A stretch of 64,000 nucleotides of DNA, from the NCBI GenBank assembly GCA_964428845.1, contig CAYRZH010000001.1, forward strand, positions 138,990-202,989. The letters run 5' to 3'. The number at the start of each line of letters is the position of its first letter. Position 1 is the first letter of the stretch. This DNA is from an uncultured Candidatus Saccharibacteria bacterium (lineage in GTDB: Bacteria; Patescibacteriota; Minisyncoccia; Phycocordibacterales; DATGWK01). The notes below the pieces were generated by a model that was not told where the DNA came from, ran no database searches, and saw nothing but the letters and a program-made list of their open reading frames with translations. A program made the translations under genes and the position numbers. Positions 1 through 64,000 of this stretch are shown here, piece by piece.

Positions 1-738
1 TCAGAGGATCAATCCTTCACAATTCCTGGTACTGATATTGTTAAGGGTCTAAAGTCTGTTTGGTATAGCTCCTCTGTTTCAAGTGTAAAACCAGAACTTT
101 CGAGTGTTTTTATCCATTCTGACAATGATTCTTTGATATTTGCCGCCACAGACTCTTTCCGTCTGGCTGAGAGAAAGATTTCTCTTAAAAAGGCAAAAAC
201 AGTCGATCGAATCCTTCTTCCATTTAAAAATATTCCCGAAATAATCAAAACTCTTGATGATATGGGGGATGAGACCACCGTCTGTTTTACAAAAAACCAA
301 ATTTCCTTTTCACGAGAAGGGGTCTATTTGACCTCCAGGATCGTCGACGGGGTTTTCCCAGACTATAAGCAGATTATACCGAGCGGCAATACGACGGAAG
401 CTGTTGTGTTGAAACAAGACCTAATACAAGCTCTAAAAGTTGCAAACATTTTTTCAGATAAATTCAACCAAATCAATATTCAAGTGTCTCCAAAATCAAA
501 AACGTTTATTTTAAAGACAAGCAACGGTGATGTTGGAGAAAGTATAAATTCTCTGGACGCCACCTTGTCGGGAGAAGATGTTGTTGTGAACTTCAATTAC
601 AAATATTTAAGCGACTGTTTCCAGTCCATAGACACGGACAGCGTCTCGCTGTCTTTCAATGGGCTGAATAAACCCCTAGTAATCCGTGGTGTAGGCGACA
701 AATCATTCTTGTATTTGGTGATGCCAATGAATAAGTAA
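1..738 (+). CDS. dnaN: DNA polymerase III beta sliding clamp, 3' portion (gene starts upstream of window)
   Basis: Frame 1 is open from position 1. Translation ...SSVFIHSDNDSLIFAATDSFRLAERK... LNKPLVIRG matches DnaN domains II-III. The listed ORF at 133 is only an internal Met. Confidence 0.85.
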   Translation, partial: SEDQSFTIPGTDIVKGLKSVWYSSSVSSVKPELSSVFIHSDNDSLIFAATDSFRLAERKISLKKAKTVDRILLPFKNIPEIIKTLDDMGDETTVCFTKNQISFSREGVYLTSRIVDGVFPDYKQIIPSGNTTEAVVLKQDLIQALKVANIFSDKFNQINIQVSPKSKTFILKTSNGDVGESINSLDATLSGEDVVVNFNYKYLSDCFQSIDTDSVSLSFNGLNKPLVIRGVGDKSFLYLVMPMNK

Positions 739-739
739 A

Positions 740-997
740 GTGAACAATCTCGAAGGATTTCTAAAAAAGTTTAGGTTAATAGTTGGAGCCAGAGAATCCG
801 AGAGGAGTGCTGTTTCCGATGTTCTTACTTCTGTCTTAGGAGTAAAGTTATCGGAAGACTCTATTGTCATAAAAAATAAAACTATCTCGATAAATTGCTC
901 GCCCATAATAAAGAGCCAAATCTTTTTAAATAAGAGCAAAATCCTTGCAGAGCTCAACAAAAATCCAGGATTAAAAAATGTTGCAGATATCCGCTAG
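740..997 (+). CDS. small hypothetical protein immediately downstream of dnaN (possibly DUF721-like)
   Basis: 85-aa ORF starting 2 nt after the dnaN stop. No recognisable motif. Confidence 0.3.
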   Translation: MNNLEGFLKKFRLIVGARESERSAVSDVLTSVLGVKLSEDSIVIKNKTISINCSPIIKSQIFLNKSKILAELNKNPGLKNVADIR

Positions 998-1006
998 CGG
1001 GGGAGG

Positions 1007-3568
1007 CTATGGAGTAAGGGATACATTGAAATCAACACTGGCCTCACCTTTGTTGTAGACAGAGTCATAAACAACGACACGGAGATTGTTGGTGTCGGCG
1101 AGCTTTTCCATATCGGCCGGGATAAAAGAGAACGCAAATGGTGCTGCGGTGGCATTGCCTATGTAGTCTCCATTTACGAAATATTCAACTTTTAACGTAG
1201 GGAAAGAAGAACTAATGGCTGTTGTTACAAAAATTTTCCCATTTCTAGGATAAAGAGTCCCCGCTGTAGGGCTCATAACCGTCACCTTTGGGAAAAACTC
1301 GGGTCGGTGAATATTGTCTAGTTCTGTCGGCACGGAGCCTTCTGTGGGCTCGATGATGCCGTTTGTCGTTACCCATTTACGTACCGCATACTCCCAATGA
1401 TTGAACTGGGGGTCTTCTGCGGGGTTTGTCGGCGGCTCGCCCCTAGGATTTTCTTTTTTCAGCCAGTAGAGAATGCTGTGGATTCCACCCGTTAGTCTCT
1501 CGTCGAGAGTCTCCTTAGGGGTAAATTCCGTAGCCCTCTTTTGAGAAAGTTTGTCTATCAAGATCGAAGTTCCTCCCTGCCATTTGCCGCGCAAAACAGG
1601 TTTCATCTCCAGACTGTCTTCGACAACCGGCGGTTCAAATTTCTCATCAGGTAAGTCCTTGAGGATTTTGTTCATGATTGTGTTCCAATACGGAACAATA
1701 ATCTGGCGAGCAATCTTCTTTTCCATAGGGTGGTTGTCATTATTTCCAGCCCAAGCCCCCACAACTACATTGGGTGTATATCCTACTACCCAAGCGTCAC
1801 GATAATCATTTGTAGTTCCTGTTTTGGCGGCGACATCTCGACCGGCAAAATATAGTGGAGAATGGACACCAAAAGCTGGTGCCCGGGCGGCATCATCGGA
1901 AAGCACGCTTGAAATCATAGAAGCCGTTTCTGCTGACAGGACTTGGGTCGGTCTCGGTTGGAATGATTCGAGGATGTTGCCATTTTTATCTTTAACCTCA
2001 AGAATTGCCGCATAAGGATTGCGCACACCATCGTTTGCAAAGACTCCGTAGGCACTCACCAGATCAAGAAGGGAAACTTCTCCACCACCGAGAACAAGAG
2101 TCAGGCCATACTGGCCGATGTTGGTGAGACTCTGGATACCCATATCCTTGGCGAGTCGTAGGGTGTCGGTCATCCCAGCAAGATAAAAAGTTTTTATGGA
2201 GGGGATGTTGATCGACTGGGCAAGAGCATCACGCATTGTTACAGGTCCTCGGAATTTCTCATCATAGTTCTTGGGGTTATAGCAGTTGGCGCCGGGGCGA
2301 AGGGGGATACTGTCCGGGCTGCATTCGGTCGAAAACTCTGTTTCTAGGTCGAAAACAACCGTTCCTGGTGTATATCCCTTATTGAAGGCTTCGGCGTAAG
2401 CGAAGGGTTTAAAAGAGGATCCTGGTTGGCGGTGGGCGGTGGCTACGTTGAAATTGCCATCTATTTCTTTGTCGAAGTATCCGCGCGAGCCTACCATAGC
2501 GAGAATTTGCCCAGTTTTTGGTTCGATGACAACGGTTGCGATATTCTCGGCATCAAAATTTTTCTTATTCTGAAGAGCGTAGGGCCCGGCAACTTCTTCG
2601 ATAATGTCTTGCATGTCATAGTCAATGGTGGTGATGACCTTGAGTCCACCTTCCTCGAGAACCCGTCCCCCATATTTTTTCTCAAGCATTTCTTTGACGA
2701 ACATTACAAAGTGGGGAGCTTTGATCCCAGTATCGTCTTTCGGGTGGAAGGTAACCTTTTCTTTCAGTGCCTCTTCGTACTCACCTTCGGTGATGAATTT
2801 ATTTTTTAACATCTCTCTCAAAACTAGATTCTTTCTTTCCTCCAGTCGATCTCGATTCCCACCATATGGAGAATAAAAACTTGGGGCTTTCGGCAGGGCG
2901 GCTAAGTAAGCAGCCTCTGCGAGCGTAACTTCAGAGGCATGTTTGCCGAAAAATGTATTGCTTGCCTCTTCTACTCCGTAAATATTACCTCCGTAAGGTA
3001 TCTCATTTAGATACATGCTAAAGATCTGCTCTTTAGGAACCATTCGTTCGAGCTTCAGAGCAAGAACCCACTCCTTGAGTTTTCTTGAAATTCTTTTTTC
3101 TCCGGAAAGTAGGGAATTTTTGACTACCTGTTGGGTAATGGTCGAACCCCCCTGGCTCAAACTGAAACCGCTAAGGTTTACGAGTGTAGCCCGCACGATA
3201 GAGAGAGGCTTTATGCCGTGGTGGGTGTAAAAATCATTATCTTCTATGGCCAAAGTGGCGTTTTTAATCTTTGGGGAGATTTCTTCAAAAGGGATAACTG
3301 TGCGCTTTATGTTTTGAAAAACATCGTACAGGAGAATTTCCCCTGTTCGATCATATATCTTCGTGGATTGTGTCACCTTGCGCTCCTGGAACGAGTCTAG
3401 GGTTGGGACCCTCCAGCTAGAAACCCAAAGGAGAAAGATCCCCGAAAGAAAAATAAGGGCGGTGGCGGAGATTATCACCACGCGCTTGATGAGTTTCTTA
3501 TTTCTCAAGACCTTCTTCGATCTCGCTAAAAGATTTTTTAGGTTCACTTTCATCACAAAATCAATCAT
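1007..3568 (-). CDS. mrcA: penicillin-binding protein 1A (bifunctional glycosyltransferase/transpeptidase) with C-terminal extension
   Basis: N-terminal TM segment. GT51 motifs (EDNDFYTHHGI, GGSTITQQVVKN). Transpeptidase SxxK/SxN-like (SSFKP, KTGTTND). About 200 aa of extra C-terminal sequence. Confidence 0.85.
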   Translation of the reverse strand: MIDFVMKVNLKNLLARSKKVLRNKKLIKRVVIISATALIFLSGIFLLWVSSWRVPTLDSFQERKVTQSTKIYDRTGEILLYDVFQNIKRTVIPFEEISPKIKNATLAIEDNDFYTHHGIKPLSIVRATLVNLSGFSLSQGGSTITQQVVKNSLLSGEKRISRKLKEWVLALKLERMVPKEQIFSMYLNEIPYGGNIYGVEEASNTFFGKHASEVTLAEAAYLAALPKAPSFYSPYGGNRDRLEERKNLVLREMLKNKFITEGEYEEALKEKVTFHPKDDTGIKAPHFVMFVKEMLEKKYGGRVLEEGGLKVITTIDYDMQDIIEEVAGPYALQNKKNFDAENIATVVIEPKTGQILAMVGSRGYFDKEIDGNFNVATAHRQPGSSFKPFAYAEAFNKGYTPGTVVFDLETEFSTECSPDSIPLRPGANCYNPKNYDEKFRGPVTMRDALAQSINIPSIKTFYLAGMTDTLRLAKDMGIQSLTNIGQYGLTLVLGGGEVSLLDLVSAYGVFANDGVRNPYAAILEVKDKNGNILESFQPRPTQVLSAETASMISSVLSDDAARAPAFGVHSPLYFAGRDVAAKTGTTNDYRDAWVVGYTPNVVVGAWAGNNDNHPMEKKIARQIIVPYWNTIMNKILKDLPDEKFEPPVVEDSLEMKPVLRGKWQGGTSILIDKLSQKRATEFTPKETLDERLTGGIHSILYWLKKENPRGEPPTNPAEDPQFNHWEYAVRKWVTTNGIIEPTEGSVPTELDNIHRPEFFPKVTVMSPTAGTLYPRNGKIFVTTAISSSFPTLKVEYFVNGDYIGNATAAPFAFSFIPADMEKLADTNNLRVVVYDSVYNKGEASVDFNVSLTP

Positions 3569-3633
3569 ACCACAAGGACGTAGAGAGAAGGGTTTTCATA
3601 CCAAAACTCTCTTTTTCGTGATAAATTAGTGGG

Positions 3634-4860
3634 GTGATAAGACTATTCCCCCACAAAAATCCAACTATCAATACTGACCGACAAAAGATCCAAGAATTAC
3701 TCTCTCGCAACGTTGAGGAGATTTTTGTAAGAGAAAGTCTCGAGAAAAAACTTCTTTCCGGTAAGCGCTTACGAGTGAAACTTGGATTTGATCCGACTGG
3801 AGCCAATATTCACCTGGGTCGGGCCGTGATCTTGAGAAAACTGAAAGATTTCCAAGACCTGGGGCACGAAGCTATTTTTGTCATCGGCGATTTTACCGCC
3901 CAGATCGGAGACCCGTCCGACAAGCTTGAAAAGCGACCCATGCTTACAAAAGAAGAAATTGCTAAAAATCTTCTAAATTACAAAAAACAAGTTGGCAAAA
4001 TAATTGATCTTAAAAAAGCAACCTTTCACTACAATAGTTCGTGGTTATCGAAACTCAAGCTCGACGAAATTACCAAATTAGCGGAAAGTTTTTCCATCCA
4101 ACAGATGTCGAACCGCAGAAACTTTAAAGAAAGACTTGAGAAAGGGGTAGAAATCTCACTAAGAGAATTTTTGTACCCTCTTATGCAGGGCTATGATTCG
4201 GTAGCCCTCGGAGTCGACGTGGAAATCGGAGGTTTCGACCAACTTTTCAATCTCAAGGCCGGCCGCGTTATACAGAGACATTATGGTATGGCAGAGCAAG
4301 ATGTTCTTACTACAAGTATGCTTATCGGTACCGATGGCAGAAAGATGTCTACGAGCTGGGGCAATGTCATAAATATTCTAGATGAACCAAGCGAAATGTT
4401 TGGGAAGATAATGTCTCTAAGAGATGACTTGATCCAGACGTATTTCCTCTTATGCACAGACATGCCGTCGGAGGAAGCCAAACAAATCGGTGCTCGGATC
4501 GAGGCTGGAGAAAACCCTCGCGATCTGAAGCTTGATCTGGCGGGGCGCGTAGTTTCCATCTACTGGGGGGAGACAGCCAGCGCTAAAGCTAAAAGAATAT
4601 TTGTTGACACCTTTTCTCTAAAAAAAACTCCAGATGAGGTGGAAACAATCTCACTTGCTCCAAATGCCGTGATTGTAGATGCACTGCTTGAGCGAGGATT
4701 TGTGAAATCAAAAACAGAATGGAGGAGGCTAGTTCTCGAAGGTGCGGTTGTGGATGCAAATACAGGGATCAAAATGAATGACCCTCAAGCCTTGGCGACA
4801 TCCAAAGTTACTTATAAAATCGGTAAAAGACGTTTTGTAAGGATATCGATACTCTCCTGA
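3634..4860 (+). CDS. tyrS: tyrosyl-tRNA synthetase with C-terminal S4-like domain (GTG start)
   Basis: Class I motifs: HLGRAV (HIGH-like), KMSTSWGN (KMSKS). C-terminal S4-like region (IVDALLERGFVKSKTEWRRLV). Confidence 0.8.
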   Translation: MIRLFPHKNPTINTDRQKIQELLSRNVEEIFVRESLEKKLLSGKRLRVKLGFDPTGANIHLGRAVILRKLKDFQDLGHEAIFVIGDFTAQIGDPSDKLEKRPMLTKEEIAKNLLNYKKQVGKIIDLKKATFHYNSSWLSKLKLDEITKLAESFSIQQMSNRRNFKERLEKGVEISLREFLYPLMQGYDSVALGVDVEIGGFDQLFNLKAGRVIQRHYGMAEQDVLTTSMLIGTDGRKMSTSWGNVINILDEPSEMFGKIMSLRDDLIQTYFLLCTDMPSEEAKQIGARIEAGENPRDLKLDLAGRVVSIYWGETASAKAKRIFVDTFSLKKTPDEVETISLAPNAVIVDALLERGFVKSKTEWRRLVLEGAVVDANTGIKMNDPQALATSKVTYKIGKRRFVRISILS

Positions 4861-4887
4861 AATATTAGAGGAAATTGTTGCAAAAAA

Positions 4888-4916
4888 ACAAAACCCCCAC
4901 TCGGGGGTTTTGTTTA
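4888..4916. terminator. bidirectional rho-independent terminator (aaaaccccc-actc-gggggtttt)
   Basis: Perfect 9-bp stem with a 4-nt loop, flanked by A-run and T-run, between convergent tyrS and a small acidic ORF. Confidence 0.6.
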
Positions 4917-4929
4917 TACACTCTGTATT

Positions 4930-5073
4930 TTACATTTCTTCTTCCTCGGGTACTTCCTCCTCGCCGTCAGCTCCTTCGATATGCATACCGCTACTCTTTA
5001 ACTCCTCTTCCTCGGTCTCTTCTGGTTCTACGTCTCCGTCTGCCTCATCTAGGAAATTAAATTCATCTCCCAT
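4930..5073 (-). CDS. 47-aa hyper-acidic small protein (MGDEFNFLDEADGDVEPEETEEEELKSSGMHIEGADGEEEVPEEEEM)
   Basis: Hand-translated minus-strand ORF below the 60-aa cutoff of the track. It has an AT-rich start context like other genes here, and the terminator lies directly downstream. Low-complexity, so uncertain. Confidence 0.3.
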   Translation of the reverse strand: MGDEFNFLDEADGDVEPEETEEEELKSSGMHIEGADGEEEVPEEEEM

Positions 5074-5181
5074 AATTTTTTTTAAATTATCTTTATAATG
5101 TCACTAATAAATTTTAATATTTTCTCGCAAGCACCTACTTTGTATCAAATTTGAAATTGTTTGGCAAACAAAAAAGGGGAG

Positions 5182-5682
5182 TTATGTGGATAATGGAGTT
5201 CGGATGGCATTTGATTTGTAAGATGCGGCATGAGTTAGCCCTATAGCGATGGCGTCGAACTCATCATCGTGCTCTATTTTTTTCCGAACTTGCACCAGTT
5301 TGGGAACCATCATGATAATTTGGTCTTTTGTAGCGCGACCATAACCACAGACAGCCATCTTGACCTCGAGTGGGGAGTATTGGAAAGCCTTTATCTTGTT
5401 GCGGGTGGCTTCATAGACTACTACTCCAAGAGCTTGTGACACCAAAAGTGCGGTTTTTATGTTCTTGTTAAAAAAAACGTCTTCTGTTGCTAGGGTGTCA
5501 GGTTTCCACTCGGCGACCACTCTGGCAATTTCTTCCCCGATGAGGGAGAGGCGGCGATAGTGAGGGAGCTTTGAAGATGTCATGAAGCAGTCGGAGTAAA
5601 GTAGAGAGTTTTTTCCCTGCTCCGTATGGAGTACGGCAATTCCGAGTCTTTCGTAACCGGGGTCTATGGATAAGATTTTCAT
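5182..5682 (-). CDS. ruvC: crossover junction endodeoxyribonuclease RuvC
   Basis: MKILSIDPGYERLGIAV... matches the RuvC N-terminal catalytic Asp motif and the RNase H-like fold pattern. Confidence 0.85.
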   Translation of the reverse strand: MKILSIDPGYERLGIAVLHTEQGKNSLLYSDCFMTSSKLPHYRRLSLIGEEIARVVAEWKPDTLATEDVFFNKNIKTALLVSQALGVVVYEATRNKIKAFQYSPLEVKMAVCGYGRATKDQIIMMVPKLVQVRKKIEHDDEFDAIAIGLTHAASYKSNAIRTPLST

Positions 5683-5701
5683 AGGGTGGTTTTAAGCAAT
5701 T

Positions 5702-5888
5702 GCAGTCGGCAGAATCTTGTCCTCCGAGACCGCTCCGCGCCTCCAGCGAGGTGCTCGCTTGATCCTCGGAAGATTTCTGTAAAGTTGGCCAGACAACTAC
5801 GCAAGAAAACCAACTCAACTAACTGGCCAACTTGACAGACCATGCAAATCTTCCTGCGGGGTCTCTGCGGACAAGATTCTGCCGGCTG
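5702..5888. repeat. ~187-nt long imperfect palindrome (long hairpin) in the yebC-ruvC intergenic region
   Basis: gcagtcggcagaatcttgtcc (5702-5722) pairs with ggacaagattctgccggctg (5869-5888). Further collinear paired blocks gagacc, ggaagattt and agttggccag/ctggccaact surround a ~22-nt apical loop. The left arm carries a 37-nt insertion with its own hairpin gcgag-gtg-ctcgc. Confidence 0.5.
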
Positions 5889-5910
5889 GTCACTCTTATC
5901 TTCATACCAG

Positions 5911-6438
5911 CTACTCTGCATTTGTGTAGACGTCTTGTACATCGTCGTTTCCTTCGAGTTCGGAGACGAGTGTTTCCAATAACTTCAAGTCGTCGTCGGA
6001 AAGGGGGATAGTTGTTTTCGGAACCCAACCTTCGGCCGTTTTCTCAAATGCCCAGGTTGCGGCACCCATACCTGCCAAGGCAAAACCGTTTCGCGAAAGG
6101 ATATGTTTTATCTCTTGAGCAGCTTTATTTCTGTTGTCGGTTAGGGTCTCTATCACTATCGCAGTTCCACCTGGCCCATATGCCTCGTAGAGCATGCTTT
6201 CCATTGCCGCTCCTTGCTCGGTCGCTTTTCTGATAGCTCTGTCGATGTTGTCATTCGGCATGTTTGCCGCCTTGGCACGATCAATAACAGCCTTTAGTCC
6301 TGGAGATGTCCGGTTGCCGCCAGACTTTTTTGCCTCGACCGTGATCAGGCGCGCAAACTTAGTAAAAATTTTACTTTTTTCGGCATCAGTCTTACCCTTT
6401 TGTCGCTTTATTTGGGCCCATTTGTTATGTCCTGCCAT
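5911..6438 (-). CDS. yebC: YebC/PmpR family probable transcriptional regulator (short form, 175 aa)
   Basis: MAGHNKWAQIKRQKGKTDAEKSKIFTKF... and YGPGGTAIVIE...DDVQDVYTNAE match the YebC family. About 70 aa shorter than E. coli YebC. Confidence 0.8.
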   Translation of the reverse strand: MAGHNKWAQIKRQKGKTDAEKSKIFTKFARLITVEAKKSGGNRTSPGLKAVIDRAKAANMPNDNIDRAIRKATEQGAAMESMLYEAYGPGGTAIVIETLTDNRNKAAQEIKHILSRNGFALAGMGAATWAFEKTAEGWVPKTTIPLSDDDLKLLETLVSELEGNDDVQDVYTNAE

Positions 6439-6440
6439 AT

Positions 6441-7463
6441 TTATATAAGTTTATTTTGTGATCCAGAAGACTTTTCTAGATTCAAATGTCTGTGAGCCGA
6501 ATCGGTGACAGTTCTACCGCGCGGTGTGCGCTCAAGAAAACCTATCTGCAAAAGATATGGCTCATTGAACTCCTCAATGGTAGCCTCTTCTTCTGAAAGT
6601 GCGGCGGCGAGAGTGTTGAGACCAACTGGCCCCCCTTTAAATTTTTTTACAATTGTCATAAGAAGTGAACGATCAGAAGGGGAGAGACCGATGTCGTCAA
6701 CACCGAGAAGAGTTAACGCTTCTATCACGATATCTTCAGTGAGATCTGTTTTTTGTATTTGGGCGAAGTCTCTGCAACGTTTGAGAAAATAATTTGCAGT
6801 TCTCGGGGTAAAGCGACTACGTTTTGCTATTTCGTTTACCGCCTTCTCCTCTATAGATATCTTAAGTATATTCGCGGAACGGCGAATAATCTCCTCGATC
6901 TCACTGTTGCTGTAGAATTCCAACTTGAAGATACCACCGGAAAAGCGGCTTCTAAGAGGGGCAGAGATAAGTGCGATACGCGTAGTGGCGGCTATGAGAG
7001 TAAAAGCCGGAAGCTCTAGCTGGATAGTACGAGCCGACGGCCCCTTGCCGATTATGATATCAAGTGAGCCAGACTCCATCGCCGGATACAAAACTTCCTC
7101 AATGGTTTTATTTAAACGATGGATTTCGTCTATAAAAAGTAAATCGCCGGGAGTGAGATTGGTAAGGATGGAAGCGAGGTCACCAACTTTTTCTATGGCT
7201 GGTCCAGAAGTAATTTTTATCTGTGAACCAGTCTCTTTGGCTATGAGATGGGCAAGAGTTGTCTTCCCCAAGCCGGGTGGTCCGTAGAAAAGGACGTGCT
7301 CGGGTGGGTGGTTTCGCTCTTTGGCTGCCCCGAGAAGAATTTTTAGGTTATCTTTTATGTTTTTTTGGCCAATGTAATCGTTCCACCGACTCGGTCTAAG
7401 AGTTTGGTCCAGAAAACCAGTGTCTTTTTCGGTAGGCGAGGGGTCCTTTTTATCGCTTGACAT
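6441..7463 (-). CDS. ruvB: Holliday junction branch migration ATPase RuvB
   Basis: AAA+ Walker A FYGPPGLGKTTLAHLIAKE, Walker B LLFIDEIHRL, and the RuvB C-terminal winged helix. Confidence 0.9.
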   Translation of the reverse strand: MSSDKKDPSPTEKDTGFLDQTLRPSRWNDYIGQKNIKDNLKILLGAAKERNHPPEHVLFYGPPGLGKTTLAHLIAKETGSQIKITSGPAIEKVGDLASILTNLTPGDLLFIDEIHRLNKTIEEVLYPAMESGSLDIIIGKGPSARTIQLELPAFTLIAATTRIALISAPLRSRFSGGIFKLEFYSNSEIEEIIRRSANILKISIEEKAVNEIAKRSRFTPRTANYFLKRCRDFAQIQKTDLTEDIVIEALTLLGVDDIGLSPSDRSLLMTIVKKFKGGPVGLNTLAAALSEEEATIEEFNEPYLLQIGFLERTPRGRTVTDSAHRHLNLEKSSGSQNKLI

Positions 7464-7519
7464 AGAATTCTTTTTGTGCTAAATTGCTTCGGCTTAGTCA
7501 GTTCGTCGTAATCCAAGAT

Positions 7520-7665
7520 ATAAATCTCTAAACAACGAGGCCCCCGGGCTTTAGTAGCGACTTCTTCAAGGACTCCCTGGTTACGTCTTGTACGTTTGCT
7601 GGGGGTATCCTTCGATTAGCGCTCAACTTTTAGTCTTGTATTAAAAGTGTTGTTTAGAGATTTAT
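7520..7665. repeat. MITE-like element: perfect 17-bp terminal inverted repeats (ataaatctctaaacaac / gttgtttagagatttat) flanking 112 bp
   Basis: Exact 17-bp inverted repeat at 7520-7536 and 7649-7665, in the pilB-ruvB intergenic region. The interior has additional short palindromes. Confidence 0.4.
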
Positions 7666-7786
7666 GTTTTGGATTTCTTAGAGGAAATCCTCCTAACTAT
7701 ACACCCCAGATTGCACCAGACAATATTGTAAATTCGGGAAATTGTTTTTTAATGGGGAAGATTGATATAAAGAACGACGATTCTTG

Positions 7787-9460
7787 TCAAGAGATATCAA
7801 TAACTCTACCCAGCTCGTCGAGAGAGGTGGTGCCGGCTAAAACCTTCAGGATTCCATCCTGTGTCATGGATAGAATGTTTTGCGATTTGGCTGCTTCCTT
7901 CACTTCACGTTCGCTGGGGTTCATCTCGATCACTTTTTCTATATTCTCGTCACTTTTTATCGCCTCGAATATACCAATTCTTCCGATGTAACCAGTTTTT
8001 CTACATTTATCACACCCATGAGCTTCCCATATTGATTCAGTCTGGACCCCATCGAGGTAAGTCTTATCCGTAAATGTGGCAAGAACACGATTAACGACAC
8101 CTTTTTCTTGGTCAGAAGGAGACTTTTTGGTCCTACAGTCGGGACAAAGCTTGCGCACAAGTCTCTGGGCCATGGCGATACTTATGGCTGAAGTAATGAC
8201 TTTATAATTTACACCCAGATCTATAAGGCGGGGGAATGTGCCGGCGGCGTTGTTGGTGTGGAGGGTCGAGAAAACAAGATGACCGGTCAAGGCGGCATTG
8301 ATCGCAATCTCCGCGGTTTCTGAATCGCGGATCTCACCGACCATTATGACGTCAGGATCTTGTCGCAAGGCAGAACGAAGCCCCTCGAGGAAGGTGTAAC
8401 CTTTTTCATCGTCAGTTTGGGTCTGCACAATCCCAGGTAAGTGGTATTCAATTGGGTTCTCAATGGTGATTATTTTTATTCCAGGAGAGTGGATTTTTTT
8501 TAGAAAAGCGTAGAGCGTAGTCGTCTTACCAGAACCAGTTGGCCCTGTGTTCAGGATCATTCCATTTGGCTTCCTAATTTCTTTTTCCAACAGAGATAGT
8601 AGGCGTGGATGGATGCCAAGTTCTTCGAATGGGACAGAAATGGCATTTGGATTCAAGATACGCAGTACGATAGTGTCGTTGTATGCGCCAGGCAAAAGGG
8701 AAGTCCTGATTTCAATTTCTGTGTCTCGAACTTTTATACTAAAACGACCGTCTTGGGCCTTGCCTTTGATGTTTAACTTGAGATTGGATATAAGTTTGAT
8801 GCGAGAAAGGACCAGGCTGTACGTGTCGTTATCAAACTTCAAGACATCCGTAAGAAGACCGTCGAGTCTGTATCGCAAAAGAACATAATCTTCTTCTGGC
8901 TCAAGGTGGATGTCCGATGCTCCAACTGAAAGTGCTCCTGCGAGCATAATCTCGAGAAGCTTTGAAATGCGATAGATTTTCTTTTCGGACAAAGCTTCCC
9001 TTATGAGCTTTTCTATGTCCGCCATGCTTCTGACTTGTTTCAAAAATTCTACAACCTCTTCGCTCGATATGGTAAGCGAACCGCCTTTTGTCTCAAAAGA
9101 ATAAGAGAGGTCTTTATAACGCTCCCAGACTTTATTCAAACTTTCTTCAGAAACCATAAAAAGGGATGGTTCGTAACCTCGGTGTCTTAGATCATCTATC
9201 GCGTCTACTACATCTTGGCTCTTCGGCGAGAGGACCCCGATCTGGACTTTTTTGTCTATTATATTGAAAGGGGCAATCTTTATGGCTCGGGCGTTTTCCT
9301 CTTTCATAATCCGAAGAGCGTCTATATTGATCGGGAAAATAGAAAGGTCTAAGTATGGCAGATTGTGTCTCGCCGCCATGACCCTCGTCAAGTTTTCAGC
9401 CTCTTCTTTTTTGAGCTCGGCGACTCGTCTATTCTGTTTTTCCTCGTCAAATTGGACCAT
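7787..9460 (-). CDS. pilB: type IV pilus / type II secretion assembly ATPase (PilB/GspE family)
   Basis: N-terminal GspII_E-like domain. Walker A LNTGPTGSGKTTTLYA. Asp/His boxes. C-terminal zinc-binding CPDCR...CDKCRKTGY. Confidence 0.85.
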   Translation of the reverse strand: MVQFDEEKQNRRVAELKKEEAENLTRVMAARHNLPYLDLSIFPINIDALRIMKEENARAIKIAPFNIIDKKVQIGVLSPKSQDVVDAIDDLRHRGYEPSLFMVSEESLNKVWERYKDLSYSFETKGGSLTISSEEVVEFLKQVRSMADIEKLIREALSEKKIYRISKLLEIMLAGALSVGASDIHLEPEEDYVLLRYRLDGLLTDVLKFDNDTYSLVLSRIKLISNLKLNIKGKAQDGRFSIKVRDTEIEIRTSLLPGAYNDTIVLRILNPNAISVPFEELGIHPRLLSLLEKEIRKPNGMILNTGPTGSGKTTTLYAFLKKIHSPGIKIITIENPIEYHLPGIVQTQTDDEKGYTFLEGLRSALRQDPDVIMVGEIRDSETAEIAINAALTGHLVFSTLHTNNAAGTFPRLIDLGVNYKVITSAISIAMAQRLVRKLCPDCRTKKSPSDQEKGVVNRVLATFTDKTYLDGVQTESIWEAHGCDKCRKTGYIGRIGIFEAIKSDENIEKVIEMNPSEREVKEAAKSQNILSMTQDGILKVLAGTTSLDELGRVIDIS

Positions 9461-17700: not shown

Positions 17701-17739
17701 AGGCGTATTGTACCATGTCTTAAAAATCTGTAGTAATGT

Positions 17740-18210
17740 GTGGTAATGAAGGATTTTTGTATCATTCTCGCCGACATAAGGAGTGTGTATAACGTTGGGT
17801 CTGTGTTTCGTACTGCGGATGCTGTAGGGGCAACAAAAGTCTTTCTGACGGGCTATACTCCAGCCCCACTAGATCGTTTTGGTCGAGAAAGGAAAGATAT
17901 CTCGAAGGTTGCGCTTGGAGCAGAGAAAACTGTTTCTTGGGAGCATGTTCCAGATCCGGTCGTTCTTATAAAAAGACTTCATAAGCTCGGCTTCGAAATT
18001 GTTTCCGTAGAGCAAAGTGGAAAATCTATAAACTACAAGGAATTTAAACCGAGAGCCAAAACAGCTTTCGTTTTTGGTAATGAAACCAAAGGGCTACCAG
18101 AAGAAATTCTTAAGGAAAGCGACTCTGTAATCGAAATACCGATGCGTGGTACAAAAGAATCTTTAAACGTTTCCGTGTCGGTCGGTGTTATTCTCTTTGA
18201 ATATCTTTGA
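17740..18210 (+). CDS. SpoU/TrmH-family RNA 2'-O-methyltransferase (TrmL-like)
   Basis: SPOUT motifs: VGSVFRTADAVGA, FVFGNETKGL, SLNVSVSVGVILFE. Confidence 0.75.
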   Translation: MVMKDFCIILADIRSVYNVGSVFRTADAVGATKVFLTGYTPAPLDRFGRERKDISKVALGAEKTVSWEHVPDPVVLIKRLHKLGFEIVSVEQSGKSINYKEFKPRAKTAFVFGNETKGLPEEILKESDSVIEIPMRGTKESLNVSVSVGVILFEYL

Positions 18211-18216
18211 CGAAAA

Positions 18217-19173
18217 CTAGTAGCTATAGGTATCAACGATTTTACCGACAGAGTCTATGAGTTGAATCGTATCACGATCCTTGAGCCAGTTATTTCTTGC
18301 GGATTTTGGAAATACTCGCCACTCGGATCGGTAGAAATCTCTGTCATTCTTGTGAAGTGCCACACAAGCGTTGTAATTTATCTGGTTTCGAATGTAATAT
18401 TCACAGTCGTATGAGAGAGTATCGGGAATGTCGTTGGTTTCCGGTGCTTCACACTGTGGCAGTCTCTCTATAAAATCCAAGCATTCTTCGTTGAAGCCCA
18501 CTGAAAGCGGAGGTAAGTTCTCGCTCGGAGCTGGGCAAGCTCTTTCTAGGCTTGGCACAAAGTTTTCATTTTGATCAAAATATCCAGTGCACTTGTTTGT
18601 TCTAAAAGAAACATTTATCGGTGATGGTATTTGAGTTACAACGACTTTTCCTCTAGCTGGGAGGTATATAGGTTCCTCGTTTTGAAAGTTGGGGTAGGGG
18701 AGATTCGATGCTCCACCGATAATTTGTTCTGCACCTGTTATGGCACTACGCAACTTCCAGCCTGTAATTAGTATTGGTTCTTCGATTCTGTTTGTTGCCG
18801 AAAATCTTATGTACGATCTAAAGTTTCCCGGTCTCGACACCGTACTGATGCTGACCTTGTCTTTATAGACAGAGGCATTTCTGTTTTCAATGAACTTGTC
18901 TATAGTGATTTTCAAATCGTCAGCTTGTCTAGAGACTTTATTGATTTCTCTCGAGAGACTGGTCTGTCGTCCGGAAGAGCTACTGTCACCGTTGTAGATG
19001 CCACTACTGGTTGAGACGGGGTTTCCACTAAAGCCTCCTCCTTTGAAAATAGCGCCGCCAGTAGAAATGCCGATCACGATGATCGCAATTATTATCAAAA
19101 TTCCAACTGCGTTGCTACTCATTTTATTTGAAAAGCTTTTGGTGCTCGGAGCAGAAATGTCCACTTCTGCCAC
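18217..19173 (-). CDS. membrane-anchored extracytoplasmic hypothetical protein
   Basis: N-terminal TM (SNAVGILIIIAIIVIGIST), Ser/Gly-rich linker, Cys-containing C-terminal domain. Confidence 0.35.
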   Translation of the reverse strand: MAEVDISAPSTKSFSNKMSSNAVGILIIIAIIVIGISTGGAIFKGGGFSGNPVSTSSGIYNGDSSSSGRQTSLSREINKVSRQADDLKITIDKFIENRNASVYKDKVSISTVSRPGNFRSYIRFSATNRIEEPILITGWKLRSAITGAEQIIGGASNLPYPNFQNEEPIYLPARGKVVVTQIPSPINVSFRTNKCTGYFDQNENFVPSLERACPAPSENLPPLSVGFNEECLDFIERLPQCEAPETNDIPDTLSYDCEYYIRNQINYNACVALHKNDRDFYRSEWRVFPKSARNNWLKDRDTIQLIDSVGKIVDTYSY

Positions 19174-20038
19174 CGACTTTTATCCTTGATATTGTACCAT
19201 CGCAGCCTTTTTTGCGGCAGTGTTCGCCTGTGCGTTGATAGACATTGTGCTTGTGTTGAAATCGACCCCGTTCACCTCGAATATTCCTGTAGTCAGACAT
19301 CGAGTCACCTCCAAAATCAATGCCCATCTTGAGAACTTTTTTCATGGCGGCGAAAAGTTTCTTAAGTTGTGCGGGTGGAATTTTTGACGGTTTCGAACTC
19401 GGATGAATACCAGCGAGCCAAAGCATCTCATCCGAGTAAATATTTCCAATACCGGCGATGAGAGACTGGTCCATCAGGATTTGTTTTATCTTTCCACTCG
19501 GGCGCTTCAGTAGGCGACTTTTAAAAATCTCAAAATTAAAATCTTTCTCGAGTGGTTCGGGACCGATATCCTTTAAATCAAGACTTTCGTGACGCTTTTC
19601 TGTTTCTATGAGAGTAACCTTGGCGAATTTCCGCAGATCAGAGAGAGCAAGGTGGCGGCCATTTGAAAACGTTAGCAAAAAATGTATCCATTTGTTGAAA
19701 GGATCGTCTCGGAGCGGACCGGTCTCGGTCGCGACCCACGTTTTACCCTTTTTTTCATATTTTCCATAAAGTAAATGTCCGGTCATTTTCATATGAACAA
19801 GTATGGTGTAGCCACTTGAGAGGTGAATCAGTACATTTTTTGCGCGACGAGTAACTGACGTGACCTTCTTTCCAACAACGTGGCTTTTAAATTTTTTGAA
19901 AAAGGCCGTGTCTTTTATATTCGACTTGCCTTTGTGGTAAGGGCCACCGTAGTCGGTCCATACGTCAGTGATAGCGAGGTGGGGGAGGACTTTTTGTAGA
20001 CCAGTGGCGGTGGTATGAACTTCGGGGAGCTCGGGCAT
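19124..20038 (-). CDS. mutM: formamidopyrimidine-DNA glycosylase (Fpg/MutM)
   Basis: Start MPELPEVHT (catalytic Pro2/Glu3). C-terminal zinc finger CRKKGC...GGRSGHFCSEHQ. The listed ORF start at 20122 is an upstream extension. Confidence 0.85.
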   Translation of the reverse strand: MPELPEVHTTATGLQKVLPHLAITDVWTDYGGPYHKGKSNIKDTAFFKKFKSHVVGKKVTSVTRRAKNVLIHLSSGYTILVHMKMTGHLLYGKYEKKGKTWVATETGPLRDDPFNKWIHFLLTFSNGRHLALSDLRKFAKVTLIETEKRHESLDLKDIGPEPLEKDFNFEIFKSRLLKRPSGKIKQILMDQSLIAGIGNIYSDEMLWLAGIHPSSKPSKIPPAQLKKLFAAMKKVLKMGIDFGGDSMSDYRNIRGERGRFQHKHNVYQRTGEHCRKKGCDGTISRIKVGGRSGHFCSEHQKLFK

Positions 20039-20138
20039 GGTGGTGAAAAGGATAGCATATCTAAGTCTTTGATAAGCAGCAGGTTGCATTTGACAAAACT
20101 CGTTGGATCTATTAGAGTGCAAACGGAAATAGGCCAGC

Positions 20139-20687
20139 GTGGCTTATTACAATTCGCCATGTGAATCGGGAGAAAATGCCTTGGAAAACAACCCAATCGA
20201 TTGGTTTCTGGAAAGGAGTCGTTTTTTAAAGGGCTCGGTTGCTTTGGGGGTTTTGGTCTTTGTCGGCCTGATCATTTTCCGTGCTCTCTGGGTGACCTCT
20301 ATTGATAACTACGAATTGGGCTTTGTGTTCAACCGGTCAACCGGTAAGATTCAGACGATCGACCGAAAGGGGTGGGTCATCTATACGCCCATCAAGTACT
20401 CGGTCCACACGATCGACCTCAGGCCCTACCAGGTGTCTATTAGTGCGAACTCTCGAATCTTGAATGCCAAGCTCGTGCGCTTCAATCCCGACGGATTGGA
20501 TACATTTGTCGAGTGGCATGGTCGGGATGCGGGAGACCTAACGCCAAACCTTCTTGAGATATTGAAATCCTATGCATTTGCCACAGATGGGGGAAAGAAT
20601 TGCCCATTTCTTACTGTGGTGAGTGAGCTTAGTGGGCTTTCTTCAACACCCATGACAAATGTTGTGGAGAAAGAGAACAACAAGTGA
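20139..20687 (+). CDS. SPFH/band-7-like N-terminal domain membrane protein (paralog 1)
   Basis: TM followed by YELGFVFNRSTGKIQTIDRKGWVIYTPIKYSVHTIDLRPYQVSI, resembling the SPFH domain start. Paralogous to the next ORF. Confidence 0.35.
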   Translation: MAYYNSPCESGENALENNPIDWFLERSRFLKGSVALGVLVFVGLIIFRALWVTSIDNYELGFVFNRSTGKIQTIDRKGWVIYTPIKYSVHTIDLRPYQVSISANSRILNAKLVRFNPDGLDTFVEWHGRDAGDLTPNLLEILKSYAFATDGGKNCPFLTVVSELSGLSSTPMTNVVEKENNK

Positions 20688-21148
20688 AAGCTTTCAGGGC
20701 GCTTCTTCGGAACCGGTCGGTCCGACTGATCCTGGTCTTCTCGAGCTTGACCCTGATTCTCTACAAAAGCTTCATTGGTCACGTCGAGGTGGCCCATATC
20801 GGGGTAGCAAGAAACCTCTTTACGGGCGAGATCAAGGTTCAGCAACCAGGTTGGCATGTCACAGCGCCATGGGTATGGGTTCCGAAAATAGATACTCGGC
20901 CAATGCGAGTGTCTGTGGACTCGGCCGGCCATGGGTATAGTGCCAAACTGGTTCAGTTCGACCCTGATGCGGTGCAGGAGTTTGTAAGGACTGAGGGGTG
21001 GTACTTCTATTGGTGGGCCAACCGTTTTTCCTTCAACTTCGGCTACAAGGAAGAGCATCGAGGTATGAGGGATGTCCTTCGGGGGTATGCGTACGGAGCG
21101 AAAAAATACCCATTCATCAGAATATTGGAGGAGAATGTGGGTGAATAA
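20684..21148 (+). CDS. SPFH/band-7-like N-terminal domain membrane protein (paralog 2)
   Basis: IDTRPMRVSV/AKLVQFDP/FVRTEGW are collinear with IDLRPYQVSI/AKLVRFNP/FVEWHGR of the upstream ORF. Start overlaps its stop (ATGA). Confidence 0.35.
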   Translation: MKAFRALLRNRSVRLILVFSSLTLILYKSFIGHVEVAHIGVARNLFTGEIKVQQPGWHVTAPWVWVPKIDTRPMRVSVDSAGHGYSAKLVQFDPDAVQEFVRTEGWYFYWWANRFSFNFGYKEEHRGMRDVLRGYAYGAKKYPFIRILEENVGE

Positions 21149-21192
21149 GCTCATCACAACCCTCGACTCATCGTAATTATCCAGTCAGCAGG

Positions 21193-22482
21193 TCATACTT
21201 GCTGGCTGGTTTTATTTTTTAAAACCTTCTCCAACTCCTCGCGTACCACCCTCGCATCACTCCATGGAGTTTTTGTACCTTTCGGCCCCATGATATATGG
21301 GTCTGTACCTTTCCCAGAGATGAGTACGGCATCGCCAGCTTTAGCTAGGGAAACTGCCCGACCGATCGCCTCGCGCCTATCCATGATTATTTCACAATGT
21401 TTTTTTGTAATAGCGGCTCTCATTTCGTCCACGATTTTTTTCGGATCTTCGTCGTAGGGGTCCTCGTTTGTAAGAATGATGTGGTCACAGTAAGTATCGG
21501 CGATTTTTGCCATTTCTGGACGTTTCCACGTGTCGCGGCCGCCGCCAGTGTTTCCCAAAATGCATATTTTCCGCTGTGATGGAAACGCTTGGTAAAGTTT
21601 CTCGAGTGAGTCGGCAGTATGAGCGTAGTCGACGACCACAGTGAAATCTTGCCCGGCATCGATACGCTCGACGCGCCCCTTTATTTCGCCGAACTTTTCC
21701 ACCGCTCGCCGTATGGTGTCAGTGTCGATGCCGATAGTCGAAGCACAAGTGGCCGCGGCGAGAACATTGTATAGATTAAAAAGTCCAGTAAGAGGTGATT
21801 TCATTTTTTCGCCACGGAAAGTGAAAGTGAAGCCACCTTTAGGATTTTGGTGGGAGGTTTCGTCTTGAAAAATTTCATATGGTTTTGCATCGGCAAGTGA
21901 GTATTTGATCTTGTTTTCTACATCTAGTGCCAAAAATCTCCCGGCCTCTGCGTCATCCGCGTTTAAAAAAAGATATTTTTTAGGTTTATGTGAGGACTCG
22001 AGGGCACGAGCGATTGAAATTTTCATGTCTCGATACTTTTCATACGAGCCATGCGACTCTATATGCTCGGGAGAAAGATTGGTGAAGATGAGCGCATCAA
22101 GATCTATCCATTTATTTCTAAACTGTCTCGCGCCTTCGGACGTGATCTCGATCACAGCATGGGTACAGTCTGCGTTTACCGCCCGGCGCAGAAAATATTG
22201 CATAAAAAAACGCCCAGGCATCGACATTTTATATAGATTTGGGCGGGATTTGTCGCCAACCTTGAAGCGAATGGTGTTTGAGAGGGCGGTTTTGTATCCA
22301 GCCTCCTCAAGAATTGCATTTAAAATTTCTGTTGTGCTCGATTTACCTTTCGTGCCAGTGACACCGATGACAAATAGCGAACGAGAGGGAAGTCGATAAA
22401 TAATCGCTCCAAGCAAAGCCAGCTTGTAATGATAAATCCGAAAAACAAACTTCGGTATTAATTTTTTGATTCTGCGCAGCAT
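21193..22482 (-). CDS. murE: Mur ligase family protein (MurE-like; N-terminal UDP-binding domain apparently absent)
   Basis: GVTGTKGKSST, TNLSPEHIESHGSYEKY, VVVDYAHTADSLE, ILTNEDPYDEDP, DRREAI...ISGKGTDPY follow the MurE order. Begins with a hydrophobic N-terminus. Confidence 0.65.
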   Translation of the reverse strand: MLRRIKKLIPKFVFRIYHYKLALLGAIIYRLPSRSLFVIGVTGTKGKSSTTEILNAILEEAGYKTALSNTIRFKVGDKSRPNLYKMSMPGRFFMQYFLRRAVNADCTHAVIEITSEGARQFRNKWIDLDALIFTNLSPEHIESHGSYEKYRDMKISIARALESSHKPKKYLFLNADDAEAGRFLALDVENKIKYSLADAKPYEIFQDETSHQNPKGGFTFTFRGEKMKSPLTGLFNLYNVLAAATCASTIGIDTDTIRRAVEKFGEIKGRVERIDAGQDFTVVVDYAHTADSLEKLYQAFPSQRKICILGNTGGGRDTWKRPEMAKIADTYCDHIILTNEDPYDEDPKKIVDEMRAAITKKHCEIIMDRREAIGRAVSLAKAGDAVLISGKGTDPYIMGPKGTKTPWSDARVVREELEKVLKNKTSQQV

Positions 22483-22518
22483 AATCTCAATAAGGTGTAT
22501 TCTTCCTTTTCAATCTTT

Positions 22519-23130
22519 TTATTTACTACCACTCAAAATTTTCAAGGCTTGTTTCACTTTTTCTCCAGCACTAAGCTCTCCCTCCCCACTTCCGTGTTGA
22601 CCAACTTTTCCATCACCTTTTGGCAATTTTTTCAAAGCCTCACGTGCCTCTCGCTCGGCGTATCCAAGAGATTTTAGTGCTTCGAGCGCATCAGCTTCGC
22701 CTCTCAAAGGACTTCCGGCCTCATGTTCTACTGTCTCAAATTTATCACGAAGTTCCAAAATTATTTTCTCCGCAATTTTTCTTCCGATGCCATGGACTTT
22801 TGTAAGATAAGAGACGTCACCTGTCGAAATGGCTTGCTGTAGAGTTTTTACTCCAGCCACATTTAAAACGCCAAGAGCAATTTTTGGACCGATCCCAGAG
22901 ATAGCAATGAGAAGTTCAAAAAAATTTAGAGACTCTTTTTCTTTAAAGCCATATAGATCGAGGACATCTTCGCGCACGACAAGGTGTGTCCAGAGACCGA
23001 CAGAGGAGTCAATCTTTAGCTCATTGAGTACCGTTTCGGTGCTCGAAACTTTGTAACCGACACCGTTCACGTCAAGAATGAGGAAACGATTCTCCTTGTA
23101 GCGCACCTTACCCTCGAGAAAAGAAATCAT
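22519..23130 (-). CDS. ruvA: Holliday junction DNA helicase subunit RuvA
   Basis: MISFLEGKV...NGVGYKV OB-fold start. HhH region GIGPKIALGVL. C-terminal domain III. Confidence 0.85.
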   Translation of the reverse strand: MISFLEGKVRYKENRFLILDVNGVGYKVSSTETVLNELKIDSSVGLWTHLVVREDVLDLYGFKEKESLNFFELLIAISGIGPKIALGVLNVAGVKTLQQAISTGDVSYLTKVHGIGRKIAEKIILELRDKFETVEHEAGSPLRGEADALEALKSLGYAEREAREALKKLPKGDGKVGQHGSGEGELSAGEKVKQALKILSGSK

Positions 23131-23192
23131 TTCTGCATCATAGCAAAATTTGCCCACCCTTGCGATATATGTTAGGATTCCTCAATCAAAAT

Positions 23193-23453
23193 ATGCCGAT
23201 AACAGATTCCGCCAAAAAAGCCGTTAGAAATTCAGCGCGCAAGCGCAACTTTAATCTCGTGAGAAAAACCACCATGGTTTCTCTTGTAAAGAAGATAAAA
23301 AAGATTGCAAAAGAAGGGAAAATAGAGGAAGCCAAGAAGCTTTTTCCTGAAGTCCAACAGGCAATAGACAAAGCAGTCAAAACTCATTTGATAGACGCGA
23401 ACACCGGAGCGAGAAAGAAATCTAGAATCGCTAAACTTTTTAAGAAAGCGTAG
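23193..23453 (+). CDS. rpsT: 30S ribosomal protein S20
   Basis: MPITDSAKKAVRNSARKRNFN... with a basic C-terminus typical of S20. The listed ORF start 23160 is an upstream extension. Confidence 0.85.
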   Translation: MPITDSAKKAVRNSARKRNFNLVRKTTMVSLVKKIKKIAKEGKIEEAKKLFPEVQQAIDKAVKTHLIDANTGARKKSRIAKLFKKA

Positions 23454-23493
23454 GGAGTAGGCACATCCAGAGATTTTCTGACACTACAGGTTA

Positions 23494-23518
23494 ACAAAAA
23501 ACCCACAAGATCGTGGGC
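23494..23518. terminator. bidirectional terminator hairpin (aaacccac-aagatc-gtgggcgtg)
   Basis: Stem-loop between convergent rpsT and the 90-aa minus-strand ORF. Confidence 0.45.
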
Positions 23519-23536
23519 GTGTAAAAACTGAACTTT

Positions 23537-23809
23537 TCATCCTTCGGCAGAAGCTGACTGCGGGGTCGACTGGGGTGTGGTTTCAGGTTTGCCGACCTTG
23601 AAAGGCAGAACGACCTCCTTTTCTGGCTTGAAGGGCTTGGAGGCACTCATGATCATGACCTTTTTGCCAGCTGCGGCGGCCTCACAGTGGACGGCAAAGA
23701 TAGAAATCGCCACCCTGATCACCTCGGCGACAGAGGTCCCACTTATTGTCGCCAATCTTTTGACCTCTGCCCACATCGTGTTCGTAAACTCAACTCTGGA
23801 AGATTCCAT
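23537..23809 (-). CDS. hypothetical 90-aa protein (possible ribbon-helix-helix regulator)
   Basis: ORF only. Weak resemblance to small DNA-binding proteins. Confidence 0.25.
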   Translation of the reverse strand: MESSRVEFTNTMWAEVKRLATISGTSVAEVIRVAISIFAVHCEAAAAGKKVMIMSASKPFKPEKEVVLPFKVGKPETTPQSTPQSASAEG

Positions 23810-24013
23810 CCTGGCCTCCTTTGGTGGTGGTTTTAGGACGAAGAATTGACCCGCATAACTATAACACGTTGGAGATATAAATCAAGTATTTGGCAGGCAG
23901 AGTCTGGTAATAAATGGGGGCGGGGGATGATTGTCTATGGTATTAATATTTGGGGAAAGACACTGCACACAGTACAAAATTTGTGGTTTTGCTCTTGCTA
24001 TAATTAGATCAAC

Positions 24014-25765
24014 ATGAAAAAACTCATTGTCCTTCTTTTGTTTTTTTGTTTCTCCGCAGTCCCTGCTATGGCGCAGGATGTTGGTCAAGATGAGCGTATC
24101 GATAGCTACCAAGTTTTGATCAGGGCAAACGCAGACGCGTCAGTCGATGTCAGAGAGACGATTCTCTATAATTTCGGCTCAAACGAACGGCATGGTATTT
24201 ACCGAGATATCCCCATTATTTACAAAACAAAATCGGGAAGAAAAGTAAAACTAGATCTTGAAAACATCATCGTTACAGACGGGTTTAATAATCCATACAT
24301 TTTTAGCACACGGGAGATCTCAAATAACAAACAAATCAAAATCGGAGACCCAAACTCTTATATAACAGGCCTTCATACCTACGTCATATCATATCGAGTC
24401 CCCGACGCCGTTGGTTTTTTCGATGATTTCGATGAAATATATTGGAATGCCGTAGGTACAAAATGGGAAGTGCCGATCTATAACGCGGATGTGACGGTCG
24501 AAGTTCCAGGGGATATGGTTACTCAATATGCCTGCTATGCGGGAGCGTCAGGATCGAACCAAAAATGTGACTCTGCCGCCGAACTCGGCGTTTCGAACTC
24601 CGGTCTCACTTCTTCAGTTAGGTTTTGGCAGGCGACCCTTGGTAGTCGCGAGGGATTCACGGTTGCTGTTGGGTTTCCAAAGGGTCTCGTCGTCGAGCCA
24701 CCAGCGAGCTCTAGAATTTTTAAGTCTGTGGTAAACAATTGGTGGTTCATTATCCCGATTATAGTTTTTGTATTGATGTACCGCCGGTGGAAGAAATATG
24801 GGAAGGATCCGAAGGGTACCGGCGTTATCGTGACCCAATACGGCCCTCCCGAGGATTTGTCGCCAATGCAGATCGCCTTCATACTAAAGCACTCTTTTGG
24901 TCTAGGAGCTTCTCTTTCAGCCGAGATTGTCTATCTTGCCACGCATGGTTTTTTGAAAATCTCCAAAACAACAAGAAAGGTAATTTTTGCCCCGGTAAAT
25001 GATTATGAATTAGAAAAACTAAAGGAGGCTGATGAGACACTAAAACCATTCCAGGCAAGACTACTGGGGGGACTCTTCTCGTCTCTTGGAACAATGGAAA
25101 ATAAGATAAAGATTTCAGATTTGAGACGTCACTTCCATGTCATCGCAAGAAAAATCGAGGAAGATTGCGAACTCTCGCTTATAAATGGAGGTTATTTTCC
25201 AGACACAAAGGACCACAGAATCTCGGGGCCATTAAGGTCAAAAATGGTAATAATTAGTTTCTCGATATTTTTAAATTTCTTAGTTGGTATGTTTGTTGGA
25301 ATACTTGCGGGAGCTCAGGCCTTTTTTGCACTCACCCTCTCCATTATTATTTGGACCGTGTTTAGAATCATAATGCCCCGAATGACAGAGAAAGGGGTTC
25401 TTACGAAAGAATATATAAAGGGTTTCAAGACCTATCTTTCAGTAGCAGAAAAGGACCGTTTGGCATTTCACAATGCCCCAGAAAGAAACCCAGAACAATT
25501 TGAAAAAATGCTACCGTACGCCATCGCCCTTGGTGTAGAAAGAGAATGGGCCAAAGTCTTCGAGGGCATAAATATTCCTCCACCGACATGGTACAGTGAT
25601 CCTAGCATCACGAGCTTTAATGCTGGAGCATTTGCCACCAGCGTATTGTCCTTTGCTGCGGCTGGTGGGGCTTCGCTATCTTCGTCCCCAGGCTCATCGA
25701 GTGGTTCTGGTGGTGGCGGATCATCTGGAGGTGGTGGAGGAGGTGGGGGAGGAGGGAGTTGGTAA
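24014..25765 (+). CDS. DUF2207-like large membrane protein with Gly/Ser-rich C-terminal tail
   Basis: Signal peptide, large extracellular N-terminal domain, several TM helices, and a GGGGSSGGGGGGGGGGSW tail. Confidence 0.5.
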   Translation: MKKLIVLLLFFCFSAVPAMAQDVGQDERIDSYQVLIRANADASVDVRETILYNFGSNERHGIYRDIPIIYKTKSGRKVKLDLENIIVTDGFNNPYIFSTREISNNKQIKIGDPNSYITGLHTYVISYRVPDAVGFFDDFDEIYWNAVGTKWEVPIYNADVTVEVPGDMVTQYACYAGASGSNQKCDSAAELGVSNSGLTSSVRFWQATLGSREGFTVAVGFPKGLVVEPPASSRIFKSVVNNWWFIIPIIVFVLMYRRWKKYGKDPKGTGVIVTQYGPPEDLSPMQIAFILKHSFGLGASLSAEIVYLATHGFLKISKTTRKVIFAPVNDYELEKLKEADETLKPFQARLLGGLFSSLGTMENKIKISDLRRHFHVIARKIEEDCELSLINGGYFPDTKDHRISGPLRSKMVIISFSIFLNFLVGMFVGILAGAQAFFALTLSIIIWTVFRIIMPRMTEKGVLTKEYIKGFKTYLSVAEKDRLAFHNAPERNPEQFEKMLPYAIALGVEREWAKVFEGINIPPPTWYSDPSITSFNAGAFATSVLSFAAAGGASLSSSPGSSSGSGGGGSSGGGGGGGGGGSW

Positions 25766-25818
25766 TATCGTTATACTCGCGCGTCCTCTCGGGCATAGCT
25801 TCCGCTACGCTCCAGCTA

Positions 25819-25890
25819 TGCCCTCGGCAGGAATCGAACCTGCATCACGAGTTCCGCAAACTCGCATTCTATCCATTGAACTACGAGGAC
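25819..25890 (-). tRNA. tRNA-Arg (anticodon GCG as read; unusual)
   Basis: Reverse complement: GTCCTCG-TA-GTTC-AATGGATA-GAAT-G-CGAGT-TTGCGGA-ACTCG-TGAT-GCAGG-TTCGATT-CCTGC-CGAGGGC-A. The 3' end is embedded in a 10-bp trailer hairpin at 25791-25823. Confidence 0.7.
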
Positions 25891-25909
25891 GATTCCGACC
25901 AGACTATCA

Positions 25910-26368
25910 TTAAAACCCCAAATATTCCATGGTCATCTGGATCAGCGGCTCGCTCTGCTCTTGTTCTGGAAGATGTTCGCGTAGAAAGTTTCTAATTTCC
26001 TCTGGACTTTCTTCTTCAGTTGCAATGACAATGTGTCCGACAAAAAGTTTCTTAGATCTCAAAAGTATTTTCGGGTAAGCATGAGTTTCCTCTACCCAGA
26101 AGGATTCTAGATTTTCGTAAGGGTAGAAAATTTTCCCGACCCTCACTCCTGCTTCGTTTATCTCAACTTCCATAACAGAAGGTTTTTTTGCTGCATAAAT
26201 CAAAAGAGAAAACGCGGCGAGAATGATGAGCACTCCGAGAAGCACATTGCCCAAAATAACTGCGGTCGCCGCAGCAGATACAGAGATTATTCCTACAGCC
26301 CAAAACCAGTCGGCGCCTTTCTCGCGATGATAATATTCTCTAGCCTCCCATCTGATAGGTGATTTCAC
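25910..26368 (-). CDS. hypothetical membrane protein
   Basis: Two TM helices followed by a soluble C-terminal domain. No motif. Confidence 0.3.
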   Translation of the reverse strand: MKSPIRWEAREYYHREKGADWFWAVGIISVSAAATAVILGNVLLGVLIILAAFSLLIYAAKKPSVMEVEINEAGVRVGKIFYPYENLESFWVEETHAYPKILLRSKKLFVGHIVIATEEESPEEIRNFLREHLPEQEQSEPLIQMTMEYLGF

Positions 26369-26400
26369 GATAATATTGTAACATGGTGATCATATAGAAT

Positions 26401-27450
26401 ATGAACAACAGAAAGTCCCAACTGTTCTTTCTCCTGGCGCTCATCTTGGGAACCCTCGTTCTCTCATTTTTCATATTTAAACCCTTCATATACGCCGTGG
26501 TTTTAGCCCTCGTCTTTGCCGTTGTCTTTTCTCCGATCTACAAAAGAATACTGGCGGCAACCGGTGGACTCAAAGGTCTCTCGGCACTCTTGAGTACCAT
26601 ACTCATCCTTGCCATCATTCTCATTCCACTTGTTTTCCTGGGTGCCCAAATATTTGAGGAGTCCCGACAGCTATATTTCTCCGTTACCGCTCAAGGCGAA
26701 GATGGGGGCACGGTCAGCAATATTTCTGCTTATCTGGGCGATTTTGACAAATTTCTCCCAGCCTCTATTTCCAGTGAATTTTCTCTTGACCTTGAACAGT
26801 ACATGAGGCGCGGCTTGGAATGGATTCTTGGTCACTTGAGTTCTGTCTTTTCCAACATCGCAAAAGTGATTGTCGGCTTTTTCATATTCCTACTCTCGCT
26901 CTACTATCTGCTCAAAGACGGAACCAAACTAAAAAAAGCTGTTATCTATCTAAGTCCACTGCGCGATATCAACGACGAAATGATATTCAAGCGTCTCGAG
27001 GTAGCTATAAATTCGGTCATTAAGGGAAGTGTCATCATTGCAGTCATCCAGGGAGCGCTCACATCCGTTGGCTTTATGATATTTGGTGTTCCAAACGCGG
27101 TACTCTGGGGTTCTCTCGCTGCCGTAACCGCCCTTATCCCAGGCATAGGAACCTCTTTGGTTTTGATCCCAGCCATTATTTTCCTTTTTATCAACGGTGC
27201 GACTTTGTCGGCGGTCGGGTTGTTGGTCTGGGGAGTGCTTGCGGTCGGACTTGTCGACAACTTTCTTGGGCCAAAGCTTATCGGCCGCGGGGTGGAGCTC
27301 CACCCATTTCTCATTCTGACATTTGCTCTTGGTGGTATTACTCTATGGGGTCCTGTCGGGTTCCTTCTAGGTCCATTTGTCTTGAGCCTTCTTTTTACAC
27401 TTTTCGATATATATATGTCGCTCGCCAAGGAGAGGGAAAGACCGATTTAA
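26401..27450 (+). CDS. AI-2E family transporter (UPF0118/PerM-like)
   Basis: Eight hydrophobic helices. Typical length and Gly-rich C-terminal helices of AI-2E/YdiK proteins. Confidence 0.7.
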   Translation: MNNRKSQLFFLLALILGTLVLSFFIFKPFIYAVVLALVFAVVFSPIYKRILAATGGLKGLSALLSTILILAIILIPLVFLGAQIFEESRQLYFSVTAQGEDGGTVSNISAYLGDFDKFLPASISSEFSLDLEQYMRRGLEWILGHLSSVFSNIAKVIVGFFIFLLSLYYLLKDGTKLKKAVIYLSPLRDINDEMIFKRLEVAINSVIKGSVIIAVIQGALTSVGFMIFGVPNAVLWGSLAAVTALIPGIGTSLVLIPAIIFLFINGATLSAVGLLVWGVLAVGLVDNFLGPKLIGRGVELHPFLILTFALGGITLWGPVGFLLGPFVLSLLFTLFDIYMSLAKERERPI

Positions 27451-27557
27451 TTTTCTTGCAATTGGTGAGTTTCTGGGTAGTATTTTGTCAGAGCACCTAC
27501 GTTGGTGCCTTGTTTTTTGTAAACACAAACGTCTAACGACGAAAGGGAAAAGAAGCC

Positions 27558-30500
27558 ATGATCCAGGCTCTGTACCGCAGGATCAATAGTGGCCTGGAGT
27601 TTGGTTTCTATGTTGAAACCACAGGCCCACTATCAGATCAAGAGTTAGCCAAACTACACTGGCTGGTCGCAGAAACATTCGAACCCGATAGCACGAGGTT
27701 CGAACCTCATTTCGCAGCGGGAGATGTTGTTGAAATCGGATCCAGGCTATCCATTGAAACCCCGTTCTCGTCGAATGCAGTAGCTATCTGTCGGGCGATA
27801 GGACTCGCGTCAGTTACGCGTCTCGAGCGTACACGTCGATATCTTGTTGGCGACAGTACACCATCTGACATTTTCAGAAAACACCTTGATCGGATGACGG
27901 AACAACACTACCCAGATGGGATTAAGAGTTTTGACACTGGCGTTGTGCCCGATGATGTCAAAATCGTGGATCTCAATGGCGGTGGGGAAGATGCCCTTCG
28001 TGAAGTCAACAAGACTCTCGGTCTTGGTATGGACGAATGGGACATTGGCTACTACCACAATCTTTTTGTTCGAGTTCTTCACAGGAATCCGAGTGATGTC
28101 GAACTCCTCCAGCTTGGGAATGCCAACAGCGAGCACAGCAGGCACTGGTTCTTCAAGGGCCATCTCGTCATTGATGGGACGCCTATAGGGAACACTCTGC
28201 TTGATATTGTCCAACGCCCGCTTCAAATGCTGGGAGATGACAATGGCAGTCTCGTGGCTTTCAGGGATAATGCCGGAGTAATCAGAGGATTCACAACAAA
28301 TGCAATCCTCCCCGTTGCTCCGGGACGAGTTTCAGAACTCGGAGTATACGCGGTAACTATTCACAGCACCTGCACGGCAGAAACCCACAATCATCCAACA
28401 TCTGTTGCACCTTTCCCCGGTGCCCAAACGGGCAGTGGGGGGCGGATACGTGACAACAGTGCGGTTGGGCGTGGAGGAGTTACCGGTTTTGGGATAGCGG
28501 GATATTTTGTCGGGAACCTCTTTATTCCTGATTATGAGATACCGGGTGAGGTTGTCGGCAGAAATAGGCCGTCGAAGTACGCTTCACCACTAGACATTCT
28601 CATCGGTGGCAGTAACGGCATATCGACCTATGGCAATGAATTTGGCGAACCGCTGACTATGGGCTTCACACGAAGCTTCGGGCAGATTGTCGGAGATGAA
28701 TGGAGGGAGCCAAGGAAGCCAGTTCTCTACAGCGCTGGTGTTGGTCACTTGTTTGAAGAGAACCTGTCGAAAGAAGAACCAGAAATAGGGATGCTCATCG
28801 TGCGAATCGGCGGCCCAGCTTACCCTATCGGGGTTGGCGGAGGGAGTGCCTCGAGCATGATGCAGGGCCAGAATTCTGAACAGCTTGATTTTAATTCCGT
28901 CCAGCGGGGTAATCCCGAGATGGAAAATCGAGCCAATCGTGTCATTCGGGCCTGTGTTGAGATGGGAGAAGATAATCCTATTTCAAGCATCCATGACCAA
29001 GGTGCCGGTGGACCAAGCAATGTTCTGACAGAGCTTATGGCACCGGAAGGCGGTCCTGTCGATATTCGAAAGATCACCCTCGGTGATAAGACAATGTCAG
29101 TCCTTCAGATCTGGAGCGCTGAATTTCAGGAAGGGTACGGACTTCTGGTCCGGCCTGACGGAATCGAAGCTTTCCAGTCAATCTGTCGGCGTGAACGGGT
29201 GAACTGCGAAGTCCTTGGAAAAATCACTGGAAACGAAAGTGTTGTCGTTTGGGACTCTACGAACGGTCAGATACTCGTCGATCTCAAGCTAGATCATATT
29301 CTTACTGGGATGCCCCAGAAGAAGTTTGAGTCTTCTAGCAGATCACAGATCTTCAGTCCCCTGGTTCTGCCAGATATGACTGTGGGTCAGGCAATCGAAA
29401 AAGTTTTCAGACTTCCTAGCGTTGGTTCGAAGGCATTCCTAGTTCACAAGGTCGATCGACATGTCACGGGTTTGGTTGCCCAGCAACAATGTTGCGGCAT
29501 TGCCCAGATTCCGATCGCCGATGTGAGCGTAGGAGCACAGAGCCATTTTGGCCTGACGGGAAGTGCTGCGGCAATAGGTGAACAGCCGATCAAAATGCTC
29601 ATAGATCCGATGGTTGGAGCACGCATGGCCGTAGCAGAAATGCTTACGAACATGGCTTCAGTCAGAGTGAGCGGCATCGGAAGAATCCGCTGTCGCGCCA
29701 ACTGGATGTGGCCCGCGAAGATGCCTCACGAAGGAGCTCTCCTTCACTCTGCCGCGACTGCCATGTCCGATCTCATGGTCGAACTTGGTATCGCGGTGGA
29801 TGGTGGCAAGGACAGTCTTTCGATGGTGGCAACTGTTCCGGGGGGATCGGGAAAGCCAGGAGAGCTTGTAAAGTCTCCTGGAAGTCTCGTAATTCTCGGA
29901 TATGCGCCTGTGCCAGATATTACGAAGAAGGTTACACCGGATATCAAGAAACCCGGTGCGAGCCTGCTCGTGTTGATCGACCTAGGTCAAGGTAAAAACC
30001 GTCTTGGCGGTTCGGCTCTGGCTCAAGCACACAACCAACTTGGAAATGAGTCACCTGATGTCGATGATCCGAGACTGCTTAGGAACGCGTTTCTCGCAGT
30101 CCAAAAGATGATCGACAAAGGACTTCTTCTCGCTCTACACGATCGAAGCGATGGTGGCCTCATAACCACGGTCGCCGAGATGTGCATGGCAAGCCGATGT
30201 GGTTTTGATCTCGAAGTCAAGAATGCCCAAGGAGCCTTGGCCCAACTTTTCTCTGAAGAGCTTGGCTTTGTGATCGAGGTGGGGGTCGAAAACGCAAATC
30301 AGGTCCAAGAGATCTGTGATTCGTTTGGAATTCCATTCTCGATCATCGGGATGACCACCCCGAGAAGTCGTTGTCGTGTTTGTGTTGGATCCGAAGTTCT
30401 TTGGAGATCGACGATCTACAAACTTCGCACTCTCTGGGAAGCGACAAGCACCAGGATTGAGGCGCTACAGATGAACCCCGAGTGTGCTGGGGAAGAGTCT

Positions 30501-31415
30501 CGTGGTCACTGGACCACCCTCCCTGGTATTACTTTGGCACCGTCTTACCTCCTGTCCTTTGTTCCAAGAGAAACACGCCCTGAAATCCTCGATGCTCCCA
30601 AAGAGCCTCGTGTAGCAATACTACGAGAGGAAGGGACAAATGGAGATCGGGAAATGGCCGCCGCATGTGCGGCTGCAGGTCTTGTCCCATGGGATGTCAC
30701 CATGAGTGATCTTCTTTCAGGCGAAATCGACCTGGATCATTTTCAAGGTGTTATTTTCCCCGGGGGCTTCTCCTACATGGATGTTTTCGATAGTGCTAAG
30801 GGTTGGGCAGGAACAATTCTTTTTAACGCAAAGTTGAGAGAAATGTTCGACCGTTTCTACACTCGTGATGACACGTTCTCACTTGGTGTATGTAATGGTT
30901 GCCAGCTCATGACTCTTTTGGGATGGGTCCCATGGAGGGGGATCGAAAGCGCAAAACAACCGAGGTTTGTTCACAACACTTCGGGTCGGTTCGAATCTCG
31001 ATGGACGCAGGTAGAAGTGCTACCGAGCCCGTCGGTGCTTCTTGCTGGCATGGCGGGTTCGAAGATCGGTGTGTGGGTGGCTCACGGCGAAGGACGGCTA
31101 GTCTACCCAGATCAATCAATTCAAACACAGGTCATCGAGCGTGAGCTCGCACCACTTGCGTTTCTCGATCCGTTTGGCTGTAGGACAGAAGAGTATCCGT
31201 ACAATCCGAATGGTTCGCCAGGCGGGATTACGGCACTCTGTTCTGTTGATGGTCGGCATTTGGCTCTGATGCCTCATCCCGAACGCTGCTTCCGTTTGTG
31301 GCAGTGGCCGTGGGTGCCGCCCTCGTTGGGGACTCTCGAAGCTTCTCCTTGGCTTCGGATGTTCCAGAATGCTCGGGCGTGGTGCATGAAACAACGATCT
31401 CGAGTTCTGTTTTGA
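27558..31415 (+). CDS. purL: phosphoribosylformylglycinamidine (FGAM) synthase, single-chain large type
   Basis: 1285 aa. N-terminal PurS-like region, AIR-synthase-like repeats, and a C-terminal class I glutamine amidotransferase (GVCNGCQLM, HGEGR). Markedly GC-rich. Confidence 0.9.
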   Translation: MIQALYRRINSGLEFGFYVETTGPLSDQELAKLHWLVAETFEPDSTRFEPHFAAGDVVEIGSRLSIETPFSSNAVAICRAIGLASVTRLERTRRYLVGDSTPSDIFRKHLDRMTEQHYPDGIKSFDTGVVPDDVKIVDLNGGGEDALREVNKTLGLGMDEWDIGYYHNLFVRVLHRNPSDVELLQLGNANSEHSRHWFFKGHLVIDGTPIGNTLLDIVQRPLQMLGDDNGSLVAFRDNAGVIRGFTTNAILPVAPGRVSELGVYAVTIHSTCTAETHNHPTSVAPFPGAQTGSGGRIRDNSAVGRGGVTGFGIAGYFVGNLFIPDYEIPGEVVGRNRPSKYASPLDILIGGSNGISTYGNEFGEPLTMGFTRSFGQIVGDEWREPRKPVLYSAGVGHLFEENLSKEEPEIGMLIVRIGGPAYPIGVGGGSASSMMQGQNSEQLDFNSVQRGNPEMENRANRVIRACVEMGEDNPISSIHDQGAGGPSNVLTELMAPEGGPVDIRKITLGDKTMSVLQIWSAEFQEGYGLLVRPDGIEAFQSICRRERVNCEVLGKITGNESVVVWDSTNGQILVDLKLDHILTGMPQKKFESSSRSQIFSPLVLPDMTVGQAIEKVFRLPSVGSKAFLVHKVDRHVTGLVAQQQCCGIAQIPIADVSVGAQSHFGLTGSAAAIGEQPIKMLIDPMVGARMAVAEMLTNMASVRVSGIGRIRCRANWMWPAKMPHEGALLHSAATAMSDLMVELGIAVDGGKDSLSMVATVPGGSGKPGELVKSPGSLVILGYAPVPDITKKVTPDIKKPGASLLVLIDLGQGKNRLGGSALAQAHNQLGNESPDVDDPRLLRNAFLAVQKMIDKGLLLALHDRSDGGLITTVAEMCMASRCGFDLEVKNAQGALAQLFSEELGFVIEVGVENANQVQEICDSFGIPFSIIGMTTPRSRCRVCVGSEVLWRSTIYKLRTLWEATSTRIEALQMNPECAGEESRGHWTTLPGITLAPSYLLSFVPRETRPEILDAPKEPRVAILREEGTNGDREMAAACAAAGLVPWDVTMSDLLSGEIDLDHFQGVIFPGGFSYMDVFDSAKGWAGTILFNAKLREMFDRFYTRDDTFSLGVCNGCQLMTLLGWVPWRGIESAKQPRFVHNTSGRFESRWTQVEVLPSPSVLLAGMAGSKIGVWVAHGEGRLVYPDQSIQTQVIERELAPLAFLDPFGCRTEEYPYNPNGSPGGITALCSVDGRHLALMPHPERCFRLWQWPWVPPSLGTLEASPWLRMFQNARAWCMKQRSRVLF

Positions 31416-31470
31416 AAGCAAACCGACCCCTTGCGCTGGTGCGCGAGGGGTCTTTATTTGTTTTTAAATT

Positions 31471-32772
31471 GTGTTTTCCTATAAGCGTTTTTGTGGTATT
31501 AATATGCCAGTCTCTCTGTTGAGAGGAAACCTAATCCGCTGGTTAAGCGGAATGTTCTTTGAGGAGATAAAAATGAGATCTGGTGCTGTGCTTTTGAGAA
31601 GGAAAGTGTGCCATATCCTAGGCGATGCTGGTATTACCGTCGGTGGTTCTGATCCTTGGGATGTCCAGGTACACGACGAGAGATTCTTCAGGCAGGTCGC
31701 CTTCGGTGGTCTACTTGGTCTTGGTGATGCGTACGTGAACGGTCTCTGGGATTGTGTTGCCCTCGACCAGTTTTTTGATCGAGCTCTTCGCGCTGGCCTC
31801 CTGGATTGGACAAGGTGGGCGCCGTCGGCGGTCTTGGACCGAGCCAAGCATCGACTTCTGGACATGCAGAATCCTGCTCGGGCTCGACGTAACAGCGGTT
31901 TCCATTACGATCTAAGCAATACTCTGTTCGAGTACATGCTTGGCCAATACATGCAGTACACCTGTGCGTACTGGTTGGAAGACACAAGGGATCTCGAGGT
32001 TGCGCAACGAATCAAGCTCCAGATGGTCTGTGACAAGCTTGATCTCCGGCCTGGCATGAGAGTGCTTGATATGGGCTGTGGTTGGGGCGGGCTCGCAGCA
32101 TTCATGGTGGAGCATTATGACGTGCAAGTTGTCGGGATCAATCTGTCAGAGGCCCAGATCAATTTTGCCAGAGGGAGGTTCGGGCATTCCGGAGATGTCA
32201 CCTTCGAGTACTGCGACTACAGAGACGCCGCTCACTGGGGCAAGTTCGACCGTGTCGTCGCGGTTGGGCTGGGGGAGCATGTTGGTGCAAGACACTACCG
32301 GACGTGGATGAAGGTCATCGAGTGCTGTCTGAAGCCTGACGGCCTCGCTCTTCTCCATATGTTCGGCCGGCACGACACGGGGGTTCCACTTCTTGATCCC
32401 TGGACCAGGCGCTATGTATTCCCTGGTGCCGAACTTCCCACTCTGGAGCAGCTTACGCGCGCCGCGAGGGGAAGGTTCAGGGTCGCTGACGTCCATGAGT
32501 TTGGTTCTCATTACGACCCAACTCTCATGGGTTGGCATAGAAACTTCATCCAGAATTGGGATAAGATTTCCCCATCGCTCGATCTCCAGAGATTTTCCTA
32601 TCGTGGTTGGAGCTACTACCTGCTATCCGCTGCTGGGGCATTCCGTGCTGGAGTCATCCCTCTGCGGCAGATAGTACTTCTTGGGCCAAAGGCTAAGCCC
32701 TATACCTCCGTCCGTCCTGGAACGCGGCGGCAGGTGCCGGCTGCGGTTGAAGCGCATCGTGTGGGAGTCTGA
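31471..32772 (+). CDS. cfa: cyclopropane-fatty-acyl-phospholipid synthase family SAM methyltransferase
   Basis: VLDMGCGWGGLAAFMVEHYDVQVVGINLS SAM motif I and the CFA synthase family architecture. The true start may be an internal Met (~31573). Confidence 0.75.
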   Translation: MFSYKRFCGINMPVSLLRGNLIRWLSGMFFEEIKMRSGAVLLRRKVCHILGDAGITVGGSDPWDVQVHDERFFRQVAFGGLLGLGDAYVNGLWDCVALDQFFDRALRAGLLDWTRWAPSAVLDRAKHRLLDMQNPARARRNSGFHYDLSNTLFEYMLGQYMQYTCAYWLEDTRDLEVAQRIKLQMVCDKLDLRPGMRVLDMGCGWGGLAAFMVEHYDVQVVGINLSEAQINFARGRFGHSGDVTFEYCDYRDAAHWGKFDRVVAVGLGEHVGARHYRTWMKVIECCLKPDGLALLHMFGRHDTGVPLLDPWTRRYVFPGAELPTLEQLTRAARGRFRVADVHEFGSHYDPTLMGWHRNFIQNWDKISPSLDLQRFSYRGWSYYLLSAAGAFRAGVIPLRQIVLLGPKAKPYTSVRPGTRRQVPAAVEAHRVGV

Positions 32773-32801
32773 TTTATCTCTGTGTTGGTTTGCCTTATAG
32801 A

Positions 32802-32823
32802 CACCACCCGAAGATGGGTGGTG
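32802..32823 (+). terminator. rho-independent terminator (caccaccc-gaagat-gggtggtg + T-run)
   Basis: 8-bp perfect stem followed by tttttctttt. The T-run is part of the 33-bp direct repeat. Confidence 0.55.
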
Positions 32824-32855
32824 TTTTTCTTTTGGTAAGAAAATATTTAATGCGG
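32823..32855. repeat. 33-bp perfect direct repeat copy 1 (gtttttcttttggtaagaaaatatttaatgcgg)
   Basis: Identical to 34441-34473. Followed by a 27-codon micro-ORF (32935-33018) MYKAHPEWFEVPHPKSF... Confidence 0.6.
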
Positions 32856-33028
32856 AGGAGGTGTCCCGAAATTCGAACCGAAAATACGGCCTGATTTCGG
32901 GACGCTTGATAAAAGAATACAGGAATTGAGGGCTATGTATAAAGCTCACCCGGAGTGGTTTGAGGTGCCGCACCCTAAGTCTTTTAAAGTTAAAAACGAG
33001 GTCGATTACTCGATCTAGTTCCCAATAG

Positions 33029-33853
33029 CTATTTGGCACTAGAGGCTTTCCAGAGAGTATCGAAGTTTTTCTTAAAGTTGTCTGCCAAATGTTTATTCGT
33101 AATTTGTATGCCGACGAGATTATTTTTCTCCATCGACAGAATAGCGATTGTGTCTCCAATGATATATAGGGCAAATTGATGTATGGCGTTCTCGGCTGGC
33201 AGGAATTTGTACTTGAATGCTTTTTGAGATGCATAATATTTACCCTTACTTTTTTCGAGCTTTGAAAAATTAACGAGCAGCTTTGTTTGCATGTTCTTCT
33301 CGACGGCCCAACGTCTTACCAGGTCGCTCCATTCTTGTTTAAAGGAAAACTCCCATTCAGACTGCCAGATAAACTCGTCTCGCAAAAGATATCGGGTTGA
33401 ATTCTTAGGAGCCTGGCGCATCATTGAAAGATAAATCTTCTTGAGACCTTCCTGGCCTTCGAAGAATATAATTTGTGGTATTTGTATATCGGAACGCCCA
33501 AAGAATTGGGCGGCATCTTTGAGCGACTCAACCAACTTGAACTTCTTATCTAGAGTCTCTTTCTCTTTCTTTAGTAATTGTTCGAGGGCGCTTTGATCCT
33601 GGGCAATAAACTGCTTCACGTCATTTTTATAAGTGGTGCCCACTAGTCCCTTGCTGATGAGGGTACTCAAGGTCGTATAAACACTGCTACGCGAAAGGCT
33701 ACATTTCTTGGCAATGAAAGTGGCACTTGCTGGGGAAGTAGCCAGGAGAGTCCCATATACAAGAGCCTCATATTCTCCTAAACCCAGGCCCTTTAATTGT
33801 TCGGTTAGCTGTTCCATAAGAGTGTTGTCGGAAGTGTACGACATATTGAACAA
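33029..33853 (-). CDS. TrmB-family transcriptional regulator
   Basis: N-terminal winged HTH (EYEALVYGTLLATSPASATFIAKKCSLSRSSVYTTLSTLISKGLV) plus a C-terminal sensor-like domain. Confidence 0.55.
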   Translation of the reverse strand: MFNMSYTSDNTLMEQLTEQLKGLGLGEYEALVYGTLLATSPASATFIAKKCSLSRSSVYTTLSTLISKGLVGTTYKNDVKQFIAQDQSALEQLLKKEKETLDKKFKLVESLKDAAQFFGRSDIQIPQIIFFEGQEGLKKIYLSMMRQAPKNSTRYLLRDEFIWQSEWEFSFKQEWSDLVRRWAVEKNMQTKLLVNFSKLEKSKGKYYASQKAFKYKFLPAENAIHQFALYIIGDTIAILSMEKNNLVGIQITNKHLADNFKKNFDTLWKASSAK

Positions 33854-33910
33854 AGATTCAAGAAAGCAGACACTTATAACAGACCTAGAACATTAACAAG
33901 GAGAAACGTC

Positions 33911-34402
33911 ATGTTAGATCTTTTACACAAAGCTGAACTCGCACTCCCGACCCTGCTTCGCGACGAAGCGAAATGGAAAAGCATATTCGTCGACTATCAT
34001 GCACCGTTCGTAGAACGCCTGTGGTGTGGGTGGCACGAAATCCGCATCTATCTCCACCGGATTCATTCGTGCGGTGTTGGAGAAGCCCTCTTCCATCCTC
34101 ACCCATGGCCTTCAGCGATGAAAGTATTGGAGGGTGGCTACGAAATGGCTATCGGGTATGGTAAAGGCGAAACCGAACCTCCGGTAGCTGCACGCTTGAT
34201 ACTTGGAGCTGGATCAGAGTACGAGATGACCGATCCTGATGGGTGGCACTATGTACGTCCGCTCAATACTCCGAGCATCTCACTAATGGTGACTGGTAAA
34301 CCGTGGGCGAGAATTTCGCCGAAAAGCGACAAGCCTCTCTCGGAACTTGCACCAGAAAAGAGACGAGAAATTCTCAAGTTCTTCCAGGCGCGCTATAGGT
34401 AA
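33911..34402 (+). CDS. hypothetical protein (possible cupin fold)
   Basis: Contains HPHPWPSAMKVLEG. GC-rich. No confident family. Confidence 0.25.
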   Translation: MLDLLHKAELALPTLLRDEAKWKSIFVDYHAPFVERLWCGWHEIRIYLHRIHSCGVGEALFHPHPWPSAMKVLEGGYEMAIGYGKGETEPPVAARLILGAGSEYEMTDPDGWHYVRPLNTPSISLMVTGKPWARISPKSDKPLSELAPEKRREILKFFQARYR

Positions 34403-34440
34403 GGCGTCAAATCATTACTCTCGCATGGCGACATGTGGGA

Positions 34441-34473
34441 GTTTTTCTTTTGGTAAGAAAATATTTAATGCGG
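34441..34473. repeat. 33-bp perfect direct repeat copy 2
   Basis: Identical to 32823-32855. Followed by a 22-codon micro-ORF (34556-34624) MRRIHKENPAYFDVPAFAQKVY, paralogous to the first micro-ORF and bracketed by the inverted repeat ggaaaatcctgcct/aggcaggatttcc. Confidence 0.6.
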
Positions 34474-34650
34474 TGACGATTGGCGGAACTTTGAACCGAT
34501 TTCACGGCCTAGAACAACAGTTTCCTTCAATCGTATAGGTAGAATTGTAAAGGAAATGCGCCGAATTCACAAGGAAAATCCTGCCTATTTTGACGTTCCG
34601 GCTTTCGCCCAGAAGGTCTACTAAGGCAGGATTTCCGCAAGCTTTAGCGA

Positions 34651-34866
34651 TTATTCCTGTCCTCTGGCAATGTCGTTCTCGATCAATTTCTGCTCTTTTA
34701 GGTATCTGGAGACCGAATACCACGCCGCATTGATCACCGGGATCAGTAACGCCCATCGAGGGTCGTTCTGAGCGTAAGCGATCAGTATCGGCAGGATTGC
34801 AGACACTGCGGAGTAAAAGAACACGACTACAAGGTGCTTTAAGGCTTCTTTTGTTGGTGTTGTCAT
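34651..34866 (-). CDS. holin-like small membrane protein (2 TM)
   Basis: 71 aa with two hydrophobic helices and a charged C-terminus, directly downstream of the amidase. Confidence 0.35.
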   Translation of the reverse strand: MTTPTKEALKHLVVVFFYSAVSAILPILIAYAQNDPRWALLIPVINAAWYSVSRYLKEQKLIENDIARGQE

Positions 34867-34871
34867 AGTGG

Positions 34872-35438
34872 TTAAAATGCTCGCTTAATAATTGCCAATC
34901 CCTCCTCGATTTTCCTCACACCGTCCTCGACGGACAGATTGGTTGTTTGTTGGCCGGCAAGCGCGACTAGCTCGTCGATGATCGCTTTGTTACTTGCCGG
35001 GCAGTTTGGTTTCTTTGAGAAAATCTCAAAGTGGCCAACGATGTGATTCCGGTCGATTGGAATCTGCCATCGCTGGCAAATCTCTCGGATCAGGTTTGCA
35101 CTTACTCTTTTCATTTCCTCTGTCCATTGGTCATTAGGCCTTCCCTCATGCTCAATCCCGATCGTGTATAGGTTCGGGTTTAGGTTCGGTCTTATAAGTT
35201 TCCAGACCGGTGCATCGACACGGCCAGCGTGCCACGCGGTATCATTTTCTTGCACGTATTGGTGGACTTCGCCGCTCTTTCCGATTCCGTAGTGTGCGCT
35301 TACTTGCGAAGTGTGGTTTGCAAACCACGAGTCAGTGCCGGCTAGTGTTCCATCCATGATGTGGATGACAATTGCTTCAGGACGGTAACCTTTGCGACCG
35401 ACCCAGAAGTTTGGTGATTTCTTTTGGATGATTTCCAT
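34872..35438 (-). CDS. N-acetylmuramoyl-L-alanine amidase (Amidase_2/PGRP family; phage endolysin-like)
   Basis: IVIHIMDGTL...SAHYGIG...TAWHAG...TIGIEHEG matches the zinc amidase (T7 lysozyme/PGRP) signature. Confidence 0.8.
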   Translation of the reverse strand: MEIIQKKSPNFWVGRKGYRPEAIVIHIMDGTLAGTDSWFANHTSQVSAHYGIGKSGEVHQYVQENDTAWHAGRVDAPVWKLIRPNLNPNLYTIGIEHEGRPNDQWTEEMKRVSANLIREICQRWQIPIDRNHIVGHFEIFSKKPNCPASNKAIIDELVALAGQQTTNLSVEDGVRKIEEGLAIIKRAF

Positions 35439-35442
35439 AAGT

Positions 35443-35667
35443 TTATTTGTTGATGGTTAGTAGTAAGTTAATAATTGCTGTGATCAGACCTCCCACTGAC
35501 GCCGTAGCAATGATCCAGAAAAATCGTTTGAGCCAGTCAACGTCGGTTCCTACTTTCGCTAGATCGGCCAGCATATGTGTCAGGTGATTATCCTTAATTT
35601 CGTTTACGGTCTTTTCGACTCGATCAAGTCGTTCGTCCTGCAATTTGTTTTGGTAGTCATTTTCCAT
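35443..35667 (-). CDS. holin-like protein (coiled N-terminus + single C-terminal TM)
   Basis: 74 aa with a C-terminal hydrophobic helix WIIATASVGGLITAIINLLL, immediately upstream of the amidase. Confidence 0.4.
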   Translation of the reverse strand: MENDYQNKLQDERLDRVEKTVNEIKDNHLTHMLADLAKVGTDVDWLKRFFWIIATASVGGLITAIINLLLTINK

Positions 35668-35672
35668 GTGCG

Positions 35673-38141
35673 TTATTTCGGGACATATACCGAGTCGAAT
35701 CTGTTGATGAGGCCTCTGCTTTCCAATTCCTCCTCGAGTCGGTCTTGAATGTCTCGATCACGCCAGAACTTTTCTTTTTCCATATCGACTGACTTTGCTT
35801 TTGCACCGACGAGTCCATAAAGAAACTTAATGACGCCAGACGTGTTGTCATCCGAGAGCTTGCCAGCTGTGGTATAGAAGCGACCAAGAGCGGTGTTCAG
35901 GAAGTGGAGCTTATAAGCATTGGCTCGATAGCTCACATCGCCGTTTTTATTCTTATGCTCAGAAACCTCGAGCCAGTCACGCAGTCCTGGGACGGCATTC
36001 ACGAACGGATAAACACGGCTTCCTTCTTTGATCGGCTCACCAGTGAATAGGTTCTGGCCGGTGGCCGCTTCGATTGGATACTTCAAGATCGGTGAAAGTT
36101 CGCCGACCATGCTCGCCAGCGTTCGCCGTGGGCTTCCTTTATAGAGTCGGTTGATATCCTCGACCGGCAACCCCAGACCGTAGAGGTATTGCGAGAATCC
36201 GTTTTTCTCACCAAGTCGGACCGGCAATCCCTCTCGCATGTACGGAGGCAGATACTGGAATTCCTCTTTGGCTTTTTCTTTGTCGACTTGGAGGTTGTCT
36301 ACAAACTTACCGATGGCGGCGTATTTACCCGGTTGCTTCACCATTTGCTCTAGCTGAAGCGGAATGTTGCCACGAGTCCATCGGTAGAACGGCAACAGTC
36401 GCTTCATAATGTTTTGCTCGAACGGTGCGAGTGCCTCTGGTGCGTAGTCGAAGTGGAACTGGAACACCGACTTTGCGGCTTGCTCAGGTGCATCACCCTT
36501 GATCAAGCGATCGACGAAGAGAGGCAGACGCAATCGGTTCTCGGTGATCTCCATTGCGTTTTTTGGCAGATCCATGAGCTTGCCGACTGCACCTTTGCCC
36601 ACGTCTTTTTCGACTTCACGCATCACATCCAAGTAACCAGGCTGTCCTACTACTCCCAGTTTCTCGGCAAGTTCTTTTATTTGCTGGTAGGTGTATTTCG
36701 TCCCCAGTGTGGTTGTGATCGATCCTTTAGCACCCCGAGCGATTTGATCTCCTTGCAGATATCGTGCAGGATTTTTGACTCCAGCTATAAAGTTATTGAA
36801 AACTCCACCGATCGAGTTTCGAACGTGGAATGCTGGAAACCATCCGGTCACTGATCCTTTCCAGAATCCAAGAGCTTTGTCGTAGATTTTAAGAAAGCCC
36901 TTTGTCGCCTCATCGCTTGTCAGCACTTTATAGGTTTCCTCAACGTGCTTCACGATCTGTTCGGGCAAAAGTACGCCTTTGAGTTGAGGCACGGTGCTTT
37001 CGACATATCGCATTCCATTATCGAAGATCGGCTTGGCGGTTTCTTTTTTCACCATCTGTCCGCTTATCGGATGCTTGAATTCTTTGGTGATCATTTCTGC
37101 TTGCTTACCAAACTGCTTGCCGACGTCGGTTAGGAAGTCATAGGTATTCACGGCTTTGATGTGCTCGGCTTTGCGAGCACCGAACGCTTTGAATGCGTCT
37201 TGCTCAAAGAGCTTCACGCCGTGAGTCTTGCGGAAGTAATTATTGATATTTACGATCGTGTCATCGAGGTTTCTTTCTTTTGCGAACGGAGTGCTTACTC
37301 TCGTCTTTTGCAGAAGCTCTTGTGCAACGTCAGTATTCTTTACGAGAAACTCACGACCCTCCGGTGTCAGGTAGTGACGCAAATAATCCGGAAGTTCGGT
37401 ATCAAGGAGTCCTCGCTCTTTTTCCAAAGATGCAAAGCGTTTATGTTCTCCTTGGATGCGACCGATGATACTGTCGATGACGCTGTTTCTTTTGGCGGCG
37501 ACTTGCTCGACTCCATCGGCCGCCTTTGCAGGAATATCCGCCATTCCCTCGATCAATCGGCCGACTCTAGTACCAGCATCTTTTCCGAGTTCTTTTTTCG
37601 CGGTCTTACCCAGCTCAATCGCTTCATCGGCGGCTTTTCCGACTTCGGATCGGGTTGCTTTAGTAAATTGTGAAAACTTATCCACATAGTCCTCGCCGAT
37701 TCGTTCGGGCAGGTCTTTGATGCTTTTAAACGGTACGAATGCTTTACCAGCAAGGTCTTTTGCACTCTCGTACAATTTGCCGACTACCGGTGTTTTTTCT
37801 GCGATCCAATCGGCCGCCTTGAATGGTGCGGTGACCGCACTTCGAGGCAACACTTGAACACCAGCAACTTTGAGACCCCCTTTGGCCAGTAACTTTTCGC
37901 CTCCTGCCGCAAGTACCTTTTCAGCAAGGGTTTTTCGTGCGGCTGTTTCGCCGACTTCTAGGATTGATTTCTTAAGAAGTGACGTCCCGGTCTTACTTAA
38001 TATGACTGTACCGGCTTTAGTTGCGAGTTTCGCACCGGCCCCGTAGCCGAATGTGATGTAGGTTGTCGGATCAAGCAGGATATCTGCGATAAATCCACCG
38101 ACTTTGCTTTTGATACCAAGTGGGACGGTCTGCACACTCAA
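35673..38141 (-). CDS. large 822-aa hypothetical protein, likely phage/mobile-element structural or injected protein
   Basis: Ala/Lys/Gly-rich N-terminal ~200 aa followed by a large globular region. Heads the lysis cassette. No catalytic motif recognised. Confidence 0.4.
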   Translation of the reverse strand: MSVQTVPLGIKSKVGGFIADILLDPTTYITFGYGAGAKLATKAGTVILSKTGTSLLKKSILEVGETAARKTLAEKVLAAGGEKLLAKGGLKVAGVQVLPRSAVTAPFKAADWIAEKTPVVGKLYESAKDLAGKAFVPFKSIKDLPERIGEDYVDKFSQFTKATRSEVGKAADEAIELGKTAKKELGKDAGTRVGRLIEGMADIPAKAADGVEQVAAKRNSVIDSIIGRIQGEHKRFASLEKERGLLDTELPDYLRHYLTPEGREFLVKNTDVAQELLQKTRVSTPFAKERNLDDTIVNINNYFRKTHGVKLFEQDAFKAFGARKAEHIKAVNTYDFLTDVGKQFGKQAEMITKEFKHPISGQMVKKETAKPIFDNGMRYVESTVPQLKGVLLPEQIVKHVEETYKVLTSDEATKGFLKIYDKALGFWKGSVTGWFPAFHVRNSIGGVFNNFIAGVKNPARYLQGDQIARGAKGSITTTLGTKYTYQQIKELAEKLGVVGQPGYLDVMREVEKDVGKGAVGKLMDLPKNAMEITENRLRLPLFVDRLIKGDAPEQAAKSVFQFHFDYAPEALAPFEQNIMKRLLPFYRWTRGNIPLQLEQMVKQPGKYAAIGKFVDNLQVDKEKAKEEFQYLPPYMREGLPVRLGEKNGFSQYLYGLGLPVEDINRLYKGSPRRTLASMVGELSPILKYPIEAATGQNLFTGEPIKEGSRVYPFVNAVPGLRDWLEVSEHKNKNGDVSYRANAYKLHFLNTALGRFYTTAGKLSDDNTSGVIKFLYGLVGAKAKSVDMEKEKFWRDRDIQDRLEEELESRGLINRFDSVYVPK

Positions 38142-38270
38142 AAAATCACCGCTCTTGAAAAGCAGTGTACCCAGTTCACCGCCCTTTCCGGTGATCTCAT
38201 TAAGGCAGAAATTACAAACAGTCTCGATACTGACGCTCTTACTCAGAAGCTCAAAACTGCTTTCTCTGGC

Positions 38271-38948
38271 ATGAATATCAAAGAAGAGAAGATCGATAAA
38301 ATCTGCCAGTGCTTGATGAAAGCCAGTGATCCGCTGGCCGAGTGGAACGGCATTTTGTCAGAACTTGAAAAGCTTGCTCTGCACTCTACGGAGGGACCCG
38401 AAGAAATGCCGGATACCCCGATTCTCAATAAGTGCAGTTTTATCGATACAGAACGCACAAGAATTGCGACAAGCTTTGACTCTGCACGATGGATCGATCT
38501 ATCTGTCGCAGAGCTTGAATTTAACCCCAAATTTTCTTACTGCACCAATAAAACAAAAAAGGACTATATCGGGTTTTCGGATGCATCAGCTGGCCAACAG
38601 GCAACAGCTTTGCTTACCGTCCTGTTGAACCAGCCGGGTGCGCCACTCATCATCGATCAGCCAGAAGACGATATCGACAGCAAAATGTTCAAAGATATCG
38701 TACAGCAGGTTTGGAGGGCTAAGAGTAAACGCCAGCTTATTTTTGCGAGCCACAGTGCGAACTTTGTCGTTAATGGTGATGCCGAGCTGGTGGTCTGTTG
38801 CGATTACATAAAGGCTGGTGACCAAACCCGTGGATCAATCAAAGCTATGGGTGCGATCGATAAAAAGGAAATCAAAGAAGAAATTATCCTCGTCACTGAG
38901 GGTGGACGTGACGCATTCAAATTGCGTATGGATCAATACGGATTCTAA
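38271..38948 (+). pseudogene. truncated ABC/SMC-type ATPase: C-terminal half only (signature, Walker B, D- and H-loops), no Walker A
   Basis: FSDASAGQQATALL (signature-like), PLIIDQPEDDID (Walker B), IFASHS (H-loop). The frame is open back to a stop at 37998-38000 with no Walker A and no canonical start. It abuts the 3' end of the 822-aa gene. Confidence 0.5.
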
Positions 38949-38968
38949 ATTTTGTATAATTAAGCAAT

Positions 38969-39406
38969 ATGCTTTCACAAATTCAAAAAGTAATAAAATT
39001 TCCCATAATCCTAGCTACTCTAGGTGTTCTTACTTTTGGATTTGTGTGTACGGGCATGGCAAGCCACGTTTCAATGCACGACGCAGACATGAATTCTACT
39101 GAGATAATAATATCAGGTGCTAATCAACAAGAATGTTGTAATACTAGCTTTTCTAAAAACATTGATACATGGAAGAACATTGTCTTAACAATTCCCGACA
39201 AGACACGAGATGCATTGTCACTACTCTTACTCGGACTGGTACTTGTTTTGGGATATAGTTGGGTGTCGCTCTGGAACCGGCGTCCTCCTATTGAGCTCGA
39301 TACGGGGCGGTTACGCCTCTACATCAGGGAAAATCCCAATCTGATACTTTTCAATCACCTGAAGCTCGCTTTTGCGCGCGGTATTCTCAATCCAAAAATC
39401 TACTAG
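38969..39406 (+). CDS. hypothetical membrane protein (first gene of AT-rich island)
   Basis: TM N-terminus and Cys pair (QQECCNT). AT-rich. Confidence 0.3.
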   Translation: MLSQIQKVIKFPIILATLGVLTFGFVCTGMASHVSMHDADMNSTEIIISGANQQECCNTSFSKNIDTWKNIVLTIPDKTRDALSLLLLGLVLVLGYSWVSLWNRRPPIELDTGRLRLYIRENPNLILFNHLKLAFARGILNPKIY

Positions 39407-39416
39407 TGGGTTTTTA

Positions 39417-39462
39417 AACAGCGTTGATCCGTAGTAACGGATCGTCTTAACGCTGTTTTATA
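39417..39462 (+). terminator. nested hairpin terminator (aaacagcgtt[gatccgt-agta-acggatc]...aacgctgttt + T-run)
   Basis: Outer 9-bp and inner 7-bp perfect stems followed by ttttatatt. Confidence 0.5.
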
Positions 39463-39500
39463 TTATTCGCTTAATTACTTAAATCTAATCACAATTAATT

Positions 39501-40253
39501 ATGGAACACGAAACAAAAGCACCAGAAACATCGCCGACACAACAAAATAACTTATCAATTCCCGTAGCGATCGTAATTGCCGGAGTACTTATTGCTGGAG
39601 CATTGTATCTCGGCACATCGAAAGGTGCATCCACGACCACAGTAAATAATCAGCAACCGCAACAAGTGGCACAGCCAACTGGTGATCTTGAAGCCATGAA
39701 AGCTGTCGCAAGCGGTGATCATGTTCGAGGCAACCCAGATGCACCGGTTAAAATCGTAGAATACTCGGACCCGGAATGTCCGTTCTGCAAACGATTTCAT
39801 GACACAATGAAGCAGGTCATGGATGAGTATGGTAAGGACGGTAAGGTCACTTGGGTCTATCGCAATTTTCCACTCGATCAACTTCATCCAAAAGCTCGCA
39901 ATGAGGCCACAGCCATTGAATGCGCTGGTGACCTCGGTGGCAACGATAAATTCTGGGCATACGCTGATCGCCTCTACGAGATCACTCCATCTAACAACAA
40001 TCTTGATCCGGCAGAGCTTCCAAAAATTGCTCAGTATGTCGGTCTTGATGTAGGTAAATTCAACACATGCCTTACGAGTGGTAAATTCACGAAGCACATC
40101 GAGGATGATGTTCAAAATGCAACTGCAACTGGCGGTAATGGCACACCATGGAGCATTGTAGTCGACAAAAATGGTAAGAAATATCCTCTTTCCGGTGCCC
40201 AGCCGTATGCTTCGGTAAAACAACTTATTGATCTTGCATTGCAAGGCAAATAA
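39501..40253 (+). CDS. DsbA-like thiol:disulfide oxidoreductase (thioredoxin fold, CPFC active site), membrane-anchored
   Basis: N-terminal TM. YSDPECPFCKRFH active site. DsbA-like helical insertion. Confidence 0.75.
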   Translation: MEHETKAPETSPTQQNNLSIPVAIVIAGVLIAGALYLGTSKGASTTTVNNQQPQQVAQPTGDLEAMKAVASGDHVRGNPDAPVKIVEYSDPECPFCKRFHDTMKQVMDEYGKDGKVTWVYRNFPLDQLHPKARNEATAIECAGDLGGNDKFWAYADRLYEITPSNNNLDPAELPKIAQYVGLDVGKFNTCLTSGKFTKHIEDDVQNATATGGNGTPWSIVVDKNGKKYPLSGAQPYASVKQLIDLALQGK

Positions 40254-40255
40254 AC

Positions 40256-40804
40256 ATGTTATTTCAAGCTCTGCAAAAAATATTCCGAAGGCCAATGTAT
40301 ATGCTCCTCGCTCTCATCACGAGCTCGGCAGTATTTGCATTCGCCGTATGGCTTCCAAACATTCCATTGATTGTGAAAGTTATGGGACACCCGGGAATAT
40401 CGCTTACGCAGAAGTTTGATCTACCAATCAGTCTCCTGGGCTCAATTGTTACTAACTTCACCTTGCTGTCCGCTTCGTATACCATCGCCATAGCCATTCT
40501 TTTTGGAATGAACGTGTCGATGATCGTGTACTTCTTGCGACGAAGAATCGACGATGTAAAGCAGACGGGAATGACAACAGGACTATTCGGAATTACGAGT
40601 GGAGTCATTGGTATGGGATGCGCCGCATGCGGATCGTTTCTCCTGACCAGCATACTTTCGCTTGTTGGAGCATCGGGAATATTGGCATTCTTGCCTCTGA
40701 ATGGCGGTGAATTCGGTATCCTCGGCGTAGTCCTACTAGGGACGTCGCTCTACATGACGGCAAAGAAAATCCAAAATCCTGCAGTCTGTAAAATTAACCC
40801 TTAA
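40256..40804 (+). CDS. polytopic membrane protein with intramembrane CxxC (GCAACGS); candidate DsbB/VKOR-like partner
   Basis: About 5 TM helices and one CxxC pair. Position right after the DsbA-like gene. Confidence 0.35.
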   Translation: MLFQALQKIFRRPMYMLLALITSSAVFAFAVWLPNIPLIVKVMGHPGISLTQKFDLPISLLGSIVTNFTLLSASYTIAIAILFGMNVSMIVYFLRRRIDDVKQTGMTTGLFGITSGVIGMGCAACGSFLLTSILSLVGASGILAFLPLNGGEFGILGVVLLGTSLYMTAKKIQNPAVCKINP

Positions 40805-40809
40805 TAACC

Positions 40810-41388
40810 ATGAATAATAAAAATGTACAAATATCAATTGCCCTCGCCCTGCTTCTCGTAGGCGGTGCATGGTATCTTGCATCCTCGAAAGAGGACGGGG
40901 CTTCTCCGTTTGTAGCAAACACTGCTCTTGCGGCTAAATTCGACATGCTAAGTAAAAATGGAAATTCTTCGTGCTCGGGTGCGTTCAAAGACTCCATCAA
41001 TAGCATGCCGGAGACTGGCCGGATTCAAGGCTCGTGTTGCAGTCCAATGGATATGCATCGCTACGAAGAGCAAGTTACCGGACTTGAGAAGTATAAAGAC
41101 ATTACAGAGATTCCCTCAGACCCATATGACATCGATGCCAGCTTGGCCAAAAAGCTCAAAGCGTATTACGACGTAGAACTCACACCGGAACAGCAAAAAG
41201 CATACGACTATGCAATGGCAAACTCGATGGAAAAAGGCCCTTGCTGTTGTAAGTGCTGGCGATGGTATGTCTATGGAGGTCTAGGAAAATTACTAATCCA
41301 AAAATATAACTTCACTGGCGAGCAAGTCACTGAAATCTGGAATCTGTCTGATGGATGTGGCGGAGCCGGTGATCATGTAACTCACTAA
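40810..41388 (+). CDS. secreted Cys-rich protein (CSGAF...SCCSP...GPCCCKCWRW...DGCGGAGDH)
   Basis: Signal peptide and about 10 cysteines in CC/CxC clusters. Confidence 0.3.
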   Translation: MNNKNVQISIALALLLVGGAWYLASSKEDGASPFVANTALAAKFDMLSKNGNSSCSGAFKDSINSMPETGRIQGSCCSPMDMHRYEEQVTGLEKYKDITEIPSDPYDIDASLAKKLKAYYDVELTPEQQKAYDYAMANSMEKGPCCCKCWRWYVYGGLGKLLIQKYNFTGEQVTEIWNLSDGCGGAGDHVTH

Positions 41389-41393
41389 ACACT

Positions 41394-41936
41394 ATGGACA
41401 ATAATCAACCACTTGAACAATTAAGTAAGAAAGAACGTAAAGAACTCAAACGACAGGAAAAAATGGAGGCTAAAATTGCGGTCGTTCAAACACGTCGCAC
41501 AAAGAAAATCATCCGATGGATTGGGTGGAGTGCATTCAGCGTTGCGACTATTGCAGGTCTTGTTTGGTTGGTCGCCTCAAGACCTCCAATTCCAGAATCT
41601 GATATCGTTTCCCGAAGTGCCTTTCATTGGCATCCGGAAGTTGCAATCTATGTAAAAGGCGAGAAACAAGAGATTCCAGCCAATATCGGTATCGGTTCGG
41701 TTCACCAACCTATTCACACTCATACAGATGATAATAAACAAGGAGTCGTCCATCTAGAATTTCAAGGGCTTGCCAGAAAGCAAGATGTCTCACTCGGTCA
41801 GTTTTTCAAAAACTGGGGTAAGGACATGCGCTCATTCGGCGCGAACATGAAGATGACCGTAAACGGGGAGGAAAATACCGAGTACGAGAATTACGTCATG
41901 CGTGATAAAGACAAAATTGAGATTCGGTTCGACTAG
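41394..41936 (+). CDS. membrane-anchored His-rich protein (HWHPE...HQPIHTHTDD)
   Basis: N-terminal TM and His clusters suggestive of metal binding. Confidence 0.3.
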   Translation: MDNNQPLEQLSKKERKELKRQEKMEAKIAVVQTRRTKKIIRWIGWSAFSVATIAGLVWLVASRPPIPESDIVSRSAFHWHPEVAIYVKGEKQEIPANIGIGSVHQPIHTHTDDNKQGVVHLEFQGLARKQDVSLGQFFKNWGKDMRSFGANMKMTVNGEENTEYENYVMRDKDKIEIRFD

Positions 41937-41987
41937 GTTATACACAGTTTACCACCTTGACCAATAGGGTATGGGGGTATATACTAA

Positions 41988-42404
41988 TTGGGTAACCTTA
42001 TGAAATATCTTGCAACATTAATGCTAATAACAAGCTTTGCCGGAATAGGCGTTTTTGGCTTTACGCTTGTTGACCATGCCATGATGGATGGTTCAAATAG
42101 TGATTGTGTTGCTTCGGCCATAGATGGAACAGAGTGCCCTACGAACATTATGGCTATGACTTCGCACCATGTTTCCGCCATGCAAACGCTTACGACAACA
42201 TTACCGGCAAATTCCAATTGGCTTTTATTACTTGCATCTCTGCTTCTTGTTTCGGTTTCAGTATTCCTATTCTTCAAAGACTTACTACTTCCAAAACTGG
42301 AGTCTTTACCCCAGCGTCTACGGGACCTAACACTTCACTCTCTTTATAGCAAACAAAAAATCATCTCTTGGCTTTCTCTATTTGAGCTTAGCCCTTCCCT
42401 GTAG
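41988..42404 (+). CDS. small membrane protein
   Basis: Two hydrophobic helices. Confidence 0.25.
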   Translation: MGNLMKYLATLMLITSFAGIGVFGFTLVDHAMMDGSNSDCVASAIDGTECPTNIMAMTSHHVSAMQTLTTTLPANSNWLLLLASLLLVSVSVFLFFKDLLLPKLESLPQRLRDLTLHSLYSKQKIISWLSLFELSPSL

Positions 42405-42514
42405 TAACAGCACGCATTAAGCGCAAGCTTTTTTCGTGCTGTTTTTAATATCCTTTTTCGAGGATATTTTTGTTATTTACTAACCTAAATTAATAACTGC
42501 ATGAAAAAAATTAT

Positions 42515-43381
42515 ATGGAAACACTCATAGGAACATCACTGATTGCAGCGTTCGTGGCGGGAGTCGCCGCACTCTTTGCCCCATGTTGTATCACAGTCCT
42601 ACTCCCATCATATTTGGGCAATATCTTCAAAGAGAAGTACAAAATCTTCTTTATGACTTTTGTCTTTTTCTTGGGAGTTTTGACGGTCTTTCTGCCGATC
42701 GGATTGGGAGCTTCATATCTCGCTCAACTATTCAGCGAATATCACAATATAATCTTTACTGTTGGCGGTATCTTCTTGGTTGTGCTGGGGCTAACAATGC
42801 TCCTTGGAAAGAAGTTCGCTACTCCGACATCTGTTCGTGACGGAATGAAGCGGCATGTCTCATCGATCTACGTTCTCGGTATTTTCTCGGCGATTGCCAC
42901 CACATGCTGTGCGCCGGTGCTGGCAGGAGTACTGACGCTTGGGGTTGCAAGCGGCACGATTGTGTGGGGCGCGCTGTATACCCTCGCCTACGTAGTCGGC
43001 ATGACGTTGCCACTGTTCATCATTGCGGCATTCCTCGACAAGGCAAATTTGACCGAACGATTCACTAACGCAAAGAAAACGGTAGCGATGAGGATCGGCG
43101 GTTTCAGTTGGCGTATTACCGTTTCAGAACTGATCTCCGGACTGATATTCCTCTTGATGGGTAGCTATATAACCTACCTGGCCTTCAGCAATAAATTATT
43201 CACCCATTCAAGCTATCAGTTGGAAATGAACCTATGGAACGCCAAATTCTTAGGTGCCATTAATGGCTTCGTGACCTTAGTACCCGAATACATCTGGGCG
43301 CTTCTGTTCATCGGCATAGTGGCGAGCATCTCGTACGTATTTATCAAGCAATATAAAAAACAAAAATATGAGCAAAAATAA
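42515..43381 (+). CDS. CcdA/DsbD-like transmembrane disulfide reductant transporter
   Basis: About 6-8 TM helices. Cys pairs in the first TM region (FAPCCITV) and a later region (TTCCAPV), as in the cytochrome c biogenesis CcdA/DsbD_2 family. Confidence 0.5.
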   Translation: METLIGTSLIAAFVAGVAALFAPCCITVLLPSYLGNIFKEKYKIFFMTFVFFLGVLTVFLPIGLGASYLAQLFSEYHNIIFTVGGIFLVVLGLTMLLGKKFATPTSVRDGMKRHVSSIYVLGIFSAIATTCCAPVLAGVLTLGVASGTIVWGALYTLAYVVGMTLPLFIIAAFLDKANLTERFTNAKKTVAMRIGGFSWRITVSELISGLIFLLMGSYITYLAFSNKLFTHSSYQLEMNLWNAKFLGAINGFVTLVPEYIWALLFIGIVASISYVFIKQYKKQKYEQK

Positions 43382-44033
43382 TAATGACAAGAAAATGCCA
43401 GTAGTTACGATCGTTGTTGTTTCTGTCGCTGTGTTAGCTCTAGGGTATTTCCTATTCAAGAGTTCACCGGATAATTCACAAGCAAAACAAAATGTGGCTA
43501 ATAACACAAATGCGAACATGGATAGTATGCATGGTGGAGGATCGGCTGCGAATAGCGATGCCTTGAATTCTCTTATCGGGAAACCTATGCCCGACATTCA
43601 GTTAAGTGATAAAGATGGAAAAACATATACTGCCGCTGACTTCAAAGGAAAGAACACAGTCTTGTTCTTTAACGAAGGTCTTATGTGCTACCCGGCTTGT
43701 TGGAATCAGATGGCTTCATTCGGCAGTGACGAGAGGTTCAACGGTGATCAGATTCAAGCCATATCAGTTGTAGTCGATTCTGCAAAGGACTGGCAAACAG
43801 CGATAGCCAAAATGCCACAACTCGCCAAAGCTACTACCATGTTTGATGCAAATGCTAATGCCTCTAGGCAGTTGGGCATATTAACAACTGCTTCCTCAAT
43901 GCACAGAGGATCCCTGCCTGGCCACACTTACATAGTTATCGATAAAGAAGGAGTTGTCAGGTATGTGTTCGATGATCCGAATATGGCAATAGCAAACGAT
44001 ATGCTTTTTGCCAAAATCGGAGAATTAAATTAA
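43368..44033 (+). CDS. TlpA/ResA-like membrane-anchored thiol-disulfide oxidoreductase (CYPAC)
   Basis: N-terminal TM. Thioredoxin-like FFNEGLMCYPACWNQ. Start overlaps the upstream stop. Confidence 0.6.
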   Translation: MSKNNNDKKMPVVTIVVVSVAVLALGYFLFKSSPDNSQAKQNVANNTNANMDSMHGGGSAANSDALNSLIGKPMPDIQLSDKDGKTYTAADFKGKNTVLFFNEGLMCYPACWNQMASFGSDERFNGDQIQAISVVVDSAKDWQTAIAKMPQLAKATTMFDANANASRQLGILTTASSMHRGSLPGHTYIVIDKEGVVRYVFDDPNMAIANDMLFAKIGELN

Positions 44034-44045
44034 CAAACCAAAAAT

Positions 44046-44552
44046 ATGGACAAAAAACCAACAATGGAAGAGCTAATTGAAAAAGTTAATAAGCTCAAAG
44101 CTACGGGTGAACTCGATCTTTCAATGGAGGAGGATTTGAGCATAGCCATCATGAATCTCATTAGTCTTGAGGAGCATTTCTTCTTCACTGCCCAAAAAAC
44201 AGGAAAAGACGAATACTTTGATTTGCTCAATCAAACGAGAGAAATTAGAAAACAACTCTTGGCTAAAATGATTAATACACATGAGGGTGAGACATGGTGT
44301 ATTGCAAAGCATCTGCTTGCGACAACAATGCGGTTAATGGAAGTCGGCACTAAGCTTCAATCGTCCGGGAAAAAAGAAGAGTCGAGAGAGATATTCAAAA
44401 AAGCGTATGAAGTTTACTCACTTTTTTGGGCTTTGCGATTGAATCTTATCAGTGTGGCCGAAATGAAAAAAGCCGGAGACAAATCTGACCCTGACAAGCC
44501 GATGACAAAGGAAGATTTACTAAGCAAATTAGTCGATTGCTGTAAGGAATAA
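44046..44552 (+). CDS. hypothetical soluble protein
   Basis: ORF only. Confidence 0.25.
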   Translation: MDKKPTMEELIEKVNKLKATGELDLSMEEDLSIAIMNLISLEEHFFFTAQKTGKDEYFDLLNQTREIRKQLLAKMINTHEGETWCIAKHLLATTMRLMEVGTKLQSSGKKEESREIFKKAYEVYSLFWALRLNLISVAEMKKAGDKSDPDKPMTKEDLLSKLVDCCKE

Positions 44553-44569
44553 TCAATTAAAAAATAAAC

Positions 44570-45469
44570 ATGGAAAACGAAAAGGAACACGAAATACAAG
44601 AGGAACTAGTTCAAGAAGACCCAAAAAAGTTTAGTGATAAATATATGCTCCCAATAGCCGTTGTCATCGCGGGAGTCATGGTCGCAGGAGCCATGATCTA
44701 TAACTCTGGAAATCAATCACTACAGGCACAGGCGACGAAAAATTCAAATTCCCAAAATGCTCAAGTAGGGATAGTCGACGGTGGGCGCATACTACCTTTG
44801 GAGACAGAGGAAAAGATGCTTGCCACGCTAACTGCCAACGGTTCTATTGATCCTGCAAAATTGTCTCAAGTAACAGAACTTAACTTGCTCTGGGCATTTG
44901 GCTTAGCGAACAAGAATCAAGTTTTAGAGAGCGGACCTATTATGGACCCAAGATATGGCGGCCCTACAAATATGGCATCGGTTGGAGGCTGGACGGTAAC
45001 AACCGGATCGGTAATGGATCATTACAACAAACATACTCTGGCCACTCTCACGGGAGATCAGCAGGCACTTGTGGAGAAAATTGCAAAAGGAATTTACAGA
45101 CCGTGTTGCAACAATTCAACATATTTCCCGGACTGCAATCATGGCATGGCCATGCTCGGACTTCTTGAATATCTAGCGTCACAAGGAGCAACGGAAGACC
45201 AAATATGGAATGCGGCGATAACGGCCAATATGAGTTGGTTCCCGGATCAATACCAGACAATCTCACAGTATCTAAAAATAAAAGGTATCGATGCAAAAAT
45301 CATAACTCCGCAAATGCTTCTTGGTGCAGAGTACTCAAGTGGTTCGGGGTTTGCAAAGATCGCCGCTCAAGTTCCCCAGTCAGGGCAACAGAAGGGTGGA
45401 AGCGGTTGCGGAGTCGGGACCGGAGAGACGGTTGCGCCACAGCGACAGCAGGGCGGATGTGGAATCTAG
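44570..45469 (+). CDS. membrane-anchored Cys-containing hypothetical protein (RPCCNNSTYFPDCNHG)
   Basis: N-terminal TM and Cys cluster. Gln/Gly-rich C-terminus. Confidence 0.3.
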   Translation: MENEKEHEIQEELVQEDPKKFSDKYMLPIAVVIAGVMVAGAMIYNSGNQSLQAQATKNSNSQNAQVGIVDGGRILPLETEEKMLATLTANGSIDPAKLSQVTELNLLWAFGLANKNQVLESGPIMDPRYGGPTNMASVGGWTVTTGSVMDHYNKHTLATLTGDQQALVEKIAKGIYRPCCNNSTYFPDCNHGMAMLGLLEYLASQGATEDQIWNAAITANMSWFPDQYQTISQYLKIKGIDAKIITPQMLLGAEYSSGSGFAKIAAQVPQSGQQKGGSGCGVGTGETVAPQRQQGGCGI

Positions 45470-45566
45470 TTATACACAGCACTAGTTGACATATAGGGTA
45501 TAGGGGTATAGAGTATAGGTAAAGGTCGATAATAATCAATCTAAATTACCCTATAAACCCTAAATC

Positions 45567-45839
45567 ATGTTAGATCAAAAGTTAAAAAAGAAAGCTACCC
45601 ACCGAGCCAAAATCATTCGCGGCCAGATGGACGGCTTAATAAAAGCAATCGAAGATGAGAAGTATTGTGTTGATTTGATAACGCAGTCTCGATCAATCCA
45701 GCTCTCACTCAAAAGTATGGACAGAGTGCTTCTTGCCAATCACCTTCGAGGCCATGTCAAACACATGCTTAACGATACGAAGCAGGAAAACAAAGCCATC
45801 AAAGAACTCGTTGACCTGTACGCATTGTCAAATAAATAA
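45567..45839 (+). CDS. CsoR/RcnR-family metal-sensing transcriptional repressor (single-Cys variant)
   Basis: 90-aa DUF156-like helix bundle: ...EKYCVDLITQSRSIQLSL...ANHLRGHVKH. Confidence 0.6.
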   Translation: MLDQKLKKKATHRAKIIRGQMDGLIKAIEDEKYCVDLITQSRSIQLSLKSMDRVLLANHLRGHVKHMLNDTKQENKAIKELVDLYALSNK

Positions 45840-45841
45840 CC

Positions 45842-46051
45842 ATGCGCAAAAAAATCACATCATTCTTAAAAAGGTTTGGGATGCACGAGGTGAAAGATCC
45901 TCAAACGTCCTTTGATGTTGTATGCGGCATGGAACTTACACCTGAAAAAATCAAGCACACCATAGAGCATACGGACGGCACCGCTTATCACTTCTGTTCA
46001 AAGTCGTGCAAGGATCATTTCGTCAACGATCCTCAAAAATACGTAGGCTGA
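45842..46051 (+). CDS. YHS/TRASH-domain metal-binding protein (paralog 1)
   Basis: VCGMEL...YHFCSKSCKDHFVNDPQKY matches CGM...Y-FCS..C...F..dP..Y. Confidence 0.6.
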   Translation: MRKKITSFLKRFGMHEVKDPQTSFDVVCGMELTPEKIKHTIEHTDGTAYHFCSKSCKDHFVNDPQKYVG

Positions 46052-46071
46052 TTAAAAATTAATTCAAAAAT

Positions 46072-46311
46072 ATGAAGATGTCAAAAGTGTTGCATGTTGT
46101 CAGCGTTATATCGGGAGTCTTAGGAGTCCTTTCATTTCTCGGTCTGTTTGGTGGAGGAATGATGTCTGGGTTCTCTGGGATGATGGGATATGGTGGGCAA
46201 GGTTACGCATCCATGCCCATGGGTTCAATAGGGTTCTTTTTGATCGCTATTTGGCTCCAGATCGCCACGATTCATCACATGATGCTTGAGAAGAAGGGAG
46301 AGATTGTCTAG
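46072..46311 (+). CDS. small Met/Gly-rich membrane protein
   Basis: MMSGFSGMMGYGGQGYASMPMG with flanking TM helices. Confidence 0.3.
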   Translation: MKMSKVLHVVSVISGVLGVLSFLGLFGGGMMSGFSGMMGYGGQGYASMPMGSIGFFLIAIWLQIATIHHMMLEKKGEIV

Positions 46312-46334
46312 TTAAAAACTAATAATAAAAAATT

Positions 46335-46508
46335 ATGGAAAACGACCATCCATCAAGAAAAGTGTCCGACCCAGTGTGTGGCATGGAGCTTGATATTGAA
46401 AATGTCAGACATTCATTCGAACACGAAGGTACAGAATATTATTTCTGTTCCGAGAAGTGCAAAACTGAATTTATCAATGATCCGGAGAAGTATATTAAAA
46501 AGGATTAA
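46335..46508 (+). CDS. YHS/TRASH-domain metal-binding protein (paralog 2, 57 aa; below ORF-track cutoff)
   Basis: Hand-translated: MENDHPSRKVSDPVCGMELDIENVRHSFEHEGTEYYFCSEKCKTEFINDPEKYIKKD. Confidence 0.55.
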   Translation: MENDHPSRKVSDPVCGMELDIENVRHSFEHEGTEYYFCSEKCKTEFINDPEKYIKKD

Positions 46509-46538
46509 TTATCACTCAATTAATAATTAATAAAAAAT

Positions 46539-46802
46539 ATGAATCTCTCACTAAAATCATATGGCTGGAAATGTGTCCTTGGAGCTGAAGTGGCGTATGT
46601 TCTTTGTGTGTTGGGTGGATTTCTTCCACTAAGATCTGCGGCTGGGATACAGCTTCACCACACTATCTTTGAAACTCTACCGGGTTTTGCTTGGATCAGC
46701 TTCGGTAGTTTCATCCTTGGTGCAGTCTACATGTTCGTCTTTGCTTGGGTTTTCGCTTCCTATTTTGTATGGATGCACAATTCAAGTCTTATCAATAAAT
46801 AA
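46539..46802 (+). CDS. small membrane protein
   Basis: Two TM helices. Confidence 0.25.
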   Translation: MNLSLKSYGWKCVLGAEVAYVLCVLGGFLPLRSAAGIQLHHTIFETLPGFAWISFGSFILGAVYMFVFAWVFASYFVWMHNSSLINK

Positions 46803-46814
46803 TGATTAAACTAT

Positions 46815-47096
46815 ATGCACAACCACAATAAAGACGGAGGAGGCAGAGGAATGATGTGGATGATGATCCCATGCCTACTCCTTGTTGGTGTTCTGTTTCT
46901 TGGTGGAGGCAAGTTGTCTGGAGGTGGATATCTCTGGCCAATTCTTATCGGTGTCTTTGTAATCGCACATGTCTGGATGATGTTAAGAGGACACGGTAGA
47001 CACGGGGATACTAATACGGAAGATAAAATTGATGACGCTTCCGGAAAACAATCTGACACAAAGGATGAACATAAGCATAGCGGCAGTTGCCACTAA
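46815..47096 (+). CDS. small Met/His-rich membrane protein (MHNHNKDGGGRGMMWMM...HGRHGD...HKHSGSCH)
   Basis: Met and His clusters flanking TM helices, suggesting metal binding. Confidence 0.3.
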   Translation: MHNHNKDGGGRGMMWMMIPCLLLVGVLFLGGGKLSGGGYLWPILIGVFVIAHVWMMLRGHGRHGDTNTEDKIDDASGKQSDTKDEHKHSGSCH

Positions 47097-47104
47097 AAAT
47101 CATT

Positions 47105-47746
47105 ATGGAAAACTCCTATGGCCTCTGGCCACTTGTCATCATAAATTCGCTAGTCTTCATTATCTTTGCGTTCAGCTTTACTAAGCCGAAAACATCGAGG
47201 GATTGGCGATCATTTGGCGCATTCTCAGCGTTTCTTGTTGCCCTGTTTACAGAGATGTACGGTTTTCCATTGACGATATATCTTTTCTCCGGCTGGCTCT
47301 CAACCAAGTTCCCTGGTGTTGATTTCTTTGCTCACAATTCAGGACACCTCTTTGAAGACTTCTTTGGCTGGGGTGGCGATCCACACTTCGGACCGTTCCA
47401 TATCGCCAGCTACATCCTAATTTTCTACGGCTTCGTGTTGCTCTCTAAGGCGTGGAAAGTCCTTTATAAAGCACAGCAAGATCATACTTTAGCAACCTCA
47501 GGGCCTTACGCTCGCATTCGCCATCCGCAATATGTTGGTTTCGTACTGATTATGCTCGGATTTTTCTTGCAGTGGCCTACGATCCTCACTCTTATCATGT
47601 TACCGATTCTTGTTTGGATGTATACACGCCTTGCGCGGAGTGAAGAGAAAGACTCTCAAAAAGAATTCGGAGTGGTATGGGATGAATACGCTAAAAAGAC
47701 CCCTTCTTTCATTCCCCGACGGAAAAAATTAACAGCTAATACTTAA
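47105..47746 (+). CDS. isoprenylcysteine carboxyl methyltransferase (ICMT)/phospholipid methyltransferase family membrane protein
   Basis: ARIRHPQYVGFVLIMLGFFLQWPT...RSEEK matches the ICMT/PEMT family signature. ATG at 47105. Confidence 0.55.
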   Translation: MENSYGLWPLVIINSLVFIIFAFSFTKPKTSRDWRSFGAFSAFLVALFTEMYGFPLTIYLFSGWLSTKFPGVDFFAHNSGHLFEDFFGWGGDPHFGPFHIASYILIFYGFVLLSKAWKVLYKAQQDHTLATSGPYARIRHPQYVGFVLIMLGFFLQWPTILTLIMLPILVWMYTRLARSEEKDSQKEFGVVWDEYAKKTPSFIPRRKKLTANT

Positions 47747-47751
47747 ACTAT

Positions 47752-47964
47752 ATGGAAAACAGAATCAAATCATTAATTAAAAAGCTGAGTCGGTTTGGTT
47801 TTAGTGTTAAGCCAAAAAATAAAGGTCATATAGATCCTGTGTGTGGTATGGAAGCATCAGCAGACTTATTCAAGGCTGATTACAAAGACAAAAGCTATTA
47901 TTTTTGTTCCGATCATTGTCAACAACAATTCAAAAAAGACCCAGAAACGTATATCACAAAATAA
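47752..47964 (+). CDS. YHS/TRASH-domain metal-binding protein (paralog 3)
   Basis: VCGMEASADLF...YYFCSDHCQQQFKKDPETY. Confidence 0.6.
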   Translation: MENRIKSLIKKLSRFGFSVKPKNKGHIDPVCGMEASADLFKADYKDKSYYFCSDHCQQQFKKDPETYITK

Positions 47965-47966
47965 TT

Positions 47967-48410
47967 ATGACCAACAACATCGCAAAACCAATTCTATACG
48001 GAACGATTGCAAGCGTGATTCTGCTTGGAGTTTATTTTGCGGTGCTAACACTAGTTTCCGGATGGAGTTTTGCTCAAAGTCAGTTCGCGGATTTCTGGTA
48101 TTTTATTGTCAGCTTGGTAGTAGGTTTCGGAATTCAGATTGCACTTTATCAATACATTAAGGGCTTGGTGCATAGCGGACAAGGCATGGGCAAAGTGGTT
48201 GGCGTATCAGGGACAACCTCCACGGCAGCCATGATTTCATGCTGTGCCCACTATCTAGTCAATCTGGTGCCCATTCTTGGAGTGACAGGACTCGTTACAT
48301 TTGTAGCACAGTATCAGGTTGAGCTCTTCTGGGTGGGTCTTGTTTCTAATATATTTGGTATCGGATATATGGTAACCAGAGTTATTAAATTCAAAAAAAA
48401 TCATGAGTAA
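47967..48410 (+). CDS. membrane protein (4 TM)
   Basis: Start MTNNIAKP at 47967. Hydrophobic throughout. Confidence 0.3.
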   Translation: MTNNIAKPILYGTIASVILLGVYFAVLTLVSGWSFAQSQFADFWYFIVSLVVGFGIQIALYQYIKGLVHSGQGMGKVVGVSGTTSTAAMISCCAHYLVNLVPILGVTGLVTFVAQYQVELFWVGLVSNIFGIGYMVTRVIKFKKNHE

Positions 48411-48855
48411 AGCAATAACAATACTTTCATTAGCACTTGCGTTTATAGGAGGTTTCTTGTTTTTTTATAATCCGAAATCCGCCCCTACTCCTACTCAAGA
48501 AAATTCTTCAGTATCAGAAACGCAACAAAAATGGGAATCTAAAATTAATGATCAGGCGAGTGTAACTGTAACCGTCACGCCGACTCAGCTTTCGGAGGAA
48601 TCGGGAGAATGGAAGTTTGATGTAGTCATGGATACTCACTCCGTTGAATTGGATCAAGACATGACTAAAGTTGCTATACTTATCGATGAACAGGGCAAAG
48701 AATATAAAGCACTTAACTGGGAGGGACCGACCGGAGGCCACCATAGAGAAGGCATCCTTACCTTTGACAAGATAATGCCTACTCCAAAATCTGTTGAACT
48801 AAAGATTTCCAACATAGGGGGTGTTGTCAGAACTTTTAATTGGCAACTTAAATAA
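48403..48855 (+). CDS. membrane-anchored periplasmic beta-rich protein (possible metal chaperone)
   Basis: TM followed by a soluble domain with HH (GGHHREG). Function inferred only from context. Confidence 0.25.
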   Translation: MSKAITILSLALAFIGGFLFFYNPKSAPTPTQENSSVSETQQKWESKINDQASVTVTVTPTQLSEESGEWKFDVVMDTHSVELDQDMTKVAILIDEQGKEYKALNWEGPTGGHHREGILTFDKIMPTPKSVELKISNIGGVVRTFNWQLK

Positions 48856-48856
48856 T

Positions 48857-49564
48857 ATGCAATACATCTGGTTAATCTGGAGCTTAATATTGATTGCTAT
48901 CTGGCTGGCCGTTTACATTTCTCTTCGTTCGGATAGCCAGAAAGAAGAGATGCTCATGGTCAGCTTGTGGACATCGCTTCTCGGACTAACTGAGCCTCTT
49001 TTCGTGCCAGAATACTGGTCGCCGCCGTCTTTGTTTGATTTGGCAATGCGGACAGGATTTGATATTGAAAGTTTGATCTTTTCATTTGGTATAGGAGGTC
49101 TTGCGGTTATTTTATACAGCAGAATTTTCCGGAGACAAGATATGTCAATGTCTACCAAAGAGCACCACCTGCCTCGGCACAGATTTCACCTATGGGCACT
49201 TGCATCCGCACCGGTTGTTCTTATTGTGTTATTGCTAGCAACCAGCTTAGATCCTTTGCACTCCTCGATCATTGCTATGGTCGTGGGAGGACTGGCCACC
49301 TGGTATTGCCGGCCGGATTTAAAGAAGAAGATGATCACAAGCGCGTTTATATTTTTAGCTCTTTACTTTTTTTACTTCCTGACGCTTATTGCCATATCGC
49401 CAGGCTATGTCGAGCAGGTCTGGAATCTAGAAGATATTTCAGGAATTTTAATAATTGGAATTCCCCTTGAGGAACTGCTGTTCGCCTTGAGCTTCGGTTT
49501 TATCTGGTCGAGTATTTATGAACATCTTACCTGGAAAAAATTAAAATTATTAAAACAAACATAA
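48857..49564 (+). CDS. polytopic membrane protein
   Basis: Start MQYIWLIW at 48857. About 7 TM helices. Confidence 0.3.
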   Translation: MQYIWLIWSLILIAIWLAVYISLRSDSQKEEMLMVSLWTSLLGLTEPLFVPEYWSPPSLFDLAMRTGFDIESLIFSFGIGGLAVILYSRIFRRQDMSMSTKEHHLPRHRFHLWALASAPVVLIVLLLATSLDPLHSSIIAMVVGGLATWYCRPDLKKKMITSAFIFLALYFFYFLTLIAISPGYVEQVWNLEDISGILIIGIPLEELLFALSFGFIWSSIYEHLTWKKLKLLKQT

Positions 49565-49568
49565 ATTT

Positions 49569-49745
49569 ATGGACAACAAAAATCACAATCAAAAAGTCGA
49601 GGAGAAATTACATAAATGTCCGGAATGCGGTTTGTATTATGAAGACAAATCTCAGATGGAAAAATGCAAAGTATGGTGCAAAGAACATCACAGTTGTAAT
49701 TTAGAAATTACAAGCTATGCCATTGAAAATAAGCAAAATAAATAA
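49569..49745 (+). CDS. 58-aa zinc-ribbon-like protein (CPECG...C..WC)
   Basis: Hand-translated: MDNKNHNQKVEEKLHKCPECGLYYEDKSQMEKCKVWCKEHHSCNLEITSYAIENKQNK. Confidence 0.35.
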   Translation: MDNKNHNQKVEEKLHKCPECGLYYEDKSQMEKCKVWCKEHHSCNLEITSYAIENKQNK

Positions 49746-49746
49746 T

Positions 49747-51987
49747 ATGGAGAATCATAATCATCATAAAATTCAAGAAAAAGAGGGAGTGGTTTATACC
49801 TGCCCAATGCATCCTGAAGTACAGCAGGATCGACCTGGCACTTGTCCAAAATGCGGCATGAGTCTTGTTAAGGCTGAAGTAAAAACTGATCACAGTGCTC
49901 ACGCTGGGCATGTGATGGGTGATGTGTCCAAAATGGGTTTCTGGGAGAAATTCAAAATGAGCATGTCGATGACTATGGGCATGGATCACACGGGTCTTGC
50001 AGGACGGGAGATGGCGCGACTCATGGAGATAGATATTAGAAACAAGTTCTTTTTTTCACTCATTCTGACGCTTCCCATAATTCTATATTCTCCTCTAGGT
50101 ACTGAGTTTCTTAAACTCAATCTTCCATCGCCAATAGCCCTTCCTTGGCTTCTCTTTATTCTAACAACGCCAGTATTCTTTTATTCCGGATGGATTTTTC
50201 TATACTCAACATATTTCGCTCTGAAAAGTAAAATGCTGAACATGGCCGTGCTTATTGCTGTCGGCATTACGGCGGCCTACGGCTTCAGTGTCTTACTAAC
50301 CTTAACTGGTAGTACAGACTCATACTACGAAGCGGCCGCTATGCTTATTACCTTTGTCTTGTTCGGCCACTGGATGGAGATGAAATCACGGCGCGGAACG
50401 ACGGATGCCCTTCAAGCACTTTTCAATCTTGTACCGCCTCAAGCAAGATTATTTAAGGACGGCAAAGAGATAATGGTTTCTACTTCCGATATACAACTCG
50501 GCGACATCATTATTCTTAAACCGGGAGACAAGGTTCCTGTTGATGGTGAAATTATTGAGGGAGAAACAGCTATTGATGAATCCCTGGTTACCGGAGAATC
50601 AATTCCTACCACTAAAAAGATTGGAGATCAGGTAATTGGTGGATCAATCAACACGGCTGGGTCAGTAAAATTTAAAGCAACAAAAATCGGCAAGGATACC
50701 GCTCTTGCTCGAATTGTAGCGATGGTTGAAAAAGCGCAGAATTCAAAAGCCCCGGGGCAGAGACTTGCCGACAGATTTGCCAAGTATTTGGTTATTGGGG
50801 CTATTGGATCAGGACTTCTCGTATTTATTATTTGGTACTTTATAGTCGGCGTGCCGATTATGCTGGCATTGTCCTTTGCCATCGCTACGGTTGTAATCGC
50901 CTGTCCTGATGCTCTTGGACTAGCCACTCCAACAGCTGTTGCAGTTGGGACCGGTCTTGGTGCAAAACATAACATTCTTATTAAAGACGCGCCGACGCTT
51001 GAACAAGTCTCAAAAATTCAGGCGATCGTGCTCGATAAAACAGGTACGCTCACCGAAGGAAAACCGAAGGTAACCGATATAGCTACTGCGGATGGCTTTG
51101 ATGCAGACGAGGTACTTCGTTTGGTTGGCGCGGCAGAGGCAAAATCGTCTCACCCTTTAGCAGGCGCTGTACTTGATGAATTAAAATCTCGCAAACTCGA
51201 ATTACCACAAAGCGTTGAAAAATTTGAAAACTTATCCGGTCTTGGGGTAAAAGCTATCGTTGAAAATAAAAATATCCTTGTCGGGACAGTTAAGTTGATG
51301 AGGGAGAATAAAATAGAGCTTGGCAAGCTTGAGCAAAAGATTAATGAGTTTTTGGACCGGGGAGAAACCATTATGGTTCTTGCTGTTGATGGTGCAATAA
51401 AAGCAGTCATAGGAGCTGCCGATCCAATAAAGCCAACTGCGAAAGAAGCGATAAAAAAGATGAAAGATTTGGGAATTGAAATAGCAATGATTACTGGTGA
51501 CAACAAGACAACTGCAGAAAAGGTGGCACAACAGATCGGTATAGAACGAGTTTTTTCCGAAGTGATGCCCGAGGATAAAGCAAGCTATGTGAAGAAGCTT
51601 CAAAGCGAGGGAAAATTCACAGCAATGGTTGGCGACGGGGTTAATGACGCCCCGGCGCTTGCCCAAGCTGATGTGGGCATCGCTATTGGTGCTGGTACGG
51701 ATGTCGCTATTGAAACGGCAAAAGTAGTTCTGATGAAATCAGATCCTGCGGATATCCTTCGAGCTATAATCCTCTCCAAGGCGACCATCCGCAAAATGAA
51801 GCAGAATCTTTTCTGGGCTTCGATATATAACATTCTTGCAATACCAGTTGCCGGAGGAATTCTATATCCTAATTTCGGTATTATGCTCCGTCCAGAATTC
51901 GCTGCTCTTCTTATGAGTGTGTCCTCGATCATTGTTGCTGTTAACGCGGTATTACTCAAACGAGTCGAGAAGGATTTAATGGCGTAA
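49747..51987 (+). CDS. copA: heavy-metal (copper-type) P1B-ATPase with N-terminal Cys/His metal-binding motif and CPD (not CPC) TM motif
   Basis: DKTGTLTEG phosphorylation site, GDGVNDAPAL, TGES. N-terminus YTCPMHPEV...GTCPKCGMSL. TM6 reads VIACPDALGLATP. Confidence 0.8.
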   Translation: MENHNHHKIQEKEGVVYTCPMHPEVQQDRPGTCPKCGMSLVKAEVKTDHSAHAGHVMGDVSKMGFWEKFKMSMSMTMGMDHTGLAGREMARLMEIDIRNKFFFSLILTLPIILYSPLGTEFLKLNLPSPIALPWLLFILTTPVFFYSGWIFLYSTYFALKSKMLNMAVLIAVGITAAYGFSVLLTLTGSTDSYYEAAAMLITFVLFGHWMEMKSRRGTTDALQALFNLVPPQARLFKDGKEIMVSTSDIQLGDIIILKPGDKVPVDGEIIEGETAIDESLVTGESIPTTKKIGDQVIGGSINTAGSVKFKATKIGKDTALARIVAMVEKAQNSKAPGQRLADRFAKYLVIGAIGSGLLVFIIWYFIVGVPIMLALSFAIATVVIACPDALGLATPTAVAVGTGLGAKHNILIKDAPTLEQVSKIQAIVLDKTGTLTEGKPKVTDIATADGFDADEVLRLVGAAEAKSSHPLAGAVLDELKSRKLELPQSVEKFENLSGLGVKAIVENKNILVGTVKLMRENKIELGKLEQKINEFLDRGETIMVLAVDGAIKAVIGAADPIKPTAKEAIKKMKDLGIEIAMITGDNKTTAEKVAQQIGIERVFSEVMPEDKASYVKKLQSEGKFTAMVGDGVNDAPALAQADVGIAIGAGTDVAIETAKVVLMKSDPADILRAIILSKATIRKMKQNLFWASIYNILAIPVAGGILYPNFGIMLRPEFAALLMSVSSIIVAVNAVLLKRVEKDLMA

Positions 51988-52009
51988 ATAATATAAAATT
52001 AATAAATTT

Positions 52010-52369
52010 ATGAAAAATAAATCAATTCTACTCATACAAATAGGTCTTGCGGCGGTATTTCTCGCCAATGCTCTTACGGTAATATTTAACCCCGAAGAAT
52101 TTATTGAGATTATAGAGAATTCTTTTATTGGAGTTCTCATCCCATCTGGGATCGCACTAACAATTATTGCTATAAATGACGGCTTGATGACACTTCTTAT
52201 TCTTTTTAGTAGGAAGTGGCGACAGTTAATTTTTGGCTGGGCGATTATCTGGATTGTGGTTGTGCTGATTGCAATCGGTAAGCCACTGGATATTCTTGAG
52301 GAGTCGGCATTCCTTTTTATGGCAATTGCTTTGTTCTTTGAAGCAAAAAATTATAAATTAAACAATTAA
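52010..52369 (+). CDS. small membrane protein (DoxX-like)
   Basis: Four hydrophobic helices. Confidence 0.25.
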   Translation: MKNKSILLIQIGLAAVFLANALTVIFNPEEFIEIIENSFIGVLIPSGIALTIIAINDGLMTLLILFSRKWRQLIFGWAIIWIVVVLIAIGKPLDILEESAFLFMAIALFFEAKNYKLNN

Positions 52370-52374
52370 ATCAT

Positions 52375-53979
52375 ATGAAAAATAAACTAATCTTGGGAAT
52401 CATTGCGGTCGTAATCGTTATCGGTGGAATTGTCATTCTGCAGCGGGGAGATTCGGGCAACAAAGTAAGTGCCGGTACTTTTTCTACTGATATTGCTGGT
52501 CTGCCAGAGGCAAAATCATCTGAGACAGTCAAGCTTAAAAATGGCGATACGTATAACATGACCGCCTCAATCGTAAAGAAAACAATCGGTAATAGCGTGG
52601 TTAAAATGCTTGCCTACAATGGAATGATCCCAGGACCCTTGATCAAGGTGGAGCAAGGCGCAGAGGTTACTTTGAATTTCACCAATAATACTGATGTTGA
52701 TACCACAATTCACTCGCACGGCGTACGTCTTGAGAACAAATTCGATGGTGTACCAGATGTAACCCAGAAAGAAGTTAAGCCGGGCGAATCATTCACTTAC
52801 AAGATCAAGTTCCCTGATGAAGGTATGTACTGGTATCATCCGCACATTCGGGAAGACTATGCTCAAGAGCTTGGTCTCTACGGCAACTACCTTGTCGTGC
52901 CGAATGATCCCAACTATTGGTCACCGGTTAATCGTGAAGTCGCGCTGTTCGTAGATGACATCCTGATGGAAAATGGCAAAATCGCGACGTTCAGCAAGGC
53001 GTCTGCTGATCGTACTCTCATGGGTCGGTTTGGCAACACTATGCTCGTGAATGGCGAAACAGATTATGCACTTACCGCCAAGACGGGAGAAGTGATCCGC
53101 TTCTACATCACCAACTCGGCAAATACAAGAACGTTCAATCTTTCCATCCCCGGCGCAAAGATGAAGCTTGTGGGTGCTGATGGCGGCAAGTACGAGCGCG
53201 AGACTTGGAGCGATGGCGTGATATTGAGTCCTTCCGAACGTACCATTGTCGAGGTGCTATTTGCGAACGCTGGATCATACACGCTTCAGCACAAAACTCC
53301 GGAGAAAACTTACACGCTCGGAATAATCACTGTTGCGAATGAGAAAGTTAGCACTTCGTTCGAGAAAGAGTTTCTAACGCTCCGTTCGAATAAAGACATT
53401 CAATCAGAGATTGATGCATTCAGGTTGTCCTTCGATAAGCCAGCAGACAAACGTCTAAAGCTCACGATTGATATGGGTATGCAAATGCAGGGCATGATGC
53501 AAAGTAACACTGGCGGTCACAACATGAACATGATGGGCAATAATCAGATGATGTCCAACAGTGAAATGGTAGCAAGCGGTGATCCTATCGAATGGGAAGA
53601 AAACAATGCGGCGATGAATACTATGTCGAATCCGGAAATGATGAAGTGGGTTATCCAAGACGAAGACACCGGCAAGAAAAATATGGATATTGATTGGAAA
53701 TTCAAAGTCGGAGACAAAGTAAAAATCAAAATCACCAATGATCCGAACTCCATGCACCCAATGCAACACCCCATCCACTTCCACGGCCAACGATTCTTAG
53801 TGCTCTCAACAAACGGCAAACCAAATGACAATCTTGTGTGGAAAGATACCGCTCTTATTCCGAATGGCGACACGATTGAGATCCTCCTCGATGTTACAAA
53901 CCCCGGTGAATGGATGGCACACTGTCACATTGCCGAGCATTTGGAAGCAAGTATGATGTTTGGCTTCAAGGTCGAGTAA
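52375..53979 (+). CDS. multicopper oxidase (CueO/CopA-like) with methionine-rich insert
   Basis: Cu ligand motifs HSHG, WYHPH, HPIHFHG, HCHIAEH. Met-rich segment MGMQMQGMMQSNTGGHNMNMMGNNQMMSNSEM. Signal-anchor N-terminus. Confidence 0.8.
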   Translation: MKNKLILGIIAVVIVIGGIVILQRGDSGNKVSAGTFSTDIAGLPEAKSSETVKLKNGDTYNMTASIVKKTIGNSVVKMLAYNGMIPGPLIKVEQGAEVTLNFTNNTDVDTTIHSHGVRLENKFDGVPDVTQKEVKPGESFTYKIKFPDEGMYWYHPHIREDYAQELGLYGNYLVVPNDPNYWSPVNREVALFVDDILMENGKIATFSKASADRTLMGRFGNTMLVNGETDYALTAKTGEVIRFYITNSANTRTFNLSIPGAKMKLVGADGGKYERETWSDGVILSPSERTIVEVLFANAGSYTLQHKTPEKTYTLGIITVANEKVSTSFEKEFLTLRSNKDIQSEIDAFRLSFDKPADKRLKLTIDMGMQMQGMMQSNTGGHNMNMMGNNQMMSNSEMVASGDPIEWEENNAAMNTMSNPEMMKWVIQDEDTGKKNMDIDWKFKVGDKVKIKITNDPNSMHPMQHPIHFHGQRFLVLSTNGKPNDNLVWKDTALIPNGDTIEILLDVTNPGEWMAHCHIAEHLEASMMFGFKVE

Positions 53980-54133
53980 AAGCTCGTCACAAAGGCAACC
54001 AAAGGGCAAATAGGGCTCTTAAAAGAGTCCTATTGCTTTTCTCAATGTGCTTAATATTTGTAATTATAGGACTAATAATATAGCTATCTCTTGAGTTGAA
54101 AGGATGAGCGTTTTTTGTTAAGATGAATGGCTT

Positions 54134-55309
54134 ATGAACATAATAATTTCGTTGGTTATCGGGGGTATTCTGATGGCATCTGTACCCCTCATTAGTTCAA
54201 AAATTTCAATTAGCGAATCAAAACAAGAAGACCAAACAGAACAAGCTAAAAATACGGATCAGAAAAAGGTCGCCGAGTATAAAATACAATCCGGCGACAC
54301 TTTTACAAGTATTTTAGGGTCTTTCCAAATACCTTATGATCAGGCGTTGGCGATAATCAACTCCTCAAAAGAGGCATTTGATTTTACTAAAATTCAGGCA
54401 GGCAGAGTTATTAAGCTGATCTTTATCAACGAGGCTTTTGCTTCGATGGAATATCCGCTTACGAGCGAAACAGTTGTTATTGTAGTAAAGGAAGACGACT
54501 CTTTTAAAGCGACCACAAAACCTATTCCGTATCAAATAAAAGATGTAGCCGCAAATGGAACTATAAGCGATTCACTTTTCGTTTCAGCTCAAAACGCCGG
54601 CATTGAGGATAAAATTACTATGGAGCTTGCCGATATATTCTCGAGTGATATCGACTTTGCTACTGATATCCGAAATGGTGATTCATTTTCTGTTGTCTAT
54701 GAAAAACGATCATTAGACAGCAAGGATGCCGGAGTTGGCAACGTATTGGCGGCTCGATTCATCAACAGCGGTACAACATATACAGCATTTCGTTACAACG
54801 ATAAATTCTATGACGAGGAAGGAAAATCTCTTGCTCGGCAGTTTCTTAAATCTCCCCTTAACTATGCTCAGATAAGTTCTGGCTATAGCTATAAGAGAAC
54901 AAACCCAGTGACTAAACAGGTCACTCCGCATCGTGCAATCGATTATGCCGCCGATACCGGTACTCCAGTTATTGCAACGGCCGATGGAAAAGTAACCACA
55001 GCAGGATCAAAGGGCGGACTTGGTATTACCGTGGAGTTGAAACATGGTAGTTATCTCACTCAATATGCTCATCTTTCAAAGATCGCTAAGGATATTAAAA
55101 ATGGTGCGGACGTAGTGCAAGGTGATGTAATTGGTTATGTAGGATCAACTGGCATTTCAACAGGCCCCCATTTACAGTACGCCATGTTTGAAAACGGCAG
55201 TCCACTCAACCCTCTTACCGCTGATTTTTCACGCGGAGAAGCAATAAAAGATTCCGAAATGACGACCTTTTCAGAAATCAAAGGTAAGTTCCAAAAGTTG
55301 CTAGATTAA
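54134..55309 (+). CDS. M23 family metallopeptidase with LysM-like domain
   Basis: YKIQSGDTFTSIL (LysM-like). C-terminal HRAIDYAADTGTPV...GSTGISTGPHLQY (M23 HxxxD / HxH). Confidence 0.7.
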   Translation: MNIIISLVIGGILMASVPLISSKISISESKQEDQTEQAKNTDQKKVAEYKIQSGDTFTSILGSFQIPYDQALAIINSSKEAFDFTKIQAGRVIKLIFINEAFASMEYPLTSETVVIVVKEDDSFKATTKPIPYQIKDVAANGTISDSLFVSAQNAGIEDKITMELADIFSSDIDFATDIRNGDSFSVVYEKRSLDSKDAGVGNVLAARFINSGTTYTAFRYNDKFYDEEGKSLARQFLKSPLNYAQISSGYSYKRTNPVTKQVTPHRAIDYAADTGTPVIATADGKVTTAGSKGGLGITVELKHGSYLTQYAHLSKIAKDIKNGADVVQGDVIGYVGSTGISTGPHLQYAMFENGSPLNPLTADFSRGEAIKDSEMTTFSEIKGKFQKLLD

Positions 55310-55375
55310 CTGGGTTTATTTATCTCAGCCTAGAAAATCTTACCTTTGCCCAATTAAGAAAATCGCGCCAAACTT

Positions 55376-55588
55376 ATGACTGACCGCACTTCTATTCCCC
55401 AAAATGATGATGACCTTACATCTCTTACCAAAGAGGCTCTTGCTGATATCCTAGGCCGAGAACCTACTCGGCAAGAGATTTTACGTGCTCATGCTGGATT
55501 TAAACGTATGGCCTTTGTGATGATGGAGCATTTAGAGAAGGAGAATAAGGAGGAAAAGAGCAACAAAAAGAGAAGGGCTAACGGATAG
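55376..55588 (+). CDS. small protein P1 (paralog of 56770-57048 gene)
   Basis: LADILGREPTRQEILRAHAGFKRMAFVMMEHL matches LADVLGREPSRQEVWKVHAGFKRMAFMLLDHM. Confidence 0.4.
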   Translation: MTDRTSIPQNDDDLTSLTKEALADILGREPTRQEILRAHAGFKRMAFVMMEHLEKENKEEKSNKKRRANG

Positions 55589-55618
55589 CCTCTTCGTTAT
55601 TTTCAATGAGCTGTGTTT

Positions 55619-55909
55619 CTAAAACAAGTGATTCGTACACATCAAACAAGCGCATACCACACAAGGGGCAGTTGGAAACGGCAATAGAAAAACAATCGAT
55701 AACTTTCCGAACCTTGGCTTTTTCGGAGCGATGTATCTTTCAGCAGGTTTTATGGTGATTTCAATCCTCGTTTTTATCTCGATCTCAAGAAGTTTCTGAC
55801 AGCTGGGACAACGCATCGTGAATGAAGCATTGGAATTGAATGCTCCGTTCTTGAAGACGATGTTCGTGCAATGCGGGCAATTGCCAATATTTAATGGTTC
55901 TTGTTCCAT
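55619..55909 (-). CDS. zinc-ribbon protein (CPHC...CPSC) with C-terminal hydrophobic/Cys tail
   Basis: Two CxxC pairs 22 residues apart. Confidence 0.35.
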   Translation of the reverse strand: MEQEPLNIGNCPHCTNIVFKNGAFNSNASFTMRCPSCQKLLEIEIKTRIEITIKPAERYIAPKKPRFGKLSIVFLLPFPTAPCVVCACLMCTNHLF

Positions 55910-56034
55910 ATTATTCGCTGGGGGTTGCTGGTGCTTGGCGTTGATTCCGGAGCTTCAGAAACCTTTGATCATGGAATTAATTAATAAACGTTTCCGGTCG
56001 GGATCGACTACCTCCCGATCGGCTAACGGGCAAA

Positions 56035-56568
56035 TCAGGTGTCATTCATCGCCGTCCTCTTTGCTCCATTCATCGACATCTTTTCAACGAGCTTCGATTT
56101 CATCTCCCCCAAGTTATCCACAGTTTTTTCATCACGTGCGTAATTCTTTTTATTTAAATCTTTTTCTTTATTCTTGTTAGTAGTTCCGGCTGACTGATCT
56201 GACCGGTCTGTATGACCGATGTGCCGGTCTGACTGACCGAGCTTGTTTGAGGTCGGTCTGTGTGACCTATCTAGTTTCAGCAGGTAGTACACGTTGTGGT
56301 AGCGTTGTCGGCCCTTGCGGACGAGATCCAGTTTGATGAGTTCCCGGATACCTCTTTGCACGCTCGAGATGCTGGCTCCTATTTTGCTGGCAATATGCCT
56401 GTGGGACGGAAAGCAAAAACCCTCCTGGTTGGAGTACTCGGCTAGGCAGTTATAAATAGCGATGCCGATCGGACCCAGTGTGCTTCCGTATTCATCGAGA
56501 AGTACCTTGCTGATCCAATACCAGTCACCTTTACGTAGATCCCTGATTGTTATTTTTTCATCCGGCAT
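56035..56568 (-). CDS. winged-helix replication-initiator/replisome-organiser-like protein with internal nucleotide repeats
   Basis: wHTH region (IASKIGASISSVQRGIRELIKLDLVRKG). 3' coding region 56160-56290 contains repeated gaccggtctg/ggtcggtctg units. True start MPDEK at 56568. Confidence 0.4.
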   Translation of the reverse strand: MPDEKITIRDLRKGDWYWISKVLLDEYGSTLGPIGIAIYNCLAEYSNQEGFCFPSHRHIASKIGASISSVQRGIRELIKLDLVRKGRQRYHNVYYLLKLDRSHRPTSNKLGQSDRHIGHTDRSDQSAGTTNKNKEKDLNKKNYARDEKTVDNLGEMKSKLVEKMSMNGAKRTAMNDT

Positions 56569-56769
56569 ACACGAAAAATAAAGGCGTGGTAGTCGACCGA
56601 AACTCCGACCGCGCCTTATCGCTCCTCTCAATGAGGTCACATGCCATTGAGGGGAGAGTAAGGCTCGGTCTACCATTCTCTAGATTTCGGCAGAGCACGA
56701 TCAATGTTATCCATCGCTCGGCAGAAGTCTCGTCGTGTAATTGGATTTTCAAGTTCCCGGATGGTGAAG

Positions 56770-57048
56770 TTAGTCAGCAGACTCTCCCTTCTCGCCAGCA
56801 GGTCTCTCCTCGTCGGTGGCTTCCGAGTCATCCGTTTCCACATCGTCCGGATAAGTCTCTTGATCAGGATTTTCGTTCTCATGTTTTTTGATTTGATCCA
56901 TGTGATCCAAAAGCATGAATGCCATACGCTTAAAGCCAGCGTGGACTTTCCAAACTTCTTGTCGGGACGGCTCTCGGCCGAGTACGTCGGCGAGCGCAGT
57001 GCGGGTAAGCTCGACGAGAGCTTCCTCATCTTTGTCTGGTTTGGACAT
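56770..57048 (-). CDS. small protein P2 (paralog of P1) with acidic tail
   Basis: See P1. Sits immediately downstream of the cro-like gene. Confidence 0.4.
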   Translation of the reverse strand: MSKPDKDEEALVELTRTALADVLGREPSRQEVWKVHAGFKRMAFMLLDHMDQIKKHENENPDQETYPDDVETDDSEATDEERPAGEKGESAD

Positions 57049-57102
57049 GCGGTGGTTTGGTTCATAGAAGTGACCTCACACTTTTATTGACCCCACCTTG
57101 CC

Positions 57103-57309
57103 TTACGGCAAGAAAACTTCCTCTACTCTGACTCCGAGAGCCAAAGCGATCCGCTGGGCAGTTTCGAGATTCGGACGCTTTCGTCCTGTCTCGTACCGGC
57201 TGATCGCAGTGTTGTGCTTAAAACCAAGAATTCGGGCTAGCTGGTATTGCGTTAGCCCCTTCTTGATCCGAAGGTCGCGGAGTTTTATATTCACTGGTGA
57301 TTTGTTCAT
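57103..57309 (-). CDS. Cro/XRE-family HTH repressor (68 aa)
   Basis: LTQYQLARILGFKHNTAISRYETG HTH. Divergent from the cI-like gene. Confidence 0.65.
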   Translation of the reverse strand: MNKSPVNIKLRDLRIKKGLTQYQLARILGFKHNTAISRYETGRKRPNLETAQRIALALGVRVEEVFLP

Positions 57310-57338
57310 AAATTTACTTTTAGACCCCTACAGTCATA

Positions 57339-57454
57339 TTAAGCAAAAATGCTTAATTGGTCAATATAGGAGCTTGTGGATAAGCAAAGTTGCTTAATAT
57401 TTACTAATTTGCTATACTAAGCCTATAAGGTCGCAGTTATTGGATTAAGCAAAA
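57339..57454. promoter_or_regulatory. divergent promoter/operator region with three TTAAGCA-type operator sites
   Basis: ttaagca-aaaa-tgcttaa (57339-57356), taagcaa-ag-ttgctta (57381-57397), half-site ttaagcaaaa (57445-57454). -10 tatact at 57413. Confidence 0.55.
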
Positions 57455-57463
57455 TCAACAAAT

Positions 57464-58183
57464 ATGTCATTTGGTTCATATCTAAAAAAGCAAAGAGAGT
57501 CGCATAATTGGACAATAAAAGAGATAGCTGAACGGCTCGGGTTTTCGTCGAGCTACATCAGCCAGCTCGAAAATGGGGCGCGTATCCCGTCCCAGAAACA
57601 GCTCGCTACTTTTGCTAAGGCCTACGAACTTCCGGAGGAAGAAGTGAGGCAGCATTGGACTGAGGGTAAAATCCAGCAGGTCAGCAAGGAAGGAAAATAT
57701 AAATTTGATATTAAAGATGTCGGCGAGAAGCAGGTGCAGGAAGCCACAAGCAAACTCGAACAGGGGCTCGAAGAATTGAGAAAAAGTTTCTCAACTGACG
57801 GCGGTCATTTTAAATTGCCGGTGCTCGTAGCGATCCCTATTGATGATCTCGACGGTCATCTGAGTCGAACGAGCGACTTCGTTATGATGCCGAAGGAGTC
57901 GATCATTCCCGGTCACCGAGTGTATGGAGTTCGAGTGTCGGAGCATCCTTTGCCGGATGCTGGCATTCTTGCCGGAGATTTTATTATCCTCGATGCCGAT
58001 GTTGCTCCAAAAAACGGCGACATTGTCATCATGAGCACTCCTGATGGCTTGACTATGACCTATTACCACGAACGAGGGGATCACTTGGAAATTCGGCCGG
58101 AGAAAGAAGGTCTTAAGAAATCTTATCCTCTGAGTGAGGCCAAGATGTTAGGAAGGCTCATATATCACATAAAAAAATATTAA
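57464..58183 (+). CDS. CI/LexA-like repressor (XRE HTH + S24 peptidase-like C-terminal domain)
   Basis: N-terminal HTH (WTIKEIAERLGFSSSYISQLENG). C-terminal beta domain (GDFIILDADVAPKNGDIVIM). Confidence 0.65.
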   Translation: MSFGSYLKKQRESHNWTIKEIAERLGFSSSYISQLENGARIPSQKQLATFAKAYELPEEEVRQHWTEGKIQQVSKEGKYKFDIKDVGEKQVQEATSKLEQGLEELRKSFSTDGGHFKLPVLVAIPIDDLDGHLSRTSDFVMMPKESIIPGHRVYGVRVSEHPLPDAGILAGDFIILDADVAPKNGDIVIMSTPDGLTMTYYHERGDHLEIRPEKEGLKKSYPLSEAKMLGRLIYHIKKY

Positions 58184-58238
58184 TCGCCAGGGCTCTCCAA
58201 ACGGAGAGCCCTCAAGCTATCTAACGAAAAAACAAATT

Positions 58239-59760
58239 ATGAACTACTTAATCTACGGCCGCGTCTCTACCTCTCGTCAGGCCGAACGAGAACTGAGTAT
58301 TCCGGCGCAGGTCAAAGCGTGCCAAAAGTACGGCATGGATCATCACTGGAGTCTTGCACCGGATGGCGTCTATGAGGAAAAGGGCGAATCGGCTCGGACG
58401 ACCGTTCGTCCCCAGCTTCAGAAAATGCTTCACCGGGCAAAGACCGACCCGAAAGTTGATGCGATCTTAATGCACAAACTTGATCGCATGTGTCGCAATG
58501 TCGCCGACTACGCGGCAATCAAGATGATGCTCAAAAAGCACGACGTCCGGCTGATCTCGGTAGTCGAGCAATTCGATGAGTCTTTCTCCGGAGAGTTGGT
58601 TGAAAACATCATGTCCTCAATTGCCCAGTGGACGTCCCAGAACATCAGCTGGGAGGTCAAAAAGGGTCTTAGAGAGGCCGTAGAGCGTGGTCGGTTCCCC
58701 GGATATGCGCCAACGGGCTACTTGAACGACAAGAAAACAAAATCGCTCATTGTTGACCATCTACGAGCACCATTCGTAAAGATGGCCTTTGAGCGTTATG
58801 CAACCGGCAAGTATAGTTACGATTCTCTTGCGGCCTATCTTGCCGAGCGCGGTTTCAAAAGCAAATATGGCAATTTAGTGAGACGAACGTCGATTGAACA
58901 TATCCTCGCAAACCCAATTTACTACGGCCTCGTCAAAACACGTTCGGCAACATGTCAGGCAAACTTCCCAAAACTCATCACCAAGAAGCTCTTTGACGAC
59001 GTCCAAGAAATCATCCAACAACACAATCACGCCGCCGATCGGAGTCGGAAGCACTCGTACCCAATGTCCGGCTTTATGCGGTGCGCCGTGTGTGGTTCTA
59101 CGCTCTGTGGGCAGATGCAAAAGGGTCATCTCTACTACTCATGTACCCATTGGAATGACCGTAAGTGTACAGAACGAAAGTACATTCGATGGGAGCTTGT
59201 TGAGCAACAGGTAGAAAATCATCTTTCTCGCATACAACTACCGGATCGCTTTAAGAGAGTCTTGGATGAGTACATCGAGCACTTTGCGACAGAGCGATTA
59301 GGTCAAGAAGAAAAGGAGCGTAAAAGTCTCAAGCAGGAGCTGGTGAGAGTGCAACAGCAGATACGCAACATAGTCGTAGATCGCTCAAAACGCATCATGG
59401 ACGCCGAGGTGTTTATAAAGATTCAAGACGAGCTCTTGAGGGAAAAAGAGATGTATCAGGATCGTTTACGGGTGCTTGAGGGTAAGTCTGATAAGTTCGT
59501 GCAGAAGTTCAATGAGATACTGGAATTCGCAGATCATGCAGACAAAGTGTTCCAGACCAGTAGCATGCACCAGAAGCGTTTAGTCGTGAAGCTCTGTTTT
59601 GACGGCTTCACCGTGCAAAATCAAAAACTGACGCCAATCTGGACGCCAGTCTTTGATGTTCTTATGGACTTAAACTCTAGCAACTTCGAGCCCCCAAAAG
59701 TCGGCGGCAAGGGCTCGAAAGACTCGAAAACCCTTGCCGTGACTAAAGTTCAAAGTTGCC
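58239..59760 (+). CDS. large serine recombinase/integrase (true 3' end uncertain; the ORF reads through tRNA-Ser)
   Basis: N-terminal resolvase domain (YGRVSTSRQ catalytic Ser region). Recombinase domain. Zinc-ribbon CAVCGS...CTHWNDRKC. Coiled-coil. Beyond ~59760 the frame translates the tRNA antisense (GGEIRTHG). Confidence 0.7.
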
Positions 59761-59764
59761 AATC

Positions 59765-59854
59765 TGGCGGAGGAGGTGAGATTCGAACTCACGGGACCCT
59801 TGCGAGCCCTCTAGTTTTCAAGACTAGCGCATTCGACCGCTCTGCCACTCCTCC
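59765..59854 (-). tRNA. tRNA-Ser (anticodon UGA), CCA encoded
   Basis: Reverse complement GGAGGAG-TG-GCAG...CTAGT-CTTGAAA-ACTAG-long variable arm-GTGAG-TTCGAAT-CTCAC-CTCCTCC-G-CCA. 90 nt. Confidence 0.8.
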
Positions 59855-59939
59855 TTGTTTTTGTCAGGTTTGTAGTTTACAAACCTTACTGCTACACACT
59901 TTTCAATTCACTTTCCTCCCTCACCGGTGGGGATTCCCT

Positions 59940-60248
59940 CTATTCCTTATTTTCCACAGCGCCGACTTTCTCCTTCCCATCTCCCGCCCTCTCCACTTCC
60001 ATGGTGACCGAATACTTTCTTGCCACAAAGAAAAGATAAATAATTTCAAGAATGCCGGCAGTATTTGCGACAAGAATTATGATAAACCAGATTCGGTGTG
60101 ACAGTCGGGCGGCTTTCCAAACAGCAAGTCCTTTCCATACCAAGGTCCAGACCATGAGCAATCCAAAAATCACAGGGTGGCTGTTGAAGAAAGAGGCGGT
60201 TTGGCCAAACATTTGTCCAAGTTGCCCAAATTGATTGAAGGATTCCAT
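59940..60248 (-). CDS. small membrane protein
   Basis: Two TM helices. Conflicts only with non-credible read-through extensions. Confidence 0.3.
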   Translation of the reverse strand: MESFNQFGQLGQMFGQTASFFNSHPVIFGLLMVWTLVWKGLAVWKAARLSHRIWFIIILVANTAGILEIIYLFFVARKYSVTMEVERAGDGKEKVGAVENKE

Positions 60249-60341
60249 ACTAATGTCTATCGGCGACCGCTACACTATACCCCAAACTCTGTGATCTTAA
60301 AAGGATTTTGGGGACCGCTCTTTTTCGGTTACAATTCGCTC

Positions 60342-60746
60342 ATGGGAAGATTTCTTGGAATTGATTTCGGGTCAAAGCGAGTCGGCGTCGCTCTTTCAGA
60401 TGAGAGCAAAAAAATAGCTATGCCTCTTGCCGTTTTGCCCAACGACAGAACTCTCTTTAGGGAAATAAAGGGGTTTTGCGAAAGTCGTGACGTGGAAGCG
60501 ATCGTAATGGGGGAGTCGAAGGACTTCAAGGGCAAGAGTAATTCGATAATGAAGAGTATAGAGCTTTTTAAGGCCGAACTTGAGCGTGATTTAAAACTTC
60601 CCGTCTATCTCGAGCCGGAATTTCTAACTTCAGAACATGCCAAACGCGCCCAAGGTGACCACCCGCTCCTCGATGCTTCTGCCGCCGCTCTTATCCTGCA
60701 AAGTTTCTTAGATAAAGGAAACCATAAACAATCCTTTGGTATATAA
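60342..60746 (+). CDS. ruvX: Holliday junction resolvase-like protein RuvX/YqgF
   Basis: MGRFLGIDFGSKRVGVALSD (RNase H-like YqgF start). The listed start 60177 is an upstream extension. Confidence 0.8.
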   Translation: MGRFLGIDFGSKRVGVALSDESKKIAMPLAVLPNDRTLFREIKGFCESRDVEAIVMGESKDFKGKSNSIMKSIELFKAELERDLKLPVYLEPEFLTSEHAKRAQGDHPLLDASAAALILQSFLDKGNHKQSFGI

Positions 60747-60753
60747 TTGAATC

Positions 60754-61803
60754 ATGGTAAGAAAAAGTTTTTTTGATCTTTTCCCTCCACCCCAATTTCT
60801 CTCAATGCCTGCTGCCGGCATCTCTATAAACGAAGACGCCATTAGGTTTCTTAATTTCAAATTTCGAAACGGAGTAGTAATTCTCACGGATTTTGGTGAA
60901 GAAAAATTACCTGAAGGAAGTATCGAATCAGGCGCTCCGGCAAAAAAGGATCAGATCATTTCAGTTTTAAGGAAACTAAAGCATGGACATGGCATTACAT
61001 ATGCCAATGTTGCTCTGCCGGAGGACAAGGCCTACGTCTTTAAAGCAAATGTCTCTGTGCCAAAGGGAGCAAACCTCGCCGACTCGGTAGGTTTTATCCT
61101 TGAAGAAAATATTCCGCTTTCTCCTGCAGAAACAGTATTTGATTTTGCTGTAGTGAGAGGCGGAAATATGATCTCGGGTACAGAGGCTTCGGCGGAAGAA
61201 AGTCAGACTACTAGCGAAGTCGTCGTTTCAGCACTTCCACAGGAGACCGTAGAGGCCTATCTGGATATTTGTAAGCAGGCTGATATAAATGTATTGCAGT
61301 TTGATATCGAGTCGGAGGCAGTCGCAAGGTCTGTAGTGCCTAGGAATGACACGGGGACTCGCCTCATCGTTCATTTCAACCTGGATAAAGTGGTGCTCGC
61401 AATTGTTTCTTATGGCTTGGTCCAATTTGCCTCTGTAGTCAATCCAGCGGCTGAAACTTCCGTCCGAGCTGTAGAATCTCGTTCCAGAGAAAATCTCGCA
61501 GAATCAGTGGAGCTTATTGCCCTACGTGACGAGATAAAAAAGATTTGTTTATACTGGCAGTCAAATCGCGGTGGTTCAAAACAGAAGACCGAAGCTAAAA
61601 TAGAATCAATCATTGTTTCTGGCCAGGTCGACCAGAAGTTAAACATAACCTCTTATCTGTCCAAACATATTGGATTGCCGACCGATCTAGCAAACGTCTG
61701 GCAAAACGCTTTTTCTTTCGACGAGACTATCCCGAAAATTCCCTTTGAGGACTCTTTGCGTTTTGCTGGAGCGATTGGTTTGGCACTTCCCGCGAAGAGA
61801 TAG
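60754..61803 (+). CDS. pilM: type IV pilus assembly protein PilM (actin-like)
   Basis: About 350 aa, directly upstream of PilN/PilO-like genes. Confidence 0.6.
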   Translation: MVRKSFFDLFPPPQFLSMPAAGISINEDAIRFLNFKFRNGVVILTDFGEEKLPEGSIESGAPAKKDQIISVLRKLKHGHGITYANVALPEDKAYVFKANVSVPKGANLADSVGFILEENIPLSPAETVFDFAVVRGGNMISGTEASAEESQTTSEVVVSALPQETVEAYLDICKQADINVLQFDIESEAVARSVVPRNDTGTRLIVHFNLDKVVLAIVSYGLVQFASVVNPAAETSVRAVESRSRENLAESVELIALRDEIKKICLYWQSNRGGSKQKTEAKIESIIVSGQVDQKLNITSYLSKHIGLPTDLANVWQNAFSFDETIPKIPFEDSLRFAGAIGLALPAKR

Positions 61804-61819
61804 GTATTAAAAAATACAA

Positions 61820-62359
61820 ATGTTTAATCTTTTACCTCAAGAAGAAAAAGTGGCAATAAGAAAGGAGTATTCTCTGCGCAGACTGACAGTTATCTTCTTT
61901 TTCATTTCTCTGGTGGCGGCTGTTTCCTTGGTGTTGCTACTTTCCTCATATCTACTTTCTCGTGTCAGAGAAAAAGGGACTGTACTGCGTCTCGAGGCAA
62001 GCAAAGCGGTGGTGAACAAAAACACCCCCGGAGAAGATCTTGCCACGGTCATTCTTACAGCTCGGACCAACGCAGATATTTTAGATGTTTCTAGAAAGAA
62101 TGTTTCTGTTTACGACCTATTTCGTGTTTTCGAAGACAAGAATTCAGCTATACGTATAGATGACCTATTCTACACAGCTCGTGGCAAGGACGAGATAAAG
62201 ATCACGGTGAGAGGTACGGCTCGTGACCGCGAAAGCCTGATCGAATTCGAAAAAAAACTTGAAAGTCAGAAAAGTTTTTCTAGTGTAGATTTGCCGATCT
62301 CGAACTTGGCCAAAGAAAAAGATATAGATTTTACTATCGGTATCGTGATGAAAAATTAG
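61820..62359 (+). CDS. pilN: type IV pilus assembly protein PilN
   Basis: MFNLLPQEEK (characteristic NLLP start) followed by a TM and a periplasmic domain. Confidence 0.6.
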   Translation: MFNLLPQEEKVAIRKEYSLRRLTVIFFFISLVAAVSLVLLLSSYLLSRVREKGTVLRLEASKAVVNKNTPGEDLATVILTARTNADILDVSRKNVSVYDLFRVFEDKNSAIRIDDLFYTARGKDEIKITVRGTARDRESLIEFEKKLESQKSFSSVDLPISNLAKEKDIDFTIGIVMKN

Positions 62360-62365
62360 AGAACG

Positions 62366-62929
62366 ATGAAAACTCACACGACAAAAAGTATATTTGTAAC
62401 GACGGTGGTGATAGCGGTTGCTCTTATCGCTCTCAATTATCTTCTATTTACCATCGTTAAGACTACCAACGAGAGAACTGCAGGACTTTCCGAGGAGGTC
62501 CTTCTCTACGAGAAGAGACAAAACGAATTATCTGGTCGGGGTGGGATGGCCGATATCAATGTGCTCATAGAAAAAGTTAATTCGTATTTCATAGGTAAGG
62601 ATGATGTCGTGAAGTTTATTGAAAACATAGAAAGAGAGGCTCGAGAGGGGGGAGTTGGTCTTGCTATAAGATCTGTAGAGACAGAGACTTTTGGTAGTAA
62701 GGATGGTGAGAAAACTGTAGTAGACAAAACCAAAGAGACAATGCGGCTCAAGCTCGAAGCCACTGGCACTTGGAGAAATACCACGAGGTTTATAACTTTT
62801 CTTGAACATTTACCATACAAAGTGACGGTGGTTGAGATCGGTTTGTCCAAGACTACGGAGATTGAGAAGGGGTCGAAGTTGCCGATCTGGCGAGCCAGGA
62901 TAGAACTTACTGTTCCTAAACACAAATAA
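62366..62929 (+). CDS. pilO: PilO-like pilus assembly protein
   Basis: N-terminal TM plus coiled-coil periplasmic domain. Position after pilN. Confidence 0.45.
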   Translation: MKTHTTKSIFVTTVVIAVALIALNYLLFTIVKTTNERTAGLSEEVLLYEKRQNELSGRGGMADINVLIEKVNSYFIGKDDVVKFIENIEREAREGGVGLAIRSVETETFGSKDGEKTVVDKTKETMRLKLEATGTWRNTTRFITFLEHLPYKVTVVEIGLSKTTEIEKGSKLPIWRARIELTVPKHK

Positions 62930-62930
62930 C

Positions 62931-63260
62931 ATGTTTTCCAAAATCCACTTTTTTTCAAAAGATAAAAATTCCGGAGCCAGCAATGGCCACTCCGACTTTT
63001 CCCTCAAGGTCCGTCGAGATTGGAGAAACCTTCTTTTGTTCATGCTTGCTCTCGGGGCAGTAGTTATTATTTTGGACGGGTACTTGTTGTGGAGAGTCAG
63101 CCAAGGAGATTTTTTTGTGTCTTCAGTAGTGGATAAAGATGATACAACAAGTTCAGACCAGAAGATACTCTCAAATACTGTAAAGTTTTTCGACGAGCGC
63201 GCCGCCAATTTCAATGCTTTCAAAAACACCCCACCGTCCGAAATTGACCCGTCTCTTTAG
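62931..63260 (+). CDS. membrane-anchored hypothetical (possible PilP-like)
   Basis: TM plus small periplasmic domain. Assigned by position only. Confidence 0.25.
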   Translation: MFSKIHFFSKDKNSGASNGHSDFSLKVRRDWRNLLLFMLALGAVVIILDGYLLWRVSQGDFFVSSVVDKDDTTSSDQKILSNTVKFFDERAANFNAFKNTPPSEIDPSL

Positions 63261-63365
63261 CGCTGGTATATTTCGTCTATTGCCCTTGTAGCTCAATGGG
63301 TAGAAAAGAAGCCTCATTTTATCCAGAAAGCGTTTTGGGTTAGAACGGTATGTTATAATCCTGCT

Positions 63366-63677
63366 ATGCCCTACAAGGACAAGATTAAGCTTTACGCTGC
63401 ACAAAAACGACACAGAATAAAAATTCGTACCCGATTATCCGAATTTTTGTCTACAAAATGTTGTATAGATTGTGGAGAGAATGATCCTATAGTTTTGGAA
63501 TTTGATCACCGTAACACTAAAAATAAATTCAAAATTATTGGAAAAATGTTGTCGGGCCATTACTCATGGGAATCTGTTTCTCGCGAGATAAAAAAATGTC
63601 AAATTCGATGTGCAAATTGTCATAGGCGCAAAACGTATATTGAGCAAAAAAGTTGGGGCAGAAGTATGTCCTCGTAG
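63366..63677 (+). CDS. HNH endonuclease
   Basis: CIDCGENDPIVLEFDHRN...CQIRCANCHRRKT matches the HNH C..C...H-N...C..C..H fold. The 3' end overlaps tRNA-Arg(UCU) by ~10 nt. Confidence 0.65.
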   Translation: MPYKDKIKLYAAQKRHRIKIRTRLSEFLSTKCCIDCGENDPIVLEFDHRNTKNKFKIIGKMLSGHYSWESVSREIKKCQIRCANCHRRKTYIEQKSWGRSMSS

Positions 63678-63739
63678 TTAAATGGATATAACTGGAGACT
63701 TCTAATCTCCCGTTGCAGGTTCGATTCCTGCCGAGGGCA
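63668..63739 (+). tRNA. tRNA-Arg (anticodon UCU)
   Basis: GTCCTCG-TA-GTTA-AATGGATA-TAAC-T-GGAGA-CTTCTAA-TCTCC-CGTT-GCAGG-TTCGATT-CCTGC-CGAGGGC-A. Acceptor and T-arm identical to the tRNA-Arg at 25819-25890. Confidence 0.75.
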
Positions 63740-63873
63740 CAAAATAAGCGTAGCGAATTTTATGCCTGAAAGGGCGCACCAAAGTTTGATAATCCCTAGG
63801 CTTTTTGATAGTCTGTTTTTGGAATCAGACGGAATGTCCGGCTGAAACAGTACTTTCAAGCGAAAGGGGACTG

Positions 63874-64000
63874 ATGCAGACATTCGAAACCCAAGTTGCC
63901 GGACTGACATTGAGACGTCCGGTGATGAATGCTGCGGGCACGTGTAAGCTTCTTCCGGATGTGCAAACCTTCGCCGGATCAGACTGCGCCGCCATCGTGG
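63874..64000 (+). CDS. pyrD: dihydroorotate dehydrogenase-like (class 1), 5' portion (continues past window)
   Basis: MQTFETQVAGLTLRRPVMNAAGTCK matches the class 1 DHOD N-terminus (L.L.NPvMNASG). Confidence 0.45.
   Translation, partial: MQTFETQVAGLTLRRPVMNAAGTCKLLPDVQTFAGSDCAAIV

Follow-up and report, generated by a model that had tools for sequence, protein, structure and literature searches.

A Patescibacteria prophage at a tRNA-Ser gene that very probably lost its virion genes by internal deletion

Genes of the lysis and ATPase region

The window, i.e. the whole 64-kb stretch of DNA analysed here, belongs to a Patescibacteria (CPR) bacterium. A first-pass annotation had called five open reading frames in its lysis/ATPase region, and all five are present where it placed them:

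34651-34866, minus strand: holin-like small membrane protein of 71 aa, encoded last in the lysis cassette (transmembrane prediction, conserved position)
34872-35438, minus strand: intact Amidase_2 endolysin, 188 aa, an N-acetylmuramoyl-L-alanine amidase of PGRP/T7-lysozyme type (Pfam PF01510, PHROG)
35443-35667, minus strand: 74-aa XhlA/holin-like protein, helical towards its N-terminus and anchored by a C-terminal transmembrane segment (PHROG matches)
35673-38122, minus strand: 3' portion (codons 123-937) of a 937-aa virion-protein gene, a 5'-truncated pseudogene (96% identity)
38115-38948, plus strand: pseudogene consisting of the 3' part, codons 653-929, of a TrlF-family PHP/SMC-like ATPase gene (NF045780, PADLOC Ppl)

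Judged by its sequence, the amidase is a genuine Amidase_2 endolysin, as had been proposed. It matches Pfam Amidase_2 PF01510 at 3.1e-28 and 99.2 bits (cut-off 26) as well as many PHROG endolysin families, and it is 97% identical in amino acids to the copies in intact prophages. Alignment and direct reading place H26, Y50, H136, K142/143 and C146 at the zinc and catalytic positions of AmpD and T7 lysozyme, so these residues are kept. The description of the 74-aa protein as holin-like with a C-terminal transmembrane segment also stands: there is a single such segment (residues ~49-71), and there are weak matches to PHROG 1193 'hemolysin' (XhlA-type; 8.9e-5) and to holin PHROG 689 (0.029). The 71-aa protein had been described as a holin-like protein with two transmembrane segments. 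One segment (11-31) is indeed strong and is accompanied by a charged C-terminus, but the putative second is weakly hydrophobic, and searches of PHROG and Pfam gave no match to any holin or other family. Its gene directly follows the endolysin in ~30 genomes; across relatives the two small membrane proteins do not change, but the amidase gene between them occurs as either of two divergent Amidase_2 alleles. The cassette resembles Bacillus PBSX/SPbeta xhlA-xhlB-xlyA in combining a helical, C-anchored small protein, an amidase and a second small membrane protein at the end of a late operon. However, its order is membrane protein, amidase, membrane protein, its likeness to XhlA/holin families is weak, and its endolysin, in contrast to cassettes of the XhlA/holin/amidase type, carries no recognisable cell-wall-binding domain.

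The next frame had been read as an 822-aa Ala/Lys-rich protein. The frame exists, and so does the enrichment, although it is modest: K makes up 10.2% and A 8.6% of the whole, and 12% and 13.2%, respectively, of the first 250 residues. The frame is, however, not a complete gene. Its residue 8 aligns with residue 123 of 937-aa proteins, with 96% identity, and its TTG 'start' and first seven codons are antisense ATPase sequence. The native start and the first 122 codons are missing; as a complete gene, the ORF is an artefact of ORF calling. Phage DNA homology spans 34470-38122 at 90%, and the ATPase frame overlaps the 5' end of the 822-aa ORF, not its 3' region as had been stated.

The ATPase frame is open back to a TAA at 37998-38000, with no in-frame ATG, GTG or TTG before 38271, and lacks Walker A, all in agreement with the annotation. 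Only C-terminal ABC-type motifs are present (positions 227-302 of 304 of the AAA_21 profile). The fragment matches the NCBIfam TrlF model NF045780 at positions 671-944 of 944 (184 bits, cut-off 350) and PADLOC Ppl at 2e-25. The annotation had advised a search for the intact ATPase in relatives, and it is found on an IMG/VR contig: a complete TrlF of 929 aa with PHP, SMC_N/AAA_23 and AAA_21 matches, to residues 653-929 of which the fragment is 94% identical in amino acids. The gene in the window has therefore lost the PHP domain, Walker A and the coiled coil and, with its nuclease and Walker A parts gone, is dead. It is not a short protein conserved as such, since the 225-aa forms in databases are either cut by a contig end or preceded by the N-terminal part.

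That the ATPase was possibly a former defence gene has proved a good guess, as the TrlF family is related to anti-phage Ppl. E. coli Ppl is a single-gene defence system, a 3'-5' ssDNA exonuclease (PMC12904381). Like Ppl, which combines a PHP exonuclease with an NTPase (PADLOC PDLC02208, NCBIfam NF042955), the full-length relative carries a PHP domain at its N-terminus, followed by an SMC/ABC-type ATPase that a coiled coil interrupts; its C-terminal region matches Ppl at 5.6e-38. The match is limited to ~120 C-terminal residues, though, with scores below both curated cut-offs. Unlike Ppl, the relative's gene lies within a prophage, beside a Cas4-like nuclease, and its defence function is putative; the window keeps only the last 277 of 929 codons.

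Boundaries of the element and its apparently split integrase gene

The lysis region is part of a larger att-bounded element, which runs from attR at 34470 to the tRNA-Ser gene at 59765-59854:

34470-34473: attR, right prophage boundary; 4-bp core GCGG, also present at the tRNA-Ser end of the element
34472-34624, plus strand: detached last 50 integrase codons and stop, GGDDWRNFEP to NPAYFDVPAFAQKVY, in a frame without start codon
38969-55309, plus strand throughout: 17-kb block within the element (Pfam matches)
55619-58183: retained lysogeny module of a 96-aa gene, HTH_36 protein and CI-like repressor (identity to genome L070 and the IMG/VR contig)
56035-56676, minus strand: HTH_36 protein of this module
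57464-58183, plus strand: CI-like HTH_3/S24 repressor of this module
58239-59770, plus strand: large serine integrase gene as far as the crossover (YGRVSTSRQ motif read directly in the sequence; domains of homologues)
59765-59854, minus strand: tRNA-Ser(TGA), integration target on the attL side (ARAGORN, Rfam)

DNA homology to more than ten prophage copies ends exactly at attR, and the flanks past 34470 are unrelated. A second copy of the GCGG core lies at 59767-59770, tRNA-Ser is at attL in three genomes (the window, the IMG/VR contig and L070), and inverted arms at both inner ends of the element co-vary between genomes.

Beyond the crossover the integrase ORF stays open as far as 60101, running antisense to the tRNA. 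Its homologues have Resolvase, Recombinase and Zn_ribbon_recom domains, and all 33 close ones diverge after ...SGG, their tails being the translated antisense strand of a tRNA gene. More than 12 prophages share the detached peptide at the other end, with protein-level conservation that begins only at the GGDD codons, and when both prophage ends are fused this peptide falls in frame with the integrase ORF, in the window as in the IMG/VR relative. It appears, then, that attP lies within the integrase gene and that the last 50 codons adjoin the lysis genes in the prophage form. Archaeal tyrosine integrase genes of the SSV1 type are partitioned by integration, and in the integration-dependent immunity of mycobacteriophages attP lies inside a gene whose 3' end is altered by integration. 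These cases share with ours an attP in coding sequence and C-termini that differ between integrated and excised forms. Unlike them, the gene in the window is a bacterial large serine integrase, only its last 50 codons are exchanged, and in the prophage its reading frame continues antisense into the tRNA-Ser gene.

Besides the integrase, the element retains a CI-like lysogeny module. Its nucleotide identity is 91% to L070, where the genes match HTH_36, HTH_3 and HTH_3+Peptidase_S24, and 79% to the left arm of the IMG/VR contig. The enclosed 17-kb copper/redox block encodes DsbA-like, DsbD_TM, redoxin, copper P-type ATPase, multicopper oxidase and M23 peptidase proteins. The IMG/VR relative lacks it and has a tyrosine recombinase, a 174-aa gene and the Cas4-like nuclease in its place, and the M23 end is common to L070; the block may be phage cargo or a later insertion.

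The intact relative and the junction

What remains here is an ordinary dead prophage, a truncated virion-protein gene with an intact lysis cassette, fused to the tail of a broken defence ATPase gene. On the IMG/VR contig, TrlF and the 937-aa gene are both complete, divergent and 26.6 kb apart within one att-bounded element; therefore, in our opinion, one internal deletion truncated both. Three blocks of the window are collinear with that contig (56098-59863, 38115-38952 and 34562-38122), and the interval missing from the window is its 7728-34331. Three-way alignments with phage and TrlF relatives define the junction, TrlF homology starting at 38115 and phage homology stopping at 38122:

38115-38122: deletion junction, ACCAAGTG common to both parental sequences (imperfect, 4-8 bp)

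We consider it very probable that the 3.65 kb at 34470-38122 represent the right-hand terminus of a temperate phage of ultra-small Patescibacteria, which had integrated at the tRNA-Ser gene and has suffered an internal deletion of ~26.6 kb. The order, as in intact relatives, would have been serine integrase, CI/Cro-type lysogeny module, accessory genes including the TrlF/Ppl-like PHP-ATPase, and DNA methylases; then terminase, portal, capsid, tail genes, LysM protein and the 937-aa protein; and finally the 74/75-aa membrane protein, Amidase_2 endolysin, 71-aa membrane protein and attR. The virion module was presumably podovirus-like, with SU10-type capsid, adaptor and portal. A single illegitimate, microhomology-mediated event would have removed everything from trlF codon 652 to codon 122 of the 937-aa gene, ~27 genes including terminase, portal, capsid and tail genes. 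The outcome would be two 3' gene remnants, divergent and joined at 38115-38122, and a phage no longer able to form particles. The annotation had reported no capsid, terminase or tail genes nearby. Indeed, tblastn with the capsid, terminase, portal, LysM and tail genes of related phages finds none in the 64-kb window, which agrees with the degraded prophage it suggested. A second breakpoint lies 4 bp past the TrlF stop codon, hence there was more than one rearrangement.

The annotation had offered a different cause, namely that a prophage inserted into a chromosomal OLD/SbcC/RecF-like ATPase gene and thereby truncated it. A truncated ATPase gene does abut phage DNA. But the phage DNA next to it comes from within a gene, at codon 123, and not from a phage end; the phage itself terminates at 34470 and at tRNA-Ser near 59766; and in the intact relative the whole ATPase gene is part of one and the same element. 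We regard such an insertion as extremely improbable.

The junction might instead be a chimeric join of an intact prophage with its own TrlF region, made in metagenome assembly, binning or whole-genome amplification. The window resembles a MAG contig, and amplification chimeras typically join at short microhomologies. The junction sequence (40-mer, 24-mer) is absent from all other public genome and metagenome contigs searched, and TrlF contigs of this clade are odd elsewhere: a piece is inverted in L017, and genes are split in L005, L014 and L016. On the other hand, the shared 4-8 bp are far below assembler k-mer lengths, the joined pieces have exactly the order and orientation that a simple deletion of a collinear element would give, and the sequence is consistent for tens of kilobases on both flanks. 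A chimera is thus unlikely, and we infer that the deletion occurred in vivo.

The 937-aa protein and the fate of the remnant

In ~30 Patescibacteria (GTDB) genomes and in L001-L004, the 937-aa gene is the last virion gene before the lysis cassette, preceded by SU10_MCP, BppU_N and SU10_adaptor genes (capsid, adaptor, tail) and LysM. Being always inside the virion gene module, it is not a housekeeping gene unrelated to phages. The protein has no Pfam domain, and its predicted structure no PDB match. Its AlphaFold model (pLDDT 73, pTM 0.67) gives 52 matches in BFVD at E<=1e-3 (best 1.9e-15), at TM-scores of ~0.4; the matched regions are segments of giant phage proteins that bear a polyvalent-protein-associated annotation, among them gp37 of Microbacterium phage Shocker. 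Four giant relatives likewise lack a Pfam match. By tblastn, the module is the C-terminal end of ORFs of 1,743-1,783 aa directly 5' of the endolysin in phages Shocker and DS1, and a profile search reaches 12,441 cluster representatives, with lengths of up to 3,211 aa. The model suggests that the protein shares the large helical core of giant 'polyvalent' phage proteins. Judging from fold similarity together with gene position, it is most likely packaged in the virion, as an internal or ejection protein.

By definition, a polyvalent protein unites at least two disparate activities in a single polypeptide (Iyer et al. 2017, PMC5512222). Like such virion-packaged, injected proteins, the 937-aa protein is large, late and encoded among virion genes, and its predicted fold matches a module of ~800-1000 residues in giant proteins with polyvalent-protein-associated domains. 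Some family members carry insertions, a minimal-nucleotidyltransferase-like motif or an intein-type LAGLIDADG domain. Unlike polyvalent proteins, however, it has no recognisable enzymatic domain, and therefore fails that definition.

It could be argued that the host has domesticated the lysis cassette, perhaps together with the truncated 822-aa protein, and keeps it under selection; programmed lysis, vesicle or DNA release, or attack on the cell wall of the episymbiont's host organism are possible uses. The annotation had itself considered that the lysis module might be domesticated along with a large effector-like protein. In favour of this, none of the three lysis genes is damaged and the catalytic residues are there, window-specific substitutions have a low N:S (10:104), and the defective element also has apparently useful copper/redox genes. 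Yet an intact copy has 7:99, so this ratio is no different in intact prophage lineages, and a recent deletion accounts for it. The 822-aa ORF lacks a native start, and promoter-like sites number 3 against 5.0 +/- 2.2 in shuffled sequence, in a consensus-only scan that may not suit CPR bacteria. The truncated arrangement was found in no other genome or metagenome; 36 of 36 genome loci have the full gene within the virion module or are cut by a contig end. We consider domestication very unlikely.

In our opinion, the lysis genes are intact but most probably silent, because the late-operon promoter is lost. The deletion is probably recent, since the substitution pattern shows no relaxed selection; the retained phage genes have no internal stops or frameshifts. 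The remnant resembles cryptic prophages formed by internal deletion, such as Rac, DLP12 and Qin of E. coli K-12, which keep lysis genes: morphogenesis genes are gone, the integrase end and a lysis cassette remain, and the boundaries can still be recognised at a tRNA gene. Unlike those, it is found in a Patescibacteria/CPR host and derives from an SU10-like capsid phage with a serine integrase, and its apparently very recent deletion is reconstructed to within an 8-bp junction from an intact relative.

A truncated virion gene and a truncated TrlF gene

All five ORFs described in the first-pass annotation were recovered at their positions. They are arranged as follows:

34651-35667, minus strand, lysis cassette (74-aa membrane protein, 188-aa Amidase_2 endolysin, 71-aa membrane protein)
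35673-38122, minus strand, the part of the 822-aa ORF with homology to the 937-aa family
38115-38948, plus strand, ATPase fragment

The 822-aa protein had been taken for the product of a complete gene, and with this we disagree. A database search with it returns about 100 proteins, 900-1,060 aa in length; many have exactly 937-938 aa and an identity of 93-96%. The alignment begins at query residue 8, which corresponds to subject residue 123; thus the first 122 codons of the 937-aa family are absent from the window, and the TTG "start" with the six codons that follow it is unrelated sequence. In four contigs with the complete gene (L001-L004) the order is SU10-type major capsid, CBM96, BppU_N, SU10-type adaptor, a 599-aa protein, a 445-aa LysM protein, the 937-aa gene, a 75-aa protein, the 188-aa Amidase_2, a 71-aa protein and then unrelated genes. 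Window positions 34470-38122 are 90% identical in DNA to L001 14020-10365. Nothing else of these phage regions is present in the window, in agreement with the earlier remark that capsid, terminase and tail genes are missing nearby. The precomputed profile matches to SU10_MCP and SU10_adaptor, and a weak one to SU10_portal (6e-5), concern the relatives only; no such genes remain in the window.

With one genome scanned per species, the 937-aa gene turned up in 36 genomes, nearly all of which (about 30) are labelled as Patescibacteria lineages, including Parcubacteria/Paceibacterota, Yonath-, Vogel-, Nomura-, Magasanikii-, Falkow- and Roizmanbacteria. Some automatic labels, for example "Gammaproteobacteria", are attached to contigs of 0.5-1.5 Mb and look unreliable. 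The order from capsid through LysM and the 937-aa gene to the lysis genes is kept in about 30 of the 36, and the 937-aa gene is always the last in the virion module. Hence a widely distributed lineage of temperate phages is common to Patescibacteria, a group that had long been regarded as poor in prophages, and these 36 species-level genomes represent it.

From the TAA at 37998 onward the frame of the ATPase fragment is indeed open, and it lacks any start codon ahead of 38271. It had been said to overlap the 3' region of the 822-aa gene; the overlap is in fact with the 5' end of that ORF. Since homologues align along the entire fragment, including 46 codons upstream of the first ATG, the gene is truncated at its 5' end rather than short, and it retains codons 653-929. 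It matches the TrlF profile NF045780 at positions 671-944 of 944 with 184 bits; the cut-off of 350 is not reached because the fragment is truncated. Only the C-terminal end of AAA_21 is matched, and the PHP domain and the ATPase head with Walker A are absent from the window. Of the Ppl profile (NF042955 / PDLC02208) only the C-terminal 120 or so residues match, with 99 bits against a cut-off of 1000 (2e-25 for PADLOC PDLC02208). Judged by these profiles, the fragment belongs to a family that is related to Ppl and is not itself a Ppl. E. coli Ppl is a single-gene defence system, a PHP 3'-5' exonuclease/NTPase (review, PMC12904381), and the suggestion that the ATPase is a former defence gene holds to the extent that TrlF is a relative of this anti-phage protein. 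The papers found under the name TrlF were all on spectroscopy and unrelated.

It could be argued that the fragment is an independently translated short protein, conserved as such, and database entries of 225 aa might seem to speak for this. These entries are either cut by a contig end or lie directly behind a 666-aa N-terminal part, so that we do not count them as stand-alone proteins. At two loci of the latter kind (L014 and L015) the 666-aa and 225-aa parts are separated by an in-frame interruption, perhaps a recoded stop. In public contigs, broken TrlF genes are frequent in this clade: one (L005) is frameshifted, another (L016) disrupted, and a third (L017) contains an inverted piece.

A probable single deletion inside a prophage

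A complete TrlF gene, 929 aa, does exist in a relative. The viral-contig search with the closest TrlF fragment led to the same IMG/VR contig as the search with the 937-aa protein, UViG_3300025154_002045 (55.9 kb, reassembled from four overlapping loci), in which both genes are complete. Its features are, in order:

first, tRNA-Ser
28-1644, serine recombinase
then small regulators, a tyrosine recombinase, a 174-aa gene and a Cas4-like PD-(D/E)XK nuclease
6894-9683, minus strand, complete 929-aa TrlF with PHP, SMC_N/AAA_23 and AAA_21 matches
then a 337-aa gene, two N6/N4 methylases and a Fic protein
then an ATPase, a methylase and a ParB-like nuclease
then large terminase, portal (weak SU10_portal match), capsid, tail genes and a LysM protein
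33965-36781, plus strand, 938-aa gene, followed by the lysis cassette

The window and this contig have exactly three blocks in common, whose order and relative orientation are kept:

window 56098-59863 = IMG/VR contig 3813-29, 79% nucleotide identity
window 38115-38952 = IMG/VR contig 7727-6890, 86% nucleotide (94% aa) identity
window 34562-38122 = IMG/VR contig 37894-34332, 87% nucleotide identity

Absent from the window is the stretch 7728-34331 of the relative, about 26.6 kb with about 27 genes. At the junction, TrlF homology begins at 38115 and phage homology extends up to 38122; the octamer in between, ACCAAGTG, corresponds to ACGAAGTG and ACCGAGTG at the two parental positions of the relative. 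One microhomology-mediated deletion within the element would produce both truncations as well as the divergent arrangement of the two stumps.

The first-pass annotation had offered the insertion of a prophage into an ATPase gene as an explanation of the truncated ATPase. The collinear relative decides against insertion, since a single internal deletion accounts for the truncation of the ATPase and of the 937-aa gene alike. The other part of that proposal, a degraded prophage, stands: the locus is the end of a dead prophage. What chiefly stays in doubt is the existence of the junction in cells, as opposed to the assembly only. The junction sequence has no match in genome_contigs or metagenome_contigs, and exact-product look-ups of the ATPase fragment and of its 145-aa neighbour also returned no match. 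We favour a real deletion, because the window is collinear with the relative and the microhomology is very short.

There is a second breakpoint at 38949-38952, where homology to the relative ends 4 bp past the TrlF stop codon. In the relative, a gene for the Cas4-like nuclease overlaps the 3' end of TrlF, and that gene is missing from the window. Between TrlF and the lysogeny module the window has a 17-kb copper/redox block:

38969-55309, all plus strand: DsbA-like, DsbD_TM, redoxin, ICMT-like, lycopene-cyclase-like, copper P-type ATPase, multicopper oxidase, M23 peptidase

This block is missing from the IMG/VR relative, and its M23 end is common to a contig of GCA_023267075.1 (L070).

The retained 815 + 74 + 188 + 71 codons contain no frameshifts and no internal stops. 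Of the substitutions unique to the window (outgroup: the IMG/VR copy), 10 are non-synonymous and 104 synonymous, compared with 7 and 99 in the intact L001; other comparisons gave similar ratios. By these ratios no relaxed selection is seen in the window lineage, and hence the deletion is probably recent, which is the simplest reading. A lysis module domesticated together with a large effector-like protein had been suggested as well. We find no ground for this, given that the substitution ratio is as in the intact L001 and that the 822-aa ORF is without its native start. It is likely that the lysis genes are silent, as the late operon that drove them is gone; scans for promoters and terminators over 34.3-39.1 kb found sites no commoner than in shuffled sequence.

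In our opinion this is a routine dead prophage of modest interest in itself; the biology of the host does not hinge on it, and its value is that of a clean worked example. It illustrates that one microhomology deletion can put an end to both a phage and its defence cargo. It also shows that defence genes (TrlF/Ppl-like) are carried by such phages, with genes for CBASS and restriction-modification as neighbours. The parts that most deserve to be followed up are a serine integrase apparently split by attP and a large, uncatalogued family of virion proteins.

The lysis cassette and the 937-aa protein

The 188-aa product had been called a PGRP-type amidase, and the profile is clear: it scores 99.2 bits against PF01510 (cut-off 26) over profile positions 3-130 of 131, and many PHROG endolysin families are matched. 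H136 and C146 align with the zinc ligands H154 and D164 of AmpD, and on reading the sequence H26, Y50 and K142/143 are at the expected zinc and catalytic positions; we take H17/Y46/K128 of T7 lysozyme to be their counterparts. By profile, alignment and sequence, then, the protein is a member of the Amidase_2 / PGRP-type N-acetylmuramoyl-L-alanine amidases with zinc and catalytic residues present.

Hydropathy confirms a single C-terminal membrane anchor in the 74-aa protein, which has a weak likeness to the XhlA-type "hemolysin" PHROG 1193 (8.9e-5) and to the holin PHROG 689 (0.029). The 71-aa protein had been described as holin-like with two transmembrane segments; one strong hydrophobic segment bears this out in part, while the second is weak, and no family in PHROG, Pfam or NCBIfam matched. 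What is expected of holins is present: small size, at least one transmembrane segment and a charged C-terminus (by hydropathy), and a gene beside that of the endolysin. The small membrane-protein genes adjoin the endolysin gene in about 30 genomes. Moreover, at seven loci (L041, L046, L049, L051, L052, L056 and L058, at about locus positions 13000-13900) a divergent second Amidase_2 allele of 170-171 aa replaces the 188-aa amidase between the conserved 74-aa and 71-aa genes. With such swapping of endolysin alleles the genes behave in the modular way that one would expect of a lysis cassette. A 966-bp sequence from a public run (L012, Logan SRR12487036) is 100% identical to window 34864-35829, and the same phage sequence is thus present in that run.

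The role of the 937-aa protein is harder to judge. Sequence searches of Pfam, NCBIfam and PDB with it and 40 relatives gave no usable match. A match to PT-TG (0.006) was dropped, being below threshold and found in only 2 of the 40 members. Pfam scans of four giant relatives likewise gave no match. An AlphaFold model built with 40 homologues is mainly helical (pLDDT 73, pTM 0.67). Foldseek against PDB returned nothing significant with this model, while among predicted viral structures 52 match it at E≤1e-3 (the best, 1.9e-15), their TM-scores being about 0.4 across 800-1,000 columns. The matched segments belong to giant phage proteins, many annotated as "large polyvalent protein associated" domains, and include gp37 of Microbacterium phage Shocker and proteins of Cellulophaga, Arthrobacter and crAss-like phages. 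Independently, tblastn detects the module in phages Shocker and DS1, where it forms the C-terminal end of ORFs of 1,743 and 1,783 aa that directly precede the endolysin. A profile search over 1.84 billion representatives collected 12,441 clusters, in which some proteins of 2,500-3,200 aa have the module embedded.

Like the polyvalent proteins (Iyer et al. 2017), the 937-aa protein is encoded among late/virion genes, but the combination of at least two domains of disparate activity in one polypeptide is absent from it, and it falls outside their definition. Going by the fold similarity and by the position of the gene, we think that it is probably a virion protein of the internal or ejection type, and the bare core of a polyvalent-type class. 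The family is very large and without Pfam coverage, and is maybe worth a specialist's time. Variants of about 1,060 aa (e.g. L049 10001-13186) contain about 120 inserted residues that include a GS…DxD motif (FGSSVEGK…DVDIFV), whose likeness to minimal nucleotidyltransferases is weak (2rff, E = 0.08), and one relative of 1,279 aa (P0104) has an intein-type LAGLIDADG_3 domain.

The ends of the element and its integrase

In every copy, phage homology stops sharply at the position corresponding to 34470, and the flanks beyond are unrelated. The features at the two ends of the element are:

34472-34624, plus strand, a 50-codon frame without start codon, just inside the 34470 end and opposite in strand to the lysis genes
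58239-60101, plus strand, a 620-aa ORF, large serine recombinase
59765-59854, tRNA-Ser gene, on the other strand, overlapped by the 3' end of the 620-aa ORF

Homologues of the integrase carry Resolvase, Recombinase and Zn_ribbon_recom domains. The 50-codon frame is conserved at the protein level in more than 12 prophages, beginning only at the boundary GGDD codons. Further, a sequence of about 30 bp directly after the 3' end of tRNA-Ser is an inverted copy of 34476-34506. The IMG/VR contig has a corresponding pair, and from genome to genome the two pairs co-vary. No direct repeats of at least 12 bp were found between the integrase-side and lysis-side ends. Compared with the known site architecture of serine integrases (Rutherford et al. 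2013, PMC3783163), inverted arms at both inner ends match what is expected, and to judge by their sequence should be the two attP half-sites.

When the ends are fused at the common GCGG core, an in-frame integrase results, of 560 aa for the window and 553 aa for the IMG/VR contig, both ending in …NPA(Y/S)FDVPAFA(Q/V)KVY. The predicted attP contains …GTTGCCAATCTGGCGGTGACGATTGGCGG…, and the predicted empty attB joins the 3' end of tRNA-Ser to …ATTAAATATTTTC. The serine-integrase gene thus seems to span attP. Integration into tRNA-Ser would detach the conserved last 50 or so codons of the integrase and leave them beside the lysis cassette (34472-34624), and in their place would come a tail read from the tRNA's antisense strand. 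The excised and the integrated phage would then make two different integrases. If this is true, the two forms are a possible built-in switch for directionality or stability. The tyrosine integrase of the IMG/VR contig had been a candidate for the phage integrase, and we dropped it after the inverted arms, the tRNA-Ser and the in-frame fusion of the serine integrase were found.

The C-termini of 33 close integrase homologues were inspected. All 33 agree as far as …SGG; beyond it they differ, and their tails (GGEIRTH or EGGIRTL, for example) are the translated antisense strand of a tRNA T-arm; hence all are integrated forms, and none of these protein-database entries is un-split. The detached peptide has no match in viral contigs, and the databases yielded neither an excised form nor an empty site. 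Taking both main points together, namely that throughout this widespread group of Patescibacteria prophages attP lies inside the integrase gene, whose tail is swapped on integration, and that the 937-aa protein is the minimal form of an uncatalogued family of virion-delivered proteins with more than 12,000 clusters, we consider the joint reading slightly more probable than even.

With these ends, the prophage remnant in the window is 34470 to about 59770, and TrlF, which lies inside it, is best read as phage cargo. The same end structure is present in the GCA_023267075.1 contig (L070), which is 91% identical to window 54804-59854 and has the following order:

M23 peptidase, HTH_36, Cro-like HTH, CI-like HTH_3/S24 repressor, integrase, tRNA-Ser, housekeeping genes

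The integrase of this contig (P0385) is 99% identical to window 58239-59770 and adjoins tRNA-Ser CGA, not TGA, and other host genes. A near-identical integrase at another tRNA-Ser suggests that almost the same phage has spread between hosts recently.

Two observations concern the surroundings. Directly outside attR of the intact relative (IMG/VR contig 38-47 kb, in locus L007 at 14065-22569) there is a defence island, with SMODS + Cap15 (CBASS-like), a second large serine recombinase and a type I restriction R subunit. In the window itself, 27000-33000 has a GC content of 0.51-0.54 compared with 0.42-0.46 elsewhere and carries a single-chain 1,285-aa PurL and a CMAS-type methyltransferase; this stretch may have been acquired horizontally.

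Follow-up and report, generated by a model that had tools for sequence, protein, structure and literature searches.

A predicted copper-detoxification and thiol-protection array as cargo in a Patescibacterial prophage remnant

In the window (the whole 64,000-nucleotide stretch analysed, part of a metagenome-assembled contig), positions 38,969–53,979 hold a gene array that we read, with a probability of roughly 0.7, as a detoxification and thiol-protection set for copper, most likely Cu+, carried as cargo by a phage that integrated beside a tRNA-Ser gene and later lost its virion genes. Judged by homology, its parts are mostly of known kinds; what appears to be new is their packaging and a dozen unnamed conserved genes.

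An accessory slot in a deleted prophage

Both prophage flanks of the array match the IMG/VR phage contig UViG_3300025154_002045 (major head protein, tail fibre, transglycosylase), and at the nucleotide level the backbone is 79–87% identical to an IMG/VR phage contig and to two further contigs with variants of the array. The features around the array are as follows.

32820..32892, +: 73-nt direct repeat, copy 1, candidate distal att remnant; holds a fragment resembling a tRNA-Ser 3′ end (GCGGAGGAGGTG..ATTCGAAC, 32,852-32,880)
34438..34510, +: repeat copy 2 (79% identical; repeat comparison), just outside the start of prophage homology (34,562)
34562..38122, −: prophage late-region remnant, 87% nucleotide identity to UViG_3300025154_002045, with a small 2-TM holin-like ORF
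34,872-35,438, −: Amidase_2 endolysin (PHROG endolysin matches)
35,673-38,141, −: ORF, 5′-truncated copy of a 937/938-aa phage gene (92% amino-acid identity to the 937-aa gene of L102)
38115..38122, no strand: deletion junction, left side inside the 937-aa gene, right side inside a 929-aa AAA gene
38271..38948, +: pseudogene, 225-codon 3′ fragment of the 929-aa AAA_21/AAA_23 ATPase gene (homology)
54,134-55,309, +: Csd3-like M23 peptidase (profile match)
55,376-55,588, +: 70-aa backbone protein, paralogue of the 92-aa ORF at 56,770-57,048
55619..57048, −: phage early module (96-aa zinc-ribbon, HTH_36 and 92-aa proteins; homology)
56,035-56,676, −: HTH_36 replication-initiator-like protein (Pfam)
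57464..58183, +: CI/LexA-like repressor (HTH_3 + Peptidase_S24; profile match)
58239..60101, +: large serine recombinase (integrase; Pfam Resolvase, Recombinase, Zn_ribbon_recom; PHROG integrase 5.6e-97), 76–89% identical in L087 and L086
59765..59854, −: canonical tRNA-Ser(TGA) with CCA end, inside the 3′ part of the integrase ORF

This arrangement suggests that the array occupies, as cargo, the accessory slot of a temperate phage of the SU10-like kind, beside its serine integrase and the tRNA-Ser gene that is the likely integration target. The 69-kb Logan contig SRR12816580_31251, which has a full virion gene set including SU10 portal, capsid and adaptor genes and a tailspike, carries a collinear 18-kb version of the array (81–90% nucleotide identity) in the same slot; L086 shares both the slot and the lysogeny module, and in a cargo-free phage contig the slot is occupied by 3 kb of other genes. 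Horizontal acquisition, part of the original prediction, is thus borne out as regards mobility, although the base composition invoked for it argues only weakly (see below).

A single deletion of about 22–27 kb seems to have taken the virion genes from the window prophage: the phage DNA missing at the junction amounts to about 22 kb when compared with the Logan contig, or 26.6 kb when compared with the UViG, and RadC, Fic, Dam methylase, ParB, portal, capsid and tail genes are absent. The window prophage cannot make particles. The truncated ATPase gene noticed earlier ahead of the array is a true 3′ fragment, its 225-aa ORF being 95% identical to the C-terminal 225 residues of the intact 929-aa protein (L101). 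The sibling Logan contig and the UViG carry the capsid, portal, adaptor and beta-helix tailspike of SU10-like podophages (Pfam SU10_MCP, SU10_portal, SU10_adaptor) but, unlike these, are temperate and encode a serine integrase and a CI-like repressor; the window copy has no structural genes at all.

Layout and gene content of the array

The ORF listing of the window gives 25 array ORFs, all on the + strand, with gaps of at most 30 nt at 20 of the 24 junctions once starts are corrected against relatives, in agreement with the close packing first described. The array is nonetheless not a single co-transcribed unit, because three strong terminators (3′ of g01, of g06 and of the oxidase gene) and two internal promoters, copies of one promoter/operator, split it. 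The nested hairpin seen at its opening exists (39,416-39,458; −22.5 kcal/mol, z −4.8) but lies 3′ of g01 rather than ahead of the array. Nor is the array much more AT-rich than both flanks: its GC content is 42.9%, against 46.8% in the host DNA to the left, 47–49% in the phage backbone and 43.2% in the host DNA to the right. The array is mildly AT-rich, the shift is small and one-sided, and the compositional case for acquisition is weak.

38969..39406, +: g01, 145-aa, 2-TM protein with Met/His/Cys loop, g06 paralogue; homologues at the same position in L086 and L101
39,416-39,458, +: terminator (nested hairpin; hairpin energy)
39501..40253, +: g02, membrane-anchored DsbA-like thioredoxin-fold protein, CPFC (Pfam Thioredoxin_4 7.8e-27, DSBA 5e-14)
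40256..40804, +: g03, 4-TM protein, invariant intramembrane GxGCA(A/S)CG and C-terminal Cys
40810..41388, +: g04, anchored Cys-rich protein, SCCSPM.HRY, PCCCKCWRW, DGCGG; 50–94% identical to versions in other loci
41394..41936, +: g05, anchored His-cluster protein, HWHP..HQPIHTH..VHLE
42000..42404, +: g06, 134-aa, 2-TM Met/His/Cys protein, g01 paralogue
42,406-42,468, +: tandem terminator hairpins (predicted)
42515..43381, +: g07, CcdA-type thiol:disulfide electron transporter (Pfam DsbD_TM 4.1e-11), 97% identical to the L083/L101 versions
43368..44033, +: g08, anchored thioredoxin-fold protein, CYPAC (Pfam Redoxin/AhpC-TSA)
44046..44552, +: g09, cytoplasmic 168-aa helical protein, invariant WCI.KH, C-terminal CC(K/R)E
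44570..45469, +: g10, anchored 299-aa protein, invariant RPCC.N.T.FPDCNH.MAMLG
45567..45839, +: g11, CsoR-family repressor, x-C-H-H ligand set (Pfam Trns_repr_metal 4.9e-18)
45,842-46,051, +: g12, YHS protein (Pfam)
between g12 and g14, +: g13, 79-aa, 2-TM Met/Gly-rich protein, C-terminus IHHMMLEKKGE
46,335-46,508, +: g14, YHS protein (Pfam)
within 46539..47096, +: g15, 87-aa, 2-TM, LHH..WMHNSS
within 46539..47096, +: g16, 93-aa, 2-TM, Met/His-rich, C-terminal GSCH
47105..47746, +: g17, ICMT/PEMT-family membrane methyltransferase (Pfam ICMT 1.4e-10)
47752..47964, +: g18, third YHS protein (Pfam 1e-12)
within 47967..48855, +: g19, 147-aa polytopic protein, invariant SGTTST.AMISCC(A/T)HYLVN
within 47967..48855, +: g20, anchored 150-aa protein, THSVELDQD..GGHHREG
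within 48857..49745, +: g21, membrane protein with lycopene-cyclase domain (Pfam Lycopene_cyc 1.1e-17)
within 48857..49745, +: g22, 58-aa Cys/His zinc-ribbon protein, with g21 directly 5′ of g23
49747..51987, +: g23, P1B-type ATPase (E1-E2 ATPase) with N-terminal HMBD and transport-helix CPD (Pfam, motifs)
52010..52369, +: g24, 119-aa polytopic protein (weak MauE/DoxX-like match)
52375..53979, +: g25, anchored three-domain multicopper oxidase with Met-rich insert (Pfam, motifs)
54,002-54,040, +: terminator (predicted hairpin)

A Pfam search over the array ORFs matched the main families that had been named by eye (DsbA-like, CcdA, redoxin, CsoR family, three YHS proteins, ICMT, P1B ATPase and multicopper oxidase), and the array is indeed larger and richer than a textbook cop/cue operon, especially in thiol-redox and mini-protein genes. 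The oxidase retains all four copper-site His motifs, with CueO and CopA as its best NCBIfam matches, and TM segments are predicted in 19 of the 25 products. Thirteen conserved families are without annotation, and the roles that we give them are guesses from motifs and topology. Profile searches returned no family match for g03, g04, g05, g09, g19 or g20, the last two being a conserved pair, each found in 16 loci. All 6,591 homologues of g10 are unnamed, and its confident structure model has no fold match in the PDB.

The label 'TlpA-like' does not fit g08, whose motif is CxxxC, not CxxC, with a His at the position of the peroxiredoxin catalytic Arg; it is Sco-like by motif, whereas its whole sequence is nearest to Bcp-type peroxiredoxins (E 1e-6, against 0.02 for Sco). 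The g03 gene, found in 12 loci and always adjoining the DsbA-like gene, encodes a candidate redox partner of that protein, the host probably being a monoderm-like CPR cell that lacks quinones. A precedent for linking copper stress with envelope thiol-redox proteins is the suppressor of copper sensitivity system (Scs; ScsB, ScsC, ScsD), in which a DsbD-family transporter and DsbA-/TlpA-like envelope proteins are tied to copper tolerance. The array likewise combines a DsbD-family membrane electron transporter with DsbA-like and TlpA-like envelope thioredoxin-fold proteins, but its CcdA is a short form without the periplasmic domains of ScsB, g08 has CxxxC plus His in place of CxxC, and ScsA is missing.

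The pump, its regulator and a predicted operator

The 'unusual' N-terminal motif of the g23 ATPase is Pfam HMBD (PF19335, E 1.5e-13), across which Legionella CopA (3RFU) aligns; YN(x)4P and MSVSS are present, and DKTGT, TGES and GDGVNDAP are intact. CPD in place of CPC is real and no sequencing artefact: 119 of the 120 homologues and 81 of the 82 genome loci have it. It is not new, however, having been reported as a P1B-3 variant in Rhizobiales, with CPD-type 'P1B-3b' ATPases noted in Xanthobacter, Nitrobacter and Bradyrhizobium (PMC5552934). These resemble g23 in their motifs (CPD for CPH/CPC, a His-poor N terminus, YN(x)4P and MS..S(S/T)), but g23 carries an HMBD and belongs to a very tight Patescibacterial clade, with 67–96% identity across the radiation and a single cluster at 50%. 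In a neighbour-joining tree the g23 pump groups with CPH (CopB-like) rather than CPC pumps, the CPD and CPH clades being neighbours. CPD marks a CopB-related clade with one earlier mention. Copper pumps are the best matches of g23 in both PDB and NCBIfam.

The single-Cys regulator g11, singled out earlier as odd, is of the known x-C-H-H type described for Thermus CsoR beside copZ/copA (PMC11672702). It lacks the N-terminal His of RcnR, and 12 of 33 regulators neighbouring the CPD pump have the canonical C-H-C set. Two promoters in the array carry an operator-like motif.

41957..41985, +: promoter-like site TTGACC-17-TATACT, upstream of g06
41,964-41,980, +: operator-like motif ATAGGGTATGGGGGTAT in the spacer of that promoter
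45486..45514, +: promoter-like site TTGACA-17-TAGAGT, upstream of csoR
45,493-45,509, +: operator-like motif ATAGGGTATAGGGGTAT in the spacer of that promoter

The 64 kb contain the motif exactly twice, against 0.21 occurrences expected by chance, and each copy lies between −35 and −10, one ahead of g06 and one ahead of csoR. In related loci totalling 1.6 Mb, 11 of its 12 occurrences are 29–84 nt upstream of csoR or g06 homologues, and the motif is invariant in an eight-locus promoter alignment. It is likely to be the operator of g11.

With csoR-copZ-copA (Bacillus subtilis, Thermus thermophilus) and the E. coli Cue system (CopA/CueO), the array shares three components: a repressor of the CsoR family that copper releases, an efflux pump of the P1B type and a multicopper oxidase that is Met-rich. 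By contrast, it has three YHS proteins instead of an HMA-type CopZ (no HMA/CopZ chaperone was found in the array), a CPD rather than a CPC pump, 20 further genes, 14 of them unannotated, and two operator-bearing promoters.

Proposed working, alternatives and distribution

From the gene identities, motifs, terminators and promoter/operator copies we infer the following steps. A tetramer of the x-C-H-H CsoR would occupy ATAGGGTAT(G/A)GGGGTAT in the spacers of the two near-identical promoters until copper binding frees it, inducing g06 and the long unit that begins with csoR and ends with the oxidase gene. The YHS trio, g09 and the zinc-ribbon protein, all in the cytoplasm, may replace the missing CopZ, buffering copper and passing it to the pump HMBD for export by the CPD-type ATPase. 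Outside, the anchored Met-rich oxidase would turn Cu+ into Cu2+, while Met/His-rich mini-proteins and the anchored g04, g05, g10 and g20 could bind or relay copper at the membrane surface. By analogy with Scs, two thiol modules (DsbA-like protein plus g03; CcdA plus the CxxxC/His redoxin g08) might curb copper-catalysed mis-oxidation of exported cysteine proteins and hold copper-binding thiols reduced.

Against this proposed working stand the hardened ligand positions of pump and sensor, the lack of an HMA/CopZ chaperone and the closeness of g08 to peroxiredoxins. Both soft-ligand sites are altered (CPC to CPD, C-H-C to C-H-H), which could mean a different or broader metal range (Ag+, Zn2+, Co2+, Ni2+ or Cu2+); CPD is near-invariant and x-C-H-H frequent, RcnR-type Ni/Co sensors are H-C-H-H, and according to a review this CsoR subgroup may have become more promiscuous through the replacement of Cys by His (PMC11672702). 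We consider this improbable, as the regulator lacks the RcnR N-terminal His, the pump bears the copper-pump signatures YN(x)4P and M..SS and has copper pumps as its best PDB and NCBIfam matches, HMBD, YHS and multicopper oxidase occur together, and the same CPD pump also neighbours C-H-C regulators. Alternatively, the genes might supply copper rather than defend against it: a slow CopA2/FixI-like CPD exporter would metallate the extracellular oxidase, with Sco-like g08, CcdA and the DsbA-like protein as assembly factors, the product being oxidase activity (O2 scavenging, or Fe2+, Mn2+ or phenol oxidation) for a host without a respiratory chain. TlpA/Sco/CcdA sets are classic cuproenzyme assembly factors, and one of that type is present, the Sco-type CxxxC + His site of g08 being paired with CcdA; in close relatives, moreover, linkage of oxidase and pump is almost without exception. 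Yet many loci have the pump with no oxidase within 10 kb, a CsoR-type de-repression switch fits induction by excess copper, copper-buffering mini-proteins are many, and a Met-rich insert is characteristic of cuprous oxidases, CueO among them (PMC11494321), so that we regard supply as unlikely and detoxification as the better reading.

The array is conserved in related genomes, an outcome that the original prediction had named as counting against an island. Among species-representative genomes, at least 532 stretches carry a gene for the same ATPase, around which array genes recur as shuffled modules across Patescibacteria; the array is of a modular copper-detoxification and envelope thiol-protection kind widespread in these ultra-small bacteria. 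Pump GC follows host-flank GC (r = 0.90, 54 loci), so the array is a long-term resident in most lineages. IMG/VR yielded no close relative of the ATPase, and phage carriage is therefore rare, with three contigs compared with hundreds of loci on chromosomes. These observations, the scarcity of phage genes (none within 10 kb at most of 80+ related loci) and the metagenomic origin of the contig would also suit an older chromosomal or transposon island to which independent insertions or MAG mis-assembly added phage fragments. That is very improbable: three independent contigs from different samples hold array variants in the same slot, from the AAA gene to the zinc-ribbon/HTH_36 genes, one of them is the single 69-kb piece with all virion genes, and the cargo-free phage has other genes there. 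Carriage on a mobile element has parallels in the copB-mco element of S. aureus (PMC6191537) and in Streptococcus suis prophages with mco and copA at one prophage end (MN270269, OP662531), which likewise bear a P1B pump and a multicopper oxidase as accessory genes. Those cargos comprise 2–3 genes, whereas the array has 25 (15 kb; 18 kb in the sibling prophage) and accounts for as much as one third of its phage's genome; the pumps are at most 46% identical, and the host here is a Patescibacterium.

Gene content and transcription units

The copper/thiol array comprises 25 ORFs (g01–g25) on the plus strand at 38,969-53,979. Start codons of four genes were revised against relatives (g06, 42,000; g17, 47,105; g19, 47,967; g21, 48,857), and with these starts 20 of the 24 junctions are 30 nt or shorter, the other four gaps being 94, 63, 110 and 97 nt. 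Pfam supports most of the gene list of the original prediction: a DsbA-like protein with a CPFC motif (g02), a CcdA-type DsbD_TM protein (g07), a Redoxin/AhpC-TSA protein (g08), a CsoR-family repressor (g11), three YHS proteins (g12, g14 and g18), an ICMT-family methyltransferase (g17), a P1B ATPase (g23, the pump) and a three-domain multicopper oxidase (g25), together with a membrane protein carrying a lycopene-cyclase domain (g21). Every annotated part is of a family or variant already known. For 14 ORFs, which fall into 13 families, Pfam and NCBIfam gave no above-threshold match. They are nevertheless real genes: all except g01 have homologues in translation, beside the same ATPase in other genomes, in which Cys, His or Met motifs are invariant; homologues of g01 are found in the related loci L086 and L101. 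A simple hydropathy scan predicted transmembrane segments in 19 of the 25 products, either polytopic or as a single N-terminal anchor.

The array had been taken for one transcription unit, but strong hairpins followed by U-runs split it after g01, g06 and the oxidase gene:

39,416-39,458: hairpin and U-run after g01 (z -4.8)
42,406-42,468: tandem hairpins and U-run after g06 (z -5.3)
54,002-54,040: hairpin and U-run after the oxidase gene (z -5.0)

A simple terminator scan overlooked the hairpins after g01 and g06, whose loops are long or nested; they were found by folding. Because the g01 hairpin comes after the first gene, the nested terminator previously placed ahead of the array lies within it, 3′ of g01.

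The genes g01 (38,969-39,406) and g06 (42,000-42,404) are paralogues (25% identical), one at the head of each thiol-redox module; each with a very strong terminator 3′, they resemble highly expressed leader genes with read-through control. Start contexts across 38,969-53,979 contain almost no Shine-Dalgarno-like sequence, and an A/T-rich AAATAAT-type leader recurs right before the ATGs (repeat families D1-D3). The pair of g21 and the zinc-ribbon mini-protein gene g22 (48,857-49,745) is directly upstream of the pump gene, and pairs of this type recur in L019, L007, L045 and L074; the lycopene-cyclase-domain gene is found in organisms in which carotenoid synthesis is not expected. A 30-nt stretch at the end of g01 resembles sequence past the integrase (family D9), but at chance level, and was dropped.

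Prophage carriage and origin of the array

The surroundings of the array include the following genes and repeats:

Left flank: Amidase_2 endolysin gene and an 822-aa ORF
Right flank: M23 peptidase gene, gene for a 70-aa protein, zinc-ribbon gene and HTH_36 replication-initiator-like gene
Right flank, further: 92-aa gene, CI/LexA-like repressor gene and gene for a 620-aa large serine recombinase
59,765-59,854, minus strand: canonical tRNA-Ser(TGA), antisense within the last ~110 codons of the integrase ORF (58,239-60,101)
32,820-32,892 and 34,438-34,510: 73-nt direct repeat, copies 79% identical

The serine recombinase, the CI/LexA-like repressor and the tRNA-Ser provide the integrase and repressor beside a likely attachment site that mark a prophage end. 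A fragment resembling the tRNA-Ser 3′ end (12 + 8 nt) is present at 32,852-32,880, inside the first copy of the repeat, and the second copy closely precedes the start of phage homology on the left. This arrangement suggests phage integration at tRNA-Ser, possibly with a second small element between the 73-nt repeats; the repeat region may be such an integrated element or an att remnant. Metagenome contigs scanned with the flanking PilM yielded no empty integration site, only relatives of at most 36% identity; exact-sequence searches with PilM and with the ATPase of the window matched no contig. The repeats flank a TrmB/HTH_36-like gene (33,029-33,853, minus strand) and a 163-aa cupin-like ORF. 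The repeat/prophage region is adjoined on its left by purL and a cyclopropane-fatty-acid-synthase-like gene (27,558-32,772), which at 51-54% have the highest GC of the window (average 46%). The contigs of L086 and L087 both end within ~50 nt of tRNA-Ser, as would be expected if assembly stopped at the attachment site.

The phage contig UViG_3300025154_002045 (IMG/VR, 55.9 kb), which encodes an SU10-type major head protein, a tail fibre/spike and a transglycosylase, matches the window at 34,562-38,122 (87% nucleotide identity), 38,115-38,952 (86%) and 56,098-59,863 (79%). The first two matches abut in the window at 38,115-38,122, a deletion junction at which ~26.6 kb of the UViG is missing: the 5′ 652 codons of the AAA gene, ~120 codons of a 938-aa gene and everything between. 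This deletion explains the truncated ATPase pseudogene noted in the original prediction, as the AAA gene is intact in the UViG (929 aa), where the AAA-to-zinc-ribbon interval is only 3 kb and holds unrelated genes. The closest sibling, the Logan contig SRR12816580_31251 (69,341 bp), carries RadC, Fic, Dam methylase and ParB genes, an intact AAA gene, a 937-aa gene, SU10 portal, capsid and adaptor genes, a beta-helix tailspike and a LysM protein; its collinear 18-kb array encodes proteins 72-98% identical to those of the window and has the same M23 gene at its end. A third sample, L086, has the same slot and lysogeny module (85% nucleotide identity over 4.1 kb). Taken together, these three comparisons argue that the array is accessory cargo of a temperate phage family. 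Virion genes are found in the UViG and the Logan contig, whereas the window contains no capsid, portal, terminase or tail genes; the window copy is therefore a defective prophage remnant, hence fixed in place.

A non-phage origin is a rival account. The array had been described as much more AT-rich than both flanks, which overstates the difference: its GC is 42.9%, compared with 46.8% in the host to the left, 43.2% in the host to the right and 47-49% in the phage backbone, and its tetranucleotide distance is unremarkable, within the spread of other 5-kb windows. We rejected a compositional genomic island as weak, the base composition being not clearly beyond the host range on both sides. Across 54 loci, pump GC tracks host-flank GC (r = 0.90), which argues that in most genomes the cluster is an old resident and not a fresh import. 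IMG/VR, scanned for the ATPase, yielded no relative; 93 of 50,697 GenBank phage records contain some P1B pump, none closer than ~46% to that of the window. Prophages of Streptococcus suis carry pump and oxidase cargo. Phage carriage is our reading of the window copy, and it shows that a temperate phage of Patescibacteria can carry a metal-homeostasis block of up to a third of its genome, a size that bears on how accessory traits move among cells with ~1-Mb genomes.

Two paralogous small proteins of the window (55,376-55,588, plus strand; 56,770-57,048, minus strand) share the motif LADxLGREPxxQEx.xxHAGFKRMAF, and L083 has a copy beside a different serine recombinase. They may represent a recombination directionality factor or some other marker of the backbone, and their duplication may reflect an exchange between two related elements by recombination. 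Past its homology to the window, the IMG/VR phage contig L088 has a second serine recombinase and a 1,008-aa helicase-like protein (phrog_3830) at 16,405-20,861, and may hold two elements or a larger phage genome.

The CPD pump, the oxidase and the regulator

The pump has a complete P-type catalytic core in translation (DKTGT, TGES, GDGxNDxP and HP motifs), with matches to Pfam E1-E2_ATPase (1e-54) and Hydrolase (4e-36) and to TIGR01511 (592 bits, cutoff 397). Its best solved relative is Legionella CopA (3RFU, E 1e-169), with whose CPC the CPD of the transport helix aligns. The alignment also covers the N-terminal CPMHP...CPKCGM, which had been called unusual and is the Pfam HMBD (E 1.5e-13). 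The CPD reading itself stands: of 120 database homologues 119 have the motif, as do 81 of 82 genome loci, and it is therefore no sequence error. The pump carries YNILAIP (YN(x)4P) and MSVSS (M(x)2SS), and reads CPD instead of the CPC of P1B-1 (CopA) pumps. P1B-3 (CopB) pumps have CPH, a His-rich N-terminus and MSxST, where this pump has CPD, an HMBD and MSVSS. In a rough neighbour-joining distance tree, the CPD clade is placed beside the CPH (CopB-like) pumps and separate from CPC; the pump thus appears related to P1B-3 without membership. We know of no biochemical study of the CPD variant, and its near-invariance offers a natural experiment on the role of the third CPx residue in P1B pumps.

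Pump identity is 82-96% among the best 120 homologues and 67-89% over Parcubacteria, Microgenomates, Saccharibacteria, WWE3 and some Bathyarchaeota and Micrarchaeota MAGs, and matching stretches in species-representative genomes number at least 532. Clustering of a library at 50% identity reduces this whole group of homologues to a single representative. Of the 150 nearest representatives, 136 are CPC, 6 CPD, 6 CPH, 1 SPD and 1 TPG. A CPD variant of P1B-3 pumps has been described in three Rhizobiales (PMC5552934). CPD pumps 68-70% identical to that of the window are also found in MAGs labelled Bathyarchaeota, Micrarchaeota and Methanosarcinales (L042, L048, L051, L062, L067 and L074); GC is near that of their own flanks in L051, L067 and L074, which points to transfer between domains or else to faulty binning. 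On other loci, many of the TPA labels that read 'uncultured Gammaproteobacteria' seem mis-assigned.

The oxidase has the three cupredoxin domains (Cu-oxidase_3, Cu-oxidase and Cu-oxidase_2), all four His copper motifs (HSHG, WYHPH, HPIHFHG and HCHIAEHLEASM) and the Met-rich segment (MGMQMQGMMQS..MNMMGNNQMM) of a CueO/CopA-type multicopper oxidase; it scores 157 bits against NCBIfam CueO, under the equivalog cutoff of 525.

The ligand positions of the repressor are C34-H59-H63, that is, x-C-H-H; the Cu(I) ligand set x-C-H-C of CsoR-family repressors is absent. Of 33 CsoR homologues in the vicinity of CPD pumps, the ligand set is C-H-H in 21 and the canonical C-H-C in 12. An RcnR-type Ni/Co sensor was considered and rejected, because g11 is without the N-terminal His and matches the Thermus type. 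Upstream of csoR is a TTGACA-17-TAGAGT promoter with the spacer ATAGGGTATAGGGGTAT. The same conserved 17-nt G-tract motif occupies the -35/-10 spacer of a second promoter, TTGACC-17-TATACT, as a perfect copy 20 nt ahead of g06; the window contains only these two matches (0.21 expected by chance). The element upstream of csoR is invariant across an eight-locus alignment in which the regulators are 61-98% identical to that of the window. In 1.6 Mb of related loci the core motif occurs 12 times, in 11 cases 29-84 nt upstream of homologues of csoR (nine) or g06 (two). At both promoters the putative operator overlaps the promoter, as in a CsoR operon. We infer a two-promoter CsoR regulon consisting of g06 alone and of csoR through the oxidase gene; the motif is missing from the modules of DsbA (g02-g05) and CcdA (g07-g10). 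Directly upstream of csoR and the pump, L001 has a cst-like set (7,992-9,488) of a second CsoR-family gene, a rhodanese gene and a metallo-beta-lactamase-fold gene, which suggests that in some Patescibacteria the response to copper is tied to that to sulfide/persulfide.

A modular cluster and its proposed function

A tblastn search of all array proteins against more than 80 loci anchored on the pump recovered recurring sub-modules in varied order: DsbA-g03-g04-g05; g06-CcdA-g08-g09-g10; csoR with YHS genes and mini-proteins; ICMT; g19-g20; g21-g22; pump; and g24-oxidase. L003, L019, L021, L083 and L101 are largely collinear with the window array, and others have a short form, such as L001 (csoR, pump, small proteins, DsbA, g03, g05 and oxidase). 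The comparison indicates a modular, widespread Patescibacterial cluster. The window array is a mosaic, with g01-g05 like L086, g06-g20 like L083 and L101 (80-90% nucleotide identity), and g21-g22 present in L019 and L007. Among the unannotated families, g10 has 6,591 homologues, all unnamed, and a predicted model (core pLDDT >90) for which the PDB gave no fold match; a profile-profile test for paralogy of g04 and g10 gave a probability of 30% (E 5.5e-4).

A literature search found no paper on this cluster. New, in our view, are its size of 25 genes, its host group, the fixed cargo slot in which modules are shuffled, the 13 conserved unannotated families, and the combination of a pump of near-invariant CPD with a Thermus-type sensor and a defined operator. 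Much of bacterial diversity belongs to the Patescibacteria, whose metal biology has hardly been described; the array offers a compact, regulator-defined list of candidate copper/thiol proteins, the 13 unannotated families being conserved across the radiation.

Copper would free the x-C-H-H CsoR from the two putative operators, at which the motif is observed and binding is proposed. The YHS proteins, the zinc-ribbon protein and g09 would buffer cytoplasmic copper and supply the pump HMBD; none of the 25 products contains an HMA domain in Pfam, so that there is no HMA-fold CopZ and three YHS proteins are present instead. The CPD pump would then export copper. Outside the cell, the anchored Met-rich oxidase would turn Cu+ into Cu2+, surface copper would be bound by the Met/His mini-proteins and anchored His/Cys proteins, and the DsbA-like/g03 and CcdA/g08 pairs would guard or repair exported thiols, like the proteobacterial Scs proteins. 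That likeness is probably one of analogy, not membership: the Scs components are a full DsbD-like ScsB, a DsbA/G-like CxxC ScsC, a TlpA-like CxxC ScsD and ScsA, whereas the array has a DsbD_TM core, a DsbA-like CPFC protein and a g08 with CxxxC. An ICMT-family protein, CzcN, is likewise encoded with czc/ncc metal determinants.

Two alternatives concern function, namely copper supply for maturation of the oxidase and a different metal range. The Sco1/SenC copper site consists of CxxxC and a distal His. In g08, originally called TlpA-like, the CYPAC motif is a CxxxC and not a CxxC, and the His of GHTYIVID aligns with the catalytic Arg position of Bcp peroxiredoxins; E values are 1e-6 for Bcp, 0.02 for Bradyrhizobium ScoI (Blr1131), 0.03 for TlpA and 0.0025 for Pfam SCO1-SenC, the last under the cutoff. 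As to metal range, the x-C-H-H set is that of the Thermus thermophilus CsoR type, which is regarded as a probable Cu(I) sensor of possibly looser specificity (PMC11672702). A more far-reaching reading, to which we give a probability of about 0.4, is that SU10-like temperate Parcubacteria phages carry and reshuffle a 9-18 kb copper/thiol supra-operon in a fixed slot, so that lysogeny would confer copper tolerance; the cargo would comprise a metal pump of the uncharacterised CPD type and some dozen new envelope-protein families including g03 and g10. If true, lysogeny would make ultra-small, genome-poor episymbionts copper tolerant, and these families would be new copper- or thiol-handling envelope proteins, among them g03 as a quinone-independent DsbA partner and g10 as a protein without a solved fold relative.

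Follow-up and report, generated by a model that had tools for sequence, protein, structure and literature searches.

The window, that is, the whole stretch of 64,000 nucleotides that was analysed, contains two divergent gene sets next to a tRNA-Ser(UGA) gene (59765-59854, minus strand; ARAGORN, and Rfam RF00005 with 60.6 bits). The leftward operon starts with a Cro-like HTH_3 protein (57103-57309, minus strand; Pfam E 5e-17) and ends with a Zn-ribbon protein, and the rightward genes encode a CI-like repressor (57464-58183, plus strand), made of an HTH_3/HTH_31 domain and a C-terminal domain of the S24 fold (Peptidase_S24; Pfam), and a large serine recombinase. The features listed in the original prediction were all recovered in place.

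The divergent control region (57310-57463) was delimited using the sequence, a repeat finder (D7/I2), a promoter scan and conservation across about 30 loci. It holds two palindromes and a half-site, as predicted for a Cro/CI pair with TTAAGCA operators: O1, TTAAGCAaaaaTGCTTAA (57339-57356), lies between the -35 (TTGACC) and the -10 (TAATAT) of the leftward promoter, O2, aTAAGCAaagtTGCTTAA (57380-57397), overlaps the -35 of the rightward promoter (TTGCTT ... TATACT), and O3 is a TTAAGCA half-site (57445-57451). The same operator layout is found in about 30 related loci, where the promoters are conserved too, and L008 and L031, whose CI lineages are divergent, have the operator variant TTAGCAAATnTGCTAA, a change that accompanies that of the repressor. 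The Cro-like protein is 73 to 100% identical in all loci. Alignment of the CI-like protein to LexA structures places a Pro at the position of the catalytic Ser and a Tyr or Thr at that of the catalytic Lys, and this Lys is missing in 33 of 33 family members. LexA-like self-cleavage is therefore unlikely, so that induction should proceed via another signal.

The leftward operon encodes a replication initiator (Rep; 56035-56676, minus strand), a lambda-O-like protein with an HTH_36 winged helix (Pfam PF13730, E 1.7e-9), which matches fifteen PHROG families of replication-initiation or O-like proteins (best E 1e-13). The iteron-like repeats noted earlier inside this gene are present and conserved across the family. 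Three 17-nucleotide copies, each itself a dyad (CGGTCAnnnAGACCG), lie within 56203-56269 (56253-56269, 56224-56240 and 56203-56219), with a fourth, degenerate copy at about 56187-56203. Next to them is an AT-rich 40-mer, AACAAGAATAAAGAAAAAGATTTAAATAAAAAGAATTACG (56139-56178), whose DNA is nearly invariant in 27 loci, in contrast to the Rep proteins, which are 52 to 84% identical. We predict that dyad iterons and 40-mer together form an origin within rep (56139-56269).

Small genes complete the operon. P2, a core gene of 92 amino acids (56770-57048, minus strand), is present in every complete element and in at least 300 protein clusters, none of which is named; it consists of a helical hairpin, modelled by AF2 with pLDDT above 90 at residues 10-50, and an acidic disordered tail, and fold and family searches gave no match. 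It may act as a recombination directionality factor or as a regulator. A basic helical protein of 70 amino acids, orfX (56670-56882, minus strand), which had been missed in the first reading, overlaps the tail of P2 by 113 nucleotides in another frame and ends in a stop codon that overlaps with the start codon of rep (ATGGTAG). Over 55 loci keep the orfX peptide (...TRKPPTRRxLLARRESLLxNFTIRELENPxxRRDFCRAMDNIDRALPKSREW) at 37 to 100%, and its ATG is conserved too. The Zn-ribbon protein (55619-55909, minus strand), with CxxC...CxxC motifs and a hydrophobic C-terminus, gives only weak Zn-ribbon matches and occurs in nearly all complete loci, at 35 to 90% identity. Beyond it, separated by a bidirectional hairpin (55575-55591), lies P1 (55376-55588, plus strand), a divergent paralogue of P2 (53% identity over 59 amino acids, E 1e-22). 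The inverted pair of paralogues pointed out in the original prediction is thus real as far as kinship goes; however, P1 is restricted to one lineage (the window, L002/L040 and L061), outside the family core, and, like an M23 peptidase, is inserted left of the Zn-ribbon gene, so that the pair is no design feature of the element.

The integrase frame (58239-60101, plus strand, 620 amino acids) comprises Resolvase, Recombinase and Zn_ribbon_recom domains (Pfam PF00239, PF07508 and PF13408; PHROG 95 integrase, E 6e-97). Its conserved part covers 508 amino acids (58239-59764), and the remaining 112 come from the antisense tRNA, read as ...SGGGGEIRTHG..., and from host DNA. Homologues are 60 to 97% identical, and every conserved part ends in ...SGGxGxI. 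A frame running through the tRNA had been noticed in the window; it is in fact family-wide, the extension past the junction amounting to 4 to 112 amino acids in 48 of 48 loci, with the longest foreign tail in the window copy and an own stop codon never present. The element therefore leaves the C-terminal tail of its integrase to be read from whatever lies beyond the junction, and this generality rules out the read-through being a pseudogene artefact. Truncated integrase fragments are present in other contigs.

The right junction (attR, 59720-59790, plus strand) joins an element arm, ...CCTTGCCGTGACTAAAGTTCAAAGTTGCCAATC, to a half-site made of the acceptor and T-arm of the tRNA, the integration target, around the invariant core TGGCGG. 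In the junction alignment of 48 loci, TGGCGGA (59765-59771 on the plus strand), which corresponds to the seven 3'-terminal bases of the tRNA (CCA, discriminator and first acceptor bases), is the only part common to all occupied tRNAs: the sequence ...GGTTCAAAGTTGnnnATC|TGGCGG is invariant and the tRNA body past it is host-specific. Among elements with identical arms, the host 5' strand and the acceptor 3' strand co-vary. The site also shows dyad symmetry (GGTTCAAA ... TTCGAACC) centred on C4 of TGGCGG, with 12 of 26 complementary pairs at the centre versus about 7 elsewhere. In other contigs, a second family of large serine recombinases (LSRs) sits between the 3' end of a resident integrase with TGGCGG and the tRNA, as would be expected if the site is used repeatedly and crossover takes place at TGGCGG.

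The antisense tRNA adjoins the same core, of about 4.3 kb and in the order Zn-ribbon, rep, P2, cro | cI, integrase, in about 60 metagenome contigs and in 47 genomes of other GTDB species, every one Patescibacteria. The 104 distinct occupied tRNAs cover all four usual anticodons of tRNA-Ser (gct 37, gga 27, cga 20, tga 11) and tRNA-Asp (gtc 8), plus one Ser(act) call. The CCA is encoded in 103 of these 104; among Ser/Asp tRNAs that are unoccupied, it is encoded in 11 of 24 (Fisher p 1.5e-10). Occurrence of one core at five tRNA species in different hosts bears out the prediction of an element that integrates at tRNA genes by means of a large serine recombinase. Integrases are 73 to 99% identical across Vogel-, Kaiser-, Yonath-, Azam-, Nomura- and Magasanikbacteria, which indicates recent horizontal spread. 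The integrases of the window and of L002 are even 99% identical, while the former element occupies tRNA-Ser(tga) and the latter tRNA-Ser(cga), with different right flanks. Empty tRNA-Ser sites exist as well: two relatives, L053 and L056, are element-free, with the order tRNA-Arg(gcg), a gene for 152 amino acids, a variable stretch of 2 to 6 kb, tRNA-Ser(tga), DUF5652, RuvX and PilM, and their tRNA-Ser is near-identical to that of the window.

The left limit of the element is less sharp. A unit of about 4.5 kb starting at 55376 had been proposed, and this does not hold, because P1 is lineage-specific and the conserved core begins with the Zn-ribbon gene, terminator included. A degenerate copy of the left-end block of the family (AAGCTCGTCACAAAGGCAACCAAAGGGC), with a terminator hairpin (53980-54034, plus strand), directly follows the stop of a multicopper oxidase gene. 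In L004, L006, L023 and L045 this block joins the oxidase stop straight to the Zn-ribbon gene, and the oxidase-stop/left-block junction is the same in five loci at four tRNA-Ser species; in the window, P1 and the M23 peptidase (Csd3-like, Pfam; 54134-55309, plus strand) are inserted in between. The peptidase travels with the core, being found beside the element at tRNA-Ser(cga) in L002 (96% identical) and tRNA-Ser(gct) in L003 (84%). Further left is copper-resistance cargo (49717-53979, plus strand; Pfam), namely a heavy-metal P-type ATPase (49717-51987, plus strand) and the oxidase (52375-53979, plus strand), whose counterparts in L004, situated left of the core at tRNA-Ser(gct), are 88 to 90% identical. 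Members of the ATPase family were found in 8 loci, and the oxidase was found in 5. With L004, shared cargo can be followed back to about 46.2 kb, and with L006 and L045 to about 39.5 kb. The core is often accompanied by copper-resistance or defence genes, and the left flanks of relatives carry metal-resistance, restriction and defence genes. A search for inverted or direct copies of the right end gave none above shuffle level, leaving the left attachment site unlocated, and the window lacks the left-end motif that some relatives have.

From comparison between loci, the M23 peptidase, copper ATPase and oxidase would belong to, or arrive with, the same element, as would restriction or defence genes elsewhere in the family. 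Given this tie, the mobile or once-mobile unit in the window would exceed 4.5 kb and measure at least 13.5 kb (46.2-59.76 kb), within a variable segment of 33 kb. The cargo might also be leftovers of earlier insertions rather than one excisable unit.

Taken together, the findings make it likely that Patescibacteria harbour an integrative, self-replicating genetic island whose tRNA-proximal core module corresponds to this region. The module brings together the control, replication and integration functions of a mobile element that is widespread in these CPR bacteria and apparently undescribed, and that is in kind an integrative plasmid or tycheposon-like island.

For the life cycle of such an element, we infer a scheme for excision, replication of the circle, the role of P2 or orfX, and the routes of induction and transfer. 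Judging from the anatomy of the control region, the CI-like repressor would bind the two palindromic operators and the half operator (TTAAGCA-N4-TGCTTAA) and silence the leftward operon (cro, P2, orfX, rep and the Zn-ribbon gene). After derepression, Rep would bind the dyad iterons in its own gene, beside the AT-rich unwinding element, as lambda O does at ori-lambda, and would then replicate the excised circle. Large serine integrases are expected to need a separate directionality factor, a role that P2 or orfX would probably fill; domain, PHROG and fold searches identified no directionality factor, helicase loader, packaging gene or transfer gene. Integration by the recombinase at the 3' end of tRNA-Ser(UGA) can in part be read from the sequences: the crossover lies within the invariant TGGCGGA, the tRNA body is wholly host DNA, the gene is left intact and a long direct repeat does not arise. 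The element arm (GGTTCAAAG...) mimics the T-arm motif of the tRNA (TTCGAACC) in inverted orientation. An excised circle or attP was found neither among 75 metagenome integrase 3' ends nor among 87 protein clusters, all of which finish in tRNA-derived SGG, and the earlier term 'episome-like' is therefore kept in a conditional sense.

The same observation would fit a family that was once mobile, the window copy and perhaps most copies being now fixed in the chromosome, with repressor, integrase and Rep kept for another role or slowly decaying and the cargo being ordinary island DNA. However, all seven core ORFs are intact in the window and in about 30 loci, operators, iterons and the AT-rich 40-mer are maintained at the DNA level, near-identical elements sit at different tRNAs, and many assemblies break within the element, as expected for repeated or polymorphic sequence. 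We therefore hold such grounding to be unlikely, even though it would also explain the undefinable left end, the interruption of the usual left block-core arrangement by the M23 peptidase and P1, and the truncated integrase fragments.

It is more improbable still that the core is a PICI-like phage satellite, or that it serves a larger temperate phage as its lysogeny module, being induced by a helper phage and packaged in its capsids: integrase, repressor/cro switch and Rep with internal origin do follow the PICI layout, a CI without self-cleavage makes a helper-encoded anti-repressor plausible, and IMG/VR classes the contig of one related locus as viral, but that locus is again a chromosomal tRNA-Ser insertion, none of about 30 complete loci has capsid, terminase, portal, tail or packaging-redirection genes within 10 kb, the left flanks carry the resistance, restriction and defence genes described above, and a PHROG scan of the small proteins gave no matches.

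The integrative island that we favour combines traits of several known systems. With the phage-type LSRs (phiC31, Bxb1, A118, TP901-1 and SPbeta SprA), its integrase shares the resolvase, recombinase and zinc-ribbon domains, the lack of long identity between element ends and a site dyad around a short core. However, the best phage integrases are only 25 to 32% identical to it, and no DNA match to a known phage or plasmid was found; moreover, it targets the 3' CCA end of five tRNA species instead of a protein-coding gene, its gene lacks an own stop and is read on through the attachment site, and its carrier is a non-viral core of about 4.3 kb. The integrative plasmids of actinomycetes (AICEs: pSAM2, SLP1, pMEA300) are small tRNA-integrated elements with int, rep with its own origin, and repressors, which can replicate after excision; they mostly have tyrosine integrases, a duplicated tRNA 3' segment and an FtsK-like transfer gene. 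The present element resembles them in small size, tRNA integration, int, rep with origin and repressors, and differs in lacking the duplicated segment and the FtsK-like gene. Compared with lambda, which has ori-lambda inside the O gene, no P-like helicase loader was found, phage morphogenesis genes are absent and the S24 fold of CI lacks the Ser/Lys dyad, whereas both systems have divergent HTH repressors with common palindromic operators overlapping both promoters, and an initiator with an N-terminal winged helix whose own coding sequence contains dyad iterons followed by an AT-rich stretch.

Prochlorococcus tycheposons are alike in their tRNA-adjacent site-specific integrase, small replication module and regulators, in the absence of capsid or conjugation genes, in niche cargo and in islands accumulating at tRNAs (Hackl et al., bioRxiv 10.1101/2020.12.28.424599). 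Their host phylum differs, and a large serine recombinase is found in 27 of 937 integrase-carrying tycheposons (Hackl et al., bioRxiv 10.1101/2020.12.28.424599), whereas all members of the present family have one. Going by the description of tycheposons, the family is further set apart by a lambda-O-like initiator instead of a primase or helicase, by ends without partial-tRNA repeats, and by an integrase that faces and overlaps the tRNA.

The integrase gene (58239-60101, plus strand) encodes a 620-aa protein with Resolvase, Recombinase and Zn_ribbon_recom domains. Residues 5 to 152 match the resolvase catalytic domain (PF00239, E = 6.8e-29), PF07508 (E = 2.6e-14) and PF13408 (E = 2.4e-8) follow on its C-terminal side, and the best agreement with the PHROG integrase family has E = 6e-97. 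The catalytic motif YGRVSTSRQ, with the nucleophilic S10, is nearly invariant in 28 homologues, and the zinc-ribbon cysteines C282, C285, C302 and C310 are invariant across homologues. The original prediction had placed a tRNA-Ser gene at the end of this frame, and ARAGORN, Rfam and the domain matches agree with it: tRNA-Ser(tga) occupies 59765-59854 on the minus strand, and the open reading frame, which has no stop before it, translates the antisense tRNA as ...SGGGGEIRTHG.... All of the approximately 35 clusters returned by a protein search (60 to 97% identity) keep the ending ...V(Q/R)x(C/W)xSGGxGxI and diverge only beyond it. At the DNA level the 3' end of the conserved part reads ...GTTGCCAATC, and none of 48 loci supplies a stop codon after the conserved C-terminus and before the junction. 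Foreign tails in these loci measure 4 to 112 aa, the longest being that of the window copy, and short tails stop at ATT-TGA, in tRNAs with the T-loop variant TTCAAAT. As the gene has no stop of its own, it spans the attachment site, and the tails of the integrated and excised forms must differ.

The question arises as to whether the tRNA belongs to the element or to the host. Scanning one genome per GTDB species revealed 47 further loci, all of them in Patescibacteria (Vogel-, Kaiser-, Yonath-, Azam-, Nomura- and Magasanikbacteria, and further Paceibacteria). Gene order at these loci is Zn-ribbon gene, rep, P2, cro, then the divergent cI and the integrase gene, followed directly by an antisense tRNA. 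On the element side the junction reads ...CCTTGnnnnnnnnnnRGTTCnAAnTTGnnnATC, and on the tRNA side it starts with TGGCGG(A/G) in every case. From base 8 of the tRNA side onward, the sequence depends on the host and is complementary to the host's 5' acceptor strand, even among elements with identical arms (loci L001, L003, L004, L006 and L041). With metagenome matches included, we counted 104 distinct occupied tRNAs: 37 Ser-gct, 27 Ser-gga, 20 Ser-cga, 11 Ser-tga, 8 Asp-gtc and one called as Ser(act). The integrases of the window and of locus L002 are 99% identical, and adjoin tRNA-Ser(tga) and tRNA-Ser(cga), respectively, with unrelated right flanks. Host-specific tRNA sequence, together with near-identical elements at different tRNAs, implies that the tRNA is target DNA and not cargo. 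Since tRNA genes are usually expected to be targeted by tyrosine rather than serine integrases, the family is a clear exception.

The empty site that such an insertion calls for was found. Two relatives with 56 to 57% identity in PilM (L053 and L056) share the backbone tRNA-Arg(gcg), 152-aa gene, variable stretch, tRNA-Ser(tga), DUF5652, RuvX, PilM and tRNA-Arg(tct); they lack an integrase, and their tRNA-Ser differs from that of the window by one or two bases. Their variable stretch is 2 to 6 kb long, against 33 kb for the same interval in the window (26.4-59.76 kb).

Judged from the junction sequences, the crossover falls within TGGCGGA or on the left border of that motif. Dyad symmetry at the junction has its centre on the C of TGGCGG, where element-side GGTTCAAA pairs with T-arm TTCGAACC (complementarity at 12 of 26 positions, as compared with about 7 when other centres are taken). 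The CCA end is encoded in 103 of the 104 occupied tRNAs, against 11 of 24 unoccupied Ser and Asp tRNAs on the same contigs (p = 1.5e-10), so that either the enzyme requires an encoded CCA or the element provides it. No copy of the tRNA 3' end was found elsewhere in the 64-kb window, and no fragment of the tRNA is duplicated. Two right junctions are variant: in L094 a 23-nt tRNA 3' fragment follows the integrase gene and a complete tRNA-Ser(gga) lies 160 nt onward, and in L161 the tRNA lacks its T-arm.

The element had been drawn as a closed unit of about 4.5 kb (55376-59854), and this outline does not hold. DNA common to family members stops 4.25 to 4.4 kb from the tRNA, at a conserved block (AAAGCTCGCCACAGGGGCAAACAAATGGC) and a bidirectional terminator after the Zn-ribbon gene, and cargo recurs further left. 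In the window a degenerate copy of the left block (53980-54034) directly follows the stop codon of a multicopper oxidase; it also follows the oxidase stop in L004, L006, L023 and L045, where it leads directly into the Zn-ribbon gene, and we conclude that an M23 peptidase gene and P1 were inserted between block and core in the window. P1 (55376-55588), originally counted as part of the element, is absent from the family outside the window, L002/L040 and L061. As markers of a left boundary, copies of the right arm or of the tRNA 3' end, whether direct or inverted, never rose above shuffle level, and the window lacks TTCGTCCCACGGCTCG, the left-end motif that some relatives carry.

Several genes left of the core are found again in loci at different tRNAs: a heavy-metal P-type ATPase in 8 loci, a multicopper oxidase in 5, a PD-(D/E)XK-like protein (by reading of sequence motifs) in 6 and a 990-aa PHP + AAA ATPase in 5; proteins resembling type I and type III restriction subunits, again by reading of the sequences, also recur there. 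In the window, a copper and thiol-redox cluster (39500-53979) comprises a DsbA-like thioredoxin, DsbD, a redoxin, an ICMT-like methyltransferase, the heavy-metal P-type ATPase and the multicopper oxidase, of which parts are also found beside the core, on its left, where other tRNA-Ser genes are occupied (L003, L004, L006, L023, L045). In L004, at tRNA-Ser(gct), the ATPase and oxidase are 88 to 90% identical in protein to those of the window, on a par with the integrase (90%). Ordinary core genes (PBP, RuvAB, PolA, Fpg, Mur ligase, PurL) occupy the DNA upstream of about 33 kb. We conclude that the region originally reported is the tRNA-proximal core of a larger island, and that at minimum 46.2-59.76 kb has moved together with the core. 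Exact look-up of the window's flanking proteins gave no record. Further left, an ORF at 38271-38948 (plus strand) is the truncated C-terminus (AAA_21 match) of an approximately 990-aa PHP + AAA ATPase whose intact form is cargo in L011, L015, L028 and L039, and the neighbouring amidase (34872-35438) also lies left of elements in L014 and L046. The genes for PurL (1285 aa) and a cyclopropane-fatty-acid synthase (27558-32772) have a G+C content of 0.51 to 0.54, above their surroundings; lying within the segment that varies between relatives, they may also have been acquired.

The regulatory switch of the first reading is present. The divergent genes cro (57103-57309, minus strand, HTH_3) and cI (57464-58183, plus strand, HTH and Peptidase_S24) are separated by 154 nt containing three TTAAGCA-type sites, namely the palindromes O1 (57339-57356, TTAAGCAaaaaTGCTTAA) and O2 (57380-57397, aTAAGCAaagtTGCTTAA) and a half site (57445-57451). 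O1 lies between the hexamers of the leftward promoter TTGACC-17-TAATAT and O2 overlaps the rightward promoter TTGCTT...TATACT, which is the lambda-type layout of divergent HTH repressor genes with promoter-overlapping palindromic operators. Both promoters and the operator arrangement are kept in about 30 loci, and in L008 and L031, lineages with a divergent CI, the operator variant matches. The S24 fold was found in CI (PF00717, E = 3.7e-7) without the Ser/Lys dyad that accompanies it in lambda CI: Pro occupies the position of LexA S119 and Tyr or Thr that of K156 (with E. coli LexA as the reference sequence), all 33 family members lack the catalytic Lys, and 3 of the 33 have the Ser. With the dyad missing, self-cleavage of CI and a RecA-type SOS trigger are unlikely, and we reject RecA/LexA-type induction. 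A strong GC-rich hairpin without a T-run (GGGCTCTCCaaacGGAGAGCCC, 58190-58215) stands between cI and the integrase gene, and may be an attenuator restricting read-through into the latter from the cI promoter.

The rep gene (56035-56676, minus strand) encodes an HTH_36 protein, for which fifteen PHROG families of replication-initiator or O-like type gave matches. Its candidate iterons, noticed in the first reading, comprise three 17-nt copies (56203-56269); read along the sense strand of rep, they come as TAGGTCAcacAGACCGA, TCGGTCAgtcAGACCGG and TCGGTCAtacAGACCGG, with a fourth, degenerate copy and finally AACAAGAATAAAGAAAAAGATTTAAATAAAAAGAATTACG after them. This final sequence is an AT-rich 40-mer, almost invariant in 27 loci although the Rep proteins are just 52 to 84% identical, which argues for a cis-acting DNA unwinding element; the 3 to 4 dyad iterons are likewise kept at the DNA level. 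The origin of lambda lies in the linker region of the O gene, and rep, a putative winged-helix initiator with intragenic repeats and an AT-rich stretch, appears to copy this layout. A lambda O-type initiator has a partner helicase loader encoded beside it; no lambda P or DnaC-like gene was found in the core, the gene downstream of rep coding for the 96-aa Zn-ribbon protein (CxxC...CxxC; 55619-55909, minus strand).

Large serine recombinases need a separate directionality factor for excision. Two small proteins, P2 (56770-57048, minus strand, in the minus-strand operon) and orfX, are candidates for this role from their position and conservation. The gene orfX, which the first reading lacked, lies between P2 and rep (56670-56882, minus strand) and codes for a 70-aa basic protein in a frame different from that of P2. 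It shares 113 nt with the acidic tail of P2, and its stop codon falls on the start codon of rep (ATGGTAG here, GTGGTAG elsewhere). The protein is conserved at 37 to 100% across more than 55 loci, with coding-type amino-acid substitutions and its ATG kept. P2 has at least 300 unnamed relatives, and AlphaFold2 predicts for it a confident helical hairpin followed by a disordered acidic tail. P1 and P2 are paralogous, as had been claimed (53% identity, E = 1e-22). Neither P2 nor orfX matches a Pfam or PHROG family or a solved fold, and searches with these two and the Zn-ribbon protein gave nothing significant (Pfam and PHROGs at E up to 10; AlphaFold2 models with Foldseek against the PDB).

What kind of element is this? 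Comparison with 50,697 phage and 72,556 plasmid records gave no DNA similarity, phage integrases reach at best 25 to 32% identity to that of the window, and full-text literature searches found no published description of the family. The closest concepts are tycheposons, actinomycete integrative plasmids and PICIs, which have their logic in common with the element but not their defining genes. Tycheposons combine an integrase beside a tRNA with a small replicon and cargo, and 27 of the 937 integrase-carrying elements in the study that describes them have a serine recombinase (bioRxiv 10.1101/2020.12.28.424599). By the criteria of that source, the element resembles them in its integrase beside a tRNA, small replication module, cargo and lack of capsid or conjugation genes; their description includes a lineage-specific tyrosine recombinase and common hallmark gene profiles, and the serine enzyme of the element differs in class from that recombinase. 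PICIs and satellites are defined by packaging or capsid-redirection genes, and about 30 loci showed none of these (terS, cpm, ppi, capsid), either in the core or over the 10 kb to its left. Islander-type islands pair a tyrosine integrase with a far-end direct repeat made of a displaced tRNA 3' fragment; the element has a serine enzyme, and the 64-kb window has no such repeat. A prophage is rejected, there being no structural genes and the IMG/VR match being a tRNA-Ser insertion with defence cargo. The distinctive combination is a serine integrase, a tRNA CCA-end target, a stop-less gene, a lambda-O-like replicon and CPR hosts.

An excised circular form was sought and not found among ENA contigs, P2 contigs or the metagenome scan: ENA contigs of about 3.3 kb proved to be pieces of chromosome, and contigs with the window's exact P2 are short and linear. 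The metagenome scan recovered 75 ends of the integrase gene, about 60 of them joined to tRNA-Ser or tRNA-Asp. Of the attachment sites, attR could be placed, with its dyad at TGGCGG, while attL and attP of the window-type family were found neither in the window nor at these 75 ends. Continuations other than tRNA occur only after truncated integrase fragments, and are rejected as attP, being insertions of a second family of large serine recombinases or a remnant repeated in another single organism (L068, L151, L172, L174, L177). L152 is also rejected; it runs into a high-GC efflux-pump gene and is likely a chimeric contig.

The second recombinase family itself reads antisense into tRNA-Ser genes (L085, L121, L068, L151, L177), and in several contigs adjoins a leftover C-terminal fragment of a window-type integrase, which suggests stacked insertions at one tRNA. 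In L082, L085/L118 and L121, an integrase C-terminal fragment and TGGCGG are followed by an AT-rich spacer and AAGTTCGAAC, which is palindromic with the element arm and has its motif 4 nt more distant from the core than that of the T-loop. Beyond it, in L121, comes an element of the second family (23 to 27% identical), itself reading into tRNA-Ser. Read most simply, these contigs show a newcomer that went in between the resident integrase end and the tRNA; insertion after TGGCGG supports the TGGCGG crossover, and explains how islands might grow at tRNAs.

Taken jointly, these data allow a tentative reading, which we regard as rather doubtful, in which the cut falls inside the discriminator-CCA end, the element donates the CCA, the integrase tail depends on state and the site can be reused by newcomers. 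If this were true, the different C-terminal tails of the integrated and excised integrase could report the integration state, successive elements would stack at a tRNA and build CPR genomic islands, and a replicon of about 4.3 kb, with tRNA-Ser and tRNA-Asp genes as a broad range of targets, would serve naturally as a shuttle between many classes of Patescibacteria and as a genetic tool ready for use.

Patescibacteria (CPR) make up a large, mostly uncultured share of bacterial diversity and have tiny genomes; to our knowledge, few mobile elements have been described for them. The present family, compact, highly conserved and spread across classes, looks actively mobile. It has a defined recombinase, a precise universal target (the tRNA-Ser/Asp 3' end) and a mapped immunity region and origin, and accounts for some CPR islands, as a route for copper-resistance and defence genes between reduced genomes. 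The integrase with its tRNA attB, the rep/ori and the repressor/operator are parts for a possible integration or shuttle vector in these hard-to-manipulate organisms.

Many MAG contigs end within the element (L016, L018, L022, L026, L027, L031-L036, L038, L042-L044 and L047-L049), as one would expect of an element that is repeated or polymorphic in the populations sampled. Finally, L121 carries two inverted repeats of about 350 bp (263-655 and 2635-3131) around an ABC transporter and a cro-like gene, and both end exactly at CCGCCA/TGGCGG, as if the att core had been used in a serine-recombinase inversion or rearrangement.
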